Shown here: positions 1-64,000 of the stretch, in pieces | Layout of the letters: each line of letters opens with the position of its first letter | Position numbering within the stretch: the stretch's first letter is position 1 | Source: a virus | Reading direction: 5' to 3' (one strand) | DNA length: 64,000 nucleotides | Virus record (IMG/VR): IMGVR_UViG_3300020204_000006 | Notes under the pieces: generated by a model | Told to the model about the DNA's origin: nothing | The model's input: only the letters and a program-made list of their open reading frames with translations | The model's database searches: none | Position numbers and translations under genes: made by a program

Positions 1-3000
1 TCCGATATCGAAAATTATTTTAAATCTAAATTTAATATAGGTTCAGATTTTAAAGGAACATTTAATAACAACAGGCTTTACTACATATCATCAGATTTTA
101 GTTTTAATAGTTTCTTGCCAGTTTTTGGCAATTTACGTTTTGATGATGATTTATTAAATCCAAATTCTCTTCTTGAGTATTCTAGTTTTAATGCTGGTTT
201 TTCTTCTCCCTTAAATGATGTTTCTGGTATTTATAGGCTAGAAGACTATAATCATTCGGGTAGCAATATAGTATACGAAGTTATAAAAAATTTAAATATA
301 GATGCACCTAAATCGGATCTTTATGAATTTTCTTTATTTTTGATATTTGAAAAGAAAACAGTTTTAGTAAGAAATCAAGAGACATTAGAAGATTACTGCT
401 ACAGAGTTGGAGGTGCATTGCCAGGTTCAAGTAGCAGTAGCAGTATAGGCAGCATCAGTAGTAGTAGCAGCAGTAGTAGTAGTTCTTTTGTTCCTCTTCC
501 ATGCATTGATGGTAATTCACCAGGTGGCTGTATGGATTTAGATGGAGATGGATTTATTGGCGGAGGCGATTTGGGCGTTTTGCTTGGTAATTGGAATAAT
601 CCCGGAAATGGTGATTTGGATGGTGATGGCGCAGTAGGCGGTAGTGATCTTGGAATTCTTCTTGGTAATTGGGGTAGATGTGTTGAGTGTCAGTCTTCAT
701 CTTCCTCATCTGGGGACATTTCTTCTTCAAGTTCTAGTAGTAGCGGGACTGGTCCAGGTACCTTATGTTCTTTTATAGAGGTTGAGGCTGGTGAAAAGAT
801 CACTGGAGCCATAAAAAGTGATGGTACGCTTGTTATATGGGGAGATGTGAATAGTGAAGTTATAACTTCTTTGCCGTCTTCTCTTCCTCAAATAACTAAA
901 ATTTCATTTGGAACTGCCCAAAGTAATGCTCATGCGGTGGCAATTTCATCTGATGGTTCAGCATTATGCTGGGGAAATAATTCACAAGGAGAATGCAACG
1001 TACCAGGTGATCTAGGAAATGTTATTTCTGTTTCTGCTGGTGCAAATCATACTTGTGCTGTAAAAGAAAATGGCGATGTTGTTTGTTGGGGCTTTAATAA
1101 TTCTGGTCAAACAAATGTTCCATCCGGTCTTAGTGGCGTTTCTAAAATTCACTCTCATGCTTCTCATAATATTGCCCTTAAAACAGATGGTACTGTATCT
1201 TGCTGGGGTTCTAATTTGCATGGTCAATGCAATGTTCCATCTGGTCTCGATGATGTAATAGAAATTTCCACTGGTAGTGGCCATTGCGTTGCGCTTAAGC
1301 GAGATGGAACTGTTGTTTGTTGGGGTTTAAATTCAAGTGGTCAGTGCAACGTTCCCTCTTTTGATGGATTGTCTGCAATCGCTATATCTGCTGGCGGTAG
1401 CTTTACCTCTGCTGTCCTGTTAGACGGAACAGTTGTTTCTTGGGGTATGAACACTTTTGGTCAAACTGATGTTCCATCTGGAATGGGATTTGTTATTAAA
1501 ATAGAATCAGGAGATGATCATACTGTAGTTCTTTTTTCTAATAATACGGTTTCTTGCTGGGGCAGGAATGATAAAAATCAATGTGATGTTCCAGATTCAT
1601 GCTTGACTCAAACTGAAATATCTAGATCTCTATCTATTAATCAATGTGATTCTTACATTGAGGGCCATGCAGAAAATGTATATTCTGGAAGATACAAAAT
1701 AGGGATTATAACAAGATCAAAGTCTTTGCCAACATTGTCTAGGGATTTGTATCCAGGTGGAACAGAGCTTCACATTTTTGATAAAATTTTTGAAAACAAA
1801 GGTTCAAATAGGATATCTATAGATGTTAATTACAGAAAGCTTGTTATTGAAGAAATGGAGCACTTGCTTTCAATAAGTAGTAAGGAAATTTTCTTCACAA
1901 ATCCATTAAAAGAAATCGACGAAAAGTATCCAAGGTTTATAAGAAATATAAGAGTTTTTTCTGACGGAGATATAGCTGGCTCCGTAACAAGATTTGCTAA
2001 TATAGAGGATAAAAGAAGACAATTTGACGCCTTCTTCGGTTCTTGCTCTAGAAGTCAAGATATACCATCTTATCTTGGCGTTCATATGATGAACGAGAAT
2101 ATAATTTTGGAACAGTCAAATATAAGAATAGGTAAACTTTCATATAAGCCTAATTCCAATATTACTCTTGATCCAAGGATATATGATTTTGAGAATATGC
2201 AATCTGTTGGGCTTTTGGAAACCCTGTCAAGAAATGAAAGTTTTGAATTTACAACTGAAGATCCCGGTGATTTTTACAATGTTTCTGAAATGTCTAGTTC
2301 TGTAGATGAGTGGTTTTCAGATAGATCTGGCTTTACTCATGTGGGTTCATATCTTGACGGTAAGCACGGCAGTAAATCAATAATTCTTCAGGACAACATT
2401 GATAGTATATCATCTGCAAATCCTGTTTTGCAAAATGACTCATATCATGCAAAGACATATTCTGAAATAAGAAACTATCAATTATCTTCTGGTTATAATG
2501 GTAAAATTTCACAAAATCTTGGTAGATCTGATTCAAGTGATTATACTTTCTTGGTTGATGCTGCAGTTATAGCGCCAAATCAGTTTATTAAAACGTATAG
2601 AACAATTGGACTTTTGAATGATGGAGTTATAAAATTTAATAACGTCTATTCTAAAAAATCAACATTTGATCAAAACAATAAGACTCTACAGTATGATACT
2701 TTAAAATTTTATTTTGAATCATCTTCTGCTCAAGATTATAGTCTTTTTAATCTTTCTTACCCGGCTAAGGCTGTACTGGACTCTGGAAATGAATATTTAG
2801 TGTATATAGACAACAATCATATCGCTAGATTTGTAAATTATCGCATGTCTATACCCCCAGATATCCAATTAAGAAAAGTTGCTGGTGCTACTCTCACCGT
2901 ACCTAGCAGTGACACAGGCACAACTTTCACCTTTCCTAGCAGTAGCAGTAGCAGTAGTAGTAGTAGTGATTCTTCTAGTAGTAGTAGTGATTCTTCTAGT

Positions 3001-6000
3001 AGTAGTAGTGAATCTAGCAGTAGTAGTAGTGAATCTAGCAGTAGTAGTAGTGAATCTAGCAGTAGTAGTAGTGAATCTAGCAGTAGTAGTAGTGAATCTA
3101 GCAGTAGTAGTAGTGAATCTAGCAGTAGTAGCCAGTCAAGTAGTAGCAGTCAGTCCAGCAGTTCTAGCAACTCCAGCAGTAGTAGCCAGTCAAGTAGTAG
3201 CAGTCAGTCCAGCAGTAGCAGCCAGTCCAGTAGTAGTAGTCAGTCAAGTAGTAGCAGTCAGTCCAGCAGTAGCAGCGGTTCCAGCAGCAGCAGCAGCGGT
3301 TCCAGCAGCAGCAGCGATTCCAGCAGTAGCAGTGGTTCCAGCAGCAGCAGCAGCGGTTCCAGCAGCAGCAGCGGTTCCAGCAGTAGCAGCGGTTCCAGCA
3401 GCAGCAGCGGTTCCAGCAGTAGCAGCGGTTCCAGCAGTAGCAGCAGCGGTTCCAGCAGCAGCAGCGATTCCAGCAGCAGCAGCGATTCCAGCAGTAGTAG
3501 CAGTTCCAGCAGTTCTAGTAGTTATTTTGAAGATATGCCTTTTGGAAATACGAAAGTTTTGATGGTTGCTTCTGGTATCGGTTTTGTAGTCGCTATTGAC
3601 GAAAATTATAAATTAATAGGAAACTATGATCCTGGTCTTGCTAGTGCACAAATTCAGTCTGACATTAATACTATTAATGCATTGTATACAAGTGATGACG
3701 ATGCAATATACGCAGAATACGTATCTGCTGGATCTGATTTCTTTGCAATTAAAACATTAAATGGATACTGCGAGGTTTATGGAAATACTTATTCTTCCTC
3801 TCTACTTCCACCTTCTGGACTTAAAATCATAACATTTTCTTGTGGAGGTGATTTTATAGTTGCGATTAGTAGTACCGGTTCATTGGAAGCTTGGGGAAAT
3901 GATAGCAATATAAATAACAATGTCCCATCTGGTTTGTTTACGTCAGTTTCTTGTGGGTCTTCTCACGCATTAGCTATAGACGTTGATGGTTCTGTGTATG
4001 CATGGGGCGACAACTCTTTTAACCAATCTAATGTTCCATCAGGATTAAAAGCCGTTGAAATTTCTGCTGGTTCAAAGTTCTCATTTGCAATAGATTCTGA
4101 ATTTAAAGTTGTTTATTGGGGAGAAATTGATTTTCAGTATAATTCTGGGACCATACCTACCTTTGCTTGTTCTGTTTGGTGCAGAAACGATACTGTTTTA
4201 ATAGGCGGATTTGCAAATGAATGGAACCTTTTTACCGATATTTCTACGCACAAATATGAATCGTTTTTGTATTATTTGATAGAGCATCCTATTAGATATA
4301 GAAGTAATTCTGATATATGGGCTCCTGGTCCAGTTATAGATCTTTTTAGGCTTTATGATTCTAATGCATCAGTTGAGACAAATCTTAATAGATATTGTAG
4401 GTTGTTAGGATACAAAGACAATATTTGTTCTAGTGATTTTAAGATAAATGATCCATTAGTGCTATCGCAAATACCTGTTTCTGTTTCTGCAAACTCTTTA
4501 TCAAAGAATATAGATGCAAAAAGATTTGAAGAGGATAGAATAGGGCTATGCTATCAGTCAAATATAAAAAATTATAGATCGGACATATATTATAGGGGCT
4601 ACCTAAACCATTTTTCTATATTTGGAAAAAATTATTATCTTTCAAAAGATATTCAAAATCAAATATCTTCTTTCGAACCTTCAATTGGAAATGACTACTA
4701 TGGAAATTCTATAGTAGCATGGAGATCTCAAGATTCTACAGCTTCAAAAGAAAACAATTACATATACTCTTCTTTTATATATAATGGATCTTCTGACATT
4801 AACAAATGCCTTCTTGATGAAATGCTTTATAAGTTAAAAGATTTCTTTATTTACGATCCATACGATCCATATTCATTTAAAATATTGCCGCAAGTTTGTG
4901 AGGTTGAATTTACTTTTAAGGCACCAGCTTCTAATACATTTAATTTCTTTGTAGATTTTTATTATGACGATGAATTTAAGAATAAGGCTTATTCTTATTC
5001 CTCTTCTGTAGATCCTTCTATTTGGTCTGTTGATGGAGTAAATGCATATGCTGATGGCCATTATGCTCAAGCTGGTGATGAATTACTTGTAAGATTCCAT
5101 GCTTCTGATATTGAAGAATTGTCAAATAAAGTTTTATTTGTTAAAATAGGTTTTAATTCTCAGTCTTCATCACTCAAACATGGCCTTGTCTCTCAAAATA
5201 ATAATGAAATTAAGGACCCACTTGCTGTTTCATCAGATATATCTGGAAATAATCCAAATTTAAATTCAAACTCTAAGATTTGGGTAATGCCAGAAATTAT
5301 ATCTTCTGATATAAATTTGCCAAAACAGGAATTTATAAATTACAAGTCAGAAGATGGCATACTGAGATTTAATTTTTATGATAATAGCAGGTCGTCATTA
5401 GATGGCATTTCAATAGGAGAAACAGCTAAATCTTTTTATGTCCATATACAAAGAGGTAGTGGGAACTCTGAATTCTCAGATTTTGTTTTACGTTTTGGTG
5501 GCACTGTATCCTATGTTGGTTTTACCAAAGAAGATTTAGATATATCTTCTTCTTACTCAATTGGTGAAGGTGTTGCATATCCTCAATCAAATTCATCAGT
5601 TTCTAATGGACTGGTAGATGGAGAATTTATATCTATAGATTCTTCAGGAAGAAAAATAATGTTTAGGTTAAAAACAAAACAAAATGGTCTCAGATCTTTA
5701 AGAGTCGTAATTAAGGAGAATAAATTTATTTCCGGCAATTTTAATTCTGTATTTTTATGCAACTCAAAAGAATCAGCAGAATGTATTACTCAAATTCCTT
5801 TTATAAATAAAACTTCAAATTCTTCTTTATTTAAAATTAAAATGGATATTTATTCAGACGAGGATTGCCTAAATTACGTTGGATCTTTTGATTCAAGTGT
5901 AAACGTAAATTGCTTTACAAATGGGATAATGGGATATTATCAGTGTCCTTCTAAAAATATTATATACGTTAACTTTATTCCTCCCGTTATGGAATACATA

Positions 6001-7740
6001 AATATGTCTGGTTTTGAACTATCAAATAGTAGCATAGTTTCAATTGAAAAAGCTGATCTAATTTCAGAAAACATATCTAGAAAGTATTTACAGCCAGACA
6101 TAAAATATCATTTTAAGGCTTATGCGGTTTTTGACAGTGGAGAATCTACGTTTGTCACAAAATCTAATTTTAAATGTGAGAGTAATTCAAAGAGATCTTT
6201 AGAATATACTTCTCCAGTTCTTGTTTCTTCTGGTAAAAATGTATTGAACAATAATTTGGAAATATGCTCTCTTGCTGGAGGAGAGTCGGTACTATCATGG
6301 TCTGACACAAGATTTAATAAGCAGAGAGGAACAAGTCTATCTTTCTCTTCTAGTCAATTTAGTTGCATGTTTGCGACCGTTGATATGTCAAATAGATTTG
6401 TAAATTCTTCTTCTCAGGGTGGATATGATAGACATTTTAAATTTGTTTCTGGAGACACAGAACAAACATTTATATCAGAGTATAAATTTATTGCAGACAA
6501 TTTGGGTAATTTCTCTTCAATAGGTAGAACGGGTGAAAAAATATTATCTTCTCATATGGCACTTGGAACACAAAGAACGCCAAGGGCATTTGTGCCAATA
6601 TATAATGAGGGTAATGGTAGAACATTTTTTGATCAAACAAATAAATTTGAAACAATAACAAATTATGATGAATTTAGAAGAATAAGGGTAGTTAAAGATT
6701 TCGTTGATTATTTTTCTACAATTTCTGAGGACATAATATATCCAGTAGTTTCTGACTGTTTTGTGCATCTTGATGTTATAGGTGTTCCTGGAACGCAAGC
6801 TGTAAGAATAAAAAATGAAAATGATCAAGATTTCTCTTCATGGCTTCACATACAGGAACCTAATTCTGTTTATATTCAAAATAAATCTCAGCCAGAAAAA
6901 GATTTTATATCGGAATTTTCTCCTTTCTTTTTAGAAAGAGAAAGATTTGTTGTTCCATGGGTTTTAAGCTCTGGAAATGGCATCAAAAAAGTATGCATAC
7001 AGATACTAACGGCATTTGGTGTAACTAATACATTCTGTATAGATATAGTTGTAAATTATAAAAAATTAGATTACGAAGTAGAATTTTATTATGGGGTTGA
7101 TGATGCGCCTAGTTCTTCTAGCTCCTCTAGTTCTTCTGGTGGCTTTAGAATACCTTCCTCTTTCTATAGAAGATATCCTGTCTTGAATAATAAAACCATA
7201 TACGATCCAGAAACAGGAACAAGAATTTTTGAAAATGACTTAAGATCATTGAACATAAATGAAACATATGATATATCAAAAATAATAGCAGTCATTACTT
7301 TTAAAGACAAAAATAGAGTCGAAAGAATAAATAATCTTATGAGATATCCATTCTTCTCATCTAGGTCAAATAATCAGGTAATTGGCGCTAAATTGTATCA
7401 GCAGGGTATAGAGATAATAGATGTTCCGCTAACTAAAATATCTGATGGTGTTTATGAAGGAGAATTCCAAATAAAACAAAGTGATGGAATTGCTTATAAC
7501 GATGGTTTGGCATCTTTGCAGATTACTATTCCTGGTGAGTGTTTTATGCCAAACATATTTGATTTATTTTCTGAATTTAGGCAGTATAGATCTGCAAACT
7601 TGAATACAGAAATTAAAGTAGTTAATTATGCTAGCTATATACTTGATTTCTATAACAAAGATGATATTAAAAACAGTTTTGGTTCATCTGGTTATTATTC
7701 TGGAACTTTTAATTTTTTGAAAAATAATTCTGAAAGATGA
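1..7740 (+). CDS. ORF1: giant (>2,580 aa, 5'-truncated) modular putative virion protein: dockerin-like EF-hand pair, two RCC1 clusters, 195-aa poly-Ser linker, repeated beta-sandwich modules, C-terminal Ig-like region
   Basis: The frame is stop-free from base 1 (TCC GAT ATC GAA...) through the track's TTG at 115 to TGA at 7738-7740, so the true start lies upstream. Motifs: DLDGDG..GGDLGVLLGNW x2; repeated VVCWGxNxxGQCNVP; VPWVLSSGNGIKKVCIQI Ig-like strand pattern. Confidence 0.9.
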   Translation, partial: SDIENYFKSKFNIGSDFKGTFNNNRLYYISSDFSFNSFLPVFGNLRFDDDLLNPNSLLEYSSFNAGFSSPLNDVSGIYRLEDYNHSGSNIVYEVIKNLNIDAPKSDLYEFSLFLIFEKKTVLVRNQETLEDYCYRVGGALPGSSSSSSIGSISSSSSSSSSSFVPLPCIDGNSPGGCMDLDGDGFIGGGDLGVLLGNWNNPGNGDLDGDGAVGGSDLGILLGNWGRCVECQSSSSSSGDISSSSSSSSGTGPGTLCSFIEVEAGEKITGAIKSDGTLVIWGDVNSEVITSLPSSLPQITKISFGTAQSNAHAVAISSDGSALCWGNNSQGECNVPGDLGNVISVSAGANHTCAVKENGDVVCWGFNNSGQTNVPSGLSGVSKIHSHASHNIALKTDGTVSCWGSNLHGQCNVPSGLDDVIEISTGSGHCVALKRDGTVVCWGLNSSGQCNVPSFDGLSAIAISAGGSFTSAVLLDGTVVSWGMNTFGQTDVPSGMGFVIKIESGDDHTVVLFSNNTVSCWGRNDKNQCDVPDSCLTQTEISRSLSINQCDSYIEGHAENVYSGRYKIGIITRSKSLPTLSRDLYPGGTELHIFDKIFENKGSNRISIDVNYRKLVIEEMEHLLSISSKEIFFTNPLKEIDEKYPRFIRNIRVFSDGDIAGSVTRFANIEDKRRQFDAFFGSCSRSQDIPSYLGVHMMNENIILEQSNIRIGKLSYKPNSNITLDPRIYDFENMQSVGLLETLSRNESFEFTTEDPGDFYNVSEMSSSVDEWFSDRSGFTHVGSYLDGKHGSKSIILQDNIDSISSANPVLQNDSYHAKTYSEIRNYQLSSGYNGKISQNLGRSDSSDYTFLVDAAVIAPNQFIKTYRTIGLLNDGVIKFNNVYSKKSTFDQNNKTLQYDTLKFYFESSSAQDYSLFNLSYPAKAVLDSGNEYLVYIDNNHIARFVNYRMSIPPDIQLRKVAGATLTVPSSDTGTTFTFPSSSSSSSSSSDSSSSSSDSSSSSSESSSSSSESSSSSSESSSSSSESSSSSSESSSSSSESSSSSQSSSSSQSSSSSNSSSSSQSSSSSQSSSSSQSSSSSQSSSSSQSSSSSGSSSSSSGSSSSSDSSSSSGSSSSSSGSSSSSGSSSSSGSSSSSGSSSSSGSSSSSSGSSSSSDSSSSSDSSSSSSSSSSSSYFEDMPFGNTKVLMVASGIGFVVAIDENYKLIGNYDPGLASAQIQSDINTINALYTSDDDAIYAEYVSAGSDFFAIKTLNGYCEVYGNTYSSSLLPPSGLKIITFSCGGDFIVAISSTGSLEAWGNDSNINNNVPSGLFTSVSCGSSHALAIDVDGSVYAWGDNSFNQSNVPSGLKAVEISAGSKFSFAIDSEFKVVYWGEIDFQYNSGTIPTFACSVWCRNDTVLIGGFANEWNLFTDISTHKYESFLYYLIEHPIRYRSNSDIWAPGPVIDLFRLYDSNASVETNLNRYCRLLGYKDNICSSDFKINDPLVLSQIPVSVSANSLSKNIDAKRFEEDRIGLCYQSNIKNYRSDIYYRGYLNHFSIFGKNYYLSKDIQNQISSFEPSIGNDYYGNSIVAWRSQDSTASKENNYIYSSFIYNGSSDINKCLLDEMLYKLKDFFIYDPYDPYSFKILPQVCEVEFTFKAPASNTFNFFVDFYYDDEFKNKAYSYSSSVDPSIWSVDGVNAYADGHYAQAGDELLVRFHASDIEELSNKVLFVKIGFNSQSSSLKHGLVSQNNNEIKDPLAVSSDISGNNPNLNSNSKIWVMPEIISSDINLPKQEFINYKSEDGILRFNFYDNSRSSLDGISIGETAKSFYVHIQRGSGNSEFSDFVLRFGGTVSYVGFTKEDLDISSSYSIGEGVAYPQSNSSVSNGLVDGEFISIDSSGRKIMFRLKTKQNGLRSLRVVIKENKFISGNFNSVFLCNSKESAECITQIPFINKTSNSSLFKIKMDIYSDEDCLNYVGSFDSSVNVNCFTNGIMGYYQCPSKNIIYVNFIPPVMEYINMSGFELSNSSIVSIEKADLISENISRKYLQPDIKYHFKAYAVFDSGESTFVTKSNFKCESNSKRSLEYTSPVLVSSGKNVLNNNLEICSLAGGESVLSWSDTRFNKQRGTSLSFSSSQFSCMFATVDMSNRFVNSSSQGGYDRHFKFVSGDTEQTFISEYKFIADNLGNFSSIGRTGEKILSSHMALGTQRTPRAFVPIYNEGNGRTFFDQTNKFETITNYDEFRRIRVVKDFVDYFSTISEDIIYPVVSDCFVHLDVIGVPGTQAVRIKNENDQDFSSWLHIQEPNSVYIQNKSQPEKDFISEFSPFFLERERFVVPWVLSSGNGIKKVCIQILTAFGVTNTFCIDIVVNYKKLDYEVEFYYGVDDAPSSSSSSSSSGGFRIPSSFYRRYPVLNNKTIYDPETGTRIFENDLRSLNINETYDISKIIAVITFKDKNRVERINNLMRYPFFSSRSNNQVIGAKLYQQGIEIIDVPLTKISDGVYEGEFQIKQSDGIAYNDGLASLQITIPGECFMPNIFDLFSEFRQYRSANLNTEIKVVNYASYILDFYNKDDIKNSFGSSGYYSGTFNFLKNNSER
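529..675 (+). other. Dockerin-like tandem EF-hand (planctomycete/Phycisphaerae type) within ORF1
   Basis: CMDLDGDGFIGGGDLGVLLGNWNNPGNGDLDGDGAVGGSDLGILLGNWG: two DxDGDG Ca-binding loops, each followed by DLGxLLGNW; flanked by short Ser tracts (427-483, 694-744). Confidence 0.85.
769..1605 (+). repeat. Seven RCC1/BLIP-II repeats (complete beta-propeller) in ORF1
   Basis: Seven ~39-aa units with consensus V..ISAG..H..AL..DGTV.CWG.N..GQCNVP. Confidence 0.9.
2938..3522 (+). repeat. Poly-Ser linker array (195 aa) in ORF1, 18/21-nt units
   Basis: (D/E/Q/N/G)S5-6 units, including a tandem of the 21-nt unit GAATCTAGCAGTAGTAGTAGT (GAA at 3010, 3031, 3052, 3073, 3094, 3115). Confidence 0.97.
3553..4215 (+). 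repeat. Second, more degenerate RCC1 repeat cluster (5-6 units) in ORF1
   Basis: VSCGSSHALAIDVDGSVYAWGDNSFNQSNVP and neighbouring units. Confidence 0.8.
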
Positions 7741-7782
7741 GTTCATGTATTTTTTTTGTAATTATACTCTAATGGAGATATT

Positions 7783-9288
7783 ATGGCAGATTTAGTTGCA
7801 AAAAACATATTGTCGCCTTCGGGTGGTGAGGAGTTTTTTCCTGATCAATCTGTTTTAGTAACTTTTGATAACATAAGCTATCCGGACGACCAATTTTATT
7901 TTGATCTTTTTGTAACTTTAAATTATGATGGGATAGATAATTCCAATTGGGATTTTATAGCAAGACTTCCAATAGGTGTTCGCGAATATGAACTTTTTTT
8001 TAAAAAACCTATTTTTGGTAATAATATTAGACTGGCTACATGTGGTGTTTCTAGAAAGGGCATAAGATCAATTAAAAATGTTATGCCAAGGTCTTTTTCT
8101 TTTCGTCCTAGATTAGTAAAGGATCCAGTGCTAATCAATCCTGTTTCCAACAAATCATATTCAAATACTATAGAAATTTTGATAGACAATTCTTATTTAA
8201 ATTATTCTGAAAAAAGTAACATAAGATTTTATTCTTATTTTTCTTCTAACTTTTTAGGCATATTAAATTCCCCAATAGCCGAGAGGGTTGATTCTAGTAT
8301 TTCTCAAATAAAATGGAACATAGCAGATCTTCCCAACTCTGATGATTATGAAATTTTATGCTATTATTCGGACGATTTAGGGAACAGATCTTCGGATGTT
8401 GTAATTAAAAATTTAAACATAACAAATCCTGGACTTTGCATAATTGACACGGAACCTCCACAAACTGCTATAAAAATACAAAATGATTCTGAATACATAT
8501 CAGATCCAAATGTATCAATAAAGCTTTATAGTTATGATGACACAACTGGAATAAATGGATTTGTTTTTAAAGAACTTAGATTTAATGAAGAAAATGAAAT
8601 ACAAGAAGTAAAAAAGTCTGAACCAAGAAATTATGATATTAACAATTTTTATACTGTTTTAGATGAAGATGGTAAAACCTACATAGGTGCTTTGGTTGAA
8701 GATGTAGCTGGTAATAGAACTGATTATTCACTGGAGTATAATTCTTCACTTACTTATAACATAAATTATTTTAGATCAAGTAACCTTAATATAGAAAATT
8801 TTAATGTAACTGCTTCATCTTCAGATGGTGTTTCGGCGTATTTTGCAGTAGAAAAAAATGGTTTATATTATTTGTATAGGAAAACTGAAATATTTACTAT
8901 GGTAAAGGAGCTACCTTTGCCCTGTATCGCCATAAAAAACTCTGCAGACGACGTTGTAATGTCTTTTGAGAACTCTAATAGGTCACTTGAAATAAAAAGA
9001 TTTAGTAATAATACTTTATTTGAAATATTTAAAAGTAGCTCAAAAAACACCATGTGCAATTCAATTGAATTTTATAAAAATAGTTATTATCTTGGTTGTG
9101 ATGATGGCTCACTTTACAGGCTTAACGCATCGTCTGTTTCTATTGTCGCAGACATTAGTACATTTAAAAAGCCAATAAGGCTTATTGAAAAAACAAAAAA
9201 TAATGTAATGAATATATACGTTAATTTAGGGGCAGAAATATATTCTTTTGATGGACAAAACATAGTCAGGAGCGATATATTAATATGA
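7783..9288 (+). CDS. ORF2: 501-aa putative virion protein: FnIII/Ig-like domains plus C-terminal beta-propeller-like region
   Basis: ATG with GGAG upstream (7774-7777). Ig-like unit IDTEPP...DDTTGI...VEDVAGN at 8443-8715; C-terminal YYLGCDDGSLYRL-type blades. Confidence 0.8.
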   Translation: MADLVAKNILSPSGGEEFFPDQSVLVTFDNISYPDDQFYFDLFVTLNYDGIDNSNWDFIARLPIGVREYELFFKKPIFGNNIRLATCGVSRKGIRSIKNVMPRSFSFRPRLVKDPVLINPVSNKSYSNTIEILIDNSYLNYSEKSNIRFYSYFSSNFLGILNSPIAERVDSSISQIKWNIADLPNSDDYEILCYYSDDLGNRSSDVVIKNLNITNPGLCIIDTEPPQTAIKIQNDSEYISDPNVSIKLYSYDDTTGINGFVFKELRFNEENEIQEVKKSEPRNYDINNFYTVLDEDGKTYIGALVEDVAGNRTDYSLEYNSSLTYNINYFRSSNLNIENFNVTASSSDGVSAYFAVEKNGLYYLYRKTEIFTMVKELPLPCIAIKNSADDVVMSFENSNRSLEIKRFSNNTLFEIFKSSSKNTMCNSIEFYKNSYYLGCDDGSLYRLNASSVSIVADISTFKKPIRLIEKTKNNVMNIYVNLGAEIYSFDGQNIVRSDILI

Positions 9289-10832
9289 CAAATGAAGAAA
9301 ACTATTTAAATTTAGAAATATATGGCAAAAAAAATGAATATTCTTCTACTATAGAGGGTAAAAATCCTATTTTTAGAATAAGGTACGATAAAGAAAATGT
9401 AAACTCTTTTTCAAGCAATATTTCTGGGTATATAAAAGCAAAGTTTTTAGTAGAAAATTCTAATAATTTTATATATTTAAATGGATATTTTTATGATAAA
9501 AATGGAAATGAATTTAAAAAAGTTGAATATTTATTAAGTGGTAATAATATATACAACATGTACTCTTACTTTAAGAGTACTCCTGGCATAGGAATCAGAA
9601 TAGAAACTTCAAATCTTAGTTTTCTTTTTAGTGACTTTAAGCAGTATGAATCTGTTTATTATAATGGTTGGTATTATATATGTGCTTCTAAAGGATCCTT
9701 CCAAAAAAATTCTTATAGATCTGCTTTTTTAGGATCTTCTACATTTGATAGTTCTTTATATTATGACATGTTCTACACTATGTCTGACATTAATTCTCAG
9801 ACATATCTTCCAAGCGAATTTAAAAATAGTATTGGCGGTTACCTTTCTGATGGAAATGTTTTTGGAAATAGTTTTTTAATAGAAAACATGTACCCAGATT
9901 CTATAAATATAAGTATTCATGATCATGGTATATCTGATGGCCTTCAGCAAGGTAGTGTTATTGAAATAACAATAGATGAAGAAATAATGTCTGTTGAATT
10001 TATGAGAGCTGAGCAGCAGGGTAATATTGCTTTTTTTAAGATAATAGAAAGAGGCCTTTATTTTACTCCTATTCAGGGCCATATTATAAATTCTAAAGTA
10101 AAAAGAAATGATAAAACAGATATATTTAATTTTACATTTGATGAGTCTGGTCAGTATTTTACTCAGTTTAGATGTCTTGGTTTAAATATTAATGCTCAAC
10201 AGGGTGATTTCGTATGCTCAAACATATCTGCAAGATTTTCATGGGAGTCATCTCCATATTATACATATGATTTTGCTTTTGAAATACCATTATTTGAGAG
10301 AGTTATTTCAAGTAGTATATCAGGAAACAATTTTTCAATTAATGTTAACGAACTCTTGAAGGATTTATTGCTTTCAAGGTTTAATTCTAATTCAGTTTTT
10401 TCTCCATCACTTCTTGTTGGTATGCCTATAGTTGTTAATTCTACTGATGGCTCTTCTCATAAAAGATATATATCTAGTTATAACTCATCAACAAATCAAA
10501 TTATTTTTAATGAACCACTTCCATTTTCAATATCAATTAGTGATCAGGTTATTTTTGGTCCATCTCCCTCTAGGTCTTCAGTAAAAGGTATATCTATGGA
10601 TGAAAGCTCAGATCCTAGATTTAGTGGCTTCCTGGGTGTTGTTAGATATCAGGCAATAGGTGCATTGCAAAATATTTTATTACCAATACCTCCAATATTT
10701 ACACAAAGGTATTCATCAACCATAAAATCAATGGATACAATTTATATTTGGATTAAACGAGTTATTAAAAATAATAATATAAATAATTTCGACCAAAGAC
10801 TTTTTATGAATTTTGATTGCGAGGTAAATTAA
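9285..10832 (+). CDS. ORF3: 515-aa putative phage structural protein
   Basis: ATGA overlap with ORF2. Motifs SIGGYLS...TQFRCLGLN...IYIWIKRVI resemble a phage virion-protein pattern; the IDEEIMSV...IERG...H unit is a small beta module common in phage structural proteins. Confidence 0.7.
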   Translation: MTNEENYLNLEIYGKKNEYSSTIEGKNPIFRIRYDKENVNSFSSNISGYIKAKFLVENSNNFIYLNGYFYDKNGNEFKKVEYLLSGNNIYNMYSYFKSTPGIGIRIETSNLSFLFSDFKQYESVYYNGWYYICASKGSFQKNSYRSAFLGSSTFDSSLYYDMFYTMSDINSQTYLPSEFKNSIGGYLSDGNVFGNSFLIENMYPDSINISIHDHGISDGLQQGSVIEITIDEEIMSVEFMRAEQQGNIAFFKIIERGLYFTPIQGHIINSKVKRNDKTDIFNFTFDESGQYFTQFRCLGLNINAQQGDFVCSNISARFSWESSPYYTYDFAFEIPLFERVISSSISGNNFSINVNELLKDLLLSRFNSNSVFSPSLLVGMPIVVNSTDGSSHKRYISSYNSSTNQIIFNEPLPFSISISDQVIFGPSPSRSSVKGISMDESSDPRFSGFLGVVRYQAIGALQNILLPIPPIFTQRYSSTIKSMDTIYIWIKRVIKNNNINNFDQRLFMNFDCEVN

Positions 10833-10833
10833 T

Positions 10834-12033
10834 ATGCCATATTCATTTGACAGGACATTTGCATATCAATTTGATCAGAGTCTTAGTCCATATTCTTATT
10901 TTATAAATTCCATACCAAATATTACTGCTTTTAATGCGGATAGTTCTTCAATTGTAACAGATATTGAATATGTTTCTAGCTCAAATAATAAAAATAGTAT
11001 TTCTATGAAGAACGGGGTTGAGTACAAGATTATTGTTGATTCTTTGAGCAAAAAATATTTTGGTCCTTATCCAAATAGTTCTTCCGGTACCGATTGGGTT
11101 TTTTGTATTGACTATTTTTCCACATCTTTTGGTTCTATAGTTGCCAATCAGCAGTCTGTTACAAGAAGAAGAATGCTTGCTTGTCAAGCTAGGGTTTCTC
11201 TTGATGCTTCAACAAACGAGTATGTGATATTTAATGATGCATCTTCAAATAAGTTTAGTGAATTTTTTATATTTGAAGAATCAACTGACAATCCAGATAT
11301 AAGCTCCATTCATTTTTGGATTAGAAAAAACAATTCATCAGAATATTACAAATTTAAAACAGAAAATTTTTCCGTCAACAAATGGACAAATCTTGTTATA
11401 TCTATGGGTCAGCCTGCAATTCCAGAGCCAGGTAATAGCGATCCTACAGAGTCTTATTTTTTAAAAATTTATGTTAATTGCCAAGAATTGACATACTCTA
11501 TATATGGAGAGGCTCCTTCTCAGTATTCAAATACAGTAGAATATTTTTCCTTACCATCTCCCGAAAACTGCTTTGACTTTGTTCTAAACTCAAGATGTTT
11601 TGGTGATTCTTTTAGGAGTGTACGTCTTTCTAGTCTTATTAATGAGGTTTCTTGTTTTAATAGAAGATCTGATGATTTTGAAGACAGACCATATTTTACA
11701 GAAAAAGACGTTTTTGATATTTACAATTATGGGATAGTTACTAATATGTTTGACACATATAAAGTTACTGGTGGTAAATTTTTAATTAAAAGTTCTATAC
11801 CTTCAACTGTTAGGGTATTGTGCGCTGAAGGGTCTTCAGAAGGTCAATATTTGGGTTTAAGTGATGGAAGATTATTGGAGTCAAAGGAGTCGGTATGGCA
11901 ATATTCGAAATTACTTAATAGCCAAGAGTCTTTAAATAGTATAAATGTTATTGGCATAACAAATAACTTTTCTACTGTTATTGTTCCTGGTTCTGGAATT
12001 AAATTTACTGGATCAATAGTTGAATTAGAATAA
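10834..12033 (+). CDS. ORF4: 399-aa LamG/concanavalin-A-like domain protein
   Basis: SIHFWIR...KWTNLVIS...LKIYVN...INEVSCFNR...DVFDIYN follows the Laminin_G_3 pattern. Confidence 0.75.
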   Translation: MPYSFDRTFAYQFDQSLSPYSYFINSIPNITAFNADSSSIVTDIEYVSSSNNKNSISMKNGVEYKIIVDSLSKKYFGPYPNSSSGTDWVFCIDYFSTSFGSIVANQQSVTRRRMLACQARVSLDASTNEYVIFNDASSNKFSEFFIFEESTDNPDISSIHFWIRKNNSSEYYKFKTENFSVNKWTNLVISMGQPAIPEPGNSDPTESYFLKIYVNCQELTYSIYGEAPSQYSNTVEYFSLPSPENCFDFVLNSRCFGDSFRSVRLSSLINEVSCFNRRSDDFEDRPYFTEKDVFDIYNYGIVTNMFDTYKVTGGKFLIKSSIPSTVRVLCAEGSSEGQYLGLSDGRLLESKESVWQYSKLLNSQESLNSINVIGITNNFSTVIVPGSGIKFTGSIVELE

Positions 12034-12034
12034 A

Positions 12035-15000
12035 ATGATACCTATAGTCAAAATAAACGGTTCTTCTGATATATTAAGTGGGGTTAGGTGTAGGCCTAAT
12101 GATGTTCATATTAGTTGGTCTTTTTCAGATTACGCTAGCATAAATTTTGAATCTTTAAAATTTGATTTAAGGATTAGTGGATCTAGCGATAATCACGGAA
12201 CTAATAGTTTTGAAGGAGACAGGTTTAGTATATCTAATTTTTCAGCCTCAGTTGGTAGCTATATATTCTCTCCATCTTTACCTTTAGGCAGAAATCTTCA
12301 ATACTTTGGTCAAATAAAGTTTTATGACAATAATTCTTCTTCTAATTGGGTTTCTTTTATACTAAAAGTTAATCACACTCCATTTGTCATAGATGCAAAA
12401 TATTTAAATTCTACGTTTAGTATTGATAATGATTTAGTTATTGATTTCCAAAAAAGCAGAGAAGAAATTTCTGTTGAAATAAGTTGGTTTAGAAATAATG
12501 TTTTGCAAACTAATTTGAAAAATTCAAAAATTGTTCCATCCGGTAGAATATCATATAATGATATATGGTATGCTCAGATACTGGCTTTTGATGATCTTGA
12601 AGCAGGAATAGCTGTAAGTCTACCAGCTGTTCAGATTAAGGCAGAGACTCCTGTAGTAAGTTACTTGCAAATACTTCCTCCTGATCCAGTTGAAGAAGAC
12701 ATACTTGAGGGATCATATTCTCTTATAGAAGGATTGCCTTCTGGTTCTTTTGGAGATGTAATTTTTAATGATGCAAGTGAAATTAAATGGTATGTTAATG
12801 ACGAGCTTATAGAGACGGTAAATAACAGAAAATTTGTAAGATTAAATTTAAGACAAGATGATGTTGTCTACTTTACTGTGAGACCTGAAAATTTTTCTAA
12901 CTTTGGTTCAGTTGTAAAAAGTGAATCAAAAATAATACAATCTTCTGGTTATTTTGTTTTTGACATGTCAATAGATGGCAAATTCTCTAATCCAGTGGTT
13001 TCTAGTGACCAGCCTGTGATAAGATGGAAGTTAAAAAAACCAGGAAATAAAAATCCTAACTTTTTTAAAATTATAATAGGTACAAGAGATGGATCTAATG
13101 ATATCTTGTCATTTATAGGTAAATATGAAAATGATTATTATACCATTCCTGCCCAAGCTCTAAAGCCTGGTGCAAGATATTTTGTATCTATTTCTGTTTC
13201 TTATGATGATAAAAATTTTAGAAATTTTGGAAAAATAAATTTCTATTTCTCAGGTAAATTTTGGAAAGAAAATGTTTCAAACCAAGTAGGGTATACTCTC
13301 TTATTAAAATCAAAAATTCACAATGTCGGTTCTGATGAGCCAAGTCAATTAGCTGGATATTCTATGCAATTTTCAGACGGTGTATTTTATTATGAAGTTA
13401 TAGAATATTTGAATAAGACTTTGGTTATATTTGACACTTCTTCAAAAATAGAATTTACCAATAATAACGCTCAGTATCACGAAACTTTAATTGGAGTAAT
13501 TGGTAATAGATTCTTTCTTTTTGTTAATGGCGTTAAAAAAATGGATTCAACATATTTGGTTTCTTCTTCTACGCAAAAGTTCATTACTTTAAGATCAAGA
13601 CCAGATGGAGAAAAAGAAGTTGCACTAGAGGTTGAAAAATTAAATATAAATGTTGATGGCATATTTGAGCCTGGAGTTTCATCCATATATGCCGCTCAAA
13701 GTTTTGAAGAAAGAGCATTTTTTCCAGAAGGCTTTATATCTTCGATGGCTGCCAAAGATAATCACTTTATAGTTTCCGTAAATTCTTTTAACTTTAAAGA
13801 GTCTTCTAAGCTTTACAAATTTACTCCTGATCAAAATTTTATAGATTTTAATCTTAATTCGACACAAAATCAGTACTCTAATATATCAGTTGACAATTTT
13901 ACGTTTAATGGTATAGAGTTGTCTCCCAATGGTAAAAAACTGTCTATATATCATAGTAGGGGTATAAGTATATTTAACGACTTACCAGTATTCGGATGGG
14001 ACATAAATACTCCGTGTAGCTCTGTTGTTGATTTAGAAAAAGATGGATGGAATCTTGTCTCTTCTTCTCCAAGGTCCTTTAGAGTTGAATCTAGCTGCTT
14101 TGAGTTTGATACCAGTTTCGCAAATAATGGTAAAACTTCATTTAACATATTTTCTGGTTCTGTTTCTGTAGCAAAAATTGAAAAAAACAATTTTTTTAAT
14201 ATTGTTGATTACTCAATGTCTTATCAAAACAATATTTTGTCCATAACAAAAATTTCTGGTTCTGATGAATATATAGATTCTGTATCGATTGATCTTTCTG
14301 GTAAGAATATATCAGACATGGTTAGTATATTAAAGAACATAAACATAAGTTCTTTACCCGATAATAATATCCCATTTGGTGTTTTTTATGAAATATTTTT
14401 AGTTGAAAAATATTCTGGTATACCTTGTAGCAGGATAGCTTCTTTTAATGATTCTATTTTTGATTTTATAGATATATTGATATCTGATTTTGAAGATTCT
14501 TTCGATCCATACGCTGCAAATGCATATTCCAGTATAAATAATTCCTATTCCTATCTGTCTCAAAATTTTGCTGGAGATCAATGGGATACACTTGCTTCTA
14601 ATAAAATCGGATATACATTTAAATTTGATGTTCAATCTCTTTTGGCAGAAGATGGTTTGAGTCCAAATAAGCTAAACCATGATGGATCTTTTGGTATATA
14701 TTTAAATGATGGAAGTTATAAACTTAAAATAGATACTTTGCCTGATTCATTAATTGTAAATGGAATAAAGTCATCAAATATTGATCTTTCTTCAAACTTT
14801 TCATCATTTCATGTTGCTGTAAAAGATGGCAAATATAGACTTTTTAATAAGAATGTTGACGGATGGATTGCCATTGACGAAGGAGACATGGAATCTGTTA
14901 ATGTTTCTGGAATAGATAAGGACAATATATCTTGCAGTGCAAGATCTGGTAAAAAAGTAATATTTTGGGAAGAATCAAATTCAGATGGCAAATTAATAAA

Positions 15001-18000
15001 ATTTATAATTAAAATACCAGGTGGACCATGGTCTAGTCCCGCTATAGCTGTTGGTCCTGACTACTACGCATCAAAACCTTCTAGTTGTATAGATAGTTTT
15101 GGAAACGTTCATTTGGTGTTTGAGATATACGCTAATAGTAAATCTGACATAGGTTACTCTGTGTATAAAAATGGTAAATGGTCAACTCCAGTAAAAATAG
15201 TTGATCAGTCTGGATCTAGTATTGGCCCCAAAATACTTGTAGATGAATATAATAATATGTATATGTCTTGGATTGATAAAAAATTTGGAAAGTCAGATAT
15301 ATTCTTTTGCCAGTATAATTTCTCTCAGTCTAGATGGCTAAGTTCTGGTTTTTCTGGTTTTGATTCACAGGTTTCCAGTTCGGAAGTAGAAGTTTCTAAT
15401 ATAGATCATGCTTATAAGGCTGGAAATTATTTTGTTGTTTGGAGTGAAAAGAATATATTTGGAAGAAAGAAAATAAAACTTGCTAGATACAATTCTGGAT
15501 CAAAGTCTTGGAACAGTGCCCACTCTGGAGGAACAGATTTTGATGTAAGTAATATTGATAGCAAACAGGCAGATTTTCCAAGTATCTGTATAGATTTTGA
15601 CAATAATGTTCACATTGTATGGCAAGACATTTTGAATGGATTTAATAGAATTTATTACAGACAGATATCACCTGGTCTTTCTTCTCTTACTGTACCAAAA
15701 ATTATAACTTCCGTTTCTTACAATTTTGATTGTGTAAGGCCATATTTGTCTCTTATTGATGATATAACGGATCCATATACATCAAAAAATGGAGATTTGG
15801 TATTAAATTTTTACAAACCAAGAAATTACAGTGTTGATCCGTATAATCAAGAAATAAATTCTTCGTCAATAGAAAATTCAATTCAAGAAATATATACCGC
15901 AAGATGGTCTAGAGAATATAGAAATTGGCTTTCTTCTGGAAGTAAAGTAGAAGAAGAGGGAGGGTATGACACTAGAATAGTTCTTCCTGAAACAAGGTAT
16001 GTGAATTTATTTACAAGTCCAAAATCGATTGAGGATATACAGGACATATTTTATCTTGGTATTGATTCCAACATAGAAAATTCGTCAATATATTTATATA
16101 ATATAAAATATGATTTATCTTTTAATCCAGGTGCTTATTCTGTAGGTATTGATTCTTATTCTGGTTTTGATCCAGACGAAATTCTAGTTGCAGATTTGAA
16201 TAGAAAATCTTTAATATTTGGTTCCTCTTCAAACTCAATTTCTGGAAAATTGAGATTTAAAAACATAAAGTTTAGTTTTTCTGAAAGTAGGGATCCATTT
16301 TATATTGATCTAATTGGTCCCACTACATATAATTTACCAGACATAAATTATGTATATGCAAGGCCTAATAACTATGGTGATGTTTGGACAAAAACACTTA
16401 AAAATATAATATTTGTTTCTGCAAGAAAAAATTTAGTTTTTGATTCTTCTGATATTAAAAACGACAACATAACGCATTTTGTTTCTTCTTCTGGATTTAC
16501 AAAATCTGACAATATTAATTGTTTAAAGTTTGATTCATTTGGAAATATGATTGTTAGTGTAAAGCAAAAATTACTTTTTTCAAATGATCATTTTAGATTC
16601 TTTGTATTAAATGTTACAGGAGAAGGCTCTAGTGTACTAAGTAAAAATTTCAACTATATACTTGAATTTAATGATAATTTAGTTTTAATAAGTGATTCTG
16701 ATATTATTGTAATTAAAAACTATAAAAATTCAATAATACAAAAAATACCTTTTATTGATCCATACGAATCAGATAATATATTTTCTATAAATTTGACTTT
16801 AGGAGAAAATTTAGAGATAGTTAGATATCCACTTTCTTCAATTTCAGCTAGTATAAATAAAATTTATTCTGCTTCTTCTGATCAAAACTATTTATGGATA
16901 TGCACAAATGCTGGGGTCTATCAAATAGATTCTAAGTTAAATTCAAATTCTTATGTTCAGCAATTTTCTGATGAGCTAAACTTTAGTTATCCTGCGATCT
17001 CGGTAGAATGTGTCGATGACAATCTTAGATTTTTTGCAACAAGCAATAAAATATTTCTATCAAGTGGTTCTTCTATAAAATCAGTTGATACAATCGCAAG
17101 ATATGTTGGAATACAGGGATCTGACAAAGATTTCTTGCAGGACGCAGAACTATTTAATATTAATGACATAAAATCCGTAAAGTACATAGATAGTAAAAAT
17201 TTATTAATTGTTTCTTCTAACTATATATATAGACTTATATTTAAAGACATATATTCTTATCAGACAGAATACATACAAATTTTTGATAGATCAAATATAA
17301 ATATAGTTTTTGATACAAATGTTGAACAAGTTCAAAATTCACAATCCCTATCTGAGCCAAGACAAAAATTTGTTTTTCCTCCCGTTCAGGATGACGGTGA
17401 AGGTAAATATTATGTTGAGGTTTATTTGAATAAAAAGAGAATAACCAGAGGTTATAGAATTAGCACTAAATATGGAATTATATATTTTGAAGATAAAATA
17501 CTGCCAAATGATGAGGTATATATAAAGGTAAGAAAAGATATAAGAATTTACAATGATTATTCTCAAAATAGAGCTGAGATAGAGGCATTCGGACCAAAGA
17601 CATTTAGTGTGGAAAATCTTATAACTCAAAATAATTCTATATATTCAGTAATAAGTGATGGGGTGACCGACGCGATTACTACAAGAAATGAAATAATTAA
17701 ATTGCCATACGATGAGGTCACTATTGATAAGGAGCCCCCTATTGCTAAACTTAGATACGTCGAACAGGTTGGTCCTAATACAATTAAACTTCAGTTTATA
17801 AAGCTAGAGGATGTAGATGGTAATTTGGTTGATTATGATAAGGTCAGTGGTATATCTGGAATGGTTATATCTAATTATGATAATTTTACCTCAGACGGAA
17901 CAAACAATAAGCCATTCGTTCCTTTCCAGGAAGAGTTTTTATTTGATGTAGATCTAGGCTCTTCTTCTGGATCTGTGTCCGCTAATCTTCCTCAGGGTGT

Positions 18001-20527
18001 TATTGGCAGATGTGGCAATTATTTTACAAGAACTACTGATGGCAAAGTAGTTACTCTTATAGGAACTTCTAATTTAGCAAGAATATATTACTTAAACTCA
18101 AATAATGAATTTGAAGAAAATTTTGTATCATTGGATGAAGAGGCTGGATCTAGAGTTGAATTTATTTATAGATTTAATAATGGACTAATTGTTGGTGTAT
18201 CTAAGGCAAATGGTTTTGCAAAAATATTTATGTCTACTAATGGGGCTTCATTTTCTCCAGTGGCAACTTTAGATTCAAATGGCGTAAGTCATCCTCATTA
18301 TAATTCAAATACCAGAAAGCTTTATTTTGGCACATACAGGATTTCTTCCAGTGAGTCAACAGGTAGCTTATATTCATTTGATGGTACTAACCTGGAAAGG
18401 TCAATATCTAATATTGACAACGGAATAATGAGTGTGACTGGTTTTGAAAATTTTGTAATATTTGGCACTAAGCAGCCTAATTCTGCAGATTCTAGAATAT
18501 TTAAAGTTCCAGTTGCTCCTACTGTTGGCAACCCAACAATTATACATAATGCTGAAACTTCTGTTATGTCTATAACGTCTATAGGAACTTCTATATATGC
18601 TGGTTTGCAGAGTAGAGGTAAAATAATAAGGTCTCTAAATACTGGTGTTCCATTTATAACTTCTTTCCAAACTTTGAGAAATTTAGATGTAAACAGAATG
18701 GCTACTTTGCAATTCAACAATACAAATAGAATTTTTGCTGCAGTTGATAAAGGTTTGTATGTATTTCAGGGAACTTGGAATCTTAAAGGAAGCTCTTCTC
18801 ATAAAATTATGGATATATTCAAGGACGTAAATGGCAACATAGTGTACGTTACAGAGGGTGATGTTAGAAAAATAATACAGAATGTTCAAAATGAAGTTAG
18901 AATATTTGCAAAACTAATTGATAATGCTGGCAATCAGACTGACATTAATGGTGATCCTGATTCTGATCCAGAGGATGGTTATAATGATAACTTATTCGTA
19001 AAAATAACTCAAGAAACAGAAAATTTTGATTTTGATTCATTTTCAATATCAAATAAAATAATAGAAATAGACGGAGCAAATGGTCAAAAATTAAAAGTTA
19101 TAGATGGAGATGCTCCATTCTATTCTGCTGATAAAATTATGGTAGAAGTTGGAATTTATGAAACAGAAATATTTAATAACACCTCTGGTCACATAACTTG
19201 GGGTAGTATATCATGGGATGTTATAGAGCCGCCCAATACCAGTGTGTATTTTGAAGTAAGAAGTGGTGTTTCCAAGAATGCACTTCTTGCATCCGACTAT
19301 ACTGTAGTTCTTAGTTCTTCTAGTAATAATTATGACCTAAGTTTTATGGAGGGTCAGTATCTCCAGGTTAGAATAGTTTTGAGAAGCGCGTCTCAAGATA
19401 ATCTTGCGCCATCTGTTAGGAGTTTAAGAGTAGTTTCACTTGGAAGTTCAAGTTCAGAGGTATTCACTGTTAATTTTAGTTTACCATCAAAAATTAAGAG
19501 AGGTATTTTAACAAGTCAGAAAGAGCTTCCATTCGGTTCTAGTATTTTATTTGGAATAAATACCACAGATGAGACTTCATTTAGTTCTTATCAGATTATA
19601 CCAGAAAATAGAATATTTTCAACAGATGAATCTCAGTTTGGTAGTAATCTAAGAATAGGAGTTAGGCTATTGACTTCTCAAATCGTTGGTCAAATTGCAA
19701 ATCCTATACCTGACAATGATCCATATTCTTCAGCAATATTTGCAAATTCTATAATATGGTCATATCTAAACGAAGATCCAATTTCTGTGTCTGTTGATTT
19801 TAGGGTTGAGGTATATGAAGACCCAGCTCAATCAAACCTTTTATTTAGTGTTAGTACAATTTCTAGTCCTAATTATTTTAAGGTAGACGGTGAAAATTTC
19901 CCCGTAGGTTCTTCTGCAATAGTAAGGACTGGACAGACTAGATACTTCTCATTTATACCTTATGGTTTGCCTCTTACTTGCGATGAAAATTATTACTGTA
20001 AGATATACATGATATCTCAAAACGATTCTGAACCAACTGAAATAGAATCAAATATTCTACTTAGAAAACAGTGTGGCACTAATTTCTTTAACGTGGTCAC
20101 TTTTGACTTTGTTAATGAATTAGATTTTGCAAATTTTCATTTTAGAGTAAGATTCTTTGCTGATGAGGCAAGAAATAATTTGCTGTATAGTCTTTTCAGC
20201 CAAGTTGATACAAATGGCTGGTCTTACAATGGTTCTTCTTTTCCTCAGAATGGTGTGCCATTGCAAGCTGGAGAAAGAGCAACTATAGAAGTAACTCCAA
20301 ATTTTGAGCAATTCGAATTTGAAGTAAACAAGAGATATTTCCTTTCAATAGATGCAAATGATGGTGAAAAATTTTCATGGAACAATAATAGCTATGTCTA
20401 TCAAGTTTCTCAGACCGGAACTGGTCCTTCTTGCGGTATCTATGAGAATGTACCTGTATTAAGAAGTTTCGCTATGATGTTTGAGCTTGAAAATGGAGAG
20501 CTTATAAAACTTAGACTAGATAATTAA
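12035..20527 (+). CDS. ORF5: 2,830-aa modular virion protein: FnIII/Ig-like domains, two lectin-like domains, BNR/sialidase-like and WD-like propellers, C-terminal paired beta-sandwich modules
   Basis: Long ORF. BNR-type blades (PSSCIDSFGNVHLVFE, PKILVDEYNNMYMSW, PSICIDFDNNVHIVWQD) at about 14920-16130; W..P.NTSVYFEVRSG...GQYLQVRIVL..APSVRSL module at about 19150-19440. Confidence 0.88.
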   Translation: MIPIVKINGSSDILSGVRCRPNDVHISWSFSDYASINFESLKFDLRISGSSDNHGTNSFEGDRFSISNFSASVGSYIFSPSLPLGRNLQYFGQIKFYDNNSSSNWVSFILKVNHTPFVIDAKYLNSTFSIDNDLVIDFQKSREEISVEISWFRNNVLQTNLKNSKIVPSGRISYNDIWYAQILAFDDLEAGIAVSLPAVQIKAETPVVSYLQILPPDPVEEDILEGSYSLIEGLPSGSFGDVIFNDASEIKWYVNDELIETVNNRKFVRLNLRQDDVVYFTVRPENFSNFGSVVKSESKIIQSSGYFVFDMSIDGKFSNPVVSSDQPVIRWKLKKPGNKNPNFFKIIIGTRDGSNDILSFIGKYENDYYTIPAQALKPGARYFVSISVSYDDKNFRNFGKINFYFSGKFWKENVSNQVGYTLLLKSKIHNVGSDEPSQLAGYSMQFSDGVFYYEVIEYLNKTLVIFDTSSKIEFTNNNAQYHETLIGVIGNRFFLFVNGVKKMDSTYLVSSSTQKFITLRSRPDGEKEVALEVEKLNINVDGIFEPGVSSIYAAQSFEERAFFPEGFISSMAAKDNHFIVSVNSFNFKESSKLYKFTPDQNFIDFNLNSTQNQYSNISVDNFTFNGIELSPNGKKLSIYHSRGISIFNDLPVFGWDINTPCSSVVDLEKDGWNLVSSSPRSFRVESSCFEFDTSFANNGKTSFNIFSGSVSVAKIEKNNFFNIVDYSMSYQNNILSITKISGSDEYIDSVSIDLSGKNISDMVSILKNINISSLPDNNIPFGVFYEIFLVEKYSGIPCSRIASFNDSIFDFIDILISDFEDSFDPYAANAYSSINNSYSYLSQNFAGDQWDTLASNKIGYTFKFDVQSLLAEDGLSPNKLNHDGSFGIYLNDGSYKLKIDTLPDSLIVNGIKSSNIDLSSNFSSFHVAVKDGKYRLFNKNVDGWIAIDEGDMESVNVSGIDKDNISCSARSGKKVIFWEESNSDGKLIKFIIKIPGGPWSSPAIAVGPDYYASKPSSCIDSFGNVHLVFEIYANSKSDIGYSVYKNGKWSTPVKIVDQSGSSIGPKILVDEYNNMYMSWIDKKFGKSDIFFCQYNFSQSRWLSSGFSGFDSQVSSSEVEVSNIDHAYKAGNYFVVWSEKNIFGRKKIKLARYNSGSKSWNSAHSGGTDFDVSNIDSKQADFPSICIDFDNNVHIVWQDILNGFNRIYYRQISPGLSSLTVPKIITSVSYNFDCVRPYLSLIDDITDPYTSKNGDLVLNFYKPRNYSVDPYNQEINSSSIENSIQEIYTARWSREYRNWLSSGSKVEEEGGYDTRIVLPETRYVNLFTSPKSIEDIQDIFYLGIDSNIENSSIYLYNIKYDLSFNPGAYSVGIDSYSGFDPDEILVADLNRKSLIFGSSSNSISGKLRFKNIKFSFSESRDPFYIDLIGPTTYNLPDINYVYARPNNYGDVWTKTLKNIIFVSARKNLVFDSSDIKNDNITHFVSSSGFTKSDNINCLKFDSFGNMIVSVKQKLLFSNDHFRFFVLNVTGEGSSVLSKNFNYILEFNDNLVLISDSDIIVIKNYKNSIIQKIPFIDPYESDNIFSINLTLGENLEIVRYPLSSISASINKIYSASSDQNYLWICTNAGVYQIDSKLNSNSYVQQFSDELNFSYPAISVECVDDNLRFFATSNKIFLSSGSSIKSVDTIARYVGIQGSDKDFLQDAELFNINDIKSVKYIDSKNLLIVSSNYIYRLIFKDIYSYQTEYIQIFDRSNINIVFDTNVEQVQNSQSLSEPRQKFVFPPVQDDGEGKYYVEVYLNKKRITRGYRISTKYGIIYFEDKILPNDEVYIKVRKDIRIYNDYSQNRAEIEAFGPKTFSVENLITQNNSIYSVISDGVTDAITTRNEIIKLPYDEVTIDKEPPIAKLRYVEQVGPNTIKLQFIKLEDVDGNLVDYDKVSGISGMVISNYDNFTSDGTNNKPFVPFQEEFLFDVDLGSSSGSVSANLPQGVIGRCGNYFTRTTDGKVVTLIGTSNLARIYYLNSNNEFEENFVSLDEEAGSRVEFIYRFNNGLIVGVSKANGFAKIFMSTNGASFSPVATLDSNGVSHPHYNSNTRKLYFGTYRISSSESTGSLYSFDGTNLERSISNIDNGIMSVTGFENFVIFGTKQPNSADSRIFKVPVAPTVGNPTIIHNAETSVMSITSIGTSIYAGLQSRGKIIRSLNTGVPFITSFQTLRNLDVNRMATLQFNNTNRIFAAVDKGLYVFQGTWNLKGSSSHKIMDIFKDVNGNIVYVTEGDVRKIIQNVQNEVRIFAKLIDNAGNQTDINGDPDSDPEDGYNDNLFVKITQETENFDFDSFSISNKIIEIDGANGQKLKVIDGDAPFYSADKIMVEVGIYETEIFNNTSGHITWGSISWDVIEPPNTSVYFEVRSGVSKNALLASDYTVVLSSSSNNYDLSFMEGQYLQVRIVLRSASQDNLAPSVRSLRVVSLGSSSSEVFTVNFSLPSKIKRGILTSQKELPFGSSILFGINTTDETSFSSYQIIPENRIFSTDESQFGSNLRIGVRLLTSQIVGQIANPIPDNDPYSSAIFANSIIWSYLNEDPISVSVDFRVEVYEDPAQSNLLFSVSTISSPNYFKVDGENFPVGSSAIVRTGQTRYFSFIPYGLPLTCDENYYCKIYMISQNDSEPTEIESNILLRKQCGTNFFNVVTFDFVNELDFANFHFRVRFFADEARNNLLYSLFSQVDTNGWSYNGSSFPQNGVPLQAGERATIEVTPNFEQFEFEVNKRYFLSIDANDGEKFSWNNNSYVYQVSQTGTGPSCGIYENVPVLRSFAMMFELENGELIKLRLDN

Positions 20528-20528
20528 A

Positions 20529-23500
20529 ATGCCAAAATTTACAAAAAATCTTCAGCTCCCATATTTTTATTACGGCGATAGTTATTCTGCTTATTTTGAC
20601 AGACTTAGATTCACATCTATGGATTTGTATTTTAACGGACTTTCTAATTCAATTAAAGATGGCGTTATAGATGGATTTGGTGTTAAAATAAAAGATGATA
20701 ATACTTTGTTTGTTTCTGCTGGTAGTGCATTTATAGATAAAAAATTTAGAGAACTAAAAACAGATAGTGAAATAGCTTTTACAAAAATTGAAGATGCATC
20801 TATTAAGGTTAGATCTAAATACAAGCCTAGTTTTAATACAAATTTGGTACAAAATATAAAGCAGCTATCATTTAAGGATGACATAAATCCTGATCCTCCA
20901 TCAAATGTGTCAGTTAAATTTATTGATTATTTTAGGATAAAGATATCTTGGGAAATTAAAAACAAAGATGTTTCTTATGTAAATGTCTATAGAGATAGTT
21001 ATGATGACGGAGTTGAAGATTTTTCCAGATCTGTTCTTATTCAAACTTCAAATGAAAATATATTTACTGATGATGATGTCGAACCTGGTAAAAAATATAT
21101 TTATTATTTTGAAAGTGTTGATATAAATGGAAATTATTCTAATTCTTATTCCACTACAGACATAGTTGTACCAGATGAAAGCATAACTCCTGATCCACCA
21201 AAATTTATGTCTGTTGTAGTTGGCAATACAAGGGTTCAGGTTATATGGAGTAGACCTTCTTATAAAAATATATCTGGTTATAATATAAAAATAGTAGAGA
21301 TAGATTCATCCTATTCTTCAATAGGAGATGAGATCAGCTATATTGCAGATGACTCGATAAATAATTTTGTTATTAAAAATTTAAAGAAAAACACCAGATA
21401 TAAAATTAAAATATATTCTATATCTAGATCGGGTAAATATAGTGCTTCTCAAGAAAAATTAATAACTACGAAAGAGTTTTCTTTAGAAGATGAGATTTCA
21501 TATATCTATCAAAGTGCTTTAGTTCTTAATGGGTTATTGAGTTTTAACATTAATTGGCAAACATCTTTTGATGAGTATGATGATTCTGATTACGATCCTT
21601 CTGCTACTTATAAATGCAGAATAATAGAACTTGAGCTTTTGACAAACGCTATAAAGTCCACAAGTGATTTTATTCAAATTTTTAACGGTCAAAATTCAAT
21701 ATATCTTACTGGTCTCCCTTTTACTCAATCCGATGGAGCTACTTCAACTGTACCTTTTTCTGAAAAAAGCAGATACTTATTCGGAATATTTAAGATTAAA
21801 GATGGAGTTGTGTCTCCTGGTGTTTTTACTTACCTTGGAGTAATTGACATATTTCCTCCAGAAAAACCCTCTGGTGTTTTTATTGGTTCAAAAGAAAATG
21901 GTTCAATTGATGTATCTATTTCAACCAATAATCCTTCTGATATTAAATTCTTTGATATAGAAATATATGAAGCAAAAATAAACAGTATAATTGAAGACTT
22001 TTCAAATGTTCAGTTAAATAAGTCTATAGAATTTTATTCTATAGAAGGTGGTTCGGGCGCTAATGCAGATTTTGACTCAATAATATCTGAAATATTCAAA
22101 GAGTATTTTGTATTTTCTCTTTCTGATAATGAATTAACAGTAGAGCTTGACACTTCATTTTTACAGACTTTTCAAACTTCTGGACTTGATGTTAATATAA
22201 ATGGCGCAAGTCTGGCAAATCCTGAAATTTATTGGCCGTCAAATGGTATAAAAATAAAATTTTCTCCTAGCGACTCGATAGAATCTTTGTTTTCAAAAAT
22301 AGTTCAAAAGCTTACAACTACTCCTGTTTTAGGAATAGCTTCAGCTTCTTCTATGACCGGGCGTAGAACTGTTTTGTTTTCTCAAATCATTAATATTAAA
22401 AATTTGTTAAATGCCCCATCTGGCATAAACTGTTCATATCTTTATAAATTTTCTAAAAAAAGATTATCAATAAATTCTTCTGCTGTTCCTGCAATTTATG
22501 GAGATCCTAATGTAACTATTTATTCTTTATTTTTAAGTTGGCTTCAACCCGATCAATTAAATAATATAAAAATAAATTACGATCTTTCTAAATTTTCTAT
22601 TGTTGCAAAAAGAAAAGTTAGAGATATAAGTTTAGTAAACTTTAATTCTTCCATAGTTAGACCTGGGTATGCTTACAGGGCTGACGTATATTCAATAGAC
22701 GATTTTAATAACAAGAGTGAAAAGCAAAGCGGTTTTATATATTTAAGTTCATTTGAAGACCTTTTGCCTCCTGAATCTCCCAGATCTCAGTCTGCATATT
22801 TTGTTGCAAACAGAGTTGTTTTTTCTTGGATATATCCATTCACACAGAGAGATATTTCTTATTTTAAAATATATAGATCAACTCAGGAATCTTCTTCATT
22901 TTACTTACTTTCAACGGTAAAAAATAATATTTTTGTTTATGAAGATTATGAGATTGAATCAGGCAAATCATATTACTATAGAGTTTCTGCTGTTGACAGC
23001 TGGGGGAAAGAAAGTCTGAGTGAAAGTATTAATATATCTGGTTTAATATTCATACCAAATTTAAATATTGAGACCAGGTTTGATTTTAATTGTGCAAGAT
23101 TTGGTCAAGATTTGGTTTTTTCTTGGGATAGGATTGATGACTTTGGTGGTGATGGAGTCGAAATTTTATGTAGGTATCCCAATAGTTCTGAATTTATTCC
23201 AATATATAATTCTCAATTCGATAGCGGCGATTTTTCATTGTCAAATATATTTTTAGAAAATGGAAACTATTCTTTTGGCATAAGGAGTATATCAAATCAA
23301 GTTGAGATATTTGTTGATTATTCTGGAGACAGTTCCGGTATAGAAATAGCTAGAGTGGCTAAAAATTTTAATAATTATTACATTGAAGATTCTAGAAGAA
23401 TTTTAAAAAATATGGAAAGCCCTGTTCTAGAAGAAACCGATCTGTTTTTAACTGGTCACGACCATTTATTGACTGATTCATCTGATAAAAGAATTGATCT

Positions 23501-26108
23501 TTCAGAAATATATAGAATATCTGATTGGTCTCCCGTAGACGAAGAAAACTATAAATTTTCCACCAGCACAGATTTTCCAATAAGGTATTCTGGAGTTGAT
23601 TTATATCTTAATGTATTAAAAAATGTAGTTCTATATGAAATAGATTATAATAAAAAAATAATTACTTTTTCTAAGTCGTTATGGCCTAATCAGGGTTCTA
23701 CTTTTAATCCTAACGTACATGTATTTTCTTCTCCCGTATCTGTAGATTTAGTGTTTTTGGGATTTTCTGAAGCATCAGGAGATCTTTCTTACGATAAATT
23801 TGGTCCACTTTTTGCTGAACAATTTGATAGGGGAATTTTAGAAAAAACAAAATTTGATACAGTTGATCACTCTGGAAGAATAAATGAAGAGCTTGTTCCA
23901 CTTCAGTGTATTTGTAGTTCAGAAGATGGATATAAATATATAATATCAAGCAACGAACAGGGCAAAAAACTTTTTGTAAAAGACGGTATTCAGTATTTAG
24001 TTGACGATTCTGGTAGTTCTTCTGATATTTTACAGGATGTTCCAGAGGATGCAGAGCCTTCAAGTTTTAACGTTTATGACAATCCTTTTATATGCTATGA
24101 TGTTTTTGTTGTACCTAATTTTTTCAAATCTTTAATAATATATGCTACAAGTAGGGGAATTTATTATAGTTATAGTTATGATAGTTTTAGTACTAATACT
24201 ATTTTGGCATCAAATCCTCCGTTCGATTTTGGTCCACCAATAAAAATAAAGTACACTCCATTCGGTGGCAGAAACATATTTTCGGTTATACATGCAAGAG
24301 GATTAACCGTGTTTGAGGTTAGTTCAAATGGTAATTTGTCAGAACCTCCATCTATAAATTCAATACATACTGAATTCATAAGTGGTGTAAGTTTTGTTCA
24401 TGACATTGTATTTGAAGATAATGTTTTATATTTGTCAACAAATATTGGTATATATAAATTTGTTGTACAGGTTGTGCAAAATTCAGGATACATACCAATA
24501 TTGACTCAAATGCCAGTTATTTCACTTAGATCCAATGAGGTATTTTCTTGTTTCTTAATAGATGAGCAGTTATTTGCTGTTATGTCATCCGGAGTTTATA
24601 TTTATGATAAATCTGGTATATGGATTATACATTTTAATTTGTATCAAAACGATATTATACAGCAAGTTATTAAAAAATACCAAGAAGGTAAATTGTATTA
24701 TTTTCTTATAGGAAGGCGTAACTTATATAGAATAAGTAAGAGTGACTTGAGTTCTAATGGTGACTTGTTCTATGGAGAATACGGAGTTTCAACAATTTAC
24801 TCTTTTGTTTCAGAGAATATACAATCAGCATGTATATATAAAGAATTTTTAATAGTTGCTACAGACAAAAATTGTTTTATTACCTCGTCATCTACATCCA
24901 TATATGGAAGTCCATCTCTTAAATTTAAAAAATTTGCTCATGGGTTAAAGTATCAGGGAGCGTTTACAAACATTTATTCAATAAAAACTGATACTGGAGA
25001 TACTGGAATTGGTGAACTATATTTTGCTCAAGAGGGCAGGATTATTAGGGCAAAATCTCTATCTAGATTTTCTACATATATTGATTTCCATAATGATAAA
25101 ATTGGAAGATATAAATTCAGCGTGCCATCTTATTACTTAAATGGTTCTTCTTATGAGGACAAAATTTATTTAGAAAATAGTTCTGAACAGTCTAGTTCTC
25201 AATGTGCTATTTACAGTAAATATAAAATAGATTTAACTGACAGATTTTCTTGTGTTAGAGATTATAGTGTTTACTCTTGCAAAAATGGTGGTTGGGCATA
25301 TCATGATTTTGCTTCATCCGTTCAAATAAAACTTAATGGGCGTGTAATAAATGATGGAAGTAGGGCTAAAAAACCATATGAAGAAATATTTAATATGCTT
25401 GATATTTCTCTTGCAAATTTTGATGATAAAATAAGTAATTATATTGTACTTGAAAAGAATTTTGATTCTTTGCAAAAGCATGTTGACTATATGACAACAA
25501 ATAATACCAACGCTCTTAATCAGGTTACCGAAAGAGGCATACACAGGTTCACTAGAAATAATATTAGAAAACTTTTATTTTATATAAATAAAGTTAATGG
25601 CTCAATATATTCTCCTGAAGTTTCTCGAGAAATGGGAATATACAATTCTCTTTTTCTATCATATCCAAATTTTGAAGTTGACATATTGGCAAATGTTTAT
25701 AAAGGAACAGATGGTGATCAGGGAGTTACAGATCAGTTTCTTTCTGATCTTGGAATATCTTTTGAAAATTACTCTGTACCTATAAGGCCCGGTTCTTTGT
25801 GTACATATGATCCAGAAGACAAATCATATTACTTGCCACCAAATGTTCCAATATCTGCTGTATGTGAAAGTTCTATTTCTCCAAATTATCAAATATTGGT
25901 TTCTGATATAGCATTTGGTCTTTCTGATGACATATCTGGCTTGTCTAATTTCTTCACTGGTATTATACCTGGTGGTATTGGTTTGTCTGCTATTGTCGGT
26001 AGGAATAGGGGAGTTGTTGGTGGTACTGATGCTCCAAATTTTGGTGGGATATTAGGTAGTGGTGGTCCAGGAGGAGGAATAGGCGGAGGCGGAGGAGGAA
26101 TATCTTAA
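20529..26108 (+). CDS. ORF6: 1,859-aa fibronectin type III repeat virion protein with beta-propeller region and Gly-rich C-terminus
   Basis: At least four FnIII units (PDPP...ISW...VYR...FTDDDVEPGKKYIYYFESVDINGNYS; PPESP...FSW...FKIYRS...YEDYEIESGKSYYYRVSAVDSWGKES). N-terminal TKNLQLPY...DGVIDGFGV...VSAGSAFID resembles phage tail/baseplate anchor segments; ends GGPGGGIGGGGGGIS. Confidence 0.88.
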   Translation: MPKFTKNLQLPYFYYGDSYSAYFDRLRFTSMDLYFNGLSNSIKDGVIDGFGVKIKDDNTLFVSAGSAFIDKKFRELKTDSEIAFTKIEDASIKVRSKYKPSFNTNLVQNIKQLSFKDDINPDPPSNVSVKFIDYFRIKISWEIKNKDVSYVNVYRDSYDDGVEDFSRSVLIQTSNENIFTDDDVEPGKKYIYYFESVDINGNYSNSYSTTDIVVPDESITPDPPKFMSVVVGNTRVQVIWSRPSYKNISGYNIKIVEIDSSYSSIGDEISYIADDSINNFVIKNLKKNTRYKIKIYSISRSGKYSASQEKLITTKEFSLEDEISYIYQSALVLNGLLSFNINWQTSFDEYDDSDYDPSATYKCRIIELELLTNAIKSTSDFIQIFNGQNSIYLTGLPFTQSDGATSTVPFSEKSRYLFGIFKIKDGVVSPGVFTYLGVIDIFPPEKPSGVFIGSKENGSIDVSISTNNPSDIKFFDIEIYEAKINSIIEDFSNVQLNKSIEFYSIEGGSGANADFDSIISEIFKEYFVFSLSDNELTVELDTSFLQTFQTSGLDVNINGASLANPEIYWPSNGIKIKFSPSDSIESLFSKIVQKLTTTPVLGIASASSMTGRRTVLFSQIINIKNLLNAPSGINCSYLYKFSKKRLSINSSAVPAIYGDPNVTIYSLFLSWLQPDQLNNIKINYDLSKFSIVAKRKVRDISLVNFNSSIVRPGYAYRADVYSIDDFNNKSEKQSGFIYLSSFEDLLPPESPRSQSAYFVANRVVFSWIYPFTQRDISYFKIYRSTQESSSFYLLSTVKNNIFVYEDYEIESGKSYYYRVSAVDSWGKESLSESINISGLIFIPNLNIETRFDFNCARFGQDLVFSWDRIDDFGGDGVEILCRYPNSSEFIPIYNSQFDSGDFSLSNIFLENGNYSFGIRSISNQVEIFVDYSGDSSGIEIARVAKNFNNYYIEDSRRILKNMESPVLEETDLFLTGHDHLLTDSSDKRIDLSEIYRISDWSPVDEENYKFSTSTDFPIRYSGVDLYLNVLKNVVLYEIDYNKKIITFSKSLWPNQGSTFNPNVHVFSSPVSVDLVFLGFSEASGDLSYDKFGPLFAEQFDRGILEKTKFDTVDHSGRINEELVPLQCICSSEDGYKYIISSNEQGKKLFVKDGIQYLVDDSGSSSDILQDVPEDAEPSSFNVYDNPFICYDVFVVPNFFKSLIIYATSRGIYYSYSYDSFSTNTILASNPPFDFGPPIKIKYTPFGGRNIFSVIHARGLTVFEVSSNGNLSEPPSINSIHTEFISGVSFVHDIVFEDNVLYLSTNIGIYKFVVQVVQNSGYIPILTQMPVISLRSNEVFSCFLIDEQLFAVMSSGVYIYDKSGIWIIHFNLYQNDIIQQVIKKYQEGKLYYFLIGRRNLYRISKSDLSSNGDLFYGEYGVSTIYSFVSENIQSACIYKEFLIVATDKNCFITSSSTSIYGSPSLKFKKFAHGLKYQGAFTNIYSIKTDTGDTGIGELYFAQEGRIIRAKSLSRFSTYIDFHNDKIGRYKFSVPSYYLNGSSYEDKIYLENSSEQSSSQCAIYSKYKIDLTDRFSCVRDYSVYSCKNGGWAYHDFASSVQIKLNGRVINDGSRAKKPYEEIFNMLDISLANFDDKISNYIVLEKNFDSLQKHVDYMTTNNTNALNQVTERGIHRFTRNNIRKLLFYINKVNGSIYSPEVSREMGIYNSLFLSYPNFEVDILANVYKGTDGDQGVTDQFLSDLGISFENYSVPIRPGSLCTYDPEDKSYYLPPNVPISAVCESSISPNYQILVSDIAFGLSDDISGLSNFFTGIIPGGIGLSAIVGRNRGVVGGTDAPNFGGILGSGGPGGGIGGGGGGIS

Positions 26109-26109
26109 T

Positions 26110-26562
26110 ATGTCATACAGTAATTCTCAATACCTTGATATGTTTAACACTCTTCTTAGATCTGGTTATTCTAATATGTTTTTTCCTTGGAAATCTGATT
26201 ACCGAGCAAATATATCTGAAAATTTATCTAACATAATAAAAGAATGGGATTCTTTATCTATTCCTGAAAGAAAAGAATTGATTAAAAATATTATAAGAAA
26301 CGACCCAACTTTTAGTTGTTTTAGGCTTTCAACTTGTGTTGACCTTGGAAGTGAATCTTTTGATCCAACCGATGAATCTTTTGATGATTGCGATTTCGAT
26401 GGATATGATGATTGTGTCAAAAAATCTTTTTATCTAAATCGCCTTATTAAATTTATGAATTCTTCAGTTTTTACTAACATAAATGACAGAATAAGTGTAA
26501 ACTATTTTTATCAAAATAAAAATTTTAATTATTCAAAAAAACCTAGAGATTTAAGAAAATAA
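26110..26562 (+). CDS. ORF7: 150-aa hypothetical protein with acidic, Cys-containing core
   Basis: Fits exactly between ORF6 and ORF8 with 1-nt spacers on both sides. Confidence 0.75.
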   Translation: MSYSNSQYLDMFNTLLRSGYSNMFFPWKSDYRANISENLSNIIKEWDSLSIPERKELIKNIIRNDPTFSCFRLSTCVDLGSESFDPTDESFDDCDFDGYDDCVKKSFYLNRLIKFMNSSVFTNINDRISVNYFYQNKNFNYSKKPRDLRK

Positions 26563-26563
26563 C

Positions 26564-29500
26564 ATGACAATATATAAAACAAATTCTAAAAAGTCTAGAT
26601 CTCTAAGCTCTGAGCAAAAAACTTTTTATGACAATCAGATAAAAGATGATTTTTATATAGCTAGCAGTACAAGTGACCAGTCTTCTTTTGAAGAAATTTA
26701 TATTAAAATTAAAGAAGATGGTTTTTATGATGGTATGGAAAAACTTTTCTTTAAAAGCTGCTTAACTAACCAGAAGCTTTTATTTGTATCGGATTCAAAA
26801 TACCAAAAAGTATATGCAAGTATGCCTCTTCCAGAAAAGGTTCAAAGATTTTTTGTTTCTTATAAAGATGGAAAAGTTTTTATAAATGAAAAAGATCGTC
26901 CAGAAATAAATCTTTTTTCAGGATATCTATACGAATTTATTATCCCAAAAAGTATTTATGAAAGTGGTATGTTTAAATTTTTTGGTGATGCTAATTTTGA
27001 TTATGATATAATGGATTTCCTAAGACATGATTTGTCATTACTTGATTCAGAATCTATAAAAGTTGTTTTTCAAAAAACATCCCTTGGGGAAAGAATTAGT
27101 TTTTTAAACTACAATTACAATATACTAAATCTAAAAAGAAATAATATATATGAATTGGATTTAAGTGATGCTTCAAATGTGGGCAAGAATATACAAATAT
27201 CATATGACTATATAGCTTCAAAGTCTTGTGATGGAGTGTCTTTTCTGGGAGTACCAGGCTACTACGGCGCAAAAATGTTTATAAATACTTCTGAATCTAA
27301 ATCAGAATATCTTTATATATCAGATAAAAACGATTTTACTTCTGGAGACAATGTAAGAATAAAAATAAATGATGGTAAATACATTACAGAAAAAGATGGA
27401 TTTTACATTATAAAAATTTTACCCAATGACAAATATACAAAATTTTATTACGGAAGCTTTAAGGAAAATAAATCTGGTGGAAAAGTAAATGTATTGAATT
27501 TAAAAGAATATAATTTTTTTCCTCAGACTCCATATAATGACGAGTACGGTGGTTTTAATTATAGGTATTTAAATGGCTCATGGAGGTCACATTTTCCATA
27601 CAACTTTAACATAAAAACTAAAGAGAAAAAAAATAGTAGTTTTATGGGAACTGGTTCAAAAAATGCATTTTATTTTGATCAATTGGAGCAGCCAGAAATA
27701 ATAATAACATATGGCAAAACTTATAAATTTACAAATTACAATGAGGCCGAATACCCATTCCATATTTCAAAAAAAATAGATTCTTTAGTTTCTCCGTCTA
27801 AAAATGATGGAATTTTTATTGATAAAAAAGATTACGGAGATTATTCAATTACTTTTTTAAGAGTAGATAATAAAAACATTGATCCCTATCAGGGTTATTT
27901 TGATCCATATGACCCGTACTCTAAAGTGCAGTCAAAATTAGATCTTTATTACATTTCTACTGGTGGTAGAAGTATGGGTAATGCTATTTATTTAGATAAT
28001 GATGGCATGTCTTTTGATGAACAAAAAAACTATAATAAAAAAAATATTGCGTATCCTTATGTTTTCATGATACCATATTCTGGAAAATACGTTGTGTTTA
28101 ATTATGGAGAAGAGAATTTTTCAAATTATTTGATTATTGATTGTACTGAAAGTAAAAGCAGTAAAAATATAACATTAAAAAACTATGATTTATTTTCTTT
28201 TTATCAAAATAACAAATTTTCTCCATTAAAATCAATAAGAGAAAATGAGTATTTTGTGGTGGACATTTTTTATGATTATGTTGATGAATTGATATGTAAT
28301 ATGAAAATTACAGAAGAACTTGGAGAAAGATTAAGTATAAAGGGTGAAAAATTTTCTTTTGGAAATGTTTCTGATTCTTCAGATACGTATTTATACACTG
28401 ATGTAATTAAAAAGATAATAAAAGAAATATCTGAATACTACGTGAATTCTATGTTTTCAATAAACATCGATGGAGAGCCATATGTAAATGAAATTTTAAC
28501 GTGTAGAAAAAATATGTTAAAAACAATACCTTCTGTTAAAAATGTATCAGCTTATGTTTACGATCAGCGTGGATATTCTTTATATGTAGATGAATTTGTA
28601 AAAAATGTAATTAATACTAAGAAAAATAATTTTTTCCCATCTTCTTCATCAAATGTTTTTAGTTTGTCATCAAGAGATATATCTTATTTAGACTGCTCTG
28701 GCTATATATATGATACTTCATATAAGTCTGTTTATTTTATTAAGCTTTATAGCATTGAATCTGGTTTTTTGAACTATAGATTTAATATTGAAGATTATAT
28801 AAATGGTATTAATTTTGATTATTCTTTTTACAATCAAGATAAAATTCTTATTGGGCCTTTAGTTCCTAAAAATATTTCTAATTTTAATTTTAGTAAAAAT
28901 ATTTTATATCAAAATTCGCAAATTAAAAACGCTATTAAGTCTTTTGTTAATTCTATTTTAAGTAATTCTAATAAATCAGAAAAAATAGTTTTTATAAATG
29001 ATAGTGTTTACGAATCTGTTTCTGAAATAGAAAGGCTGTTTTTGCAATATTCTAGTTTTGGATTTAATTCATTATGTATTTATTTAAATACAATAGTTGA
29101 TGTTAAAAGTATTCCATTGTTTAAATCTGTTTCTGAAAGATTTAACATGAATTTTTATATATATCTAGAAAATGAAAATGATTTATTTAAGCTGGAAAAT
29201 CCCTGTCAGTATTACTACCTAGGCAATTTCTCTGTTTCAGATAATTTAAAAATAAAATATACAAAAGTTCAAGGTTCTGATTATGTTGATTTAAATAATA
29301 AAAATACAAGACACGACAACTCTTTCCTTGAAAATCCAAATAATGTAAACAAAAAATCGTCCCCTGTAGTACAGCAGTCTTTGTCTTCTTTTCAGTTAAG
29401 TGATAGGGGTGCAATTTCGGTTGATCCGTCCTCATGGTGGAATCAATCTTTGCAAAAAATACTTTTTCAATGGTATAGAATTAGTGGAAGTAAATTTGTA

Positions 29501-30226
29501 CTGTATCCCAATAATTCAGGATATACTATTTGGAATGAAAGCATAAACGGACCTCTTTCTAATTCTGCTGGTTCACCAACTGTTGTAACTTTAAATAACG
29601 GTAACGGCCTAGTTAGGGCATCTGTAGGTGGAAATAGTGATTATTTTACCTTCCTTGTAGGGGAAAATCAGATATTAGATAAGATTTTTCTTAGAAGTTA
29701 CAGTTCTTCTGACAATATTGCTTGGTTAGGCATACAAGCTGGTAGTGCATGGACTTCGGGAAACAATCCTAATTTAATGTTAGCACAACAACATTTTGGA
29801 CCTGGAAATGTAGATAAAGCAATTTTGAGCGGAGCATCTCCTTATAATTCTGGCAATTATACAGTGAGGGTACAGCAGTTAGGTTCCAACACTAATTATA
29901 CTTTAGAATTTCAGGTTTTAACTACCTCGCCATCACCACCGCCACCACCACCGCCGCCACCGCCCTCGACACGACCACCACTGCCGTCACGGCCCTCGCC
30001 ACCACCACCGCCACCACCACCGCCATCGCCACCGCCATCGCCACCGCCGTCGCCACCGCCATCGCCACCGCCATCACCACCGCCATCACCACCGCCATCA
30101 CCACCGCCATCACCACCGCCGCCACCACCGCCGCCACCACCGCCGCCACCGCCGCCGCCACCGCCGCCGCCGTACTCTCCGCCGCCGAGTCCACCGTCAG
30201 GGGGTGGAGGATACGGATATTATTAA
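26564..30226 (+). CDS. ORF8: 1,220-aa putative virion protein: repeated cupredoxin-like beta modules, small beta-sandwich domain, poly-Pro tail ending GGGGYGYY
   Basis: PEINLFSGYLYEF, LNLKRNNIYELDLSDASN and PEIIITYGKTYKF..YPFHIS resemble the P.L.L.RG.TY.F..SD.SN module of large myovirus structural proteins; DYFTFLV...HFGPG...YTVRVQQ...YTLEFQV domain precedes the Pro tail. Confidence 0.85.
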   Translation: MTIYKTNSKKSRSLSSEQKTFYDNQIKDDFYIASSTSDQSSFEEIYIKIKEDGFYDGMEKLFFKSCLTNQKLLFVSDSKYQKVYASMPLPEKVQRFFVSYKDGKVFINEKDRPEINLFSGYLYEFIIPKSIYESGMFKFFGDANFDYDIMDFLRHDLSLLDSESIKVVFQKTSLGERISFLNYNYNILNLKRNNIYELDLSDASNVGKNIQISYDYIASKSCDGVSFLGVPGYYGAKMFINTSESKSEYLYISDKNDFTSGDNVRIKINDGKYITEKDGFYIIKILPNDKYTKFYYGSFKENKSGGKVNVLNLKEYNFFPQTPYNDEYGGFNYRYLNGSWRSHFPYNFNIKTKEKKNSSFMGTGSKNAFYFDQLEQPEIIITYGKTYKFTNYNEAEYPFHISKKIDSLVSPSKNDGIFIDKKDYGDYSITFLRVDNKNIDPYQGYFDPYDPYSKVQSKLDLYYISTGGRSMGNAIYLDNDGMSFDEQKNYNKKNIAYPYVFMIPYSGKYVVFNYGEENFSNYLIIDCTESKSSKNITLKNYDLFSFYQNNKFSPLKSIRENEYFVVDIFYDYVDELICNMKITEELGERLSIKGEKFSFGNVSDSSDTYLYTDVIKKIIKEISEYYVNSMFSINIDGEPYVNEILTCRKNMLKTIPSVKNVSAYVYDQRGYSLYVDEFVKNVINTKKNNFFPSSSSNVFSLSSRDISYLDCSGYIYDTSYKSVYFIKLYSIESGFLNYRFNIEDYINGINFDYSFYNQDKILIGPLVPKNISNFNFSKNILYQNSQIKNAIKSFVNSILSNSNKSEKIVFINDSVYESVSEIERLFLQYSSFGFNSLCIYLNTIVDVKSIPLFKSVSERFNMNFYIYLENENDLFKLENPCQYYYLGNFSVSDNLKIKYTKVQGSDYVDLNNKNTRHDNSFLENPNNVNKKSSPVVQQSLSSFQLSDRGAISVDPSSWWNQSLQKILFQWYRISGSKFVLYPNNSGYTIWNESINGPLSNSAGSPTVVTLNNGNGLVRASVGGNSDYFTFLVGENQILDKIFLRSYSSSDNIAWLGIQAGSAWTSGNNPNLMLAQQHFGPGNVDKAILSGASPYNSGNYTVRVQQLGSNTNYTLEFQVLTTSPSPPPPPPPPPPSTRPPLPSRPSPPPPPPPPPSPPPSPPPSPPPSPPPSPPPSPPPSPPPSPPPPPPPPPPPPPPPPPPPPYSPPPSPPSGGGGYGYY
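29927..30199 (+). repeat. Poly-Pro/(SPPP)n extensin-like tract, GC-rich 12-nt units (CCGCCATCRCCA)
   Basis: About 90 codons of CCN/TCN; an abrupt GC-rich island in an AT-rich gene. Confidence 0.95.
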
Positions 30227-30242
30227 TTTGTAACTTTTATGA

Positions 30243-30665
30243 ATGGATAACAGCATGAGTCATCCTCAATATAAATTAGGAATCGATAACAATATATTAT
30301 AATCAAACCAACCAACAATTAAAATTGGTTTACGAAAAACAGGTGGTGTAAATTCCGAAAACGAAACACTTCGTGGAGTAATAATTGTTGATATCGCATC
30401 CGATATTGCCACGGCACTGACTGCAACTCCTGAATACATCGCAGACAGTCCGTATTCTGTATTGCACTGTTGTCTTACCTTAAGTCCAGCAAACGGGAAA
30501 ACGGGAGGATATCTTTGTGTTTCAATGCTTCCCCTTGACACCAATATAAACGATTCCGTTTCTTGGAACAAGCCATCTCAAAACTCAAATTATATTACTG
30601 CTTCTTGGACTCCTGGTGGTTCATCAGGGCCACTTGCCCAAGAAATTATTCAAAAAAGTTCATAA
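30243..30665 (+). pseudogene. Interrupted, truncated DNRLRE/CBM96-like domain gene (in-frame TAA at 30300-30302)
   Basis: One frame reads MDNSMSHPQYKLGIDNNIL*SNQPTIKIGLRK...LRGVIIVDIASDI...LHCCLTL...SVSWNKP...WTPGG..., matching the DN.I...L.IG...R.LI.FD...A.L.L...VTWN...W..PGG pattern; it stops at 30663-30665 soon after PGG. Confidence 0.55.
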
Positions 30666-30721
30666 AATATAACTACAAGTTATTATTTTGTTATTTTTGT
30701 ATGGACGATACATAGTTTAAG

Positions 30722-30729
30722 TATAAATA
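30722..30729 (+). promoter_or_regulatory. TATAAATA, T4-type late-promoter-like element upstream of ORF9
   Basis: Exact octamer in the AT-rich intergenic gap 30666-30777; chance occurrence is plausible at this AT content. Confidence 0.35.
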
Positions 30730-30777
30730 TCGTTTTTAACAGGTTAATGTTAAATTTTTATATAATAAAAATATAAA

Positions 30778-33700
30778 ATGTCAGTACTGTGCCGTCCAGA
30801 TGGTTCAATATCTTTTTCTGTTTCTGAGTCACTACTAAATACTAGTTTGACTCAAGGCGATATTATTATATTTAATAATAGGCCAGAAGGTCTTGAATTT
30901 ATCAAAGAATATGATTGTGACGGATTTTTAGAATCTAATTTTTTAAATTTATTGTCCAGCATAAATATTAGTGCCATAATAAAAGAAATTCATTTTGATT
31001 CCAATCATTTAGAAGTTATATTTATATCTGGCTTGGAAAAAGTTTCCTCTTTGTTGGGAATTAATAATTTATCTTTTTTCTGTCCAAGATTAAACCATGT
31101 TTATTATCTTTCTTCTACTTTGAAAGAAACATGTTTTTTGTCTTCTCGTAATAATATATGGGAAAAAAGATCAATATACGGCTCTCCGATATCTCCAAAT
31201 TTTAAAGTAGGAAGTGGCAAATACAATTTTGACAACTGCAACTTTTATTCTTTTGGATTTGAGAGTCACGAAAATCAATCAAAATCACATAACAATAAAT
31301 ATGTTCTTATATCAAATCAGCATGTCGTATATTCTTCTTTGGATCCTATTTCTTTTTTAGACGGGAATTTGTTTAAAGATCAATTTACTTGTGAATATGA
31401 TGAAATATACAGTAATTCTAAAAGAGAAAATATATTAAAAAAGGGAATTTACTTTGGTCAGTTTGTGTTTCCTTTTGAGGAATATTCTGATTCAAATATA
31501 AGAAGTTTCTTAAACCATATAAAAAAATATCAACCGTCTTTATATCAAAATGTTTACGATAACAATACTACTTTATCTGACAGGATTGATTTTTTCAAAA
31601 AACTTTTTGCTCCTAAAATTGTAAAGTTTTATTCTCCTAAGCTTAAAAGATACATAACAAGAAAAATTGTTATGTCTTTACCAGCTGAAAATTATTATAG
31701 AGAAAAATATGGGATTGATCATGGCATTTCTGGAGTTTGCGTTGGCCTTCTTGACAATCCTATAAGTATTTATGAAACTGGTATTAAACCAGTTGCCTTC
31801 CACTCTGAAGAATCTTCTTATCTAAACTTTTCTGAAAACAGAGAAGTATTTTACTTTGACAATCATTTGCGTTTAAGTTTTGCTGTGCCATCGAATAATT
31901 TTGGTGTATTCAAAACAAAAAATGATATGTCTTTAATGAAATCAAAGTATGTTGACATGTATGACGAATTTGGTTCATCTTATTTTGGTGAACTTGATAT
32001 TGGCAATATTGTCATGTGCAAGGGCAAATCACAGTCTATTATCATCGGACTATGCAATGGTATTGAAAATTTTCAAGGAATTAAAGGCGTTAAGTCTAAC
32101 GAAATTTGCGTAAATTTTGGTTCTGATGTAAAAGTTAAAGAATTTTTTGGTAATGCTTTTAAAGTTCCCAATAGGGCTGATCCTTTTATTTTGTATGGAA
32201 AATCATCATATGGAGACGCTTCTTCAAAATTTGATTTTTATAGAGAGTCGTATCTTGAATGTAAAAATTACAATATATTCAATCAAGAATATATGTATAA
32301 TTTTTTAAGCGATTTTGATTATTGGAAAATTAATTCTATATCTGAAATATGGGATAGAGCTTTTGATATTCCAAATGTACATATGGAAACAGATGTAATG
32401 GAATACTCAACTGGTTCTAGATCTCCGGTTACTCAAAGGTCTTCTAGTGTAGATACTGCATCTGATGAAAATTATGCTTCTATTTCTCATGGGTATTCTA
32501 ATGTTATATTTTATACTACTAGAGATGGAACCGTAAAATACATAGCTGGTTATAATGCTAATCCAGCTTTGCCAGAATCTGAAAGAAATGTTATAGGTGC
32601 TGGAATAAGAAATATTACTCCATTTTCAAGCCCATACGGAAGCTTTCTTGCAGGTCAAGGTGGTGTTGATTTAACTCCTCCATCTGACTTGCCTAAATGC
32701 AAACAGGTTGTCACTGGTTATAGAAACGCTCATGCTCTTACCGTAAATGATTCCATAGTTAGCTGGGACGGCACTCCCCACCAGCAGTGGAAAAAAACTT
32801 CTGAAGTTTTTATGCAGCAGCTTAGGTACTATCAGCAGCCAGGTAGAAGGCTTGAGGGAGTAAAGATAAAAAAAATATCTCCAGGTGCAGGCTTTGTCGC
32901 TGTTTTACTTACTAATGGTGAGGTAATAACCTACGGAGCTAACGAGAGTGCCCAAATGAGTGATGTTGATACTGTTCTTACTCCCATCGGTATTATTCCT
33001 CTCCCTGTTAGGGGAGACAATTTTTATATTAAAAGATGGAAAGCATATAAAACATGGAAGTATGGAGAGAATTTATCAACCTATCTAGATCCTCTTTCTT
33101 CTCCAAATTCTTGTGTAACTCAACAGGAAATAGACGAGGAAGCTAATGATGATTTTCCCGATACTGATTCTGGTACAAATTCTAATTGGAGACTTTATAG
33201 ATCCGCTGCTCTTGGATGTGAGCAGCACGAAGGATCTGGTGCAATAGCAGATTCTCCTTATATAAACGGTTCCAATATTTATCCTCCGCCTCCTGTTAGT
33301 TGGTCTGGTTTTCTTGACTGGTCTAAATTTACTGGTGCTCCAAATGATTATCAGTTCTCTAGGTCTACGACTGGAGACGTATCTAGTGTTAATTTTAGTT
33401 TTGGTGCTTCTTGGACTAGGAATTCAGATAGAATACCAATGACTGTTGTGTACCCATGCACTACAGACCCTGACGGAGAATGTAGCTATATTTCAAATGG
33501 ATATCAAAGACCCCAGGGTCATCCACTAGAAAGCGATAGACCCCCCAATTCTTTATTCGGTTTTTCTGGCAATAGATATAGAGATGTTGCCTGCAGCAGG
33601 ACTAGCATTATCCTTATGACTGAAAATGGTAATCTTGAATCATGGGGTATGAATTTTTACTATAATGTAACTGGCAGTGGTCGTCAGTTTGGGGCCTTTA

Positions 33701-36700
33701 GGAGGATGGGTAGCGGCATCCCAGGAGGAAACTCAAATGATGCAGGCTGGTCTACTCCAGGCCATCCTAGGCCTTTCCCTGATGCCCCTTGGGGCGACAA
33801 TAGCGCGGTTGAAGTCAAACGTCTCAAAACAACACCTGAATCATTGTTGGGGATAGGTACTGGGTATTATATAAGTATTGTTATAAGGAGAGATGGATCT
33901 ATATTTGCATGGGATAGAAATGAATGGGGAGAGTCTCTTCCTCGTAGTAATTCTGATGGTACTCCCGGTCTTCCAAGTGGAATATTTAAGCAAGTTGATG
34001 GTGGATATCATCATTCTATTGCTCTACGTGAAGACGGAACTGTAGTTTGTTGGGGAGAAAACAACGATGGAGAATGCGATGTCCCATCTATTCTAAAAAA
34101 TCCTATTACTTCAAAATGTGTTTGGGTTTGCGCTTTATCAAGAATGTCTTTTGCCTTAAGAGACAATGGAGATTTAATAGGTTGGGGAAATACTGATGAG
34201 GCTGCTATGGGATTCAAGGGCTTTACGTCTGGTTCTGTTTTTAATCCAGGAGAACCAATATTACTTACGTTTGCAGATTCTTCTTCAAGTTCTTCCTCTT
34301 CCTCTTCTTCCTCTTCTGTTTCTAGTAGTAGCAGTAGTAGTTCTGATTTGGCAGAAGGTTATATTGTTACTTCTAGTTTGCCCGGAAGAGATGCAACATT
34401 AGCTGAATTAAACATTATAATACCTAGTTTGGTGCAAAACAACATAAAATACAGTCATACTTTGTATGGCAGCGATGTCGATTCTTCATCTTGGCTTGGT
34501 AGTGACCCGCTGTGCTGCGACGTTAATCTTACTATTTTTGGTCAAAAGGTTCAAGAGCACATAAGTTCTTGGAGTTCTATAAATACTGAATATAATTTTT
34601 ATTATGGAAATCCTGAATATGTAGTTTTGAACATGCTCCACACACTTGGAGTGCCAGTTGAGCTTCAAGAAATTTTACCAATAGAGGAAGATATAACTAG
34701 CGGTAGAGGTTTAAGAGCATTTAATATGCTTACTGGATTGCTTGATACTACAAAATCTGTTTTGCCTCAATCGAGTGTTTCTCAGTATTCCTATCCTTTT
34801 CTCCCTTATTTTTTCTTGCCACGTCCTGACGGTGGTGACGCGTGCACTTGGTCTTCAAGATGGGCTGGTCTTTCACTGGAAGATTATGAAAATGAAAAAG
34901 ATAGATTGTTAAACCTACTAAAAAACAAAGTTGCTTCTTTTGCTCCTCATACTGATATAATAACGACAGCTCATTATGCAACCTATAGCGAAAGGAGAGC
35001 TGTTTTCTTTCCTGGAATAGAGGCCTCTACTTTTGAATGGGTTCTTAATAATTGCAGATCTATAATTGAAGCATCGCAGGGGAAGCCTGTTAATGTGTAC
35101 GTAAGTCCTGTGATATTTCCAGGAAGTGAGTATACTTTGGAATCTGTTAGACAGAGTAATTTCACTCTTCCTTTGTCTCAATTAAAATCTAATATTGAGG
35201 CATTGCCAAAGCTTGTTGTTTCTACTCCATACATGGAAAGAGTTATATTTAAACCAATGAGGCAGGCCGGAGTAAAAAGAATGCATATGTGGATGGAATG
35301 GAGATACACTCATAATATTGCAAGGCTTTTGCCATCTGGATCTTCTACTTTCGGCATAACGGATGCTGATATATATCTTTCAAGAAAAATGATTAATGAT
35401 TTGTTTATTGATCAGAATTTTAGGTCTCCTATAGACCTTAGTGATGACTCTTTGTGGAACTCTCCCTCTACCAGAGAAGAAGTTATACGTTCAGCTTTGT
35501 CTAAAGATATAGAGATGGCCAATTCATTTAGGTCTGATGGTGTTGATGGAAATGAAAATGCAGTTTGGGCTTATTGTTGGAATGCACCTGATTCTACTGA
35601 TGTAAATAAATTCGAAAGAGTTAAGCCAATGATTTGGGTTTCAGGTGGTCAGAGATATGACATAGATCCAAGACCTACTATCGGAGAACTTTCAGTCGTT
35701 GTTTCTAGATTGAATCAGTTGCCTCCTGGAAAAAGAACGTTGGGGCTAATGAGGTACAATTCATCTGCTATTTGGAATAATCCTTCCGATTTCTTGCTTG
35801 GGCAATTTAAGAGCCCTTGGCCAGATAATGAGCTTGAAAATATGAAAAATGATTGGCAATCTATACTTGGCGATCTAAAGTCGTTGAACGCTCCTATAGA
35901 TTTTGTTTCTATTGACAATGAAGGAAAGTTTTCTGCTGGTCCAGCATGGTATGACCCCGCCAATTCTACAAATCTTTCTTGGATTGAGGCCATAAAGAAT
36001 GATTTAAGGTATAATCAATCGTGGAAAGGCTTTTCCAGCCTATCTAGTAAAATATCTCCTTTCAATATAGACCAAATATTTACTTTTGGATCAACTGATG
36101 ATTATATTGGTTATTGGAGGGGTCTTGGTCATCTTGGAGCTGCAGCATTAAATTATGCCATATGGGATCCACTAACTGCCATTTATCCTAATGTTGGTGG
36201 CAGTAATTATCAGGGAAATTTTGTTTTATATGGTGATAGTTTTCCTGATACGAATGGTCATGAGTTTGCTTATGATAACATATTTGGAACTTCTTCAAGC
36301 CCCGCATTATATGGTTCTTGGAAAAATACTCCTCCTCCATCCGGTCCTGGATCAAGAGTAATTAGTCCATCTGATCCAACTCATATTATTAGGTGGAACG
36401 GATCTGATCCTCAAACTCCGTCTTCTCCTTGGTTCGCGTTTTTGATAGATATTCAGGCCGTCAGGGCTTGCAAAAGAAGCAATGAACAGTTGCAGGATGA
36501 ACCGGATATAGAACCTTGGATAGCCTCTGTCTCATGGTCCGGTGATACCGCTTATAATTATGAATACAAAAACAACAAGTCTTACTATTATGAAATGATT
36601 AGACATGCAGTTTTAAATGGGGCTCAAAGATTTGCCGTATGGAATCCTTTTGAATCTTCATCCACAAATAGCGGATTTTTAGATGACGTTTTAAGGGACA

Positions 36701-38844
36701 TAAATATTAAAATACTTTCAGCCACAAAGAATGTCACGATTACTGACAGAATAAGCTATCTTTCTAAATATTTGATATCTGGAGTAAGAAGACAAGATGG
36801 AGATTATATATGGAGAATAACTCCAAAGCCAGGGGTTAATTTGACAATATCCGGAGGGACTGAGCTTTTTGATACTTCTTCTAACGGCGGTTTTGCAAAT
36901 GTCGGCAGATGGTTTTTGACATCTAGCTCATCTCCTCCTTCGGTTTTTGTAGATTCTAGTAGTTCTAGCTCATCTAGCAGCAGCAGCGGTTCCAGCAGTA
37001 GCAGTAACTCCAGCAGTAGCAGTCAGTCCAGCAGTAGCAGCGGTTCCAGCAGTAGTAGCGGTTCCAGCAGTAGTAGCGGTTCCAGCAGTAGTAGCGGTTC
37101 CAGCAGTAGTAGCGGTTCCAGCAGTAGTAGCGGTTCCAGCAGTAGTAGCGGTTCCAGCAGTAGTAGCGGTTCCAGCAGTAGTGGCAGTTCCAGCAGTAGT
37201 AGCAGCAGTCGTTCTAGTAGTTCTAGCTCATCTAGTAGCAGCAGTCGTTCCAGTAGTAGCAGTAATTCAAGCAGTAGTAGCAATTCCAGCAGCAGTAGCT
37301 TGTTGAGTAGTTCAAGTTCGACAAGCAGTAGTTCAAGTAGTTCATTGTATATGGAATATGACCCGTATTCCGGACCTCAGCCAAGAATCACGGTGGTGCA
37401 AATTGAATCTAGTGAGCCCTCTTTTGTAAACGAAGAATTTGGAATAAATTATTTTAAGGGTGTTTTTGGTGGAGCTGTTTATGATTCTGTTGAAATTAAT
37501 TTTAGAGATATTGTAAAAGTAATGGCAAAAGCAGATTCTATAAACGGTATTATTAAATTTATTGGAAATACTAAATTTGCCAAATACGACAAATTAACTA
37601 TTTCTCTTTCTAGTGTTTCTCATAATAATTCAGGAGATGTTGATCATATAACTATAGAAGATTCTTTTGAGGGGGTAAATGCGGGATTACCATCTTTATT
37701 GAGTAGGGTTGTTCATTCTAATATAAATTTATCTTCAGCTTTCATAGTATCATCTGAATTTGGTAGTGACTTTGAGGGCTTCCAGTCTTTCATAGTTTCA
37801 AATAATGATCCCAATAAAATAAGTTATGATACCTCTGATTTCAATAAAAAACAACTATTTTCTTCATCTGAATTTAGTGTAAATGAAAACTTTATTAACT
37901 CTATGTTGTTTGATGAAGAGCAAAATTCTGTTCTTCTTGGTGGTAAATTTGGCGTTTACAAATTCTCCTTGGACTCTAAGTATTTGGTGTATGATGTTAG
38001 GTTTATGGGTTCTGTAGACTGCATAAATATATTGCAAACTTCAGTTGAAATAATTGCTGTTTGTTCTGGTGGAATATATGTTTACAGTAAATATAGCAAC
38101 TCAAGTTATGTAATAAGTCTTATGGGTTTTCCGTTTAAGATTTTTGGTGGATTTATAACATCTAAAAATGATCTTGCTGTATTGACTTCTGGTGGAATAT
38201 TTATAAAAAATAAAGATGCCAATCAGATAATTCCTGTCCTACAGGATATAGTTTCTAGTTCAAGTTCTTCTGGTCAGAGTTCTAGCTCTTCTAACTCCTC
38301 AAGTTCTAGTTCTTATAGTAATTTTGTTTCTTTTTACAAAGGCATAGGATATCAAATTAATATGGCTTTTACTGATAAGAATTTGTATTACTCTGGACAA
38401 ATATCTCAATGGGCAAAATCGGAAGGTGTTCTTCCTTCAACTTCAATATCTGACGTTGTAATTTTTGGAAATAATTTATATATATGCACATCTTCTGGTT
38501 TGTATGTTAATAAGCTTTCTGAGATATTTACTCTGAATTTTAAAAAGGTTATTTTAGATGTTAATAACCAAAATTTAAGTATTAATGCATTAGGTGCTTC
38601 TTATTCATTTAATGATGAAGGTGCAAGGGTGGATCAATTAATGCTTGCTGGAGACGAAAAAGGGAAAATATACTCAATTGTTATAAATAATGATGAGCAG
38701 GTAACAAGTACTGTTCAAACAGAGTTTTCAGTTATTCATAAGGTATTAAGAGTGGAAGATGACTGGATTTTATCATCGTATAATCAATTTAAACTACTTA
38801 GTAACGATAAGATATATACCTTGTCTCTTGGGGTAGATGTTTAA
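30778..38844 (+). CDS. ORF9: 2,688-aa modular protein: inactive trypsin-like domain, RCC1 propeller with insertions, two glycosidase-like TIM-barrel domains, 130-aa poly-Ser linker, C-terminal beta-propeller
   Basis: LISNQHVVYSS / VGLLD / GDASS protease-fold motifs; RCC1 units (FKQVDGGYHHSIALREDGTVVCWGENNDGECDVP); DFVSIDNE and YYEMIRHAVLNGA motifs; NLYICTSSGLYV-type blades. Confidence 0.9.
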   Translation: MSVLCRPDGSISFSVSESLLNTSLTQGDIIIFNNRPEGLEFIKEYDCDGFLESNFLNLLSSINISAIIKEIHFDSNHLEVIFISGLEKVSSLLGINNLSFFCPRLNHVYYLSSTLKETCFLSSRNNIWEKRSIYGSPISPNFKVGSGKYNFDNCNFYSFGFESHENQSKSHNNKYVLISNQHVVYSSLDPISFLDGNLFKDQFTCEYDEIYSNSKRENILKKGIYFGQFVFPFEEYSDSNIRSFLNHIKKYQPSLYQNVYDNNTTLSDRIDFFKKLFAPKIVKFYSPKLKRYITRKIVMSLPAENYYREKYGIDHGISGVCVGLLDNPISIYETGIKPVAFHSEESSYLNFSENREVFYFDNHLRLSFAVPSNNFGVFKTKNDMSLMKSKYVDMYDEFGSSYFGELDIGNIVMCKGKSQSIIIGLCNGIENFQGIKGVKSNEICVNFGSDVKVKEFFGNAFKVPNRADPFILYGKSSYGDASSKFDFYRESYLECKNYNIFNQEYMYNFLSDFDYWKINSISEIWDRAFDIPNVHMETDVMEYSTGSRSPVTQRSSSVDTASDENYASISHGYSNVIFYTTRDGTVKYIAGYNANPALPESERNVIGAGIRNITPFSSPYGSFLAGQGGVDLTPPSDLPKCKQVVTGYRNAHALTVNDSIVSWDGTPHQQWKKTSEVFMQQLRYYQQPGRRLEGVKIKKISPGAGFVAVLLTNGEVITYGANESAQMSDVDTVLTPIGIIPLPVRGDNFYIKRWKAYKTWKYGENLSTYLDPLSSPNSCVTQQEIDEEANDDFPDTDSGTNSNWRLYRSAALGCEQHEGSGAIADSPYINGSNIYPPPPVSWSGFLDWSKFTGAPNDYQFSRSTTGDVSSVNFSFGASWTRNSDRIPMTVVYPCTTDPDGECSYISNGYQRPQGHPLESDRPPNSLFGFSGNRYRDVACSRTSIILMTENGNLESWGMNFYYNVTGSGRQFGAFRRMGSGIPGGNSNDAGWSTPGHPRPFPDAPWGDNSAVEVKRLKTTPESLLGIGTGYYISIVIRRDGSIFAWDRNEWGESLPRSNSDGTPGLPSGIFKQVDGGYHHSIALREDGTVVCWGENNDGECDVPSILKNPITSKCVWVCALSRMSFALRDNGDLIGWGNTDEAAMGFKGFTSGSVFNPGEPILLTFADSSSSSSSSSSSSSVSSSSSSSSDLAEGYIVTSSLPGRDATLAELNIIIPSLVQNNIKYSHTLYGSDVDSSSWLGSDPLCCDVNLTIFGQKVQEHISSWSSINTEYNFYYGNPEYVVLNMLHTLGVPVELQEILPIEEDITSGRGLRAFNMLTGLLDTTKSVLPQSSVSQYSYPFLPYFFLPRPDGGDACTWSSRWAGLSLEDYENEKDRLLNLLKNKVASFAPHTDIITTAHYATYSERRAVFFPGIEASTFEWVLNNCRSIIEASQGKPVNVYVSPVIFPGSEYTLESVRQSNFTLPLSQLKSNIEALPKLVVSTPYMERVIFKPMRQAGVKRMHMWMEWRYTHNIARLLPSGSSTFGITDADIYLSRKMINDLFIDQNFRSPIDLSDDSLWNSPSTREEVIRSALSKDIEMANSFRSDGVDGNENAVWAYCWNAPDSTDVNKFERVKPMIWVSGGQRYDIDPRPTIGELSVVVSRLNQLPPGKRTLGLMRYNSSAIWNNPSDFLLGQFKSPWPDNELENMKNDWQSILGDLKSLNAPIDFVSIDNEGKFSAGPAWYDPANSTNLSWIEAIKNDLRYNQSWKGFSSLSSKISPFNIDQIFTFGSTDDYIGYWRGLGHLGAAALNYAIWDPLTAIYPNVGGSNYQGNFVLYGDSFPDTNGHEFAYDNIFGTSSSPALYGSWKNTPPPSGPGSRVISPSDPTHIIRWNGSDPQTPSSPWFAFLIDIQAVRACKRSNEQLQDEPDIEPWIASVSWSGDTAYNYEYKNNKSYYYEMIRHAVLNGAQRFAVWNPFESSSTNSGFLDDVLRDINIKILSATKNVTITDRISYLSKYLISGVRRQDGDYIWRITPKPGVNLTISGGTELFDTSSNGGFANVGRWFLTSSSSPPSVFVDSSSSSSSSSSSGSSSSSNSSSSSQSSSSSGSSSSSGSSSSSGSSSSSGSSSSSGSSSSSGSSSSSGSSSSSGSSSSGSSSSSSSSRSSSSSSSSSSSRSSSSSNSSSSSNSSSSSLLSSSSSTSSSSSSSLYMEYDPYSGPQPRITVVQIESSEPSFVNEEFGINYFKGVFGGAVYDSVEINFRDIVKVMAKADSINGIIKFIGNTKFAKYDKLTISLSSVSHNNSGDVDHITIEDSFEGVNAGLPSLLSRVVHSNINLSSAFIVSSEFGSDFEGFQSFIVSNNDPNKISYDTSDFNKKQLFSSSEFSVNENFINSMLFDEEQNSVLLGGKFGVYKFSLDSKYLVYDVRFMGSVDCINILQTSVEIIAVCSGGIYVYSKYSNSSYVISLMGFPFKIFGGFITSKNDLAVLTSGGIFIKNKDANQIIPVLQDIVSSSSSSGQSSSSSNSSSSSSYSNFVSFYKGIGYQINMAFTDKNLYYSGQISQWAKSEGVLPSTSISDVVIFGNNLYICTSSGLYVNKLSEIFTLNFKKVILDVNNQNLSINALGASYSFNDEGARVDQLMLAGDEKGKIYSIVINNDEQVTSTVQTEFSVIHKVLRVEDDWILSSYNQFKLLSNDKIYTLSLGVDV
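36955..37344 (+). repeat. Poly-Ser linker array (130 aa) in ORF9 with seven perfect GGTTCCAGCAGTAGTAGC units (37042-37167)
   Basis: Direct reading of the sequence. Confidence 0.97.
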
Positions 38845-41800
38845 TGGCACTTACAATAAATAATAATCCCTCAAAGTACGATCTGTGGACATATGAAGGT
38901 TCTGGAAGAATTCCCATAGGTCCAAATTACAATAATATTTTTATATTAAATGGTATTCAAAATATATTTTGTGTATCTGCTAATTCAAGGTCAACTGCAT
39001 CTGTTCCCAATGGTCCTCCTGCATCTTTTAATTGCAACGGGTCTTTAGTTAATTCTTCTGGTTCAATAAACGGTCCTTTTGTAATTGCTATATCTCCTCA
39101 TTGCGCTGTAGGTTCTTTAAAGAATTTCATAAGTGCTGGTCAGCCAATAAAGTTCTGGTACAAGCACGCAAATGGCGGATCTGGTGGTTTTATTACTAGG
39201 ACAGCTTCCAACATAAGATTTTCTTCTAGTCCATCAAGGCCATATGAATGGGTTGCTGGCGGCTACTATGAAGGCACATCAAGTTTGTATTCTGGTTCTT
39301 TTAGTGATGTTTTGGTTTACTTTTTTGATGAGCCATTGCCAGTTGATGCTGATTTTGCGGTGTTGCCCATATTTAATGACTATAAAATGTGGAGAAAAAA
39401 CTCTGGAGTCTTCCCATACAATCCTGGTGTTATAGTTGATCATGATTCAAGAATGGTTCCTGGATCTGTTTTTATGAATTTCACTGAGATTTATGATTCT
39501 GATCAAATCGGTGGCGTTACTCCTGGTGCATCAGATGTAAGAATAACTGGAATAGACGGGTACTTTCTTTCAGATTTAAATTCAATATCAGATAAAAAGT
39601 ATAAAGAAAATTACTTAAAATATTTAGATGAAGACGCTTCTTATTATGACAACATATTTAGAATTATAAAAGGTGGTGCTACGGATTCAACTTCTCCAAT
39701 ATTTGAAGTTGATTTTGAAAGCAACTGTTTAGTCCTTTATTCCTTGTCTACTATTTTAACTAATAATAGAAATCCGAGTTGGATTAAATCTCAAAATAAT
39801 TACGATTGTCTTTGTGGTATTAGGAAGGGTAATCTGGTATCAGTAAATATGTTTGGTTTGGATTATTTTGACAGATCAGAAAATCCATACATAAGACTTG
39901 GAAAAAACTTTTTCAATACTTCAAGACTTGAGGGTGATCCTTTTATTCCAGGAGAGCCTAATGTAATACCTTCAGATCTTTATAAAATACCCGTAAAAAG
40001 CATAGACTCTGAATATATAAATAAATTTTATTTGGGCTTTGATGTTTTAGATTATAATCAAGAGTCTAGATTTTCAAAAGCTTACTCTCTTGGATACTCT
40101 CATTATTTCTATCTTGATAATTACTTTGATTCTTCTGATCCTTTTGATGGACCATTCATACCTAATGGCCCTGGCGTGCCATTCCAATTAAGGAACAGTT
40201 TTAATGTTTCTGGTACAATAAATTATTTTTCTCAAAAGTATCCAAGCACTTGGGACCAAAATTCTAGCAAAAATTTAGTTATTGGGATATATGGATATTC
40301 AGGATCTGGATCTTATGGTTCTTTTACTGTTGTCTCTGATTTCAAAAATGCAATAAATCAAGATAGTTTTAGTGGATTTGATTTAGTAATAGGATCGGCA
40401 TCTTTTAAAGAAGCAAAAAGTAAAATAATAAAGTATATTTCTGACATTAAAGCTGCGTTGCCAAATATGAAAATAGGCTGGTGTGACTTGGTAGGTTATT
40501 CAAATTGGTACCCACCTTATGTCTATGGAGATTTACCAGAAAGTGAAAAATCTTGGTTAAGTGTAAATGATTCACAAAAAAGTCTTATATTTAATTGTTG
40601 GGATAAAATATGGGAAGGTGTGATAGAAAAGTTAGATTTTATATCTTTTTCTTTTAATGATAATGTAAATAGAAATAGTAACGCTGGTTCAGATCCAGCT
40701 TTATGGCATGAGGTAAATAGAAAGAGAGCAGAAATAGCAATAGAGTATGTAAAAAGATATTGTTATAGAAAAAACATACGTTGTCCCAAAATTTTACCGT
40801 GTATATCTTCATGTACTGGAGAAAACATATTTGAGAATTGCGGTACATCTAATCTTTTTAGTCACGCAAACAGGCCTATTTCTGATGTTGAATTTATAGA
40901 GAGAGTTGTTTCCCCTTGTGTTGATTACGGAGTGGATGGTTTTATTTTAAAGAATAATTCTATATTTGAAGAATATTACGATGGATGGATAAATCCAAAT
41001 ATTAATATTAATTCAAGAAGAAAATTGTCATATAATTACATATGCAATTCTGCTTCTTCTATTGATTTATCAGATTGTTCTTATTATAATATAATAAATA
41101 ATTATTCCCTCTGTAGTGCATCTCAAAATGCACAAAATGTTATAAACTCAATATTTTCATATGTTGAAAACAAGATGTCTGTTCTTTCTAGGTATCTTGT
41201 TGATTTTGAGGCATTTGGTTCTGGCTCCTCATCTCTTAAAAATTTTAGTTTAATAACTGAAATTGGCATGAACCCCTGGGACACTAGTGCAGAACAGTTA
41301 GAAAAGTATTCATTGCTTAATTATGATCTTTTTAATTCTACCCCTAGTGTTGATTCTCATATGAATTACACTTCAAGCGTTCTAGCTGATAGTTTTATTG
41401 AAAATCCTATTTATTCAAATGGTGTTGATTGGGATCCTGACAATACAAATATATCTATATATTCTTATGATTCTACTTATTCTGCCGGTAATTTAGTTAA
41501 ATTTTTTGATACAAAAACTTATAGATGGTGTGTTTTCCAGGCAACACAGAGCGTTTCTGTTGGTGATTATCCTGGAAGAAGTAATTATTTTTCAACAGAC
41601 GGATCTGGCAATCGAGAATATTATAGATCAAATATAAATATAAGATGGAAATGTGCAGATATAAATTTCTTATACTCTCACTATTCTTTGGTGCCAAGCA
41701 TAAATAAGTACTATGAAAATAACAAATTAAGTCTTGTTAAAGGTCGCAGTAAATATAAGGCTTATGATCTAGAGGTTCCGTGGACATTTTTACCTGTCCA

Positions 41801-44800
41801 TGAAGCAAATTATCTTTTATATTACGATCAGGGTGTTTACGGGCTTAGAAACGGGTATGAAGATTTTAATTTTGACGGAGGATTTGTCAATTTAACTTCA
41901 TCTGGTTTTGGATATTCTCATGAATTAGGTGCTGATTTATTTAAGAATTTCTATTTCTCTTCTGTTAGCTCTTTATTTGATTCAAATAAAGGCATTATAT
42001 CTGATTTTATATTTTGGTATAAAAATATATCAGAGGATAAACATAAAAAATCATTTACTGATAATTTTATTTATGATTTAATCTTTTCTTATGATTTTAA
42101 TAGTGCATCTTATGATGAATTTGATAAGCCACAGATTGTATCAAATCTTGGTATATCTGAAAACGTAACAAGATACCAAATATTTGAATATCAAAAATAT
42201 ATTGTTCCCAAAATAGAAAGAATAATAAAAGAAAAATCACATGGAAAATATGTGATGAATTCTGGTGATTTTAGATTTGACTGTGGTTTAATAACAACAG
42301 AAAACACTGGCTCTAGAGATGATAATGGTTCTCAAGAATTTATGGTGAATTCTTTGAGGCAACTTACAGAAAGCACTCCTCATGTAAGTTCTTGGGACTC
42401 TTTTGGAAGAAATATTTCATCAATTGGTTCTACAGAATATTACGAGCCAATATTTTTACCTCAATTTTGGTTCGGCAAAAAAGATGGACTATATGATGTT
42501 GTTTTTGAAAGAACAAGAGATATAAGCATATTTAGTTCAAATTATTCTCTTAATAGGTTTGTAAATGATTCTTTACAGATGTATTCTTCTGACGCAAGTA
42601 TTATTACTTTTAAGGTTTTAGGTAAGGATGAAAATAGTGTTAGTCTTATCTCGGAAAAAGATCAGTATGGTTTTATCTTTGGTCTTGGTGTAAAATCAAT
42701 TTCTCTTATTATAGAATCTTACGAGGAGCAGGGTAGTCCAGTTAAAAGCCGCGATGGAGATGGAGAAGAATATGGACCACCAAGTTTTTCACCAGCAATT
42801 GAAAAATATTGGATATGTAATCTTTCAATTGAAATGAATTCCCAAGACTCTCAAAATGATTTTGAGAGAAAATTTGGTAAAATATTTTTTAATAAATTGA
42901 TGGGCAATCTTCATTCAGATGGACTAAAATTCTTCACAAGATGGAAAATAAATAAAAAAGGCGTAGTGTATCCATCTACTTTTCCTGTTAAGTCATTTAA
43001 TCCGTCGTCTTTGTATCACCTTTTAGAGCAAGACGATATTTCTATATTTGATGTAAACAGTAGATATAACGCAAGTATAAGTTTGTGGTCAAACTCTGAA
43101 ATTATGTTTGCGACTAACAGTTATACTTATTCTGCAAAATCTCTTTCCTCTCTTCCTCCGCTGTCTGGTGGAAGTGGTTACTATCCTGTATATAAAAACG
43201 GTCAGGAATTATATCAATTTAATTCAGACCATTCTGGTATAGAATTTATTTCAAATGCTTTAGACTCAAAGCATTACGAAGAACTTAAAAATCATTTTAG
43301 TATATTTGATTCAGAAAATAAAAATACTTTGATGGTTCGTTCTTATTACGGTCTTTTGCCCTTATGGATGTCTAAATATGGTCTTGACGATCCTCAGTTT
43401 AGATATAATACTAGATATAGTGACAAAAGTTTAGAGCTTTCTAGCAAGAACTCTCGTGAATATACTGGTTTTTTGATACATAGTAATTATGGTCGTGGAA
43501 CATCAGCTGCTCAAACTCCATACGAAAGTTATGAAGAATCCGTAGCCAGTCTGATGAAGGTTGCAAAAAATCTTAGTCCCAATAAAGTAATTGTACCATT
43601 TGTTTGTCCAAAAAGCATTGGACAGCACTATTTTATTTCTTGTCTATATCATCCAAAGGAATTTTGTTATTATCTGGTTAGGCCATGGTTTATAGGTAAT
43701 TACCGTGCAGACGCAGTTCACGTTTGGGATTCATATGTATATTATGTAAATTCTTGTTTTTACGATCTTTCTAATTACTCAGAGCCAGCTGGTTTTAGAA
43801 CTGGTATTGAAATGGCTATTTTTAATGGCAACATGCTTTCAATCGATGATGCATGGAATATAAATAACTCCTCATCTTTTGATTGGAACTCGGTTGAAAA
43901 AGGTGGAATGCTTTGGGATAATTACGGCGAAAAGGCTATGATTAATTTGGAATATACTTCTTTAAATGGAAATGATTCCTATTATGAAAAACCAAAAATA
44001 GTCATATTCATTAAAGAAGTAGTGTCGCTTTATTTAAAAGATCTTTACTCTGAGCTAAACAAGCTGCTTCAAAATCCTGAAATTTACGAAAGGCCATCTG
44101 ATAAGTCCATAGGTTATGATGTTCTCTCTTTCTTGAATGGGCTTCTTGTGTCTTGTCAAAATGAACTTAAAGTTGAAATAGTTGGTGGTGGATCTTACTC
44201 ATCTGAAAACTGGGTTGGTTATAAAATAGAATGGTACAAGTCGAAATCATACGTTGATAATCCATATGGTTTTGAGCTTATATACACGGAATCTGGTGCT
44301 GGATTTATTCAATATATATATGCTCCCAGGGCATTAACAGATCTTCTTGCCAATGGAGACGTAATAAAGGCAAAGTTGCATGTTAATACTGGCTACGGTT
44401 TAAATTCTTCATCTACATATGAATGCTCACTATATTTTGATTCCAAAGTTAATAACATAGGAAATTATTTTATACCTAGTTCTGTCGTTAACACAAGAGA
44501 AAAGAACATTTTAAAAATCGTAAATTCAGAACAAATAGCAATGCTTGTTGATCCCCCAAGCAGCTCAAGCAGTTCAAGTGGTTCATTTAACAATTCTTCT
44601 AGTTCTAGTTCTATTTCTTTATCTTCATCTTCTTCTAGCTTAAGTTCAAGTTCAAGTTCAAGTTCAAGTTCTTTGCTTTATATTCCTGGTGGTGATTTGC
44701 CAGAACCTTCTTCTTCTTTAGATTATGAGGTTTGGGCTGCGCATTTTACTGGAAACATGTTTGATGCAAATAATCCAGAATACGGAAGATTTGGTCATCC

Positions 44801-47800
44801 AAATTACAAGTTACTTTCCATAGTTCCTGGAATAAGTATTTTTGGAACCAATTATAATGGCCATAGAATGCCATCAGATACTAATTCTGCCTCCATAACA
44901 AGCGCTAATTTTCAACAATTTAAAAATGAAATAACCTCCGTACCATCAGGAAGAAGGGTGATGATTCCTTATTATTGGTTCCCTGATATTGGTTGCTATA
45001 CAAAACTGCACGATCAATATTATAGAAATACTTCCGATGGTGTAGTTTATGATGACGGCACAAGACAAGACAGAATATTAACTTGCTGGCTTGATAATAA
45101 TTCAAATGATTGCGCTGATTCTTTTAGGTCATTTTTACAAAGATGCATCAATGATGGATTTAATTTTGATTACATAATGAATGATCAGGAAACTCAAGAC
45201 AACTATTGGATAGATGGCAGAAACTCGTATCCAAATTGGCTTGATGATACAGATGGAGATGGATATAGAAACGATCCATCCCCGGGGATTGACAGCGCTG
45301 GATTTATGCACGATGCAAGACGTGTTTCGGCAATCATGTCTGATTCAAGATTTACCAGCTATGTCAATCCGTATACTGGTAAAACTTTTGCTCAAGAATT
45401 TATGGAAAATTACCAGGCTCTTAGAGTAAGGTCTGGATTATCTGAGGATTCAAGATCGTGGCAGGAAATTTTGGCTCCATTTGCTAACGCAAATTCCCCA
45501 ATGCATTTTAGGCCTTCTAGTTTCTATTGGCAAGCCTATGGCTGTTCCAATGGGTGCTCTCCTGACGGAATAACAATTAACGGTCTTGTTCATCCAGAGG
45601 GGTACAATCTTTTTTTCCATGCCTTGCCTGCTTGGCGTGCCGCCGCTGACTCTTGGCATTTTAATGTGTATTGGAAGAGATTTAGAGACGTGCTTGGTGA
45701 GTTTGCTGAGTTTTCAAATACAATTCACATGGAATATACTGCCTCTGCAATAAATTCTGAAGAAGCAAAATTTTTCCAACAAAGTAACCTCGAAATAAGT
45801 ATGCAGCCAGCTTTGGCTGATTCATGGACTGGTTCGAGCAGATACTATGCTGGATTTTTTAATATCATATTCCCTAATTGGGCTTTGCCTCCTGACGGAG
45901 AATATAATAATGCGAAAGAATATTGCAGCGGTTATGTTTTAACTCCGCAAAATGAAGATGAGTTGTTTAACTGGTGTGGATATTTAGTTCTGGATTACAA
46001 GGGGCCGTCTGGTGAATCTAATTTAATAAGGTATCCTGAAACTGATGTTTCTCCAAATGCCACCGGTTTTGATCAGTCTCTAGTTAAGAGATGGTATACT
46101 GAATACTGCTTTAAACATTTAGTTAATATTATAAAACTTGAAAGGGTGCATTTAAGAAGCGATCCCAATCATTGGGAAAAGTTTGTTCCCTGGATAGGAT
46201 ATCAGGGATATTTTCAGGCTCGTTGGTATAATGGCGATGTTGCGTATTATCATGAAATGATAAGACACACCATATTAAATGGCGCTAGGATTTTCCAAAT
46301 ATTTGAAAGCAATTATATACCAGATTCTTGCAGAATAATACATAAAATCCTTGACGAATGGAGATCTATAAGTGGAAATTCAAGAGCACAGCCATGTTCT
46401 AATGCATTTGGAGACGCATCTCAGCCTGTAGACAGGATGGTTCTTAAAGATGTATTTGAAAACGTATTAATAAGTGGAGGGAGACTTGTTGAACATCCAG
46501 ATTGGTATATTTGGAGAATATCTGTTGCTCCAAAGCACTTTAATTCTGATGGAATTTGTATTTTAAGAAAGCAGATTCAGGACCAGGATCTACCAGATAC
46601 AATTATTATAGATTCAAATACTTCAAGAAATAATGATGACTCGTCTAGAAGAGGAGTATGGGTTCAAAGAAATGTGCCTGGTATGCCTATTTATTCTGTT
46701 GCAACTTTTAGCTCTAGTTCATCCAGTAGTTCTAGCTCATCTAGTAGTAGCAGCGTATCTAGCTCCAGTTCGAGTAATTCAAGTAGTAGCAGTGTTTCAA
46801 GTAGCAGCAGTGTTTCTAGCAGTTCGATCAGTAGCAGTAGCAGTGAATCTAGTAGTAGCAGTGAATCTAGTAGTTCCAGCAATTCCAGCAGTAGCAGCAA
46901 TTCCAGCAGTAGCAGTGGTTCCAGCAGTAGCAGCGATTCCAGCAGTAGTAGCGATTCCAGCAGTAGCAGCAATTCCAGCAGTAGCAGCCAGTCCAGCAGT
47001 AGTAGCCAGTCCAGCAGTAGCAGCCAGTCCAGCAGTAGTAGTCAGTCCAGTAGTAGCAGTGGTTCCAGTAGTAGCAGCGGTTCCAGTAGTAGTAGCGATT
47101 CCAGCAGTAGCAGCAATTCCAGCAGTAGCAGTGGTTCCAGCAGTAGCAGCCAGTCCAGCAGTAGCAGCCAGTCCAGCAGTAGCAGTGATTCCAGTAGTAG
47201 CAGCGGTTCCAGCAGTAGCAGCCAGTCCAGCAGTAGCAGCGATTCCAGCAGTAGCAGCAATTCCAGCAGTAGCAGTAGCAGTGGTTCCAGCAGTAGCAGC
47301 CATTCCAGCAGTAGCAGTGGTTCCAGTAGTAGCAACTCTAGTAGTAGCAGTAGTTCTTGCTCTGCTCCTAATTGGCCAGATTTTGTGGCATATTCTTTCT
47401 CAAATATATTTCCTAATGCTCCTTCTGTCCAAGTTTGTTACGCTGATAATTACACCATATCCTACTCAACATCTGCTCAATATATTCTTCAGTATAGGGT
47501 TACAGGTTCACCTGTTCAGGAATGGACTGACCATATAGATAATCCTGGTAGTTATACTGATGTTCTTAGTACTCAAAGTATAAATGTTTCTAATCCTTTT
47601 GAATATCTAACTTTTGCATTAAGATCTACGTCTCCTGTCACTTCATCTACCTCTTTTGTAGTGCAGGTATCTATTTTAGATCCCGTAGAAATGACTGTTG
47701 AAGTTGTTGATTCTTTTACTGTTACTGTAGACAATTCTGGTAGTTCTTCATCTTCAAGTTCTTTATCCAGCAGTAGCAGCCAGTCCAGTAGTTCTAGCAA

Positions 47801-50800
47801 TTCCAGCAGCAGTAGTCATTCCAGCAGTAGCAGCCAGTCCAGCAGTAGTAGCGGTTCCAGCAGTAGCAGTCAGTCCAGCAGTAGCAGCAACTCCAGCAGT
47901 AGTAGTCAGTCCAGCAGTAGCAGTGGTTCCAGTAGTAGCAGTGGTTCCAGCAGTAGTAGTCAGTCCAGCAGTAGTAGTGAATCTAGTAGTTCCAGTAACT
48001 CCAGTAGTAGCAGCCAGTCCAGCAGTAGCAGCAACTCCAGCAGTAGCAGTGGTTCTAGTAGTAGCAGCAACTCCAGCAGTAGCAGCGGTTCCAGTAGCAG
48101 TAGCAACTCCAGCAGTAGCAGTCGGTCCAGCAGTAGCAGTGGTTCCAGTAGTAGTAGCCAATCAAGTAGTTCCAGTAACTCCAGTAGTAGCAGTCAGTCC
48201 AGCAGTTCTAGCAACTCCAGCAGTAGCAGTCGGTCCAGCAGTAGCAGCGGTTCCAGCAGTAGTAGTCAGTCCAGCAGTAGCAGTCGGTCCAGCAGTAGCA
48301 GCCAGTCCAGCAGTAGTAGTCAGTCCAGCAGTAGCAGCGGTTCTAGTAGTAGTAGTCAGTCCAGTAGTAGTAGTTTGTCTAGTAGTTCTTCTTCAAATAC
48401 TGATCCTCTTTTTGCGTACAGGTCTTTTGGTGGAGACCCAACCGATACGCAATGGACTAATAATTTTGCATTTAACGGGAATGTAAGTAAATCAGATTCT
48501 CAGCTTACATCAGATTATATAATTTCTTTTAATAGTACATCGCTGCCATTTGCGAGATCTTATGAAAGGTACGTACATGCTCTTGTAAAAAGTTGGTACA
48601 GAGGCGGTCAAACAAATACGACATATTTTAATTTGGCAGTAAAAATGATTCAAGCCTCTCTTAACTATAGGCCAAACATCACAGATGGAACTGGTAATTT
48701 ACCTGGTCAATTGAAGATTAATGAGGCATCAGAATTTGATCTTCACAACACTATAACTCTTGATGGTGCTAAATCTGCAATAAATTATCATTTAAGAGAT
48801 GCCTGCTTGCATTTTGCGCAGCTTGGAATACTAACTAGGAATGCATCTGCCATACGTAAAGCAAGTTCTATAATATCTGGTTTTGCTGATAAAATACGTG
48901 ACAATTGGCCAGTTTGGAACCCTTATTTTGGTGTTGGATTCGGAACCGGAAGATTGCCAAGTAGCCAAAATATTCCTGCTTCTTATCAATTGGAAAGTTC
49001 TTCTGGTATTTGGGGAGGATGGATTTATTACGATCTAAATCTTGCAATGCCACTTGTTCAAGCATGGTCTCTAATAAAAGACAATCCAAATTGCACTTCC
49101 GATAAAGATTGGGTTAAGTCTATGTTTAATCTTTTCTTGCAGTTCCAAACCTGGAGAAGACAGGCCGCTCCGCCTACTACCCCTTGGAGATCAAATGGCC
49201 AGCCTGATTATTCAAACCAAGATATGAGACTCATACAGGGCTATCTTGAATTTGGAATTTTACTTGAAGAGCCTGAGCTTGTTCACTATGGTGTTTGGTA
49301 TCTTAAAAATATTTACAGAGGTTTGTTTACTTCAGATGGTTGGTGGCACGAGGGAGCCCCAGCTTATCAGGATGACTTGCAAAGAGGTCTTAATTGGGCA
49401 ATAATGGATTTCCCTGGATGGGAAAATTCTACATATAGATATAGTGACCCACCAGGATTTATTGCTTCTGCAATTGATGGTACTAGATTTGACGACATCA
49501 ACTTATATGATTTGGTGAAAAGACAAACAGACAGGTCCAATCGGGTTTTCTCGCATATTCAACTGTTTAATGGATTCCCTCTTTGTAGAGGAGATTCTAA
49601 TTGGAATCAGGCAGATTCAATTCAAGTAAGAAATACTCTTACTATAGAAGACAGCCAGATTATATATCCTGCTTCGTCTAAGCTTTTTGGCACTGGATGT
49701 TTAGCAATTTTAGGAAATGAAAAAGGAAGTAGTTCTCAAAAGGATATTGGCACTATAGTAAGTCTTGAATATGGTTCTGCCCAAACTCACAGTCATGCAG
49801 ACTCTCTTCATTTAAATGTTTTTTCCAAGAATCAAGAAGTAATGAGCGAAACTCAATACAGACCTGTTTCTGGAGATACAATATCAAGTAGAGCTTGGCA
49901 CTCTTGTACTGCATCTCATAATACTGTTGTTGTCAATCAGATTAGTCAAAATACAACTGGCTCTTTTGGTGACAATAGAAGAACTAAAAACGCTCTTGAC
50001 GAAATTAATGGCATGCCCGATTGGGCATGGAGATTCTATAGCGGACAAAGAACTACTAATTATGGCAAATTGAGACTATATAATAAAGATTATTCTAAAG
50101 TCAAGGTCATGGAAGTAGATGCGGAAAAGTCGTATAATGCAGTTGTATCTCCCATGACTAAATACAGAAGAACTGTCTCTCTTGTTGAGATAGATACAGA
50201 AGACAATTATATAGTTGATATATTTAGAGTTTCTGGTGGGACACAGCATGATTACATGTTGCACAGCTGCTTACAGACAGACTATTCTGCAACAATTAGT
50301 GCAGGTGTAATGCCATCTTCTGTTAGCGGTCAATTATTTCCATCGGGAACCGCTGAAAATGGCATGGATCGTATTAACAAGAGTGAATCATTCTTGACTA
50401 GCAATAATTGGAATGTAGAGTTCTTGCCATCTGCTTCATCTGAAAACTGGAAACAATATACATATATGATTGGTCAGTCTGGTTCAGAAATAATAAAGTG
50501 TACCGCACCAAGTATGAGAATTGCAAACCAGACAAGGCCATTTATTTGCGTAAGACGCACTGCATCAGAAAGTGTATTTGTAGCAGTTCATCATGCAGTT
50601 AAAAAATCAAATTCAAGTAAAATATCAAGCATACAGTCTTTGCCGAGTACAAATCCTAATGTGATTGCTTTAAAAATTAATTTGACAAATGGTAGAAGTG
50701 ATACTGTAATATCTGGAGAGGGTCCAACCGATAGCGCTTTAATAGATACTAAAATACAATTTACTGGTTCATTCGCTCACGTTGCAGAGCATTCTAATTC

Positions 50801-53696
50801 AATGTCTGCAGATAGATGGTTATATTTGGTAGACGGTAGCAATCTTTCTCTTGGGTCAGATAGTATATCTGAAAATGTTTCATATAGTGGCACTATATCT
50901 CATGTATATAGAATAGAAGATGGAGATATAGAAAACTCTTTTGAAACAAATGCTGTGCTTCCTAGTTGGAAGGATTTCCAAAACTATACGTTACTTATAG
51001 ATCCTCAGGGTTTACCAAGATGGGCCTACAGTATATCTTCCGTAAGATTTGGCTCTTCAACTCGATTTATAAGAACAGGCGATGAGCCTGGAATAAAGAT
51101 AGAATCAGATACTATTGGTTCCTATTGCAAGCAAAAGTATTTTCCTAATTGGGGAGAGCGTGGATCTATGCAGTTTAAGATTCCTGGTTCTGCACTTCTT
51201 ATGATTGCCCCAAGTTCAACCAGTAGCTCTAGCAGCAATTCCAGTAGTAGTTCTTTCTTTGACCAGCTTGCTGCTGATGTAGATTCGATTATAAGGTTAA
51301 GATTCCAAAATGCTCCCAGTACAGGTTCTTGCACCAATTCACCATTAGATTCTGATATTATGTCCTTGTACAACAATCCACATAATTCAACTTTTACTTG
51401 GTCTGAACTTAATTGGGACAACTTGTTTGTTAATACAAATCCCAATTCCACAGTTACTGTTAATGGAAGTTCGGTTGCTGTTGACACAACGATTCGTTCT
51501 TTAATTTCTCAATATGTTGGTAACAATTTTAATCCAAGACATGGAGCGACAAATATTCTTGGTTTCCCTAATGGCAGTCCTCCCGTTGCAAATACATGTC
51601 ATCCAAGAAGTAGATATGTAAGAGTATTTACTATAGAAGATATCCCTAAGGGTTGTTGCAGTGGGGTTGCATGGGACAATCTAACTCCTAGTTGCAAATG
51701 TATATCTTCTGGTACGCTTGATGGATGTGGATCAAGCTCTACTACATCAACTCCAGATTTGTGTTCATGTAATGATAAGAGAATAAAGAAGGCTCTTTCT
51801 GAACATGACAATTCTTGTGGACATTGGATAAGAACTACTGGTGTTCAAACTGCTTTTGCTTATAGGGCGGTGAAAAAAAGAATAGAATATGGCGGATCAA
51901 TTGGTAGCGGGGCATCTGCTGTGTCTGGTGCTGCTGCGCAGCAACAGCTTTTAACTGACATATTTGATCGCTGCATGGACATATTGCGTGAAATAAACAA
52001 GTATACTACAAGTCCTAATGGCCAGGGCTCTTATGATATGATGAGAAATGGATGGACTATTGCTAACTGCTCAAATGATCCTAATGTAAATGACGGTCCT
52101 TATCTTGGTACAGCATGGGGAACTAATGGGCTAGTTAGGATGCTTGATCTTATTGGTCCAGATGTTCAGCAGGCAGATCCAGTTTTGTATAGTAGGCTTG
52201 GAGACCAGCTTAGGTCTGAAGTTCTTCAAATGGTTGATGATTGGAAAAATAATCGTGCATGGTACATGAAAGGACATTTGGGTACAAATCCTTGTGGATC
52301 AGGAAGATCAAACACCAATCAGTGGATTGAGCCTGTTTGTGCCCTTGTAAATGCTTCACTTTTCCTGATTGATAGATTTGGTCAAACTGATTTAAAACCC
52401 GCATATAACATGGGAGTTTGTCTTTTAGGTTTTTCCGTAAAAAATCAATTTACAGATGGTGGTTTTGCTGAAGGTTGGGGTTATGCAGTACAGTGTGCCC
52501 CAGAAATGTTCTTTACTATAGAAATGATGAATAAATCTGGTGATTTTAGGATAAGAGATGCCGCGTGGTCACGTAATTTTGTTAATAATTATTGGAATTG
52601 GTTTACTAATCATATGTTGCCAGGAAATTATATAGCTAACTATTCTGATTGCAGGGCTCAACAGGTGGCTTCTTGGGCACTTAGTACGCCATATAGGGAT
52701 CTTCCATTCTCTTCAGAAGCTTGTGATCAAGAAAACAAGATAATTGCTTATAATAATTTTACATTTTTATTCCCTGGTAATCCTGGAAGTATAGATGGGA
52801 TAAAAGGCTATTCTGGTAAAAAGGCGCTAACTGCACTTAATCAGGGCTACGATTTAAATAATCCTATATTGAATATGAGTAATTTTAGAAACTATGCAGA
52901 TTCAAGAATCGTATTTTGGAGAACAGGAAGAGCTAAGCCTTCGGATATAAATAGTTCTTCTGCTAGTTCTCATTTTGCTTTATGGGTTAAGGGAGGTAGC
53001 TTAAAAGATGGGCATAAGCACAGGGATGAAGGTCAATTTGCAATATACTGTGGCAAGAAATCAATTATTCTTGAATCTGGCATGGATTATGATATAGCTC
53101 CCGCACAGGCCGAGGCTTTGGCTAATGAGAGAGGACATAACATATTGCAGATCGGAGCAAAAGCAAGAGGTACTCTTGTTGATTGTCCCATGACGGTTTC
53201 CGCACTAAGTCAGACAAATGGCGATGTTTTTATAAATCTAAATGACTCTTATATACCTGGTGTAATAACTTCATGCAACAGAAGACTTCAATGGTCTCAT
53301 TCTGGAATATTAACTAATCCACTATCGGTTACTGTTTCCGACAGTGTGGTGTTTGCTGCAGCAGTACTTTCTACCCAGGAAATATTTAGATTCCATACTG
53401 GAAGATCTACAGATTCATCTGGTTCTACAAATTCTCTTACTGTTTCTGGCTCTGGTACATCTTGGAATATTTCTTGGCCAGGTGTTACAATGTCAATATC
53501 ATCAAATATACCTATAGTTGTTGCTGATAGTTTTGCGATGGATTTTACTCAACTTTTGCCTCCCACTCAATCTAGTATAAATAATCCAAGGTATCACAGA
53601 ATTATTTCAATAAAACCAGTAAATAATATATCAGCAAATTCTTCGCTTACTTTAACTACAAGTATTATTGCAAATCATGATGTCAATGGTGGATAA
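38844..53696 (+). CDS. ORF10: 4,950-aa putative virion depolymerase/receptor-binding protein: trypsin-like fold, glycosidase-like TIM barrels, two ~220-aa poly-Ser arrays, two heparinase II/III-like polysaccharide lyase modules
   Basis: TAATG overlap with ORF9. Lyase motifs GWWHEGAPAY, HSHADSLHL, SHNTVVVN and YRRTVSLV...YIVDIFRVSGG; second set GGFAEGWGY, GHKHRDEGQF, GHNILQI. Confidence 0.92.
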   Translation: MALTINNNPSKYDLWTYEGSGRIPIGPNYNNIFILNGIQNIFCVSANSRSTASVPNGPPASFNCNGSLVNSSGSINGPFVIAISPHCAVGSLKNFISAGQPIKFWYKHANGGSGGFITRTASNIRFSSSPSRPYEWVAGGYYEGTSSLYSGSFSDVLVYFFDEPLPVDADFAVLPIFNDYKMWRKNSGVFPYNPGVIVDHDSRMVPGSVFMNFTEIYDSDQIGGVTPGASDVRITGIDGYFLSDLNSISDKKYKENYLKYLDEDASYYDNIFRIIKGGATDSTSPIFEVDFESNCLVLYSLSTILTNNRNPSWIKSQNNYDCLCGIRKGNLVSVNMFGLDYFDRSENPYIRLGKNFFNTSRLEGDPFIPGEPNVIPSDLYKIPVKSIDSEYINKFYLGFDVLDYNQESRFSKAYSLGYSHYFYLDNYFDSSDPFDGPFIPNGPGVPFQLRNSFNVSGTINYFSQKYPSTWDQNSSKNLVIGIYGYSGSGSYGSFTVVSDFKNAINQDSFSGFDLVIGSASFKEAKSKIIKYISDIKAALPNMKIGWCDLVGYSNWYPPYVYGDLPESEKSWLSVNDSQKSLIFNCWDKIWEGVIEKLDFISFSFNDNVNRNSNAGSDPALWHEVNRKRAEIAIEYVKRYCYRKNIRCPKILPCISSCTGENIFENCGTSNLFSHANRPISDVEFIERVVSPCVDYGVDGFILKNNSIFEEYYDGWINPNININSRRKLSYNYICNSASSIDLSDCSYYNIINNYSLCSASQNAQNVINSIFSYVENKMSVLSRYLVDFEAFGSGSSSLKNFSLITEIGMNPWDTSAEQLEKYSLLNYDLFNSTPSVDSHMNYTSSVLADSFIENPIYSNGVDWDPDNTNISIYSYDSTYSAGNLVKFFDTKTYRWCVFQATQSVSVGDYPGRSNYFSTDGSGNREYYRSNINIRWKCADINFLYSHYSLVPSINKYYENNKLSLVKGRSKYKAYDLEVPWTFLPVHEANYLLYYDQGVYGLRNGYEDFNFDGGFVNLTSSGFGYSHELGADLFKNFYFSSVSSLFDSNKGIISDFIFWYKNISEDKHKKSFTDNFIYDLIFSYDFNSASYDEFDKPQIVSNLGISENVTRYQIFEYQKYIVPKIERIIKEKSHGKYVMNSGDFRFDCGLITTENTGSRDDNGSQEFMVNSLRQLTESTPHVSSWDSFGRNISSIGSTEYYEPIFLPQFWFGKKDGLYDVVFERTRDISIFSSNYSLNRFVNDSLQMYSSDASIITFKVLGKDENSVSLISEKDQYGFIFGLGVKSISLIIESYEEQGSPVKSRDGDGEEYGPPSFSPAIEKYWICNLSIEMNSQDSQNDFERKFGKIFFNKLMGNLHSDGLKFFTRWKINKKGVVYPSTFPVKSFNPSSLYHLLEQDDISIFDVNSRYNASISLWSNSEIMFATNSYTYSAKSLSSLPPLSGGSGYYPVYKNGQELYQFNSDHSGIEFISNALDSKHYEELKNHFSIFDSENKNTLMVRSYYGLLPLWMSKYGLDDPQFRYNTRYSDKSLELSSKNSREYTGFLIHSNYGRGTSAAQTPYESYEESVASLMKVAKNLSPNKVIVPFVCPKSIGQHYFISCLYHPKEFCYYLVRPWFIGNYRADAVHVWDSYVYYVNSCFYDLSNYSEPAGFRTGIEMAIFNGNMLSIDDAWNINNSSSFDWNSVEKGGMLWDNYGEKAMINLEYTSLNGNDSYYEKPKIVIFIKEVVSLYLKDLYSELNKLLQNPEIYERPSDKSIGYDVLSFLNGLLVSCQNELKVEIVGGGSYSSENWVGYKIEWYKSKSYVDNPYGFELIYTESGAGFIQYIYAPRALTDLLANGDVIKAKLHVNTGYGLNSSSTYECSLYFDSKVNNIGNYFIPSSVVNTREKNILKIVNSEQIAMLVDPPSSSSSSSGSFNNSSSSSSISLSSSSSSLSSSSSSSSSSLLYIPGGDLPEPSSSLDYEVWAAHFTGNMFDANNPEYGRFGHPNYKLLSIVPGISIFGTNYNGHRMPSDTNSASITSANFQQFKNEITSVPSGRRVMIPYYWFPDIGCYTKLHDQYYRNTSDGVVYDDGTRQDRILTCWLDNNSNDCADSFRSFLQRCINDGFNFDYIMNDQETQDNYWIDGRNSYPNWLDDTDGDGYRNDPSPGIDSAGFMHDARRVSAIMSDSRFTSYVNPYTGKTFAQEFMENYQALRVRSGLSEDSRSWQEILAPFANANSPMHFRPSSFYWQAYGCSNGCSPDGITINGLVHPEGYNLFFHALPAWRAAADSWHFNVYWKRFRDVLGEFAEFSNTIHMEYTASAINSEEAKFFQQSNLEISMQPALADSWTGSSRYYAGFFNIIFPNWALPPDGEYNNAKEYCSGYVLTPQNEDELFNWCGYLVLDYKGPSGESNLIRYPETDVSPNATGFDQSLVKRWYTEYCFKHLVNIIKLERVHLRSDPNHWEKFVPWIGYQGYFQARWYNGDVAYYHEMIRHTILNGARIFQIFESNYIPDSCRIIHKILDEWRSISGNSRAQPCSNAFGDASQPVDRMVLKDVFENVLISGGRLVEHPDWYIWRISVAPKHFNSDGICILRKQIQDQDLPDTIIIDSNTSRNNDDSSRRGVWVQRNVPGMPIYSVATFSSSSSSSSSSSSSSSVSSSSSSNSSSSSVSSSSSVSSSSISSSSSESSSSSESSSSSNSSSSSNSSSSSGSSSSSDSSSSSDSSSSSNSSSSSQSSSSSQSSSSSQSSSSSQSSSSSGSSSSSGSSSSSDSSSSSNSSSSSGSSSSSQSSSSSQSSSSSDSSSSSGSSSSSQSSSSSDSSSSSNSSSSSSSGSSSSSHSSSSSGSSSSNSSSSSSSCSAPNWPDFVAYSFSNIFPNAPSVQVCYADNYTISYSTSAQYILQYRVTGSPVQEWTDHIDNPGSYTDVLSTQSINVSNPFEYLTFALRSTSPVTSSTSFVVQVSILDPVEMTVEVVDSFTVTVDNSGSSSSSSSLSSSSSQSSSSSNSSSSSHSSSSSQSSSSSGSSSSSQSSSSSNSSSSSQSSSSSGSSSSSGSSSSSQSSSSSESSSSSNSSSSSQSSSSSNSSSSSGSSSSSNSSSSSGSSSSSNSSSSSRSSSSSGSSSSSQSSSSSNSSSSSQSSSSSNSSSSSRSSSSSGSSSSSQSSSSSRSSSSSQSSSSSQSSSSSGSSSSSQSSSSSLSSSSSSNTDPLFAYRSFGGDPTDTQWTNNFAFNGNVSKSDSQLTSDYIISFNSTSLPFARSYERYVHALVKSWYRGGQTNTTYFNLAVKMIQASLNYRPNITDGTGNLPGQLKINEASEFDLHNTITLDGAKSAINYHLRDACLHFAQLGILTRNASAIRKASSIISGFADKIRDNWPVWNPYFGVGFGTGRLPSSQNIPASYQLESSSGIWGGWIYYDLNLAMPLVQAWSLIKDNPNCTSDKDWVKSMFNLFLQFQTWRRQAAPPTTPWRSNGQPDYSNQDMRLIQGYLEFGILLEEPELVHYGVWYLKNIYRGLFTSDGWWHEGAPAYQDDLQRGLNWAIMDFPGWENSTYRYSDPPGFIASAIDGTRFDDINLYDLVKRQTDRSNRVFSHIQLFNGFPLCRGDSNWNQADSIQVRNTLTIEDSQIIYPASSKLFGTGCLAILGNEKGSSSQKDIGTIVSLEYGSAQTHSHADSLHLNVFSKNQEVMSETQYRPVSGDTISSRAWHSCTASHNTVVVNQISQNTTGSFGDNRRTKNALDEINGMPDWAWRFYSGQRTTNYGKLRLYNKDYSKVKVMEVDAEKSYNAVVSPMTKYRRTVSLVEIDTEDNYIVDIFRVSGGTQHDYMLHSCLQTDYSATISAGVMPSSVSGQLFPSGTAENGMDRINKSESFLTSNNWNVEFLPSASSENWKQYTYMIGQSGSEIIKCTAPSMRIANQTRPFICVRRTASESVFVAVHHAVKKSNSSKISSIQSLPSTNPNVIALKINLTNGRSDTVISGEGPTDSALIDTKIQFTGSFAHVAEHSNSMSADRWLYLVDGSNLSLGSDSISENVSYSGTISHVYRIEDGDIENSFETNAVLPSWKDFQNYTLLIDPQGLPRWAYSISSVRFGSSTRFIRTGDEPGIKIESDTIGSYCKQKYFPNWGERGSMQFKIPGSALLMIAPSSTSSSSSNSSSSSFFDQLAADVDSIIRLRFQNAPSTGSCTNSPLDSDIMSLYNNPHNSTFTWSELNWDNLFVNTNPNSTVTVNGSSVAVDTTIRSLISQYVGNNFNPRHGATNILGFPNGSPPVANTCHPRSRYVRVFTIEDIPKGCCSGVAWDNLTPSCKCISSGTLDGCGSSSTTSTPDLCSCNDKRIKKALSEHDNSCGHWIRTTGVQTAFAYRAVKKRIEYGGSIGSGASAVSGAAAQQQLLTDIFDRCMDILREINKYTTSPNGQGSYDMMRNGWTIANCSNDPNVNDGPYLGTAWGTNGLVRMLDLIGPDVQQADPVLYSRLGDQLRSEVLQMVDDWKNNRAWYMKGHLGTNPCGSGRSNTNQWIEPVCALVNASLFLIDRFGQTDLKPAYNMGVCLLGFSVKNQFTDGGFAEGWGYAVQCAPEMFFTIEMMNKSGDFRIRDAAWSRNFVNNYWNWFTNHMLPGNYIANYSDCRAQQVASWALSTPYRDLPFSSEACDQENKIIAYNNFTFLFPGNPGSIDGIKGYSGKKALTALNQGYDLNNPILNMSNFRNYADSRIVFWRTGRAKPSDINSSSASSHFALWVKGGSLKDGHKHRDEGQFAIYCGKKSIILESGMDYDIAPAQAEALANERGHNILQIGAKARGTLVDCPMTVSALSQTNGDVFINLNDSYIPGVITSCNRRLQWSHSGILTNPLSVTVSDSVVFAAAVLSTQEIFRFHTGRSTDSSGSTNSLTVSGSGTSWNISWPGVTMSISSNIPIVVADSFAMDFTQLLPPTQSSINNPRYHRIISIKPVNNISANSSLTLTTSIIANHDVNGG
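46710..47357 (+). repeat. Poly-Ser hexad array A (216 aa) in ORF10
   Basis: (G/D/N/Q/E/H)SSSSS units on an NNN-TCC-AGY-AGT-AGY-AGY codon template. Confidence 0.97.
47736..48395 (+). repeat. Poly-Ser hexad array B (220 aa) in ORF10
   Basis: (Q/N/G/H/E/R)SSSSS units on the same codon template. Confidence 0.97.
48400..51220 (+). other. Heparinase II/III-like polysaccharide lyase module 1 (helical toroid plus beta-sandwich) in ORF10
   Basis: HEGAPAY at 49347-49367, HSHAD at 49788-49802, SHNTV near 49915. Confidence 0.82.
51260..53693 (+). other. Heparinase II/III-like polysaccharide lyase module 2 in ORF10
   Basis: NQWIEPVCAL, GGFAEGWGY at 52458-52484, NYSDC, GHKHRD at 53010-53027, GHNILQIG. 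Confidence 0.8.
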
Positions 53697-53799
53697 TTTA
53701 TAAAAGGATTATTTTAAAATAATATTTATTATCAATTTGTTGAATGTCGATAAATTTATAAACTTTTTATGTATAAAATGTTTTATTGCATTTTTTTTG

Positions 53800-53807
53800 T
53801 ATAAATA
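53800..53807 (+). promoter_or_regulatory. TATAAATA late-promoter-like element 3 nt upstream of the ORF11 start (possible leaderless mRNA)
   Basis: TTTTTTTTGTATAAATATATATG; no Shine-Dalgarno sequence. Confidence 0.45.
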
Positions 53808-53810
53808 TAT

Positions 53811-56800
53811 ATGGGATTTCCCAATACAGTACACGTACACGGCTCTTTAAGTGACTCTTCAATAGTTGGTCAGGGTAAATATCCTACTATATCCCCTTCA
53901 GCTGTTACTGTTATTGATTGTGGTAATTTTTATTCAGCAGAAAATTCTGGTGATTTGTTCTACATGGTTGATTTTCAGCAATCTGGTGCTGTATCTACTT
54001 CTTATGTTAGGACGATAGCTGATTCTATTGACAATTTTACTGGTGGTTCTTCAAGTTTTATTTATAAAATAAAATCTAGTTTTTCTGGCAAGGTTTATTA
54101 TGGTATTAGACTAGGTTTTACTGCAGAATTTTCTGGTTGTAGAATAAATTTTTATTACTCTAATTCTTTAAATCATTCAATATTTATTTCTGAAAGTGAC
54201 GTGCTTTCTTTGGGTGGTTTAAATAAGTTTTATTTTGTTCATGATTCTTTTACTGCTTTTGATTCAGAGGTTAGAGATTTTAAAATATCAATAGACGCTC
54301 CTGGTGTAATTATTGATTCTATAGTTTTTAGCGATTCTTCAGTCCGTTCTTTTCCTGATATACAGTCTTACATATCAAAAGAAATAGGTTCTATTTTTTC
54401 CCTTGAGTCAAATATTGATCAGAGCGTATCTCTTTCATATGCTTCTTTAAAATCAAAAATTGATTATTCTTCTATTACTCTTCACATGCAAATCTATTTG
54501 ATAGATCAATCTGAAAGAGTTGTTGGTTTTCTCAAATGCCATTCATACATAAATACAAATTCAATAATATTTGATGACGGGTGGATTGCTTTTAACATAA
54601 ATTATTTTAAAAATTATTCTGCTCAAGATCAATATTTTATAATGCAGAATTTCAAGCTTGGCATATCATTGGTCGGTTGCCCAAAAAATGAAAATTTATA
54701 TTTCATATGGTCTCAAGCCGCAGATTACAATTCTGGATTTTTGACCATGAACAGAAATAATGAAGATCAGCTTGTTCAATCTGAATATGATCTGGCGGTA
54801 AAATTATTTGATCAAGGTGAAAGTTCATCTGAAAATAATATACAGACACAGTCTCCTGAAGTTCAAAATTTGATAATAAATAATTTTGATAACTACAAGT
54901 ATTCAAATCCAGTAAATGTAGACATAGAGAATATAGATGACAAAAGAAGTCAAATGGTTTTGAAACTTCCAGACAGAGTTGTGACATTCCTTTTTGACGT
55001 AAGTGGATCTATGACATGGAATGACCCTAATGGTAAAAGATTTGATGTTGCAAAATCTATAATAGACAGATTTGCTGGTGGATATCCTGGCAACCTAAAT
55101 TACCAAGTATTAACTTTTGGTGGAACTAGAATTCTTACAGAGTGGTTTGGTGTTGTTGAAGGAAAAGTTAGTGATACATCTGACGCAAACGAAGCTAAAA
55201 GAAAAGCCTTTTTTGATGAGGCTTTTAAGTTTAATGGTGTTCAAATAGTAAGAAAGAAAGGTTCTCCTCCGGTATCTCCAACGGATGGAGACATAGTTTT
55301 TTCTGGATATTCAAAAATACTATACGACTCTGGGCTAGAAGAAAATACAGAATATTATTATTCCGTATTTAGTCAAACTGATGATGGTAGATTTTCTGAT
55401 CCAGTTGTGATAAAGGCTGTCCCAGAGCCTAGAATTGTTCCATCTGGAATAAAAAATTTAAATGGAAAGTCTTTTAAGGCTTCGGGCATTTCTAGAGATG
55501 TAAACACTCATTGTCTTTTGCACATGGATGAGTCTGGAGGTCTTAATATATTTGACTTTGCAAAAGGGGCAATATTTGTTTATAAAAATACAGAAGAAAA
55601 TTCTTTGCCTATATGGATAGAAAAAAGTGAGTCTATACCTTCATCAAGTGTTCAAGGTGAGGGTAAGGGCAGTGGTCTAAGATTAAATGGCAAAAGTGAA
55701 TATATTCACGTTGAAGATAGTAGCTTTAATCCACTAGTTTCTGAATCTTTTGGATTTATGGTTTGGGTTTACCCATTTTCCTCCAATGAATCATATTTTG
55801 ATTCTCAGCTTGGCTTGATTAATTTAACAAAATCAAATGATGAAATTATTAGAATTTTTATTCAAGAAGACGGTAGCTTATTTGTAAATTCTTCATTGGG
55901 GTCTTTTGTTTCTTCAGAAAAAATTACACCCAATACATGGAATCATATTTGTATTTTTTCAGACTCTTCATCTTCTAAATTATACATAAACGCAAATGAG
56001 GAAGTACACGGTAGTATTTATTCTGGTGAGTCAATAAAAAATTTAGAAATAGGAAGATCTACTGACGATACTTATTACTTTGGAAAAATAACAGAGTTTT
56101 CTCTTCACTCTTCAATAAGAGGTCCTTCGTATGTGTCAGAGCACTACAACAATGTCCCTTCTTGGAATGGAGAATCTATTGCGGTTATGTCATTTGACGT
56201 TCCATCTTCTTACTTAGATGGGAGTAAAAGGTACTCAATAAGGTATAAGCCGGAAATAGGTCCTCTTAGGCATTTGAGTGACGATATAAGTGGGCCTGCA
56301 AATTATGGTTCCTATCAGGGTGATACCGGATTAAGACCGGAAAATGTCCCTCCTGGTTACGTCGTAAGAAATGTAAATTTTTCTAGAATAGTATATGGTG
56401 ATGACTTGGGTCCTACTCATGTGTTTGATGGTACCGAATTTAAGTCTGGAATAATAGACAAAAAAAGTTATAAGCATGTTTTTATTGGTGATTTTGCATC
56501 TCCTTTTGATGAAATTGAAAAACTTTCTATAGGATTAGAGGCTCCCGGTTTTAGACATTTCTTTAGAATTTTTACAATAAATCAAAACGATATATCTTCT
56601 TTGCCAGAAGATAGTGGATTGTTTGAATTTACTCCTCCTATTTGGCGGCAAAGATCAGAATATCCTGTTCAAATATCAGGCGTTTCGGATGTAGAGTATT
56701 TTGTTGGCGACTCAAAAGTCATGCTAACTTGGAATTTAAACAATAAGCAAAATGTAGAAAATATTTTAGTTTATTTTAGTAGGAAGTATAATCCAGACAT

Positions 56801-59800
56801 ACATGCCGCATATAGAAAATACAACGATGCAGCTTCTACCATGGAATTATATCCTGTGTTTTTGGGAGATAAAAATTCCACAGAGTTTGTTTTAAGAAAA
56901 GGTATAGTAGAATTTGCAAGAAGAAATACTAATGACCAGAATAGCCAATTTCAAAATCTCGGACCAATCGGAAGATGTCCAGAGTGCGATCTTCTTAATG
57001 GAGAAAAAGGTTATTTTTCAATATACACCAGAGATAAATTTGGCAATTATAGTGAGCCTGTTTTTGTTGAGGCAATTCCAAATCCAGGAAATCAAGAGTC
57101 GGCTATACCTCCGGATCAAATATTTGGCATTAGATATCAGCCTGTTGATGAGCAGAGTGTCTCAATAAGATGGATTAATCCTAGTAAGATAAATTCATAT
57201 TCTGATATACAATGTTGGCTTGACGACAGAATAGTTTTTTACTTCAGGGCAACTGATATATTTGGTAGAAAATTAGAGACAAGATATGAATTTAAATTTG
57301 TAACAAGTAGAGGTATTGACGTTTCAAATACAGACTCATTCGGTTTTCCTGGTCAAATTTTTCATGGATTCGGTGGTAATTCTTGGGGGTCTAGGTCTTT
57401 TTACTCAGAGCCTCCTCCTCTTGGCTTTTCTGATTCTGAGGCAATTTCTTTATTTTTTGATCCCGAAAGATCAGAGGCACTTAGGGAAAAAATATATTTC
57501 TCTAAAATAGTCAGTGTACAAGAAGTAAAAAATTCATTAGATGGATATTATAAAATATTTTTTGATCTTTCTAATGCTTCTTCTGACCAGCTTTCTATGA
57601 TAAATCAGGTGTATTTTGCTGCTCAAATAGTTTTGAGAACATCAAAAGATATAAGAGAAAATGCTATTGCAGACAGATCAAATACTTCTATAATATTTGA
57701 TTCTCAAGATAAATTTGAGTATGCTACTTTGCCAATAAGGGTTTTAATGGATCAGCCACTTGCTATAGTGGCATATCAGAATGGCAATGTTGTATATCCA
57801 AGAGGCACTACTTTATTTGTTCCTGAACCAGGTCCTGGTAATGTTAGCTTCGATCCCTGTGATGATGCATTTTATGGTCAATCTCAAGATGGGTTTTACT
57901 ATGAAAGCGGTAAATTAACACCAGGCTGTTATGTTTCTAGAAATAGACCATACTCAATTTTAATTAGAGCTTCATATAGGAAGCAGCCATTGCCGGATGG
58001 CACATTAATAGATGCATATGTGTATAACGATGTTAGTCCATATGATCCTTCTTTATCAAATAGATTTAATGCTTTTTCTGTTTGGGGGGAAATTTGTGGA
58101 TTAGTGGCATATTGCAATCAAGACAGTCTTTTGGATCCAGATCCTTTTGCTGGTACATATTCTTTAAGCAACATAGGTTTGCTTAGTTCTTCTGGAACCT
58201 TTGCGACTCATTCTTCTGGTAGATTTTCAGAATGCGTATATAGAATACCTGTTCCTGATTCTCCTTCTTCTGTAAGAGTAATATTCAAACTAAGTATTGA
58301 TAGTTTTTTTGCATGTCCTCAAGTATATTTGAATTTTGTATCTAATTTAAGAATAAAAATTAATACAAGGGGACCTATAGCTGATGGAGTAGACGTTGCA
58401 AAGCAACTTTGTTTTGCATATACAATAGACCCAGATTTTGATGTTTCATCTGGAAACAATGTTGATATAGCTCAACAGTATATACAGCCAGTACCTGATT
58501 TTACCCCAATATCTTGGGAGCTATTGAAATATAGAAACGCCAAAGAAAGACCTTTTTATTCTACTTCTCAACAGCAGAACAATGGATCTTTTGTTTTGGC
58601 AGATGGAGTGTTTGATTTTACTCAAAATGGCTATAGTCAAAGTGTGTTTTTTGGTCCAGCAAACGGAGTAGTTGCTAGTTTAATTGGAGACGGAGAAGAT
58701 GTATTTTTAATAGGAGAAGAATACGCTATTAAGGCTTCTATTACATATAACGGTTATACAGTAAGTGCATTTGGCCCTGCTTGTATATTCCCAATTAATA
58801 CAACAAGTAATTCCGATAATCCTGATTTACCTTCAATAAAAAAATCTTCATTTTTTATGTCAAATGCAAATGGAGAGTTTGTTGAGAATATATATAGTGA
58901 CGGTAAAGACTATGCGGTATTTTTGGTTTCTAGGGATCCAGAAATCACTTATGTTAATTCTTCAGGGGTTTTAAGATCAACTGTTTCTGGTTTCTTAAAA
59001 TGCTATAATTCAACCTTGTTTGATGATTCTGGTATAGAAAATGCAATTATTTATAAACCACAGGTTGGTTCTTCTTTGCTTTTTGAAATTATAAGGCCAT
59101 ATTCTTATTTTGAATCAACTGAGCCTTATTGGAAAAACCAAGTAAAAATAATACACAAGAATCTTCTTTTCGTAGAAGAAAATGGCGTTGTAGTCCCAAG
59201 AGGTGACGTTGTGTCCTCCAATTCATCTTTTGTGTCTATTGGAAACGAAAATGAAAATCTTATTGCCATTACTTGTAATGCATTTATTCCTTTAATGTGG
59301 TCAAAATTTGGAGAGCCCACTACGTTGAAAGACAACGGTATGATATGCTCCCATATACATCAGAATCCTTTTGGTTCTGCTGGTGCAATTGGTCCTCCTC
59401 AAGTTCCTTTTATAGACTATGATATAGAAATAAAAGGAACTATAAGTGCAACTGTAGACGGAAAAAGCCAGAATATAATTAGTTCTGGTAACTGGGGCAC
59501 TGGCAATCCACCAAAATTTGTTAAGTTTATAGAGCCTCTCAGGGTAGATCTTGCTTATGTTATGGTTAACGGTCAACCTTCATCTACATTAAAAATAGAT
59601 GGTTTCTCTCAAAATAGACTTGTTTTTGTAGTTACTTTTGCTGGAAGGCCAGTTTCTGAAAATAGCATACTTAAAGTGTATCAGTGTGGCACCGAAATAC
59701 TTGTACCAGAACAAGATATAATAAGAGCAGAAATAAAAAATGATCCATTTTTTACCGGTAGGGATATTTCTGGTAATATAATACCTGGATATATCCCGGG

Positions 59801-62800
59801 TAATCAAAGTTTTTTCTATCTTGATATATTGCCAATACAAACTATTGATTTAGTTGATTGCAAAATTTTTGTTGAAAGTAATTATGACGAGTCTGGAACT
59901 ATCGCTAGGCAAAGAGTTCTTGGAGTAAAGATAAATTATGTTCCTAGTAGTGGTGGTGGTACATCAGGATTTTTTGACTCTGATGTAGAAGTATCTTCTT
60001 CAAGTAGTTATTCGGAAGAATCGCCAGACTCTTCTAATGGAGAGGGTTTTTCTTCTTTTGTCGGTGATGCTGGTTTCATTACAGATAGTGAATCTTCTTC
60101 GTCTTCTTCTTCGTCATTTTCTTCATCCTCTTCTTCGTCTTTTAACATACCCATATTAGAAGATGATCTTTCTGAAGCAGTTAGACCATCAGGTTCGTCG
60201 CCTTTTACAAAAACATGCTATATATATGATTTGTCCCTAGAGGGTCAAGAAGAGACTTCCCCTTGGATTAGAATTGCAGATATGGCAATGGATAGAGCTT
60301 GGAGCTCAACTGAGTATATAAATGGAAATATTTATAACATAGGTGGAGTTATATCTCCTGGTATAACATCTTATAATGAGTACTGGATTGCTAGTCAAAA
60401 TAGATGGGTTTACAGGGCTGCCATGCCTGTTTCTAAATTTGGCATGCAAAGCTGCAATGATGGTCGTTATATATATTGTTTTGGCGGCATAGAAATAGCA
60501 GACGTTAGGGTTGGTGGTGGATTTGGTGGTGGCATGGGTGGACCAACAGGGGGTGGCACTTCTAGTTCATCTGGCTCAAGTTCAAGCAGTTCCATATTAA
60601 CTCAAAGAAGACCAGTGGTTTCCACTACTGTTCATAGATATGATACAGTCACCGACACTTGGATTCAACTAAAGTCTATGCCTGTTTTAGATGTAGATGG
60701 TAATGATATTAGTGATACTACTATACCAAGCAACCTCAGTATAACAAAATATGGTGTTGCTTTTGGCAAGGCTCATTTAGTAGGCGACAAAATTTATATA
60801 ATTTGCGGTGCTAACTATATAAATTATTCAACTTTTGAGCCATCAAAAATGAATGACAGAATATTAATTTATGATATTTTAACAAATAAGTGGTCCTTTA
60901 GTGAAGCTCCTGATGATCTGTCAAAAGCTACTTATCAAAGAGTTTATCCGTCTTCTTTCATAAAAGACGATAAAATATTTGTTTTTGGTGGTACAAAGTA
61001 TGAAATACAGCTTGAAACAATTTATGTAACTGGATGGTTTGGTTCTATACAGGTTCCTTATACTAGTAAAATAACTGCTACAGATATTTACAGCATAGAT
61101 TTAGGAGTATTTAGTGCATCAAATTATTCTTCTATGAATTTCAGTATATCTGATGCAAGTTATTTATTCGACACAATACCTTATCCAAGAGATCAGGCTG
61201 GATGTTTGGTTCTTAATCAAGATATTTATGTTCTTGGTGGTAGGATACTTCCGAATGGCGACTATCCTGGCACCCCTCATTCTAGGAAGTTTGAAAGACT
61301 TGTTTATTCAAATGGTTCCTATTCTCATCAGAAAATTGAAAAAATACCCCAGGGAAGAAGTATTTTTGGTATGGTTTCAGATAGTCTTAGTAGAATATTT
61401 GTATGCGGTGGTATAATATCTTCATTTGCTCCAGGGTATGCTCAAATAAAAGTTGAGGCATATGGAGAGCAGACCGAAAAAAACTCTGATTATACTGTAA
61501 GCATTTACGAAGAAGCAGATGCAGTTGTTAGGCTTGACGGAAGATCTTCTTGCGACTTAATAGTAACTTTGTATGATGAAGAAGGCGACATAATAGAAAA
61601 AAGTGTTCGTGTAGAAATATACGGATCTATTAAGTTTCCAACTGAAGATGACTTTGAAGATGGCCCAGGAATGGGATTCTTTAACAGAGGTGCAGAAGTA
61701 AGAAAAAGAATACTTAAAAGAAGAGGAACAAGAGTCTATCCAATTCAAATATCTCCACAAAATTCACTCTCACAAGATGGCAAGATTTTTGCAAAAGTTC
61801 TTCCTAGAACAGAAGATCCCCTTAGGACTCTAAGTGAAATTGCATCTATACTTAATAGGGATGTAAGTACAGACGGTGTTGGAGATCAATCTGATATAAT
61901 AAATATTGTTCAAGATACTGTTAGATTCCCATATCAAATTGTAATTTCAGCTCAAGTTGTTGATGATTTTTACTTTGGAAGTACAGTATATAATCCTATT
62001 TCCTCTTCAAGTTCATCTTCTGATGTTCTTTTTTATCCTGAGCTTTTTGAGCCAGATACTCAGGCGGATGCTGGAGAGTTTTCATCAGCCAGATCTATGC
62101 CCTCATTTAAGGTAATAAATACATCTGGCACTAGTGCAGTTTTGCCGACTTACTTTTTTGATCGTGGTTTTATTCTCATGACTCAGCAATTTGGATTTAT
62201 TGGCACAGTTGGAGATTCAGATCTTTATGCTGTTACTGTTCCCAAAACAGGATCTTATAAATTAAGTGTTGTAAGAAGAAACTTTAGTTCAATTAAAACA
62301 AAAGTAAAAATATACAACTCAAATACTCTTCCATATCCTGTGTGCTCAACTGGCGGTTCTAATACAATAGCATTTAGAAACCAATTTGGTATACCAGAAT
62401 ATTTTTCGCCATGTGGTTCGGCAAATCTTGGAGAAATAGGAGACGCTATAAATCTTGTTGCTGGAAAATTATATTATCTTGAGGTTTCTGCTCTTGATGA
62501 AAATTCAACAAATTTAAGTGAAAAAGTAGGAGAATATTCTCTAAGGCTTGGCATAGTTATTAACCAAAATGAAGTTGGTTTTTATGCAAATATATATAAT
62601 TCTGGATCTCAATCTGGATCGTCATTTAGATCTGTTCGATCCTCTGGTAATAATTCATATTCTGATGGAGCTATTCAGGGTTCTTCCGATTCCGAAGAGA
62701 GTTTTGCTGCTTTGAATTTTAGAAATGGCTCATCTGACTGTATATTTACTTGTCCAGAGTGTCTGCCAGATAGCTCTAAGTGGGCTGGAGTTTCATGTAC

Positions 62801-64000
62801 GGGAAGTGACAATACTAATTGCGTATCTCTTCAAGTTGACTCATCTCCTCCTTCTGGCAGTCTTGATTTCTATTCATTTAGAAGCTTGCAGACATCATCA
62901 AGTACTTCTTCTGATCCTTACGATCCTTATGGAGGCGTAGTTGTTCCTCCTCCACAACCTCCGATTACTCTGCCAGAATATCTTTCTGTAGAATTTTCTA
63001 ATATAGATATTGTAATTTTAGCAAACTCTGCTGGTTTTTCTTTATTTGATAGAAACACCAGTCCTATTATACAGTATTACGCAGATTTTGACTGGATACC
63101 AGAAGTTAGAGAAGTATTATCAATAGATGACGGTAATTATTCAAATGTGAATTTAGCTATAAATAGACTCAAAAATATACCTCCATTTGGTTGCTCTCCA
63201 CTTTTTGATGGTGTTGACTCTATAGTTAGATCTTTCGATTTACAGAAGCTTGATCCATACTATCAGGATTTTAAAGAAACGCTGTATATAATGACAGATA
63301 ATGATGAGAATACAAGTGATTCAAACCCTGATGATGTTGCTTCAAATGTCAATTCTATATCTGGAGAATTTAATACTCCTATTGTTGCATACAATTTTAA
63401 CTTGTTTAAGCCAACCACAATAGCCAATGAGGCATCTGTTGCCAACTCTGGCTCTTTAGCTAGATTTATGAAGCAAGTTGGTGGAGAAATAATTAACTTT
63501 GTTGAAGAATCCATATATGAAAAATATGTTGACTTTGGAGTTGGTGAGGCAATAGGAGGTGTTGGTCACGGAGAAATTGAGCTTTTAATATCATTTGATG
63601 AGAATGTATCCATAACAGGTTTTGAGTATGAGTTTGAAAAACCAAATTTTACAAACATATTATGGAATGCAAAATCTTCTTCTGATGGTGAGACTTTCGA
63701 TAATGATAAAACATTTTACGACATAAAAGAAGGCAAACAAGAAAAATTTATTAATAGCAGTTTTATTAAATTGACTTTTAAATTCTTGCATTTCTTTAAG
63801 GATTCTTTTGTAGATCCTTATGAAATTTCACCTGATGCAGAAACTCCTAAGATAAAATCAGTAAAAATTTATTATAATTACCCAAGGGAAAACATAATAG
63901 TCCTTAAATCTCTTAATTTTACTGACAATCCACAACAGGTATCAATAAATATAATTGCAGAAAATGATGAAAACAGCAAAATATATGTAGGTGTTTCTTC
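53811..64000 (+). CDS. ORF11 (absent from the ORF track, 3'-truncated, >3,390 aa): giant adhesin-like virion protein: split vWA, FnIII, LamG, invasin/Big_1-like Ig, Kelch propeller and PPC domains
   Basis: ATG GGA TTT CCC... at 53811. The frame is open at every point translated, including the window end (GAA AAT GAT GAA AAC AGC AAA ATA TAT GTA GGT GTT TCT), and the track lists no stop-terminated ORF in this frame. Motifs: FLFDVSGSM (54987-55013), LamG at about 55500-56155, Kelch at about 60260-61430, PPC at about 62190-62560, YIMTDNDEN (63285-63311). Confidence 0.9.
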   Translation, partial: MGFPNTVHVHGSLSDSSIVGQGKYPTISPSAVTVIDCGNFYSAENSGDLFYMVDFQQSGAVSTSYVRTIADSIDNFTGGSSSFIYKIKSSFSGKVYYGIRLGFTAEFSGCRINFYYSNSLNHSIFISESDVLSLGGLNKFYFVHDSFTAFDSEVRDFKISIDAPGVIIDSIVFSDSSVRSFPDIQSYISKEIGSIFSLESNIDQSVSLSYASLKSKIDYSSITLHMQIYLIDQSERVVGFLKCHSYINTNSIIFDDGWIAFNINYFKNYSAQDQYFIMQNFKLGISLVGCPKNENLYFIWSQAADYNSGFLTMNRNNEDQLVQSEYDLAVKLFDQGESSSENNIQTQSPEVQNLIINNFDNYKYSNPVNVDIENIDDKRSQMVLKLPDRVVTFLFDVSGSMTWNDPNGKRFDVAKSIIDRFAGGYPGNLNYQVLTFGGTRILTEWFGVVEGKVSDTSDANEAKRKAFFDEAFKFNGVQIVRKKGSPPVSPTDGDIVFSGYSKILYDSGLEENTEYYYSVFSQTDDGRFSDPVVIKAVPEPRIVPSGIKNLNGKSFKASGISRDVNTHCLLHMDESGGLNIFDFAKGAIFVYKNTEENSLPIWIEKSESIPSSSVQGEGKGSGLRLNGKSEYIHVEDSSFNPLVSESFGFMVWVYPFSSNESYFDSQLGLINLTKSNDEIIRIFIQEDGSLFVNSSLGSFVSSEKITPNTWNHICIFSDSSSSKLYINANEEVHGSIYSGESIKNLEIGRSTDDTYYFGKITEFSLHSSIRGPSYVSEHYNNVPSWNGESIAVMSFDVPSSYLDGSKRYSIRYKPEIGPLRHLSDDISGPANYGSYQGDTGLRPENVPPGYVVRNVNFSRIVYGDDLGPTHVFDGTEFKSGIIDKKSYKHVFIGDFASPFDEIEKLSIGLEAPGFRHFFRIFTINQNDISSLPEDSGLFEFTPPIWRQRSEYPVQISGVSDVEYFVGDSKVMLTWNLNNKQNVENILVYFSRKYNPDIHAAYRKYNDAASTMELYPVFLGDKNSTEFVLRKGIVEFARRNTNDQNSQFQNLGPIGRCPECDLLNGEKGYFSIYTRDKFGNYSEPVFVEAIPNPGNQESAIPPDQIFGIRYQPVDEQSVSIRWINPSKINSYSDIQCWLDDRIVFYFRATDIFGRKLETRYEFKFVTSRGIDVSNTDSFGFPGQIFHGFGGNSWGSRSFYSEPPPLGFSDSEAISLFFDPERSEALREKIYFSKIVSVQEVKNSLDGYYKIFFDLSNASSDQLSMINQVYFAAQIVLRTSKDIRENAIADRSNTSIIFDSQDKFEYATLPIRVLMDQPLAIVAYQNGNVVYPRGTTLFVPEPGPGNVSFDPCDDAFYGQSQDGFYYESGKLTPGCYVSRNRPYSILIRASYRKQPLPDGTLIDAYVYNDVSPYDPSLSNRFNAFSVWGEICGLVAYCNQDSLLDPDPFAGTYSLSNIGLLSSSGTFATHSSGRFSECVYRIPVPDSPSSVRVIFKLSIDSFFACPQVYLNFVSNLRIKINTRGPIADGVDVAKQLCFAYTIDPDFDVSSGNNVDIAQQYIQPVPDFTPISWELLKYRNAKERPFYSTSQQQNNGSFVLADGVFDFTQNGYSQSVFFGPANGVVASLIGDGEDVFLIGEEYAIKASITYNGYTVSAFGPACIFPINTTSNSDNPDLPSIKKSSFFMSNANGEFVENIYSDGKDYAVFLVSRDPEITYVNSSGVLRSTVSGFLKCYNSTLFDDSGIENAIIYKPQVGSSLLFEIIRPYSYFESTEPYWKNQVKIIHKNLLFVEENGVVVPRGDVVSSNSSFVSIGNENENLIAITCNAFIPLMWSKFGEPTTLKDNGMICSHIHQNPFGSAGAIGPPQVPFIDYDIEIKGTISATVDGKSQNIISSGNWGTGNPPKFVKFIEPLRVDLAYVMVNGQPSSTLKIDGFSQNRLVFVVTFAGRPVSENSILKVYQCGTEILVPEQDIIRAEIKNDPFFTGRDISGNIIPGYIPGNQSFFYLDILPIQTIDLVDCKIFVESNYDESGTIARQRVLGVKINYVPSSGGGTSGFFDSDVEVSSSSSYSEESPDSSNGEGFSSFVGDAGFITDSESSSSSSSSFSSSSSSSFNIPILEDDLSEAVRPSGSSPFTKTCYIYDLSLEGQEETSPWIRIADMAMDRAWSSTEYINGNIYNIGGVISPGITSYNEYWIASQNRWVYRAAMPVSKFGMQSCNDGRYIYCFGGIEIADVRVGGGFGGGMGGPTGGGTSSSSGSSSSSSILTQRRPVVSTTVHRYDTVTDTWIQLKSMPVLDVDGNDISDTTIPSNLSITKYGVAFGKAHLVGDKIYIICGANYINYSTFEPSKMNDRILIYDILTNKWSFSEAPDDLSKATYQRVYPSSFIKDDKIFVFGGTKYEIQLETIYVTGWFGSIQVPYTSKITATDIYSIDLGVFSASNYSSMNFSISDASYLFDTIPYPRDQAGCLVLNQDIYVLGGRILPNGDYPGTPHSRKFERLVYSNGSYSHQKIEKIPQGRSIFGMVSDSLSRIFVCGGIISSFAPGYAQIKVEAYGEQTEKNSDYTVSIYEEADAVVRLDGRSSCDLIVTLYDEEGDIIEKSVRVEIYGSIKFPTEDDFEDGPGMGFFNRGAEVRKRILKRRGTRVYPIQISPQNSLSQDGKIFAKVLPRTEDPLRTLSEIASILNRDVSTDGVGDQSDIINIVQDTVRFPYQIVISAQVVDDFYFGSTVYNPISSSSSSSDVLFYPELFEPDTQADAGEFSSARSMPSFKVINTSGTSAVLPTYFFDRGFILMTQQFGFIGTVGDSDLYAVTVPKTGSYKLSVVRRNFSSIKTKVKIYNSNTLPYPVCSTGGSNTIAFRNQFGIPEYFSPCGSANLGEIGDAINLVAGKLYYLEVSALDENSTNLSEKVGEYSLRLGIVINQNEVGFYANIYNSGSQSGSSFRSVRSSGNNSYSDGAIQGSSDSEESFAALNFRNGSSDCIFTCPECLPDSSKWAGVSCTGSDNTNCVSLQVDSSPPSGSLDFYSFRSLQTSSSTSSDPYDPYGGVVVPPPQPPITLPEYLSVEFSNIDIVILANSAGFSLFDRNTSPIIQYYADFDWIPEVREVLSIDDGNYSNVNLAINRLKNIPPFGCSPLFDGVDSIVRSFDLQKLDPYYQDFKETLYIMTDNDENTSDSNPDDVASNVNSISGEFNTPIVAYNFNLFKPTTIANEASVANSGSLARFMKQVGGEIINFVEESIYEKYVDFGVGEAIGGVGHGEIELLISFDENVSITGFEYEFEKPNFTNILWNAKSSSDGETFDNDKTFYDIKEGKQEKFINSSFIKLTFKFLHFFKDSFVDPYEISPDAETPKIKSVKIYYNYPRENIIVLKSLNFTDNPQQVSINIIAENDENSKIYVGVS

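Follow-up and report, generated by a model that had tools for sequence, protein, structure and literature searches.

Giant modular proteins encoded by a candidate host-contact gene block of a putative, very large freshwater phage

The stretch of DNA analysed here (the window, 64,000 nt) is interpreted, with a probability of roughly 60%, as the larger part of a late-gene block of ~85 kb from an uncultured, very large tailed phage of freshwater (lake) origin, encoding the appendages that make contact with the host. In this interpretation a conserved set of proteins, whose order appears to be kept across the clade and which consists of the C-terminal part of g1, g2, the gene at the position of g4, g5, g6 and g11, would probably form a structural fibre or tail-tip framework, to which lineage-specific cargo modules would be joined in cis through tethers of poly-Ser that are long and flexible. 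This cargo would comprise RCC1 and Kelch propellers, a LamG lectin fold and a Ca-binding dockerin-like module, together with putative enzymes: two heparinase II/III-type lyases and two glycosidase-like TIM barrels. During host contact the particle would be fixed by its binding modules to a coat of polysaccharide, through which the lyase and glycosidase modules, on their tethers, would cut a way to the cell surface. The presence of modules of glycan-cleaving and glycan-binding type in these proteins is supported by the sequence and structure comparisons reported below; we infer the location in the virion, the enzymatic activity, the substrate and the host.

The window is 98.9% coding and contains 11 open reading frames, all on the + strand, in agreement with a previous sequence-only reading that had described 11 co-oriented genes filling about 99% of it. 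Neighbouring reading frames are separated by a gap of 1 nt at six of the ten junctions and overlap at two, and this dense packing on a single strand supports a phage-like organization. The previous count of six proteins longer than 1,800 aa is likewise confirmed (at least 2579, 2830, 1859, 2688, 4950 and at least 3396 aa). Comparison with a metagenome contig that is 97-98% identical (L012) gives dN/dS values of 0.18-0.31; at about 0.2, the reading frames are real genes under purifying selection. The genes are as follows.

1-7740, + strand: g1, giant gene open at its 5' end, 2579 aa visible
7783-9288, + strand: g2, 501 aa, without known family
9285-10832, + strand: g3, 515 aa, without known family
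10834-12033, + strand: g4, 399 aa, without known family
12035-20527, + strand: g5, 2830 aa, conserved core giant without known domain
20529-26108, + strand: g6, 1859 aa, conserved core giant
26110-26562, + strand: g7, 150 aa, without known family
26564-30226, + strand: g8, 1220 aa
30778-38844, + strand: g9, 2688 aa
38844-53696, + strand: g10, 4950 aa, multi-enzyme giant (putative)
53811-63998, + strand: g11, conserved giant open at its 3' end, 3396 aa visible

Six of these genes (g1, g2, g5, g6, g9 and g11) match, in the same order, positions 371-84,881 of an IMG/VR viral contig of 223,646 bp (G006; CheckV completeness 55%), a block of 84.5 kb. Beyond the block this contig carries genes for RecA, UvrD, a PHP (DnaE-type) domain and many glycosyltransferases, and the best 25 of the 79 families represented among its 140 non-giant ORFs, which cover DNA repair and replication, nucleotide metabolism and sugar-nucleotide enzymes, resemble those of huge phages. 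Searches of G006 for Terminase_6N, Phage_sheath_1 and Gp23 gave no match, a result that weighs little because the contig starts at the block, which is probably why the three are missing from it. The g5-g6 pair recurs at 25-30% identity on six contigs besides G006, and on contig L019 eight neighbours of the pair have no Pfam or PHROG match. A second connection is provided by residues 983-1119 of g8 (nt 29510-29920), which share 70-91% identity with a domain present in eleven IMG/VR viral contigs; among five records checked that contain this domain, two carry both terminase and sheath genes and one carries a sheath gene only. The membership of the locus in a clade classed as viral by IMG/VR is supported by these comparisons, and its phage origin is supported indirectly only, through the syntenic IMG/VR contig and the common domain.

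The candidate framework proteins are recognizable chiefly by their conservation among these relatives. The visible part of g1 runs collinear with ~2,100 aa at the C-terminal end of a G006 protein, and because that homologue is 3,286 aa long, about 1,200 aa of g1 probably lie upstream of the window. The g2 protein is 29% identical to its counterpart at the equal position in G006, and the position just before g5, held here by g4, is occupied by a gene of 330-400 aa in all relatives. In six relatives g5 is 25-30% identical across its full length, and g6 follows it each time. The first 50 residues of g6 are highly conserved, as are its C-terminal ~300 aa; the protein also contains fn3 units (aa ~120-310 and ~745-830) and a poly-Gly end, and the AF2 model of aa 860-1859 is poor (pLDDT 48), with only a generic 7-bladed propeller legible. 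A scaffold role for g6 is probable, on the grounds of conservation alone. Between g11 and its G006 homologue (3965 aa) three segments can be aligned, at 29-33% identity.

Outside this group of contigs, relatives are scarce. Among 5.8 billion proteins no more than 7 are homologous to g3, g4 has only 2 representatives among 1.84 billion, and scans of IMG/VR with both gave no match. PHROGs, Pfam and NCBIfam contain no match for g2, g3, g4, g5, g7 or g8, and the family profiles of g5 and g6 match nothing in the PDB but fn3. A tblastn search of 50,697 GenBank phage records found no relative of the C-terminal part of g1 (g1C), g2, g5, g8, g11 or the lyase of g10, and the sole match of g6 in these records is a 116-residue stretch beside fn3 units. 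A common anchor or common “trypsin-like” domain at the N-termini of g9 and g10 was considered but is not supported, as no similarity between them is detectable at the sensitivity used. The modules that can be recognized within the giant chains are listed next.

529-681, + strand: dockerin-like double Ca-loop module of g1, flanked by Cys pairs and poly-Ser runs
757-1593, + strand: RCC1 beta-propeller of g1; shorter additional RCC1 region at 3721-4131
2926-3534, + strand: poly-Ser linker of g1, 203 aa, 18/21-nt tandem repeats
24081-25067, + strand: 7-bladed beta-propeller of g6 (aa ~1185-1513), generic, predicted by AF2
33544-34218, + strand: RCC1 propeller of g9 (Pfam)
34357-36939, + strand: paralogue in g9 of the glycosidase-like domain of g10
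36940-37353, + strand: poly-Ser linker of g9
44685-46694, + strand: glycosidase-like (beta/alpha)8 barrel and C-terminal beta domain of g10 (AF2, structure search)
46695-47372 and 47727-48404, + strand: two poly-Ser linkers of g10, ~226 aa each, around a 118-aa domain without recognised fold
48405-51206, + strand: heparinase II/III-type polysaccharide lyase module 1 of g10 (Pfam, Atlas)
51264-53693, + strand: probable second lyase module of g10, very divergent (Pfam below cut-off)
54984-55127, + strand: partial VWA of g11, sub-threshold
55689-56123, + strand: LamG lectin fold of g11 (E 1e-12)
60192-61412, + strand: Kelch propeller of g11

The list of domains previously proposed for these proteins can now be divided by strength. 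The RCC1 propellers of g1 (E 5e-66) and g9 (E 2e-20), the Kelch propeller and LamG fold of g11, the fn3 units of g6, and one lyase module (Pfam, above the cut-off) are retained, and the glycosidase-like assignment holds at the level of fold, by AF2 modelling and structure search, with no Pfam family; the second lyase module and the vWA and dockerin assignments are weak or partial. The VWA_2 match in g11 covers only the N-terminal 48 residues (24.3 bits against a cut-off of 27), and the Dockerin_1 (PF00404) match in g1 scores 14.2 bits against a cut-off of 22.9 (E 0.052). A duplicated DxDGDG...DLxxLLxNW motif, corresponding to a Ca-loop and a helix, is nevertheless evident in this 64-aa module of g1, which is thus dockerin-like by motif only. 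No cohesin family was matched in the eleven proteins, at E <= 0.01 for whole proteins or E <= 1 for segments. With no cohesin among these proteins and a single sub-threshold dockerin-like module, the cellulosome-like docking that had been suggested earlier is rejected for the window, although a divergent partner might be encoded elsewhere in the genome: the predicted enzymes are fused in cis within single chains, and the joints are poly-Ser linkers of ~200 aa. The flexible linkers noted earlier are real: g1, g9 and g10 contain poly-Ser tracts 138-226 aa long, which at the DNA level consist of 18-nt tandem repeats.

The lyase assignment is most secure for the first of the two modules of g10. 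Module 1 (aa 3188-4121) matches Hepar_II_III_C with 31.9 bits against a cut-off of 24 (E 1.2e-7), and in the Atlas its similarity is 0.98 with 215 shared features, the nearest clusters being bacterial PF07940 proteins of 900-1,130 aa. By its C-terminal beta-sandwich domain, module 1 is assigned from sequence to the PF07940 superfamily, whose Hepar_II_III_C members span heparin, alginate and ulvan lyases; in view of this breadth, the sulfated glycan suggested in the previous reading is a conjecture. Module 2 (aa 4141-4950) reaches 22.3 bits, under the cut-off. The motifs HSHAD and HKHRD (HxHxD), as well as HN, align between the two modules; they may correspond to the catalytic residues known from heparinase II and Alg17c. 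The sandwich of module 1 is preceded by ~450 residues, a size that fits an (alpha/alpha) toroid. The module shares with known heparinase II/III-like lyases a C-terminal domain that scores above the curated cut-off, but differs in being embedded in a signal-less protein of 4,950 aa and in having a putative toroid without Pfam match; no alginate-lyase or heparinase N domain was matched by Pfam in the g10 segment. A sequence search of the PDB gave no match for g5, g10 or lyase module 1. Lyase activity is presumed for both modules.

The glycosidase-like assignment depends on structural modelling. The AF2 model of the g10 barrel (pLDDT 81, pTM 0.87) was compared with known structures using VIA, and the best 20 matches are all glycosidases; similarity to GH42 and GH164 extends over model residues 12-665 with Z scores of 12.6-10.8 (4ucf_A: Z 12.6, rmsd 5.0 A, 383 aligned residues; 6t5o: Z 12.3). 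Foldseek searches of the PDB and BFVD with the same model gave only E > 0.001, and Pfam offers no family at E <= 1. The barrel has in common with GH42 and GH164 hydrolases a three-part architecture that can be aligned across the entire 670 residues, but it differs from them in its identity of 8-10% and in having no Pfam or CAZy-type family match. As modelled, it is a GH42/GH164-type (beta/alpha)8 fold with accessory domains, at fold level only. The barrel family consists of 14 unannotated metagenome proteins without Pfam domain and also occurs in stand-alone form, as metagenome proteins of 700-1,100 aa. In an alignment of 16 sequences D167 is invariant and E169, E360, E426 and E524 are nearly so, with D167 and E169 placed directly after a predicted strand at residues 163-166 (AF2). 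The domain could represent a glycosidase family that is new, or else a barrel with no catalytic function.

Proteins of this kind might also be encoded by a phage without forming part of its virion. They would then be made late and freed at lysis, or would act in or on the infected cell, and as free “depolymerases on a string” could clear exopolysaccharide or biofilm around the progeny or block superinfection. This explanation is considered unlikely, although it agrees with the finding that no protein of the window matches a virion structural family: baseplate, sheath, tube and tail-fibre families gave no match for the eleven proteins, barring a PHROG “tail protein” match that is caused by the RCC1 repeat (RCC1 modules are present in cultured phages and match this PHROG family). 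It agrees also with the resemblance of the enzymatic modules to free-standing proteins, as seen in the stand-alone members of the TIM-barrel family and in the bacterial Atlas clusters nearest to the lyase. The arrangement of the genes in one tightly coupled, co-oriented block, however, argues against it, as do the unchanging succession of g4, g5 and g6 and the strong conservation of the g6 N-terminus, both of them typical of structural proteins that assemble. The g8 domain, moreover, recurs in other phages and is C-terminal where mapped, at the end of an 813-aa ORF of contig L006; the C-terminal end is the usual site of a receptor-binding tip. In g8 itself this domain is followed by an (SPPP)n tract of ~90 aa (nt 29927-30199).

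A cellular origin of the locus is judged improbable to a considerably greater degree. Here the proteins would be giant surface adhesins or enzymes of an uncultured bacterium, whether predatory, episymbiotic or Planctomycetota-like, and the related “viral” contigs would be misclassified. RCC1, Kelch, LamG, fn3, dockerin-like and lyase modules are indeed frequent in giant bacterial surface proteins, the Atlas clusters nearest to the lyase come from Armatimonadota and Planctomycetota, and no hallmark phage gene was found on the contigs with g5-g6 homologues. Omnitrophota, moreover, have been reported to carry giant genes (bioRxiv 10.1101/2023.11.21.568195). Signatures of export, however, were not found in the window proteins. 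The previous observation that the visible N-termini have no hydrophobic leader holds by hydropathy for all ten, the best 10-residue Kyte-Doolittle mean being 1.46, and no 19-residue segment in the window proteins resembles a membrane helix (the maximum, 1.65, belongs to a segment that includes T, N and D). No Por_Secre_tail, autotransporter, LPXTG or C-terminal RTX domain was matched by Pfam in the eleven proteins, and no secretion or sorting domain was found at the ten visible N-termini or the nine visible C-termini; the only RTX-like match is weak and internal (g10 aa 560-617, E 0.0018). Secretion signals, which the sequence-only reading had named as the mark of a bacterial adhesin locus, were looked for both by hydropathy and by Pfam domains, and none was seen. 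Because export signals were not found, whether signal peptide, membrane anchor, or T9SS, T5SS or LPXTG signature, the proteins are unlike classical secreted bacterial adhesins, and a locus of that class is rejected. A cellular origin is further opposed by the failure of a pattern scan of 185,579 species genomes to find a relative of g6, by the close identity of the g8 domain to that on contigs which include carriers of terminase and sheath, and by the huge-phage-like family list of G006 (its best 25 of 79 families).

It is very improbable that the locus comes from a eukaryotic giant virus, of Nucleocytoviricota or a similar group, with the proteins serving as capsid fibrils like those of mimiviruses. 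The RCC1 and Kelch repeats, the extensin-like (SPPP)n tract, the low G+C and the adjoining glycosylation genes in G006 do recall giant viruses, but the overlapping or 1-nt-spaced genes suggest operon-style coupling of prokaryotic type, and the RecA, UvrD and PHP/DnaE-type polymerase domains encoded by G006 are of bacterial type.

The preferred reading, that of phage host-contact appendages, has its nearest known parallels in jumbo phages of Klebsiella. The enzymes of RaK2 are separate proteins of ordinary tail-fibre size that are docked non-covalently on a branching fibre. The long tail fibres of this phage are reported to consist of nine proteins, seven of which are depolymerases (PMC10253068). 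RaK2 and phiK64-1 (Alcyoneusvirus) and phiKp24 have in common with the window adjacent, co-oriented genes for host-surface-binding proteins, several of them with polysaccharide-degrading domains, a likeness that on the present side is read from the genes alone (PMC10253068; PMC9700779). The window differs from these phages in placing several unrelated modules on each chain of 2,500-5,000 aa with tethers of ~200 aa of poly-Ser, in using a toroid-type lyase family and a TIM barrel with no beta-helix tailspike found, in having no sequence similarity to them, and in the size of the block, ~85 kb. Anchor or branching domains of T4 gp10 type and beta-helix depolymerase bodies gave no Pfam, PHROG or PDB sequence match in the window, although the first 50 residues of g6 are strongly conserved. 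The jumbo coliphage phAPEC6 has many RCC1-like proteins, some of them in the virion proteome, and flexible “hairy” filaments on tail and capsid that are thought to interact with the host; its RCC1 proteins, however, are stand-alone, of ~40 kDa, and have been proposed to order the packaged DNA, with no assignment to the fibres (PMC7247149), whereas the RCC1 propellers described here are modules within giant chains.

If the proteins are indeed virion appendages, the clade would spend ~85 kb, which may be a fifth of a genome of ~400 kb, on an apparatus for host contact that amounts to some 25,000-30,000 residues and whose longest chains reach 5,000-5,600 aa; more giant genes lie elsewhere. Enzymes and lectin-like modules would in that case be strung covalently on serine tethers, unlike the docked, branched fibres of the Klebsiella jumbo phages. 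The block would also hold a heparinase II/III-type lyase with no match in the GenBank phage records searched, a possible new glycosidase family, and in g5 and g6 two conserved giants with no recognisable fold past fn3 and the propeller.

A further suggestion, offered tentatively and regarded as doubtful, is that the SSSSxS tracts (140-226 aa) are acceptors for cytoplasmic glycosyltransferases of the phage itself, which would give mucin-like, O-glycosylated giant fibres with enzymes at their tips. Very long Ser-rich tracts occur in the surface fibres formed by serine-rich-repeat adhesins of Gram-positive bacteria and in the glycosylated fibrils of mimivirus. The long Ser tracts of the window resemble these, and in G006 genes for soluble glycosyltransferases adjoin the fibre genes: two GT2 genes directly follow the g11 homologue, and genes for GDP-mannose dehydratase, NeuB and more glycosyltransferases lie elsewhere on the contig. 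The window proteins differ from the serine-rich-repeat adhesins in having no accessory-Sec signal, no LPXTG, and a near-pure SSSSxS repeat in place of SAS/SES. Such fibres, if O-glycosylated, would be the bacterial-virus counterpart of mimivirus fibrils or serine-rich-repeat adhesins, and a poly-Ser block with adjoining glycosyltransferases would open virion glycosylation in huge phages to direct testing.

Eleven ORFs, all on the + strand and designated g1 to g11 in order, cover 98.9% of the 64 kb, in agreement with the claim of the sequence-only reading that co-oriented coding sequences fill about 99% of the window, and six of their products exceed 1,800 aa, as had also been claimed (g1, 2579+; g5, 2830; g6, 1859; g9, 2688; g10, 4950; g11, 3396+). 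The window start cuts g1 and the window end cuts g11; judged against a relative, the IMG/VR viral contig G006, about 1,200 N-terminal residues of g1 and about 540 C-terminal residues of g11 are missing. The gap between ORFs is 1 nt at six of the ten junctions, and there is an overlap of 1 or 4 nt at two; the other gaps measure 42, 114 and 551 nt. Since dN/dS is 0.18-0.31 for g4, g5, g7 and g8 when these are compared with L012, a metagenome contig that is 97-98% identical, the ORFs are taken to be real genes.

The propeller and lectin-type domains that had been read from the sequence are borne out by Pfam, as are the flexible linkers by the sequence itself. The solid matches and the long linkers are as follows.

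Features of the window proteins
2926-3534, + strand: long serine array
36940-37353, + strand: long serine array
46695-47372, + strand: long serine array
47727-48404, + strand: long serine array
g1 (two regions) and g9, + strand: RCC1 propellers, solid Pfam match
g6, + strand: fn3, solid Pfam match
g11, + strand: LamG (ConA-like) and Kelch, solid Pfam match

Two other proposed domains held up in part. The vWA match is present over the first 48 profile positions only and scores under the cut-off, while the dockerin of g1 has a plain duplicated motif (DxDGDG-x-[IV]-G-x-x-DL-x-x-LL-x-NW) in a 64-aa stretch whose match is weak (E 0.05), so that it can be called dockerin-like at most. No cohesin was found in any of the eleven proteins. 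The whole of g2, g3, g4, g5 and g7, and most of g6, g8, g9, g10 and g11, have no match in Pfam, PHROGs, NCBIfam or PDB sequences. Within the N-terminal 1,900 aa of g10, to which nothing else is assigned, aa 560-617 (window 40521-40694) show a weak resemblance to the C-terminal RTX beta-roll of serralysin (E 0.0018, under the cut-off) and may be a Ca-binding repeat.

The lyase domains were evaluated by Pfam scans of separate pieces of g10. Module 1 (aa 3188-4121) matches Hepar_II_III_C at 31.9 bits, above the cut-off of 24, while module 2 (aa 4141-4950) reaches 22.3 bits and falls below it, and the earlier claim of lyase domains is borne out at this threshold by the first module. The two are very divergent and can be aligned only in the HxHxD...HN region. 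In the ESM Atlas, module 1 scores 0.98 (215/256 features in common) with bacterial proteins of 900-1,130 aa in the Hepar_II_III_C family, and its neighbourhood also includes ulvan and alginate lyases.

A 670-aa domain at g10 aa 1948-2617 (window 44685-46694), which has a paralogue in g9 (34357-36939), belongs to no Pfam family; its family comprises 14 free-standing metagenome homologues of 700-1,100 aa that lack Pfam annotation, one of which carries fused RCC1 repeats. An AF2 model built from the alignment of the homologues is confident (pLDDT 81, pTM 0.87). Foldseek returns glycosidase matches for it, all weak, and an exhaustive VIA search gives alignments over the full model with GH42 beta-galactosidases and a GH164 mannosidase (Z 12.6-10.8), with TIM-barrel glycosidases making up all of the best 20 matches. 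The domain is thus predicted to be glycosidase-like in fold, and the earlier claim of such a domain is upheld at that level. Shortly after a predicted strand (residues 163-166) come D167, an Asp that is invariant, and E169, a Glu that is nearly so. The family may be a new one among the glycoside hydrolases.

The linkers are poly-Ser tracts of 138-226 aa (SSSSxS) between modules of g1, g9 and g10, coded by 18-nt tandem repeats. The arrays of all three genes are built on one unit, AGC AGT AGC AGC xxx TCC, although the flanking domains are highly diverged, as would be expected if recombination had homogenised the arrays or if they had expanded recently.

As to the relationship of the block to other contigs, g5 and g6 are an adjacent pair conserved at 25-30% identity over their full length on six metagenome contigs and on G006. 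The most conserved part of g6 is its first ~50 residues, with 41% identity among distant relatives; its C-terminal end is poly-Gly, and a Gly-rich to poly-Gly tail is part of the family consensus (alignment A1) across 25%-identical relatives. G006 (223,646 bp; CheckV completeness 55%) opens with an 84.5-kb co-oriented block of 17 genes, whose products include proteins of 3286, 2808, 1849, 5596, 2587 and 3965 aa and within which g1, g2, g5, g6, g9 and g11 are matched in order. Two GT2 genes (84,904-87,471) immediately follow the g11 homologue, and a second block, 42 kb downstream at 127,234-152,899, encodes three giants of 1936, 3947 and 2671 aa, which contain many short Ser tracts. Among the families listed for G006, those for glycosylation include at least six glycosyltransferases of GT2 and other types, together with GDP-mannose dehydratase and NeuB; in addition to the two GT2 genes beside the block there are further GT2 genes and genes of GT25, GT10 and GT1. 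O-glycosylation of the Ser tracts by the phage's own transferases, giving mucin-like fibres, is a tentative idea and rather doubtful.

The comparison with G006 splits the proteins into a conserved layer (g2, the gene at the g4 position, g5, g11, the C-terminal 700 aa of g1, and g6, including its highly conserved N-terminal 50 residues, its fn3 units, its propeller and its C-terminal domain) and a variable layer (the inserted RCC1 domains, the two lyase modules, the long Ser arrays and the tip domain of g8). Because gene order is kept, coupling is tight and the termini are conserved, the former suggests an assembled structure; because the binding and cleaving modules are variable and tethered, the latter suggests that the phage adapts through it to the glycans on host surfaces. 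The reading that assumes least is that the proteins form giant fibres or tail-tip appendages, for which we infer virion location, enzymatic activity, substrate and host: the propellers and the LamG domain would attach the appendages to a polysaccharide layer, which the lyases and TIM barrels would cleave during adsorption. That the giants are instead late proteins set free at lysis, and not virion parts, seems unlikely.

Multi-enzyme receptor-binding arrays of jumbo phages are already known. The working of the appendages proposed here is like that of the multi-depolymerase fibres of RaK2, phiK64-1 and phiKp24 (PMC10253068, PMC9700779), and the block brings to mind phAPEC6, an RCC1-rich "hairy" jumbo phage (PMC7247149), but by sequence it belongs to neither system. 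Here the modules share a chain, joined in cis by Ser tethers, whereas the known systems use separate docked proteins, and no beta-helix tailspikes were detected among the window proteins. What is new is the scale (~85 kb, single chains of up to 5,000-5,600 aa), the covalent joining of modules as "beads on a serine string", a heparinase II/III-type lyase without a tblastn match among 50,697 GenBank phage records, a TIM-barrel family without annotation and, in the relative, a glycosylation gene set that adjoins the giant block.

On indirect evidence, we put the probability that the block is of phage origin at about 0.85-0.9. Two results speak against it. The same GenBank records contain no relative of g2, g5, g8, g11 or the C-terminal part of g1, and match g6 only in a 116-residue stretch adjoining the fn3 units; the RCC1 module has relatives in Marinobacter, Synechococcus, Salicola, Xanthomonas and Clostridioides phages. 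In addition, no hallmark phage gene was found on the contigs bearing the g5-g6 pair. In favour of it, no relative of g6 turned up when 185,579 species genomes were scanned by pattern.

One domain links the block to viral contigs: g8 aa 983-1119 (~135 aa, window 29510-29920) has counterparts of 70-91% identity on eleven IMG/VR viral contigs that are unrelated in the rest of their sequence, and the counterpart on one of them, L006, closes an 813-aa ORF at its C-terminus. Both terminase and sheath are present in two of the five records checked (a complete contig of 229.7 kb and another of 101.9 kb), and a third has sheath only. When a receptor-binding module has been exchanged, the usual trace is one well-conserved domain in proteins that are unrelated elsewhere, and the g8 domain looks like a horizontally exchanged receptor-binding tip, which may mark phages with a common host. 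In sequence pattern, the domain is reminiscent of a beta-sandwich of the pre-peptidase C-terminal (PPC) type, but Pfam makes no PPC call on it. A cellular locus for giant adhesins is improbable, given the links to viral contigs and the lack of an export signal in any window protein: the ten visible N-termini all lack a signal-like hydrophobic core, as the sequence-only reading had noted, and the eleven proteins also contain no membrane-helix-like 19-residue segment. Derivation from a giant virus of a eukaryote is very improbable, since the gene coupling is of prokaryotic type and the families listed for the rest of G006 include RecA, UvrD and a PHP (DnaE-type) domain, along with nucleotide-metabolism enzymes.

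Immediately after its shared domain, g8 ends (29927-30226) in a ~90-aa extensin-like (SPPP)n/poly-Pro tract, with a 12-nt tandem repeat as its coding sequence, followed by GGGGYGYY; the tract could serve as a rigid spacer of polyproline-II type or be where glycans are attached. The sole sizeable non-coding gap (30227-30777, 551 nt) follows. Window G+C is 29-40% and GC skew is positive throughout, except near this gap, where G+C is locally raised and the skew reversed. The gap has no tRNA or Rfam match, has an RNA fold z-score of -2.1 and contains, at 30266-30571, a minus-strand ORF of 101 aa. A promoter here could divide the block into two transcription units, or the gap could hold a small antisense gene.

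Follow-up and report, generated by a model that had tools for sequence, protein, structure and literature searches.

Serine arrays and their codon template

The window, that is, the whole stretch of 64,000 nucleotides of viral DNA analysed here, was found to contain four long serine-rich arrays, all of them in frame with giant plus-strand ORFs (ORF1, ORF9, and ORF10). Array A1 (2938..3522, plus strand) occupied residues 980-1174 of ORF1 and contained 195 codons, 86% of them for Ser; its D/E-S6 units of 21 nt were followed by Q-S5 units and then by G/D-S5 units of 18 nt, giving three blocks. Array A2 (36955..37344, plus strand) was found at residues 2060-2189 of ORF9 (130 codons, 85% Ser) and contained mostly GGT TCC AGC AGT AGT AGC units. 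ORF10 contained A3 (46710..47357, plus strand; residues 2623-2838, 216 codons, 85% Ser) followed by A4 (47736..48395, plus strand; residues 2965-3184, 220 codons, 84% Ser), with the first heparinase II/III-like module starting immediately after A4. The ORFs called within the arrays (2879-3562, 46633-47538, 47923-48486, and 46797-47303 on the minus strand) were regarded as by-products of the repeat.

The template X-TCY-AGY-AGT-AGY-AGY was common to A1-A4 over their 130-220 codons (84-86% Ser). The preliminary description had placed four arrays at these coordinates on one codon template, and both coordinates and template were confirmed. In the pooled arrays, position 1 of the hexad was occupied by TCC (85) or TCT (20), position 2 by AGC (81) or AGT (32), and position 3 by AGT (102) or AGC (13), followed by the presence of mixed AGC and AGT at positions 4-5. 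The interior spacers were only polar or small residues, namely G (35), Q (27), N (19), D (10), E (9), R (5), and H (2). The Ser codons outside the tracts were TCT (1182), TCA (573), AGT (443), AGC (132), TCC (125), and TCG (83); TCC and AGC are scarce there, and the arrays are therefore made of genome-rare codons, the rare codons within them being AGC, TCC, CAG, and CGG. The Arg spacers were coded by CGG or CGT, and CGG was otherwise rare, with just 3 occurrences in the roughly 20,000 codons that lie outside the tracts. The GC content of the arrays was 50.5%, against 30-38% in the genome.

Modules joined by the arrays

ORF1 and ORF9 were found to contain RCC1 propellers together with modules without family assignment. 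In ORF10, module A (44697..46679, plus strand; residues 1952-2612) was followed by A3, by a stretch of 126 residues between the two arrays (47358..47735, plus strand), by A4, and by two heparinase II/III-like (PF07940) lyase modules (48417..53693, plus strand). One of the PF07940 matches was above the Pfam cut-off (E 7e-8), and the second (1e-4) scored 22.2 bits, short of the cut-off of 24. A short Ser tract (51213-51254, plus strand) separated the two lyase modules. The stretch between A3 and A4 contained a module of about 112 residues, M_B, and was conserved in the related contig L004; the structural model of M_B was all-beta at a low confidence (pLDDT 47) that was too poor for a fold search.

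Module A, a distant paralogue of residues 1864-2018 of ORF9 upstream of A2, gave no match in Pfam and none by sequence in the PDB. It was found as a stand-alone gene or a C-terminal module in nine relatives (P0255-P0258, L005, and L007-L010), all of which end about 4 residues or less from where A3 begins. In P0255, P0256, P0257, and P0258 it ended at most about 4 residues from the start of A3, and the similarity to these proteins began at residues 1952-1956 of ORF10, right behind a Ser tract of mixed TCN/AGY codons (44547..44696, plus strand) that forms the N-terminal boundary of module A. In the IMG/VR loci L005 and L007-L010 it was a separate ORF of 719-782 aa. The homologues of the lyase module after A4 were likewise stand-alone proteins (about 830-915 aa), one of which, P0105, started about 28 residues past the end of A4; no close relative of this module was found in IMG/VR.

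The arrays thus sit at boundaries where the architecture differs between this phage and its distant relatives. The preliminary description had taken them for homologous crossover cassettes that swap enzyme or receptor modules between genes and so give host-range variation. Spelled out, this reading has phase-matched arrays of different genes or genomes recombine and thereby join or swap modules in frame. Their position exactly at the differing joints speaks for this reading, as do the frame, period, and DNA template common to all arrays and the cassette-like placement of M_B between two of them. However, module A of distant relatives was found attached to any of four different N-terminal parts, or to no such part, and Ser tracts were absent in each case. 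In addition, the arrays are all oriented alike on the same strand, as direct repeats, so that one crossover between two of them in a single genome would remove 0.4-45 kb of giant genes.

Arrays in related genomes

The comparison of the arrays covered four relatives, the close L003, L004, and P0004 (82-94% aa identity) and the more distant P0007 (52-65%). In the three close relatives, which were collinear across A2, A3, and A4, the arrays were found at the same places with a fixed order of modules, and only array length and spacer order varied. In the 94%-identical P0004, A2 had 72 aa against 132 aa in this phage, and these 60 aa make up the full difference in length between the two proteins; A4 was likewise shorter in L004 (168 aa, against 220 aa). 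A4 of L003 was of about equal length with different spacers; nucleotide identity to L003 was 90-97% in the flanks and only 74-80% inside A4, the two A4 copies being no more alike than paralogous arrays are to one another. The arrays of the relatives contained the same template with lineage-specific 36-nt repeats. In P0007 the modules flanking A1 were contiguous, with no array, a difference due either to gain here or to loss in P0007. The arrays were also considered as targets of a diversity-generating retroelement, which was rejected: no reverse transcriptase family was found in the ORFs of the window, and the spacer changes extended beyond adenine positions.

No breakpoint was found inside any array in the four relatives, where the crossover reading called for module swaps with breakpoints within the arrays. 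Identity to P0004 was 93.9% before A2 and 97.8% after it, and aa identity to L004 was 68.5% in M_B and 82.7% in the lyase module; such shifts across arrays could stem from different constraints. The fixed order in the array-bearing L003, L004, and P0004 and the adjacency of the A1-flanking modules in P0007 without an array both count against swapping. The role of crossover hub is thus unproven and, on balance, unlikely: the shared origin of the arrays and their siting at architecture boundaries stood, whereas module swapping and a link of the arrays to host range found no support.

Two contigs of relatives start at arrays, that of L003 at the edge of A4 and that of L004 inside A3. Short-read metagenome assemblies may mis-order or collapse array interiors, and part of the spacer turnover could therefore be assembly noise. 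Contig ends of this kind, together with a template match at bases 15-83 of the viral contig L013, would also fit a stronger claim, that the arrays or their similarity come from collapse or mis-joining of low-complexity reads. This is extremely unlikely, as three independent assemblies of other samples show the arrays in frame and at the same positions, with conserved modules running on in frame on either side.

Other serine tracts were found on the plus strand. A short AGY-coded tract with an 18-nt period (409..504) marked the N-terminal edge of a dockerin and RCC1 block that is absent from P0007. In ORF9, a TCN-coded tract (34255..34368) separated the RCC1 propeller from the module-A paralogue, and a mainly TCN-coded one (38236..38337) was present in the C-terminal part; a further TCN-coded tract (60066..60164) was present in ORF11. 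TCN codons made up 14 of the 21 Ser codons in the first of these three and 15 of the 16 in the last, in agreement with the mainly TCN usage noted earlier near 34279-34317 and 60094-60141. The same three tracts were stable: the first contained 24 aa here and 22 aa in P0004, the second was identical in P0004, and the third was gap-free against L003. Ser tracts of two kinds thus coexist in one genome, TCN-coded ones that are stable and AGY minisatellites that are hypervariable.

Occurrence of the template in other genomes

Hardly any match to the template pattern was found among 2.9 million viral contigs and 185,579 prokaryote genomes. The strict three-unit template gave no match in the 185,579 prokaryote genomes and matched only two related contigs among the viral ones, both of them poly-Ser without a hexad spacer. 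The looser four-unit template was found in one viral and one MAG contig, neither of them kin to this phage; the MAG contig had 62% GC, long ORFs without a Ser tract, and no similarity to the proteins of the window. A host-derived template was rejected on these counts of no strict prokaryotic match and a single loose one. The viral contigs L001, L002, and L013 were set aside as unrelated, containing either homopolymeric poly-Ser or long ORFs without a Ser tract. Among INPHARED phages, neither a DNA match nor a protein match was found.

A shared DNA origin of the arrays is supported by the phase-specific TCY, by the rare codons, and by the near absence of the pattern elsewhere. The alternative is that AGY-rich Ser runs arose separately at each joint, through a bias in triplet expansion and selection for the hexad peptide. 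(AGC)n is a CAG/CTG-type triplet, and the low-GC phage contigs L001 and L002 do carry AGT/AGC-rich poly-Ser. Separate origins would nevertheless have to account for position 1 being TCY, and position 3 AGT, in each of the four arrays as well as in those of the relatives, and for a strict template confined to the two related viral contigs. The hairpin potential was also not unusual, the folding of the A2 run DNA being ordinary (z -1.8 and -1.3), and hairpin-driven instability was rejected on the same values. Convergence is accordingly held to be very improbable.

Identities shared between arrays

A 44-mer was found to be identical at 3139-3182 (A1, ORF1) and 48183-48226 (A4, ORF10), exactly as reported before. 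A 20-mer Ser leader was exact at 36958 and 37216, both in A2 where the leader is present twice, and at 46725 in A3; the middle copy had been placed at 37217. With genome codon usage and the peptides fixed, the longest identity between arrays was 22.5 +/- 2.7 nt with a maximum of 38 nt (500 simulations), and the template is far beyond chance. When the shared template or the unit inventory was kept, 44 nt had p ~0.02 for the A1-A4 pair, and the pairwise p for A1-A2 was also ~0.02. In unit-order shuffles over all pairs, P(max >= 44 nt) was 0.215 and shared 30-mers had p = 0.18. The pairwise values speak for an identity beyond that given by shared units, and the values over all pairs speak against it. 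As 44 nt is reached by some pair in about 21% (21.5%) of these shuffles once shared units are allowed, the 44-mer is not independent evidence; it is expected from shared units, which counts against crossover between arrays and agrees with a refuting condition named in the preliminary description, that 44-nt identities be expected in such tracts. Common origin or gene conversion had been proposed from codon identity, and it is the template that upholds a shared DNA origin, the 44-mer adding little.

The 20-mer leader was 100% identical between A2 and A3, whereas the modules upstream of them were only 28% identical. This implies some transfer of DNA between arrays, for which pure turnover in place falls short, and it is counted in favour of the crossover reading. 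The shared template points to one founder 18-nt minisatellite, presumably a single one.

Proposed origin and role of the arrays

The four arrays in three giant proteins of this huge lake phage are probably hyper-extended polyserine linkers (PSLs) sharing one 18-nt repeat family. They lie between independently folding modules, with flanks that are stand-alone or terminal in relatives and with RCC1 or heparinase-like modules on either side, and all four contain more than about 80% Ser (84-86%, against 80-83% in reference PSLs). They would act as flexible, hydrophilic tethers between the autonomous modules of giant multi-enzyme proteins, a function and flexibility that we infer from composition alone.

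One founder 18-nt in-frame unit may have been seeded at several module joints in the near lineage of this phage. Each array would then turn over fast through replication slippage, the mechanism that we infer, or through unequal exchange among its own units. Such turnover would alter unit number and spacer order and amplify local higher-order repeats of 36/54 nt, while the Ser frame and the template would survive because new units copy old ones; point mutations in the spacer codons would give the G/N/D/Q/E/R/H variety.

It is compatible with the linker explanation that the X-S5 arrays form stalks of a mucin-like kind, to which glycosyltransferases of the phage itself, drawing on a putative CMP-nonulosonate pathway, would add O-linked glycans. 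The restriction of interior spacers to polar or small residues agrees with such stalks, but the significance of bacterial PSLs is called unknown in the literature (PMC2386152, PMC2699552), and glycosylation is rather doubtful. A wider role is an unlikely extension: the minisatellite would be a lineage-specific, phase-locked universal joint, copies of which at gene ends weld stand-alone enzyme genes, whether neighbouring or imported, into polyproteins of several thousand residues by homologous or slipped-strand joining within the repeat, with occasional exchange of modules and with stalks that may be glycosylated by the putative nonulosonate machinery. If so, the giant-protein architecture would owe its existence to the arrays, beyond having its parts linked by them, and arrays that also mediate fusions would offer a way for enzymatic modules to accumulate rapidly on virions.

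As linkers, the arrays would make phage proteins of 2,700-4,950 residues strings of elsewhere-separate proteins tied by Ser tethers, and would widen the range of PSLs, so far a few bacteria that degrade polysaccharides, to include huge phages. A rule for annotation, folding, and expression follows, namely to divide the giant proteins at Ser tracts. In phage assemblies from short reads, neither the lengths nor the orders of such arrays can be relied on, and contigs are prone to end at them.

Comparison with known serine-rich systems

The serine-rich repeat glycoproteins of Gram-positive bacteria (Fap1, GspB, and SraP) present a binding module on a heavily O-glycosylated stalk. They would resemble the phage arrays in their hundreds of short Ser-rich repeats and extended stalk, but contain SX dipeptide-type repeats and need SecA2/Y2 export, a glycosylation locus, and an LPXTG anchor. 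No dedicated glycosylation or export locus and no cell-wall anchor was found among the Pfam matches of the window. In-frame minisatellites and contingency-type repeats in surface protein genes change unit number by slippage while the frame is kept, and their orthologous arrays quickly lose positional homology, as here; the phage repeat, however, codes for a featureless linker, not an antigenic or binding repeat, and gives no on/off switching.

The PSLs of modular carbohydrate-active enzymes are reportedly the subject of Howard et al. (2004). In Saccharophagus degradans, Teredinibacter turnerae, and Cellvibrio japonicus they connect the catalytic modules of enzymes that degrade polysaccharides with binding modules; they contain 39-44 residues on average and 80-83% Ser, and two PSLs may surround one small module, as in CBM2/PSL/CBM10/PSL/GH5 (PMC2386152, PMC2699552). 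The phage arrays are similarly interdomain, contain about 80-85% Ser, and would tie a putative lyase or hydrolase to a small, perhaps binding-type module; the order A3, M_B, A4, and heparinase-like lyase in ORF10 mirrors the two linkers around a small module. They differ in length (130-220 residues against the average of 39-44), in the strict X-S5 hexad of one 18-nt minisatellite with genome-atypical codons, in the size of the proteins, and in some non-carbohydrate partners (RCC1 propellers and dockerin).

The cellulases EngXCA and CbhA of Xylella fastidiosa and Xanthomonas albilineans contain G+S linkers of 100-150 residues that are present or absent between orthologues, and the Xylella PSL is strain-dependent in length (146 against 106 aa; PMC2810307). 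These are secreted bacterial enzymes with one linker per protein, for which no shared DNA template is reported (PMC2810307). Their presence or absence and their change in length nevertheless parallel the absence of A1 from P0007 and the varying lengths of A2 and A4.

Composition and codon usage of the serine arrays

The four long serine arrays of the preliminary description, built of X-S5 hexads with a varying spacer X, were confirmed by ORF translation and serine-tract parsing at 2938-3522 in ORF1 (A1), 36955-37344 in ORF9 (A2), and 46710-47357 and 47736-48395 in ORF10 (A3 and A4). The arrays were found to contain 195, 130, 216, and 220 codons, respectively, with 84-86% Ser, and were made up almost wholly of hexads, A1 opening with X-S6 heptads. 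The pooled successive Ser positions contained TCC 85/TCT 20, AGC 81/AGT 32, and AGT 102/AGC 13 codons followed by AGC/AGT mixes, giving the 18-nt template X-TCY-AGY-AGT-AGY-AGY, and the spacers contained CAG 26/CAA 1, GGT 34/GGC 1, and CGG or CGT for Arg. Outside the tracts, TCT and TCA predominated among the Ser codons, AGC and TCC were found at ~5% each, and CGG was found 3 times in ~20,000 codons. These phase-specific rare codons are most simply explained by one founder unit. The two short Ser tracts of the preliminary description (34279-34317 and 60094-60141) were found to be mainly TCN-coded, as already described. The GC content was 50.5% in the arrays and 28-42% across the window, and the folding of the array DNA showed nothing unusual. 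Within the arrays, other frames or the opposite strand carried ORFs of 168-301 aa (2879-3562, 46633-47538, 46797-47303 on the minus strand, and 47923-48486); these are by-products of the repeats and are not to be annotated as genes.

Identity between the arrays

The exact recurrence of the 44-mer (3139-3182 in A1 and 48183-48226 in A4) and of the 20-mer (36958 and 37216 in A2, 46725 in A3) was confirmed. Simulations that drew codons at genome usage for the unchanged peptides gave a longest identity of 22.5 ± 2.7 nt over the six array pairs, never above 38 nt in 500 runs. When position-specific codon frequencies were retained, 44 nt was reached in the A1-A4 pair at p ~0.025, and when the arrays retained their own units in shuffled order, at least 44 nt was reached in some pair in 21.5% of shuffles; the shared 30-mer count was unremarkable under this shuffling (p = 0.18). 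Because 44 nt is reached once the template or the units are kept, the template itself is the signal and the 44-mer is its consequence. The proposed common codon template stood beyond chance, and the 44-nt identity fell away as a separate signal. The 20-mer Ser leader, found twice in A2 and once in A3, was not template-like and by a rough estimate is improbable under genome codon usage; its occurrence in both arrays suggests at least one transfer between them.

Array turnover in close relatives

A metagenome scan yielded locus L003, with 92.8% nucleotide identity over 12.8 kb, and locus L004, with 82% amino acid identity in the lyase. The order A3, small module M_B, A4, and lyase was preserved in L004, and A4 followed by the lyase in L003, whose contig starts at the A4 edge. 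The arrays of both loci contained the codon template of the window, whereas their spacer order was entirely unlike that of the window, with 36-nt higher-order repeats of their own. Between the window and L003, the flanks showed 90-97% identity (300-nt bins) vs 74-80% in the A4 interior, about the level between any two arrays; the array interiors were read from metagenomic assemblies, in which breaks at these repeats are evident. A4 was 220 aa in the window and 168 aa in L004. The ORF9 relative P0004 (94% identity) was collinear with ORF9, and the A2 length of 132 aa here vs 72 aa in P0004 accounted for the entire 60-aa protein length difference; the two TCN Ser tracts of ORF9 retained their length. 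Quick in-place turnover of the arrays at a fixed position is thereby shown. Contig ends were found at or inside Ser arrays in L003 (base 1), L004 (base 1), and L013 (bases 15-83); the arrays are assembly break points, and an array length read from such a contig is a lower bound.

In P0007, an ORF1 relative (52-65% identity), the modules flanking A1 were directly contiguous without the array. ORF1 aa 136-548 (window 409-1650), composed of a Ser tract, dockerin-like loops, a Ser tract, and an RCC1 propeller, were also absent. The P0007 sequence was continuous over this missing block. The indel of this set of modules is clean, and the N-terminal edge of the block is an AGY-type Ser tract.

Modules and joints of ORF10

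ORF10 was found to contain an N-terminal part, a Ser tract, module A (44697-46679, aa 1952-2612), A3, M_B, A4, lyase 1, a short Ser tract (51213-51254), and lyase 2; when it was cut into modules, two heparinase II/III-like domains were matched in Pfam. Module A, flanked by a Ser tract and A3, had no match in Pfam or by PDB sequence search. Its relatives P0255 (2,903 aa), P0256 (2,913 aa), P0257 (1,512 aa), and P0258 (1,959 aa), at 29-54% identity, all contained it as the C-terminal module, the protein ending within about 4 residues of the A3 start point, and their N-terminal parts matched nothing in the window. It was also present as a stand-alone ORF of 719-782 aa in the IMG/VR loci L005 and L007-L010. 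Module A is widespread among uncultured viruses, and where it is C-terminal it follows N-terminal regions of 860-2,250 aa that are unrelated, the joint always lying at the same LDYEVW boundary.

The 700 residues following A4, used as the HMMER query against 1.84 billion representatives, returned 930 proteins, the best homologues being stand-alone proteins of ~830-915 aa; the start of P0105 corresponded to ~28 residues past the A4 end. No Ser tract of at least 15 residues was found in the examined homologues of module A or of this lyase module. ORF10 is a chain of modules, since its modules are stand-alone or C-terminal units in homologues, and its Ser tracts fall exactly on the joints. The single-sequence structure model of M_B was too poor for use.

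Other features of the window

The plus strand contained 11 ORFs, seven of them of 1,220-4,950 aa, and no tRNA genes were found within the 64-kb window. Further Pfam matches were RCC1 propellers in ORF1 and ORF9, Fn3 in ORF6, and Laminin-G, Kelch, and vWA in ORF11; the PHROGs search of the window gave two weak matches only. All-against-all BLAST of the window proteins showed old paralogy only, with RCC1 blades matching at ~30% and ORF10 aa 2388-2563 matching ORF9 aa 1864-2018 at 28%, these being the modules immediately upstream of A3 and A2. The sole sizeable non-coding gap (30227-30777, ~550 nt) was found between ORF8 and ORF9 and may be a transcription unit boundary; the GC skew goes negative in the 30001-32000 bin, where this gap lies. 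The end of ORF8 (26564-30226) contained a 12-nt tandem repeat of ~20 copies (29928-30168), and its C-terminal tract of ~100 residues was nearly pure Pro with SPPP periods followed by GGGGYGYY, a second kind of low-complexity segment, C-terminal in position.

Distribution of the template

Among 185,579 prokaryote genomes, the strict three-unit pattern had no match, a weak kind of evidence as the searched collections seem to be without this phage; it was present in two viral contigs, related to each other, with homopolymeric poly-Ser and unrelated to this phage. The looser four-unit pattern was found in one viral and one MAG contig, which contained no Ser tract in long ORFs and no similarity to the window proteins. 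Even so, this is clearly not a template that convergence commonly produces.

Arrays as probable polyserine linkers

The arrays had been proposed as crossover hubs for module swaps. No swap was found among array-bearing relatives (four relatives compared in all), the array was absent in P0007 between modules that stay adjacent, and module shuffling was seen in relatives without Ser tracts; on these comparisons the proposal is not borne out and is an unlikely reading. The arrays mark lineage-specific joints and fit the definition of polyserine linkers; a tether function, a virion location, and any glycosylation of the array proteins would be inferred properties. Polyserine linkers in modular polysaccharide-degrading enzymes of S. 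degradans, T. turnerae, and C. japonicus have a mean of 39-44 residues with 80-83% Ser (PMC2386152, PMC2699552), and those of Xylella and X. albilineans cellulases have 100-150 residues, their presence varying between orthologues and the linkers themselves differing between strains (PMC2810307). Relative to the mean of 39-44 residues, the arrays of the window are longer by a factor of three to five; they are strictly periodic and are encoded by a single minisatellite family.

Follow-up and report, generated by a model that had tools for sequence, protein, structure and literature searches.

Descriptions of phage depolymerases almost always concern separate tailspikes with a trimeric beta-helix, and to our knowledge few phages are known for the Planctomycetota or the PVC group. 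Toroid-fold enzymes are rare among phage depolymerases, accounting for 11 of the 984 in DepoScope (PMC11326577). Lyases of the toroid plus beta-sheet clan use a catalytic Tyr with a partner His, and an Asn serves as charge neutraliser (PMC11848413). The described systems closest in proposed purpose are those of the Klebsiella jumbo phages phiKp24, PhiK64-1 and RaK2, in which several glycan-degrading specificities are gathered at the baseplate by many separate proteins, mostly trimeric beta-helices, in a branched complex (PMC13282480, PMC6872550). In the literature searched, no phage protein with several lyases in series is described.

Here we analyse a 4,950-aa open reading frame (ORF) within a 64-kb stretch of DNA (the window), the source of which is probably a huge freshwater phage. 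We propose, with a probability of about 0.6, that its product is a structural or accessory protein that a huge T4-related phage expresses late; anchored at the baseplate, it would present lyases on serine tethers to open the glycan layer of the host.

Organization of the 4,950-aa open reading frame

The uninterrupted ORF P0001 (38844-53696, plus strand, as are all features below) starts with an ATG that overlaps the TAA of an upstream 2,688-aa ORF (TAATG). Region A (aa 1-1900, 38844-44543), an orphan known only from near-identical relatives and devoid of a signal peptide, is followed by a short Ser-rich linker (aa 1906-1943, 44559-44672) and by module B (aa 1951-2613, 44694-46682). Two long serine tracts come next, Ser tract 1 (aa 2623-2838, 46710-47357) and Ser tract 2 (aa 2967-3184, 47742-48395), both made of X-Ser5 units, encoded by 18-nt repeats (in tandem in tract 1) and flanking the small, unassigned domain C (47358-47741; core aa 2847-2958). 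Ser makes up 183 of the 216 residues of tract 1 and 183 of the 218 of tract 2, which bears out the Ser216 and Ser220 tracts of a first-pass annotation made from the sequence alone. The C-terminal part comprises lyase 1 (aa 3191-4120, 48414-51203), a short Ser linker (aa 4124-4137, 51213-51254), which is also the downstream edge of the cassette deleted in the short allele described below, and the lyase 2 module (aa 4140-4950, 51261-53693). The modules are under purifying selection, with dN/dS values of 0.21-0.43; internal duplication within the protein was considered and rejected. Scans of the undivided protein against Pfam and PHROGs returned no families; Pfam matched both lyases once segments were scanned, and PHROGs matched none of eight ORF segments.

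Region A has no match in Pfam, PHROGs, PDB, IMG/VR or the GenBank phages, and its residues 480-1900 have none among 301 genomes of the phylum of a Planctomycetota MAG. It shows a dN/dS of 0.27 against the relative L002, and is proposed to be the part that provides virion attachment and a shaft. The first-pass annotation had read a pseudo-protease, TIM barrels, a CBM-like unit and a GH-like domain into the N-terminal part, calls that find no backing in Pfam, PHROGs or PDB for aa 1-2613, where Pfam gives a sub-threshold match to Peptidase_M10_C.

Module B belongs to an uncharacterised family that occurs mainly as a stand-alone phage protein of 713-931 aa (P0154-P0161, L054-L059) in T4-like viral contigs, six of them IMG/VR contigs bearing T4-type replication genes. 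Weak paralogy links it to aa 1864-2018 of the upstream protein; paralogy with region A was rejected. The family profile matched nothing in PDB or Pfam, no match was present in 251 genomes of the phylum of a Lentisphaerae MAG, and protein language-model comparison gave a weak lead to glycoside-hydrolase clusters.

Two putative toroid lyases of different families

Both lyases, of the (alpha/alpha)6-toroid type, display the marks of the (alpha/alpha)n toroid plus antiparallel beta-sheet clan (PL12/15/17/21/33/35/39), namely the two-domain fold in the models and the catalytic Tyr, His and Asn in the alignments. The lyase motifs quoted in the first-pass annotation were located at aa 3502, 3649, 4542 and 4723; that annotation had named a lack of matches to Hepar_II_III or alginate-lyase profiles as a refuting case, and the lyase profiles do match. 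Single-sequence PDB searches with lyase 1, lyase 2 and region A gave nothing meaningful.

Lyase 1 matches Pfam Hepar_II_III_C (PF07940) with 31.9 bits (E 1.2e-07), above the gathering cut-off of 24 bits, and has 1,068 homologues, most of which are about 850-950 aa long and stand alone. Its family profile retrieves the PL17 structure 9irq (E 2.6e-30), as well as PL15 and PL12, and Foldseek searches with its AlphaFold model (pLDDT 88, pTM 0.90) rank PL17 first (E around 1e-22), followed by PL40, PL39, PL12, PL21 and PL15. The fold is common to PL17 (Alg17c 4nei/4ojz, AlgL17 9irq, Zobellia 7bjt), PL40 (Uly1040 9vtk) and PL39 (Dp0100 6jp4), of which the PL17 structures are alginate lyases and Uly1040 an ulvan lyase. 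Among the key residues N3458, Y3508, H3649, H3651, D3653 and H3692, the Asn and Tyr (N268 and Y318 in module numbering) align with N201 and the catalytic Y258 of Alg17c, and the GHxHxD and HNT metal-site motifs of PL17 are kept and conserved. All 36 sequences of the family carry Y318 and H459, and 35 carry N268. At the position of His202, which matters for function in PL17, lyase 1 has Gln, and its family has M, L, T or Q. The alignments and model thus indicate that lyase 1 is a lyase of the toroid plus beta-sheet clan closest to PL17, PL40 and PL39. We do not file it under CAZy PL17, a family marked by the Asn201-His202 pair and by membership at the sequence level: Gln replaces the His, and identity to the PL17 structures is only 11-14%. 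It also differs from the PL17, PL40 and PL39 enzymes in an extra beta-rich C-terminal region of about 190 residues, in its embedding in a giant phage protein and in the absence of a signal peptide; a signal-peptide-like N-terminus is seen in 26 of 35 stand-alone homologues. In a FastTree phylogeny with midpoint root, lyase 1 and the phage copies form a well-supported clade nested in a Planctomycetota clade.

Against Hepar_II_III_C, lyase 2 by itself reaches 22.4 bits (E 1e-4), just under the 24-bit cut-off; 13 of the 16 rows of its alignment match this family at E <= 1e-3, the best at 1e-13, and its language-model neighbours are all Hepar_II_III_C clusters. A word-index search returned only one fragment and IMG/VR scans found no relatives. 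A homologue (L027) was recovered from a Lentisphaerae MAG (E 2.7e-37), and whole-genome searches found matches in 18 of 401 genomes of the phylum of that MAG. The family profile retrieves BtPL33HA (E 6.5e-32), together with PL35 and PL15. The model, of moderate quality (pLDDT 66), covers the module except for the N-terminal ~170 residues, part of which is Cys-rich; its top Foldseek hits are PL33 and PL35 (E around 1e-14, target TM-score 0.6-0.65). The key residues are N4492-Q4493, Y4547, H4724, H4726, D4728, Y4749 and H4765. Three of them, Y4547, H4724 and Y4749 (module Y408, H585 and Y610), align with PL33 Y291, H444 and Y470, which are catalytic in BtPL33HA (PMC11848413). In the 16-row alignment, conservation of Y408 and H585 is 90% or higher, and 15 rows align N353; of the residues N238, Y291 and H444 that are invariant in PL33, N238 aligns with Q354, the conserved Asn lying one residue earlier (N353). 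By profile and model, lyase 2 is thus best described as a lyase of the same clan, closest to PL33 and PL35. The fold is shared with BtPL33HA BT4410 (8r6z/8r70; PMC11848413) and the PL35 GAGases (8khv, 8khw, 9o3q; PMC12088678), from which lyase 2 differs by an identity of 11-14%, by Asn-Gln-Trp in place of the Asn-Asn-Trp of PL33, and by an extra Cys-rich N-terminal region of ~170-260 residues.

Profiles, alignments and models therefore uphold the earlier description of two different uronate-type lyase modules at the C-terminus, with catalytic Tyr and His kept, after ~434 linker residues. They are not the twins that the same annotation had named them, because no sequence similarity between them is detectable by BLASTP, HMM or hhalign; descent by duplication was rejected, the HxHxD motif being all that they share. 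Pfam scans of the ORF returned no pectate-lyase or beta-helix families, and from sequence and models the protein would lack the trimeric right-handed beta-helix or beta-propeller catalytic domain of the classical phage tailspike depolymerase, both catalytic modules identified being toroid lyases.

Both modules are predicted to cleave uronic-acid-containing polymers. The substitutions of PL17 His202 in lyase 1 and of the PL33 Asn-Asn-Trp in lyase 2, along with dN/dS values (0.21 for lyase 1, 0.32-0.34 for lyase 2) that, at 0.2-0.34, are relaxed for an enzyme, could instead suggest catalytically dead or weak modules serving as glycan-binding, receptor-recognition domains rather than as depolymerases. 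We regard this as distinctly unlikely, in view of the conservation in both modules of the catalytic Tyr, the partner His and the metal-site His and Asp, and of the occurrence of the same substitutions in signal-peptide-bearing bacterial homologues, presumably working enzymes.

Genomic context of the gene

The upstream 2,688-aa ORF (30778-38844) contains RCC1 repeats and, over aa 1676-2048, is similar to the C-terminal portion of a gp7-like wedge protein of the baseplate that is encoded on the IMG/VR contig L001 (E 4e-22). The same contig carries, between gp6-/gp7-like and gp8-like/DUF4815 genes, an 884-aa homologue of lyase 1 (42% identity) that scores 38.1 bits against Hepar_II_III_C. The T4 late-promoter consensus word TATAAATA lies at 30722-30729 (plus strand), 49 nt 5' of the upstream ORF's ATG and within one of the two intergenic gaps of the window; the word occurs 29 times, against 13 +/- 3.4 expected. 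This copy is a candidate late promoter of the two-gene unit.

Pfam and PHROGs detect no hallmark virion gene in the 64-kb window, Pfam detects no baseplate family there, and none of seven neighbouring proteins has a PHROGs match. The baseplate assignment accordingly rests on synteny with the distant contig; phage origin and baseplate association are supported only indirectly. Giant RCC1, Kelch, fn3, LamG and multi-lyase proteins are found in bacteria too (P0127 being an example), which, together with the lack of a PHROGs match for any tested protein, might suggest that the window is bacterial and that the gene encodes a giant cell-surface or secreted carbohydrate-active protein of an AT-rich bacterium. 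Such an origin is very improbable, as a signal-peptide-like N-terminus is absent from all 11 window proteins, the genes all share one strand and overlap at their stops and starts, and it is in IMG/VR contigs with T4-type genes that lyase 1 and module B have their nearest relatives. The cellular, secreted protein that the first-pass annotation had named as its own refuting case is accordingly not what we find: the product lacks a signal peptide and its surroundings are phage-like.

A phage gene product may still act outside the virion, as a soluble multi-enzyme that is released at lysis and loosens the exopolysaccharide or biofilm matrix, aiding escape and spread of the progeny. Release would then depend on lysis, since there is no signal peptide; Pfam, PHROGs and PDB reveal no recognisable baseplate- or fibre-attachment domain in aa 1-1900, and the module B homologues in IMG/VR adjoin replication genes rather than tail genes. 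Against this, the start codon coincides in part with the stop of the giant gene upstream, which is related to a gp7-like wedge protein, a stand-alone homologue of lyase 1 sits within the baseplate gene block of L001, and a non-enzymatic N-terminus of 1,900 residues and tethers of ~217 residues would be of little use to a free enzyme. We consider the soluble form unlikely, and infer that the protein is attached to the virion.

Long and short alleles

A pair of long and short alleles is newly described here. The short allele, of 3,457-3,480 aa, was found in at least four assemblies (P0002, L002, L004, L005 and cluster members of this length, on contigs of up to 115 kb), and is missing precisely the block from Ser tract 1 to lyase 1, with the small domain and Ser tract 2 between them. 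The long form is represented by this 64-kb stretch and by the independent L003, which matches the window at ~90% identity from Ser tract 2 through lyase 1, the short linker and lyase 2 to the gene downstream. As L003 starts inside Ser tract 2, the order module B, Ser tract 1, domain C, Ser tract 2 is documented in the window alone. The junction of the short allele falls inside the serine-coding repeats, where exact identity extends over only 15 nt, so that collapse by the assembler is unlikely; that explanation was rejected, two linker lengths being present in independent assemblies.

Conversely, the long form could be an assembly chimera across the serine repeats, the 3,457-aa form alone being natural: the exact 4,950-aa sequence is absent from a collection of 15 billion proteins in which the short form appears several times, and repeat-guided joins keep the frame, so that an open frame proves little. 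We judge this most improbable, given the independent presence of the long-form parts in L003 and the shortness of the longest exact repeats (42 nt between Ser tracts 1 and 2, 15 nt between Ser tracts 1 and 3).

That one enzyme cassette is missing from the gene in close relatives suggests gain or loss of entire modules at the tethers, presumably by recombination. It is possible rather than probable that the serine-coding 18-nt repeats serve as in-frame recombination joints at which a huge phage inserts, removes and exchanges whole enzyme cassettes, in one giant baseplate protein or from one to another, so that new specificities for host glycans arise in plug-and-play fashion, and that the X-Ser5 tracts (~217 residues) form extended, mucin-like tethers, possibly O-glycosylated, by which each enzyme reaches tens of nm away from the virion.

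Proposed role and comparison with known systems

We propose that a huge T4-related phage makes the 4,950-aa protein late, as a single structural or accessory component, and that the orphan N-terminal 1,900 residues of this protein act as the anchor, most likely at the baseplate periphery. From there, flexible serine tethers would hold out independently folding modules in series: module B, the small domain between the two ~217-residue X-Ser5 tracts, and two different polysaccharide lyases, lyase 1 being PL17/PL40-like and grouping with Planctomycetota enzymes, lyase 2 being PL33/PL35-like with relatives in genomes of Lentisphaerae type. By beta-elimination with Tyr and His as catalysts, both would cut uronic-acid-containing polymers and open the exopolysaccharide or capsule layer, so that the phage reaches the cell surface; the serine-coding repeats may double as in-frame recombination joints. 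The locus points to a Planctomycetota or PVC-group host, and we infer a host in the latter group. It also suggests, in a testable way, that receptor-degrading repertoires may evolve by recombination in linker-coding repeats, and makes two new lyase subfamilies and one module family available for biochemical study.

The first-pass annotation could not place the layout among phage depolymerases; in 50,697 GenBank phage records, neither tblastn with any of four modules nor blastn with the two-lyase region gave a match. A giant serial multi-lyase protein as such is not unique. The 4,066-aa bacterial protein P0127 has, in one giant chain, a tandem pair of heparinase II/III-like modules, which belong to the same clan as lyases 1 and 2; unlike the 4,950-aa protein, it is cellular, secreted (with a signal peptide) and uncharacterised, its two modules are mutual paralogues, and it has no poly-Ser tethers of this kind. 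The stand-alone phage homologues (the 884-aa L001 protein, the 892-aa P0003 and the module B family) share 42-52% identity across the whole module, lack a signal peptide, as does the ORF, and lie in T4-like viral contigs; they are single-module genes, whereas serine linkers fuse the modules in the ORF. Compared with the Klebsiella systems, the modules are serial in one poly-Ser-joined chain and the enzymes are toroid lyases. The protein would be of a known kind, a phage glycan depolymerase, in a different layout found in an uncultivated huge phage: a single chain in which unrelated modules, including two toroid lyases of different families, are joined in series by very long poly-Ser tethers.

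Two lyase families in one 4,950-residue protein

The frame at 38844-53696 on the + strand is a single uninterrupted ORF of 4,950 codons; since the DNA around it has a G+C content of just 30-42% and stop codons are frequent in such AT-rich sequence, a frame of this length cannot have stayed open by chance. The encoded protein carries two long serine tracts, Ser tract 1 (aa 2623-2838, window 46710-47357; 183 Ser in 216 residues) and Ser tract 2 (aa 2967-3184, window 47742-48395; 183 Ser in 218 residues), as well as shorter ones spanning aa 1906-1943 and aa 4124-4137. The first-pass annotation had counted the long tracts nearly exactly (216 and 220 residues), and the four lyase motifs it quoted lie at aa 3502, 3649, 4542 and 4723. 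Both long tracts are built from X-Ser5 units, and the DNA that encodes them repeats in tandem every 18 nt; its serine codons are AGC, AGT and TCC, whereas TCT and TCA are preferred in the remaining gene. A search for internal duplication within the protein found none.

A Pfam scan of the entire protein returned no families; the lyase 1 segment alone (aa 3191-4120) scores 31.9 bits on Hepar_II_III_C, for which the cut-off is 24 bits. When 1.8 billion representative proteins were searched exhaustively with HMMER, 1,068 lyase 1 homologues were recovered; the best of them stand alone, are about 850-950 aa long and align across nearly the full module. A profile of 36 sequences matches PL17 alginate lyases (9irq, E 2.6e-30; also 7bjt, 4nei and 8bdd) and reaches PL40 Uly1040, PL39 Dp0100, PL15 Atu3025 and PL12 heparinase III. 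Confidence in the AlphaFold model is high (pLDDT 88, pTM 0.90), and Foldseek ranks PL17 first (about E 1e-22), ahead of PL40, PL39, PL12, PL21 and PL15. In module numbering, N268 aligns with N201 of the PL17 enzyme Alg17c (kept in 35/36 family sequences), Y318 within HEGAPAY with the catalytic Y258 (36/36), H459-x-H461-x-D463 with the GHGHFD motif (36/36, 35/36 and 34/36, respectively) and H502-N-T with AHNT (H464; His in 34/36). Assignment to PL17 itself was nevertheless rejected, because Gln269 occupies the place of Alg17c His202, a position that varies among M, L, T and Q in the family, and because identity is only 11-14%. Judged by these alignments, lyase 1 represents a putative family related to PL17 and within the same clan, not placed in PL17.

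Lyase 2 (aa 4140-4950) alone scores 22.4 bits on Hepar_II_III_C, slightly below the cut-off, and a PDB sequence search with it alone gave no match. A word-index search retrieved a single fragment at 75% identity, and its language-model neighbours all belong to Hepar_II_III_C, alginate-lyase or DUF4962 clusters (score 0.96). Whole-genome searches added a homologue from a Lentisphaerae MAG (L027), matching lyase 2 residues 260-807 (E 2.7e-37), and placed lyase 2 homologues in 18 of the 401 genomes of that phylum. Hepar_II_III_C is matched by 13 of the 16 rows of the resulting alignment, whose profile leads to the PL33 enzyme BtPL33HA (E 6.5e-32) and also to PL35 GAGases, a chondroitinase and PL15. 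The model built from this alignment (pLDDT 66, pTM 0.71), from which the first ~170 residues are absent, has its best structural matches in PL33 and PL35 (about E 1e-14, target TM-score 0.6-0.65). By HMM alignment, Y408 within AEGWGY corresponds to position 291 of 8r6z_B, H585 within GHKHRD to H444 of PL33 and Y610 to Y470; residues 291, 444 and 470 of PL33 were established as catalytic by mutagenesis (PMC11848413). The lyase 2 family has Asn-Gln-Trp, whereas PL33 has Asn-Asn-Trp at the same place. At the module N-terminus, aa 4260-4320 (window about 51621-51800) are rich in Cys, including several CxC and CC pairs; this stretch is conserved in the related records L002-L004, is absent from the AlphaFold model and matched no family.

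The two lyases had been described as twins, a description that is not borne out: BLASTP, HMM and hhalign comparisons found nothing in common except a short HxHxD stretch. They are separate families within one fold clan, and such a pair suits the earlier notion of two specificities more closely than a duplicated enzyme would.

Region A and module B

The series proposed for the N-terminal part, a pseudo-protease, TIM barrel, CBM, TIM barrel and GH domain, stays unverified, since region A has no matches and module B offers only a weak glycoside-hydrolase lead, from language-model clusters. Region A (aa 1-1900) has no match in PHROGs, the PDB, IMG/VR or GenBank phages and nothing above threshold in Pfam, where a Peptidase_M10_C match is sub-threshold; its residues 480-1900 have no match in 301 genomes of the phylum of a Planctomycetota MAG. 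Module B (aa 1951-2613, window 44694-46682), whose profile matched nothing in the PDB or Pfam, is one member of a protein family whose other representatives stand alone, are 713-931 aa long and share 39-52% identity with it. Six of these relatives in IMG/VR contigs adjoin genes for T4-type Rad50-like, RNase H and clamp-loader proteins and a collagen-repeat protein. At L057:12088-14109 and L058:3429-6956, the gene directly after the stand-alone homologue encodes a collagen-triple-helix repeat protein, a hint that both proteins build a fibre together. Module B is also a weak paralogue of residues 1864-2018 of the upstream ORF (window 36367-36831; 28% over 191 aa, E 6e-7). The IMG/VR contig L001 encodes a gp7-like wedge protein whose C-terminus is related to that region of the upstream protein.

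Cassette polymorphism

The sole large relative among 5.8 billion clusters, P0002 (3,457 aa, 96% identity), equals the 4,950-aa protein without aa 2622-4138, that is, without Ser tract 1, domain C, Ser tract 2 and lyase 1. This short allele (3,457-3,480 aa) is found in P0002, L002, L004, L005 and JGI and ENA cluster members, on contigs of up to 115 kb; the long allele is found in the window and in L003, an independent record that has the downstream gene in common with the window. The short-allele junction lies inside serine-coding repeats, and its linker varies by lineage, L002 having about 24 aa and L004 about 57 aa. A collapse of these repeats by the assembler is unlikely to have produced the short allele, given that Ser tract 1 and the short junction tract in the window share an exact identity of just 15 nt.

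Similar serine-coding DNA occurs in two more giant genes of the window, with exact runs of <=44 nt; across the three genes (2933-3513, 36955-37313, 46710-47357 and 47742-48395) it is 70-87% alike over 65-150 nt and could serve as a substrate for recombination between genes. The 790-aa fragment P0017 combines the C-terminal portion of a lyase 1 homologue (51% identity) with RCC1 repeats, which follow it directly, resemble those found in the 2,541-aa and 2,688-aa proteins of the window and are an alternative fusion partner for the lyase 1 family. From the likeness of the serine-coding DNA and this fusion, shuffling of modules at linkers is a reasonable inference. Purifying selection acts on every module (dN/dS 0.21-0.43), and the modules differ little from the backbone in GC3, so they are not recent imports.

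Probable phage origin and a proposed link to the baseplate

Neither Pfam nor PHROGs identified phage hallmark genes within the 64-kb window. From end to end the stretch encodes, on one strand, very large multi-domain proteins, and Pfam recognizes RCC1 propellers, LamG, Kelch and partial vWA domains in the neighbouring giants (1-7740, 30778-38844 and 53811-64000). The large ORFs abut or overlap at their ends, the ATG of the studied ORF overlapping the TAA of the upstream one. By the same heuristic, a signal-peptide-like N-terminus is present in 0/11 window proteins versus 26/35 stand-alone lyase 1 homologues. Residues 1676-2048 of the upstream protein match the C-terminal part of the 2,359-aa gp7-like wedge protein of L001 (E 4e-22), and in that contig the gene directly after the gp7-like one, between gp6-like and gp8-like/DUF4815 genes, encodes a lyase 1 homologue of 884 aa (42% identity). 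In a midpoint-rooted FastTree tree, lyase 1 clusters with the homologues from L001, P0003 and P0017 (support 100), nested in a clade in which every other member with a name belongs to Planctomycetota. Enrichment was seen for the T4 late-promoter word TATAAATA, with 29 copies in the window (13 +/- 3.4 expected), 20 of the 29 copies on the + strand; both intergenic gaps hold one, at 30722-30729, 49 nt ahead of the 2,688-aa upstream ORF, and at 53800-53807, ahead of the 3,396-aa ORF. Strand layout, lack of signal peptides, synteny, tree and promoter word form consistent but indirect evidence on a phage origin and a link to the baseplate.

Proposed function and comparison with known systems

We propose that the chain would be anchored by its N-terminal region, probably at the periphery of the baseplate, with the serine tracts as flexible and maybe glycosylated tethers. 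Both lyases may then cut a uronate-containing exopolysaccharide of the presumed host by Tyr/His beta-elimination, the mechanism established for this lyase clan (PMC11848413).

Among predicted phage depolymerase folds, toroids account for about 1% (PMC11326577), and a tblastn search with four modules against 50,697 GenBank phage records matched none of them. In jumbo phages, the known solution consists of separate tailspikes joined into a branched set (PMC13282480, PMC6872550), whereas in the 4,950-aa protein the lyases lie within one chain. The cellular counterpart of this layout is P0127, a bacterial protein of 4,066 aa with a clear signal peptide, in which repeat domains accompany two heparinase II/III-like modules in tandem, one at about aa 1500-2450 and the other at about aa 2700-3650; giant proteins with two serial lyases thus already exist in bacteria.

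What the first reader, a model, noticed from the sequence alone, without database searches (positions are those of the whole stretch)
54975..63520. vWA domain apparently split by a ~2,650-aa insertion of nested domains
Seen: the N-half RVVTFLFDVSGSMTWNDPNGKRFDVAKSIIDRF...YQVLTFGG (54975-55124; MIDAS DxSxS at 54996-55010) stops after the second strand. The C-half appears about 8 kb later: LAINRLKNIPPFGCSPLFDGV (S at 63195), LYIMTDNDEN (D at 63297), TPIVAYNF, LARFMKQVGGEII (to about 63500). Neither part looks complete alone. Between them lie FnIII units, a LamG apparently inserted within an FnIII-like unit, Big_1-like Ig domains, a Kelch propeller and a PPC domain. Established: vWA MIDAS uses DxSxS + T + D, and pilus-tip adhesins tolerate vWA insertions, but of far smaller size. 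Inference: a giant looped-out multi-domain arm closed by a metal-dependent vWA clasp.
Basis: partly seen in the sequence, partly recalled or inferred. Interest (0 to 1): 0.85.

Follow-up and report, generated by a model that had tools for sequence, protein, structure and literature searches.

The report
Two-piece vWA domain in giant phage protein
A giant protein of a probable huge phage carries the first quarter and the remaining three quarters of a single metal-binding vWA adhesion domain about 2,650 residues apart, and in some relatives on two separate proteins, so the domain most likely forms only when the two distant pieces meet.

Summary
One ORF (53811 to beyond 63998, + strand; about 3,930 aa in 97%-identical relatives) has an N-piece (res 384-452) that matches only the first 48-54 positions of the Pfam VWA models and carries DxSxS. 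Its C-piece (res 3083-3249) has no Pfam hit. Folded alone, it gives three strands plus helices. In an unbiased PDB search about 49 of the top 50 matches are vWA domains. Where chain numbering starts at the domain, those matches begin about 45-58 residues in. The pieces are therefore complementary, and neither completes a fold locally.

All five MIDAS positions (D396, S398, S400, S3129, D3163) are kept in 42 of 45 giant homologues with 16% mean column identity. The N-piece is the best-conserved stretch of the protein.

In relatives the gene is split at two well-supported points, with class evidence for a third, always inside the "insertion". This puts the pieces on adjacent gene products.

Physical pairing was not tested, because the complex predictor was unavailable. 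"Split vWA" is well supported. "Metal-dependent clasp" remains inference. The LamG and Kelch domains are confirmed; Big_1 and PPC are not.

Another first-stage read of the same DNA (e1-5829865) noted this feature. No note on other DNA was found.

The parts
53811..63998 (+). Giant ORF, 3,396 aa within the window and open at the 3' end. Full length is about 3,930 aa, judged from the 97%-identical locus L007.
53898..54410 (+). N-terminal beta-sandwich (residues ~30-200) resembling CBM6/CBM35 carbohydrate-binding modules.
   Evidence: AlphaFold pLDDT is 80-93 over this part. Foldseek against the PDB gives E 1e-8 to 1e-5, prob 1.0, to CBM6/35 modules.
54960..55166 (+). vWA N-piece (residues 384-452): betaA, the MIDAS loop DxSGSMTWND, alpha1, betaB and possibly betaC. 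DxSxS lies at 54996-55010.
   Evidence: Pfam VWA_2 positions 2-48/107 and VWA positions 2-54/174. Modelled strands 389-396 and 429-436 and helix 409-424. It contains the most conserved 40-aa window of the protein. D396 and G399 are invariant and S398 and S400 are at least 90% conserved in 45 sequences.
55230..55418 (+). First unit of the inserted arm: an FnIII-like beta domain (residues 474-536).
   Evidence: Modelled as 4 strands with pLDDT up to 89. Weak hit to the FnIII-like Pur_ac_phosph_N family.
55689..56123 (+). Laminin_G_3 (LamG) domain, residues 627-771.
   Evidence: Pfam E 1.3e-12, 48.5 bits against a cutoff of 27.6.
60306..61412 (+). Kelch beta-propeller, residues ~2166-2534.
   Evidence: Several Kelch families score above their cutoffs.
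62088..63056 (+). Poorly conserved segment before the C-piece (residues ~2760-3082).
   Evidence: No Pfam hit. It is the least conserved part of the alignment.
63057..63557 (+). vWA C-piece (residues 3083-3249). It has a conserved entry segment ending in DWIP, then alpha2, the PFGxS loop (S3129 at 63195), alpha3, betaD with TDN (D3163 at 63297), alpha4, betaE, alpha5, betaF and the C-terminal helix.
   Evidence: AlphaFold model. vWA-only structural matches that start ~45-58 residues into the domain in domain-numbered chains. G3127 and D3163 are invariant and S3129 is at least 90% conserved. 86 representatives were found in 1.84 billion proteins.
63558..63998 (+). Start of the conserved C-terminal part, which runs about 680 aa further in full-length relatives. 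No family was assigned.

Best explanation
The protein is a giant, probably virion-associated, host-surface-binding protein of a huge phage. It contains one MIDAS-type vWA domain encoded in two pieces.

The pieces. The N-piece (betaA, the DxSxS loop, alpha1, betaB) lies just after an N-terminal CBM6-like module. The C-piece (from about betaC/alpha2 to the last helix, carrying the Ser/Thr and Asp MIDAS ligands) lies about 2,630 residues later.

Assembly. In the folded protein the central strand betaA of the N-piece slots between betaB and betaD. This completes the six-stranded sheet and brings D396, S398 and S400 together with S3129 and D3163 around one divalent cation. The assembled domain ties together the root and the tip-return of a multi-domain arm of about 2,650 aa (FnIII-like, LamG, Kelch and other units). 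It acts as a hub between the N-terminal CBM module, the arm and the C-terminal ~680 aa. In relatives whose gene is split inside the arm, the same complementation joins two adjacent gene products non-covalently.

Role of the MIDAS. The complete, strictly conserved MIDAS most likely binds an acidic ligand, either a host-surface molecule or a partner virion protein, as in integrin I-domains and pilus-tip adhesins.

Shown: both pieces are real, complementary, 1:1 and highly conserved, and neither folds completely on its own. Inferred: docking of the pieces, metal binding, ligand binding and virion location.
For: 1. Complementary coverage. The N-piece matches Pfam VWA_2 positions 2-48/107 and VWA 2-54/174, and ITIH4 273-325. 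The C-piece model aligns to ITIH4 316-459 and, in chains numbered from the domain start, to Rpn10 58-187, BatB 53-205 and BchD 54-188.
2. Fold identity of the C-piece. About 49 of the top 50 among 48,161 PDB representatives are vWA folds. Nine of 10 ESM Atlas shape rows are vWA. All top language-model clusters for the homologue P0041 are vWA (a lead only).
3. Neither piece is complete locally. The C-piece alone models as three strands, with its conserved first 52 residues disordered. The N-piece within residues 1-560 models as betaA-alpha1-betaB, and residues 434-472 have pLDDT below 50. Many relatives have only ~50 residues before the N-piece, so the CBM module cannot be what completes it.
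4. MIDAS conservation. The quintet is D-S-S-S-D in 42 of 45 sequences. One variant has the canonical GGT and TDG motifs. A3 has 17 invariant columns, and D396, G399, W403, G3127 and D3163 are among them, at 16% mean column identity. Keeping the C-piece ligands conserved makes sense only if a DxSxS loop is supplied from elsewhere.
5. Conservation rank. The N-piece is the most conserved 40-aa window and the C-piece the fourth.
6. Stoichiometry. There is exactly one N-piece and one C-piece per locus in the window and in 15 loci that cover both positions.
7. Split genes. Variants keep both pieces on adjacent genes.
Against: Both models have only moderate confidence (mean pLDDT 61 and 63), and the structural Z-scores (at most 7.9) are in the range the tool calls 'middling'.

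The C-piece has no significant sequence match to any vWA family or solved vWA.

Covariation between the pieces is no stronger than with control regions (Neff 41).

Both pieces contain strand-like segments that could be betaC (residues 441-450 and 3098-3105), so the exact seam is unknown.

The split-gene relatives could equally be read as showing that each piece works without covalent linkage to the other.

Virion location and ligand are inferred from context only.
Confidence: 0.62

Rival explanations
1. The two pieces do form one vWA fold, but between different copies of the protein rather than within one chain. The N-piece of one molecule completes the C-piece of a neighbour. This would give interlocked oligomers or head-to-tail chains or nets of giant fibres, analogous to donor-strand complementation in pili.
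For: Split-gene relatives show that complementation in trans must work if the fold is real. The pieces lie near opposite ends of a very long protein, so intramolecular closure requires the arm to fold back on itself. Phage fibre proteins are commonly oligomeric (general knowledge).
Against: Nothing here distinguishes cis from trans pairing. In the split-gene forms the stoichiometry is one gene A to one gene B, which fits a simple heterodimer as well. No oligomerisation signal was examined.
Confidence: 0.17
2. The pieces are independent relics or modules that never meet. The N-piece would be a small metal- or ligand-binding element packed on neighbouring domains. The C-piece would be a truncated Rossmann-like domain stabilised by other parts of the protein or by another virion protein.
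For: Docking is unproven. The C-piece has no sequence-level vWA match. There is no excess covariation. Gene fission shows the pieces need no covalent connection.
Against: A three-stranded C-piece and a betaA-alpha1-betaB N-piece are each incomplete folds. Their coverage of the vWA fold is precisely complementary, with at most ~10 residues of overlap. The Ser/Thr and Asp ligands on the C-piece and the DxSxS on the N-piece are near-invariant at 16% mean column identity, which is hard to explain unless they form one site. No other N-like or C-like piece exists in the window.
Confidence: 0.18
3. The finding is an artefact: a misassembled or chimeric ORF, or chance motif matches.
For: The source is a metagenome-type sequence. 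The C-piece motifs are short.
Against: The same architecture is found on at least 14 independently assembled contigs from different samples, and in 45 representative clusters at 50% identity or less. The ORF is uninterrupted over 10 kb.
Confidence: 0.01

Closest known systems
Canonical MIDAS-type vWA / integrin alpha I-domains (e.g. alphaM 1na5/1bho, alpha1 1ck4; ITIH4 9c4f_I, ITIH1 6fpy)
   Same: The secondary-structure order is the same when the two pieces are read in series. The DxSxS ... S/T ... D metal-site pattern is present. These are the best structural matches of the C-piece (Z 7.9-7.2 over ~130 aligned residues).
   Different: Known domains are contiguous over about 180-200 aa. Here the chain leaves after betaB/betaC and returns about 2,630 residues later, or continues on another polypeptide. 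Ser replaces the usual Thr ligand in most members, and TDN replaces TDG.
Gram-positive and type V pilus-tip adhesins with insertions in the vWA domain (RrgA, GBS104; SpaC 6m48, PitA 7w6b and Mfa5 6to1 were among the hits)
   Same: They are adhesins whose vWA domain tolerates inserted arms, and they sit at the end of a long fibre. They appear among the structural matches. Insertions into their vWA are described in PMC7893114 (found; not read in detail).
   Different: Their insertions are tens of residues, up to about a hundred, and lie next to the MIDAS face (my recollection). Here the insert is about 2,650 aa in roughly ten or more domains, at the betaC/alpha2 junction. That junction should lie on the face opposite the MIDAS, which I infer from the vWA topology. 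No sortase signal or isopeptide domains were seen.
Nested domain insertions in integrin beta subunits (betaI inside hybrid inside PSI) and the alphaI domain inside the beta-propeller
   Same: One domain is interrupted by another whole domain whose two ends lie close together.
   Different: Those inserts are single domains of about 200-240 aa (general knowledge). Here the vWA is the host domain rather than the guest, and the insert is an order of magnitude larger.
Donor-strand complementation in chaperone-usher pili and other fold-complementation assemblies
   Same: This is a 'works like' comparison only. An incomplete fold on one polypeptide is completed by a segment of another. That is what the split-gene relatives would need.
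   Different: The fold is different (Ig-like, with one donated strand). Here a beta-alpha-beta unit would be donated to an alpha/beta domain. No experimental evidence exists for this family.

Membership tests
vWA domain (Pfam clan vWA-like; PF00092/PF13519) | Significant match to a vWA family profile | tested here: inconclusive
   The N-piece scores 27.2 bits on VWA_2 against a cutoff of 27 as a 200-aa segment, but 22.5 bits in the whole protein. It covers profile positions 2-48 only. The C-piece and 21 homologous C-pieces give no vWA hit; DUF1194 hits once at E 0.083. A joined construct could not be scanned.
vWA domain (Pfam clan vWA-like; PF00092/PF13519) | Alpha/beta fold with a six-stranded sheet (order C-B-A-D-E-F) flanked by helices | tested here: inconclusive
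   Modelled separately, the pieces give betaA-alpha1-betaB and alpha2, alpha3, betaD, alpha4, betaE, alpha5, betaF and the last helix. The C-piece aligns almost only to vWA structures, from ~residue 45-58 of the domain onward in domain-numbered chains.
vWA domain (Pfam clan vWA-like; PF00092/PF13519) | MIDAS motif DxSxS ... T ... D | tested here: met
   D396, S398, S400, S3129 (Ser in place of Thr; Thr in P0081) and D3163. The pattern is D-S-S-S-D in 42 of 45 homologues. Metal binding itself was not tested.
vWA domain (Pfam clan vWA-like; PF00092/PF13519) | A single contiguous domain of about 180-200 residues | tested here: not met
   The pieces are 1,600-2,700 aa apart in all 45 giant homologues. 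They lie on separate genes in L006, L029 and L030. No contiguous close relative was found.
Pilus-tip adhesin type vWA with inserted arms (RrgA/SpaC-like) | Short beta-rich arms inserted next to the MIDAS, CnaB-type isopeptide domains, and a sortase signal | not tested
   SpaC, PitA and Mfa5 appear only as generic vWA structural matches. No Pfam hit to Cna or sortase-related families was seen. The C-terminus lies outside the window.
Phage tail fibre or host-recognition protein | Encoded in the virion structural module and present in the virion | not testable with these tools
   Evidence is contextual only. The gene is the last in a run of same-strand giant ORFs. There is a weak PHROG tail hit in a neighbour. 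Relatives have phage-like neighbours: GroES-like Cpn10, helicase, D12 methylase, IF3, DnaB and glycosyltransferases. Unchecked first-stage notes mention portal and neck genes upstream.

The most novel reading that the evidence does not exclude
Huge phages use a vWA domain encoded in two pieces as a fold-complementation coupler. The beta-alpha-beta N-piece of one segment or protein completes the C-piece of another and creates the metal site only on assembly. This could close a 2,650-residue multi-domain loop, join two giant gene products, or link copies head to tail. It would be a new assembly principle for giant fibres, comparable to donor-strand complementation, and the largest domain insertion I am aware of.
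Probability: 0.3. Interest if true: 0.85.

Novelty: new variant of a known kind. Interest (0 to 1): 0.7.

Why it matters
vWA/MIDAS domains are among the best-studied adhesion modules, and all solved examples I know of are contiguous or carry small insertions. A conserved family in which the fold is interrupted by about ten or more whole domains would stretch current ideas in two ways. It bears on how large an insertion a domain can tolerate, and on how giant proteins fold: the N-piece must wait for some 8 kb of translation, or for a second protein. This family also shows repeated gene fission that leaves the two pieces on different polypeptides.

It also gives a concrete, testable handle on the architecture of the multi-thousand-residue proteins of huge phages, which are otherwise nearly unannotatable. 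If the pieces associate on their own, the system could serve as a natural split-domain pair for protein engineering.

Tried and rejected
- Complex prediction was tried five times (N-piece 376-475 plus C-piece 3046-3250 plus Mg). It was never reachable and was finally declared unavailable. The decisive co-fold was therefore not done.
- The joined halves could not be scanned or folded, because chimeric sequences have no reference.
- Sequence routes to show that the C-piece is vWA all failed:
  - Pfam on the window's C-piece and on 22 aligned members.
  - A profile search against PDB sequences. The single sequence gave only ITIH4 at E 1.6.
  - A profile search for short proteins (nothing at E <= 10).
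  - hhalign against E. coli ViaA (uninformative).
  - tblastn against plasmids (chance RepA hits only).
- No relatives were found in IMG/VR viral contigs, INPHARED phages or GTDB species genomes.
- No whole genome is held for the window, and the records behind the loci are not held either.
- Covariation (MI with APC) between the pieces gave a maximum z of 5.05, against up to 5.29 for control regions. With Neff 41 this is uninformative.
- I considered and rejected the idea that the segment before the C-piece (residues 3058-3080, with an 'IVILANSAG'-type stretch) supplies a local betaA. It is not conserved in the family and models as disordered.
- I considered and rejected the idea that the N-terminal CBM-like module completes the N-piece. 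Many relatives lack that module.
- No contiguous or short-insert relative was found. The smallest separation seen is about 1,540 aa (P0084).
Full report
**Observation**

The region lies in a single ORF, 53811 to beyond the window end at 63998 on the + strand. It is 3,396 codons without a stop. It is the last of a run of same-strand giant ORFs in DNA of about 30-40% G+C. Every coordinate in the finding checks out. The N-half motif starts at residue 389 (54975). D396-x-S398-x-S400 lies at 54996-55010. S3129 is at 63195 and D3163 at 63297. Full-length relatives at 91-97% identity are 3,917-3,941 aa long, so about 530 residues lie beyond the window.

**What each piece is**

The N-piece:
- It matches Pfam VWA_2 over profile positions 2-48 of 107, with E 6.5e-6 and 27.2 bits against a cutoff of 27 when a 200-aa segment is scanned.
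- It matches PF00092 VWA over positions 2-54 of 174. The match stops there.
- A 16-sequence profile of this piece hits only the beginnings of solved vWA domains: a hemolysin-type protein 9no5, PTMP1, ITIH4 273-325, CobT and CLCA1.

The C-piece:
- It has no Pfam hit, alone or in 21 homologues, and no profile hit in PDB sequences.
- Folded alone with a 22-sequence alignment (mean pLDDT 61), it gives helices at 65-76 and 86-96, a strand at 113-117, a helix, a strand at 146-151, two helices, a strand at 181-185 and a long final helix.
- That is three parallel strands only. The conserved first 52 residues are disordered.

This model was searched in four ways:
- Foldseek against the PDB: the top hit is the ITIH4 vWA with prob 0.96, but E is only 0.03.
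- VIA-align on Foldseek's list.
- VIA-align against 48,161 PDB representatives without Foldseek.
- The ESM Atlas by shape.

The unbiased PDB search returns vWA-fold domains in about 49 of the top 50 rows (Z 7.6-5.5, about 120-135 aligned residues). They include bacterial vWA, ITIH1/4, integrin alpha and beta I-domains, TFIIH p44/p34, Rpn10, Sec23/24, collagen VI/VII, SpaC, PitA, Mfa5, Ku80, BchD, alpha2delta, CLCA1 and C2a. Nine of ten Atlas rows are vWA clusters. The individual Z-scores are in the range the tool calls middling. The weight of the result lies in the uniformity of the list and in where the alignments start.

Where chain numbering starts at the domain, the aligned range begins about 45-58 residues in: Rpn10 58-187, BatB 53-205, BchD 54-188 and the CD11b construct 45-186. 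For ITIH4 it is 316-459. The same ITIH4 domain is hit at 273-325 by the N-piece. The two pieces therefore tile the vWA fold with at most about ten residues of overlap.

A language-model search on the C-piece of homologue P0041 also returns only vWA clusters, with scores of 0.81-0.86 (a lead only).

**Does either piece complete a fold locally?**

For the C-piece the answer is no.

For the N-piece I folded residues 1-560 with 26 sequences. The result was:
- a confident N-terminal beta-sandwich (residues ~30-200, pLDDT 80-93), which Foldseek assigns to CBM6/CBM35-type carbohydrate-binding modules (E 1e-8 to 1e-5);
- poorly modelled linkers;
- strand 389-396, helix 409-424 and strand 429-436 at moderate confidence;
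- residues 434-472 below pLDDT 50;
- a confident FnIII-like unit at 474-536.

No local element supplies the missing strands. Many relatives have only ~50 residues ahead of the N-piece, so the CBM module cannot be its partner. The stretch just before the C-piece, which at first sight looks like a degenerate betaA, is neither conserved nor modelled.

**Family and conservation**

An exhaustive phmmer search of 1.84 billion representatives with the C-piece found 86 proteins. HMMs built locally gave these results:
- All 45 hits longer than 2,200 aa carry one N-piece and one C-piece, 1,600-2,700 aa apart.
- The same holds for metagenome loci on contigs of up to 522 kb.
- There is exactly one of each piece in the window.

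In the 45-sequence alignment (16% mean column identity) only 17 columns are invariant. D396, G399, W403, G3127 and D3163 are among them. S398, S400 and S3129 are at least 90% conserved. The five MIDAS positions read D-S-S-S-D in 42 of 45 sequences. One variant has the textbook GGT and TDG motifs. The N-piece contains the most conserved 40-residue window of the whole protein, and the C-piece ranks fourth. It is hard to see why the Ser/Thr and Asp ligands on the C-piece, which lacks any DxSxS of its own, would be kept unless the N-piece loop meets them.

**Split genes**

The 47 shorter hits are mostly products of genes that begin inside the 'insertion'.
- In L006 (a 79-kb contig), a 2,219-aa gene carries the N-piece at 86-156. 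The next gene (P0041, 1,045 aa) carries the C-piece at 201-363. Stops in all three frames lie between them. A 226-kb contig has the same layout.
- In L029 (a 547-kb contig), the break lies before the Kelch propeller. Gene A (1,276 aa) has the N-piece at 203-266, and gene B (1,527 aa) has the C-piece at 767-921.
- A third class of ~1,080-aa proteins starts at the Kelch repeats.
- L030 shows three genes, but it comes from a 2.5x-coverage assembly, so it should be treated with caution.
- Each class has a conserved Met start across eight to ten clusters at 50% identity or less, or six for the ~1,080-aa class. These are therefore real gene boundaries.

Breaks occur only within the arm and never within a piece, and both pieces are always retained.

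**Interpretation**

The best reading is one vWA/MIDAS domain made from two distant segments, in cis in the fused genes and in trans in the split ones. The seam lies after betaB/betaC. From the known vWA topology (betaC runs antiparallel, away from the MIDAS face) this should place all four chain exits on the face opposite the metal site. The MIDAS would then be free for a ligand, much as an integrin alphaI domain sits on its propeller. This geometric point is inference.

The two conserved but unmodelled segments at the seam (residues ~438-472 and 3083-3100, the latter with the near-invariant W-x-P) may pair as a neck. Sheet and core complementation would hold the pieces together, and the ion would at most add a bridge.

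Whether pairing is intramolecular or between copies cannot be decided here. Covariation analysis was uninformative.

**Context**

Several lines point to a huge phage:
- The family is absent from IMG/VR, INPHARED and GTDB genomes.
- It occurs on 460-547-kb metagenome contigs next to glycosyltransferase islands, Cpn10, helicase, D12 methylase, IF3 and DnaB.
- Unchecked first-stage notes on portal and neck genes upstream agree with this.

The CBM6-like, LamG and Kelch modules suggest a host-surface-binding role.

**Novelty**

I found no description of a discontinuous vWA of this kind. The known vWA insertions in pilus adhesins are far smaller. I class the finding as a new variant of a known kind. 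It is of high interest if docking is confirmed.

**Limits**

Model confidence is moderate. No co-fold was possible. Function and location are inferred.

Noticed in passing
window 53898-54410 (residues ~30-200 of the ORF): The N-terminus of the giant protein is a confident beta-sandwich that matches CBM6/CBM35 carbohydrate-binding modules (Foldseek E 1e-8 to 1e-5). Pfam sees nothing there. Many relatives lack this module.
   Followed up: partly
L006:3327-13138; L029:10001-18422; L030:10001-19796: Recurrent gene fission of the giant gene at different points, all inside the arm. Each class of shorter protein has a conserved Met start. L030 comes from a 2.5x-coverage assembly and may contain errors.
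   Followed up: partly
L010, L013, L021, L029 (contigs of 465, 506, 522 and 547 kb): The family sits on very large metagenome contigs. It is absent from IMG/VR, INPHARED and GTDB species genomes, so this huge-phage lineage appears to be missing from curated viral collections.
   Followed up: partly
L029:1-3346: In a related 547-kb contig, a 3,426-aa gene two genes upstream has precomputed hits to ordinary VWA families plus BNR/sortilin repeats. These phages therefore carry other vWA-bearing giants. The vWA part lies outside the fetched locus.
   Followed up: no
window 30778-38844: This 2,688-aa ORF has an RCC1-repeat propeller (RCC1_2 E 2e-20; WD40_RLD E 3.7e-30). It is the only other Pfam-recognisable domain among the ORFs of this window that were scanned.
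   Followed up: no
window 7783-30226 and 38844-53696: Seven of the eight ORFs here (150 to 4,950 aa) were scanned against Pfam and none gave a hit at E <= 0.01. ORF 20529-26108 was scanned only against PHROGs. PHROGs, run on six of the ORFs, gave only two marginal tail/virion hits, both in 20529-26108.
   Followed up: no
It looks like a variable or swappable module just before the conserved C-piece.
   Followed up: partly
P0081 (2,778 aa homologue): This one family member has the canonical vWA motifs GGT and TDG in place of PFGxS and TDN. It links the divergent C-piece to ordinary vWA sequence patterns.
   Followed up: no
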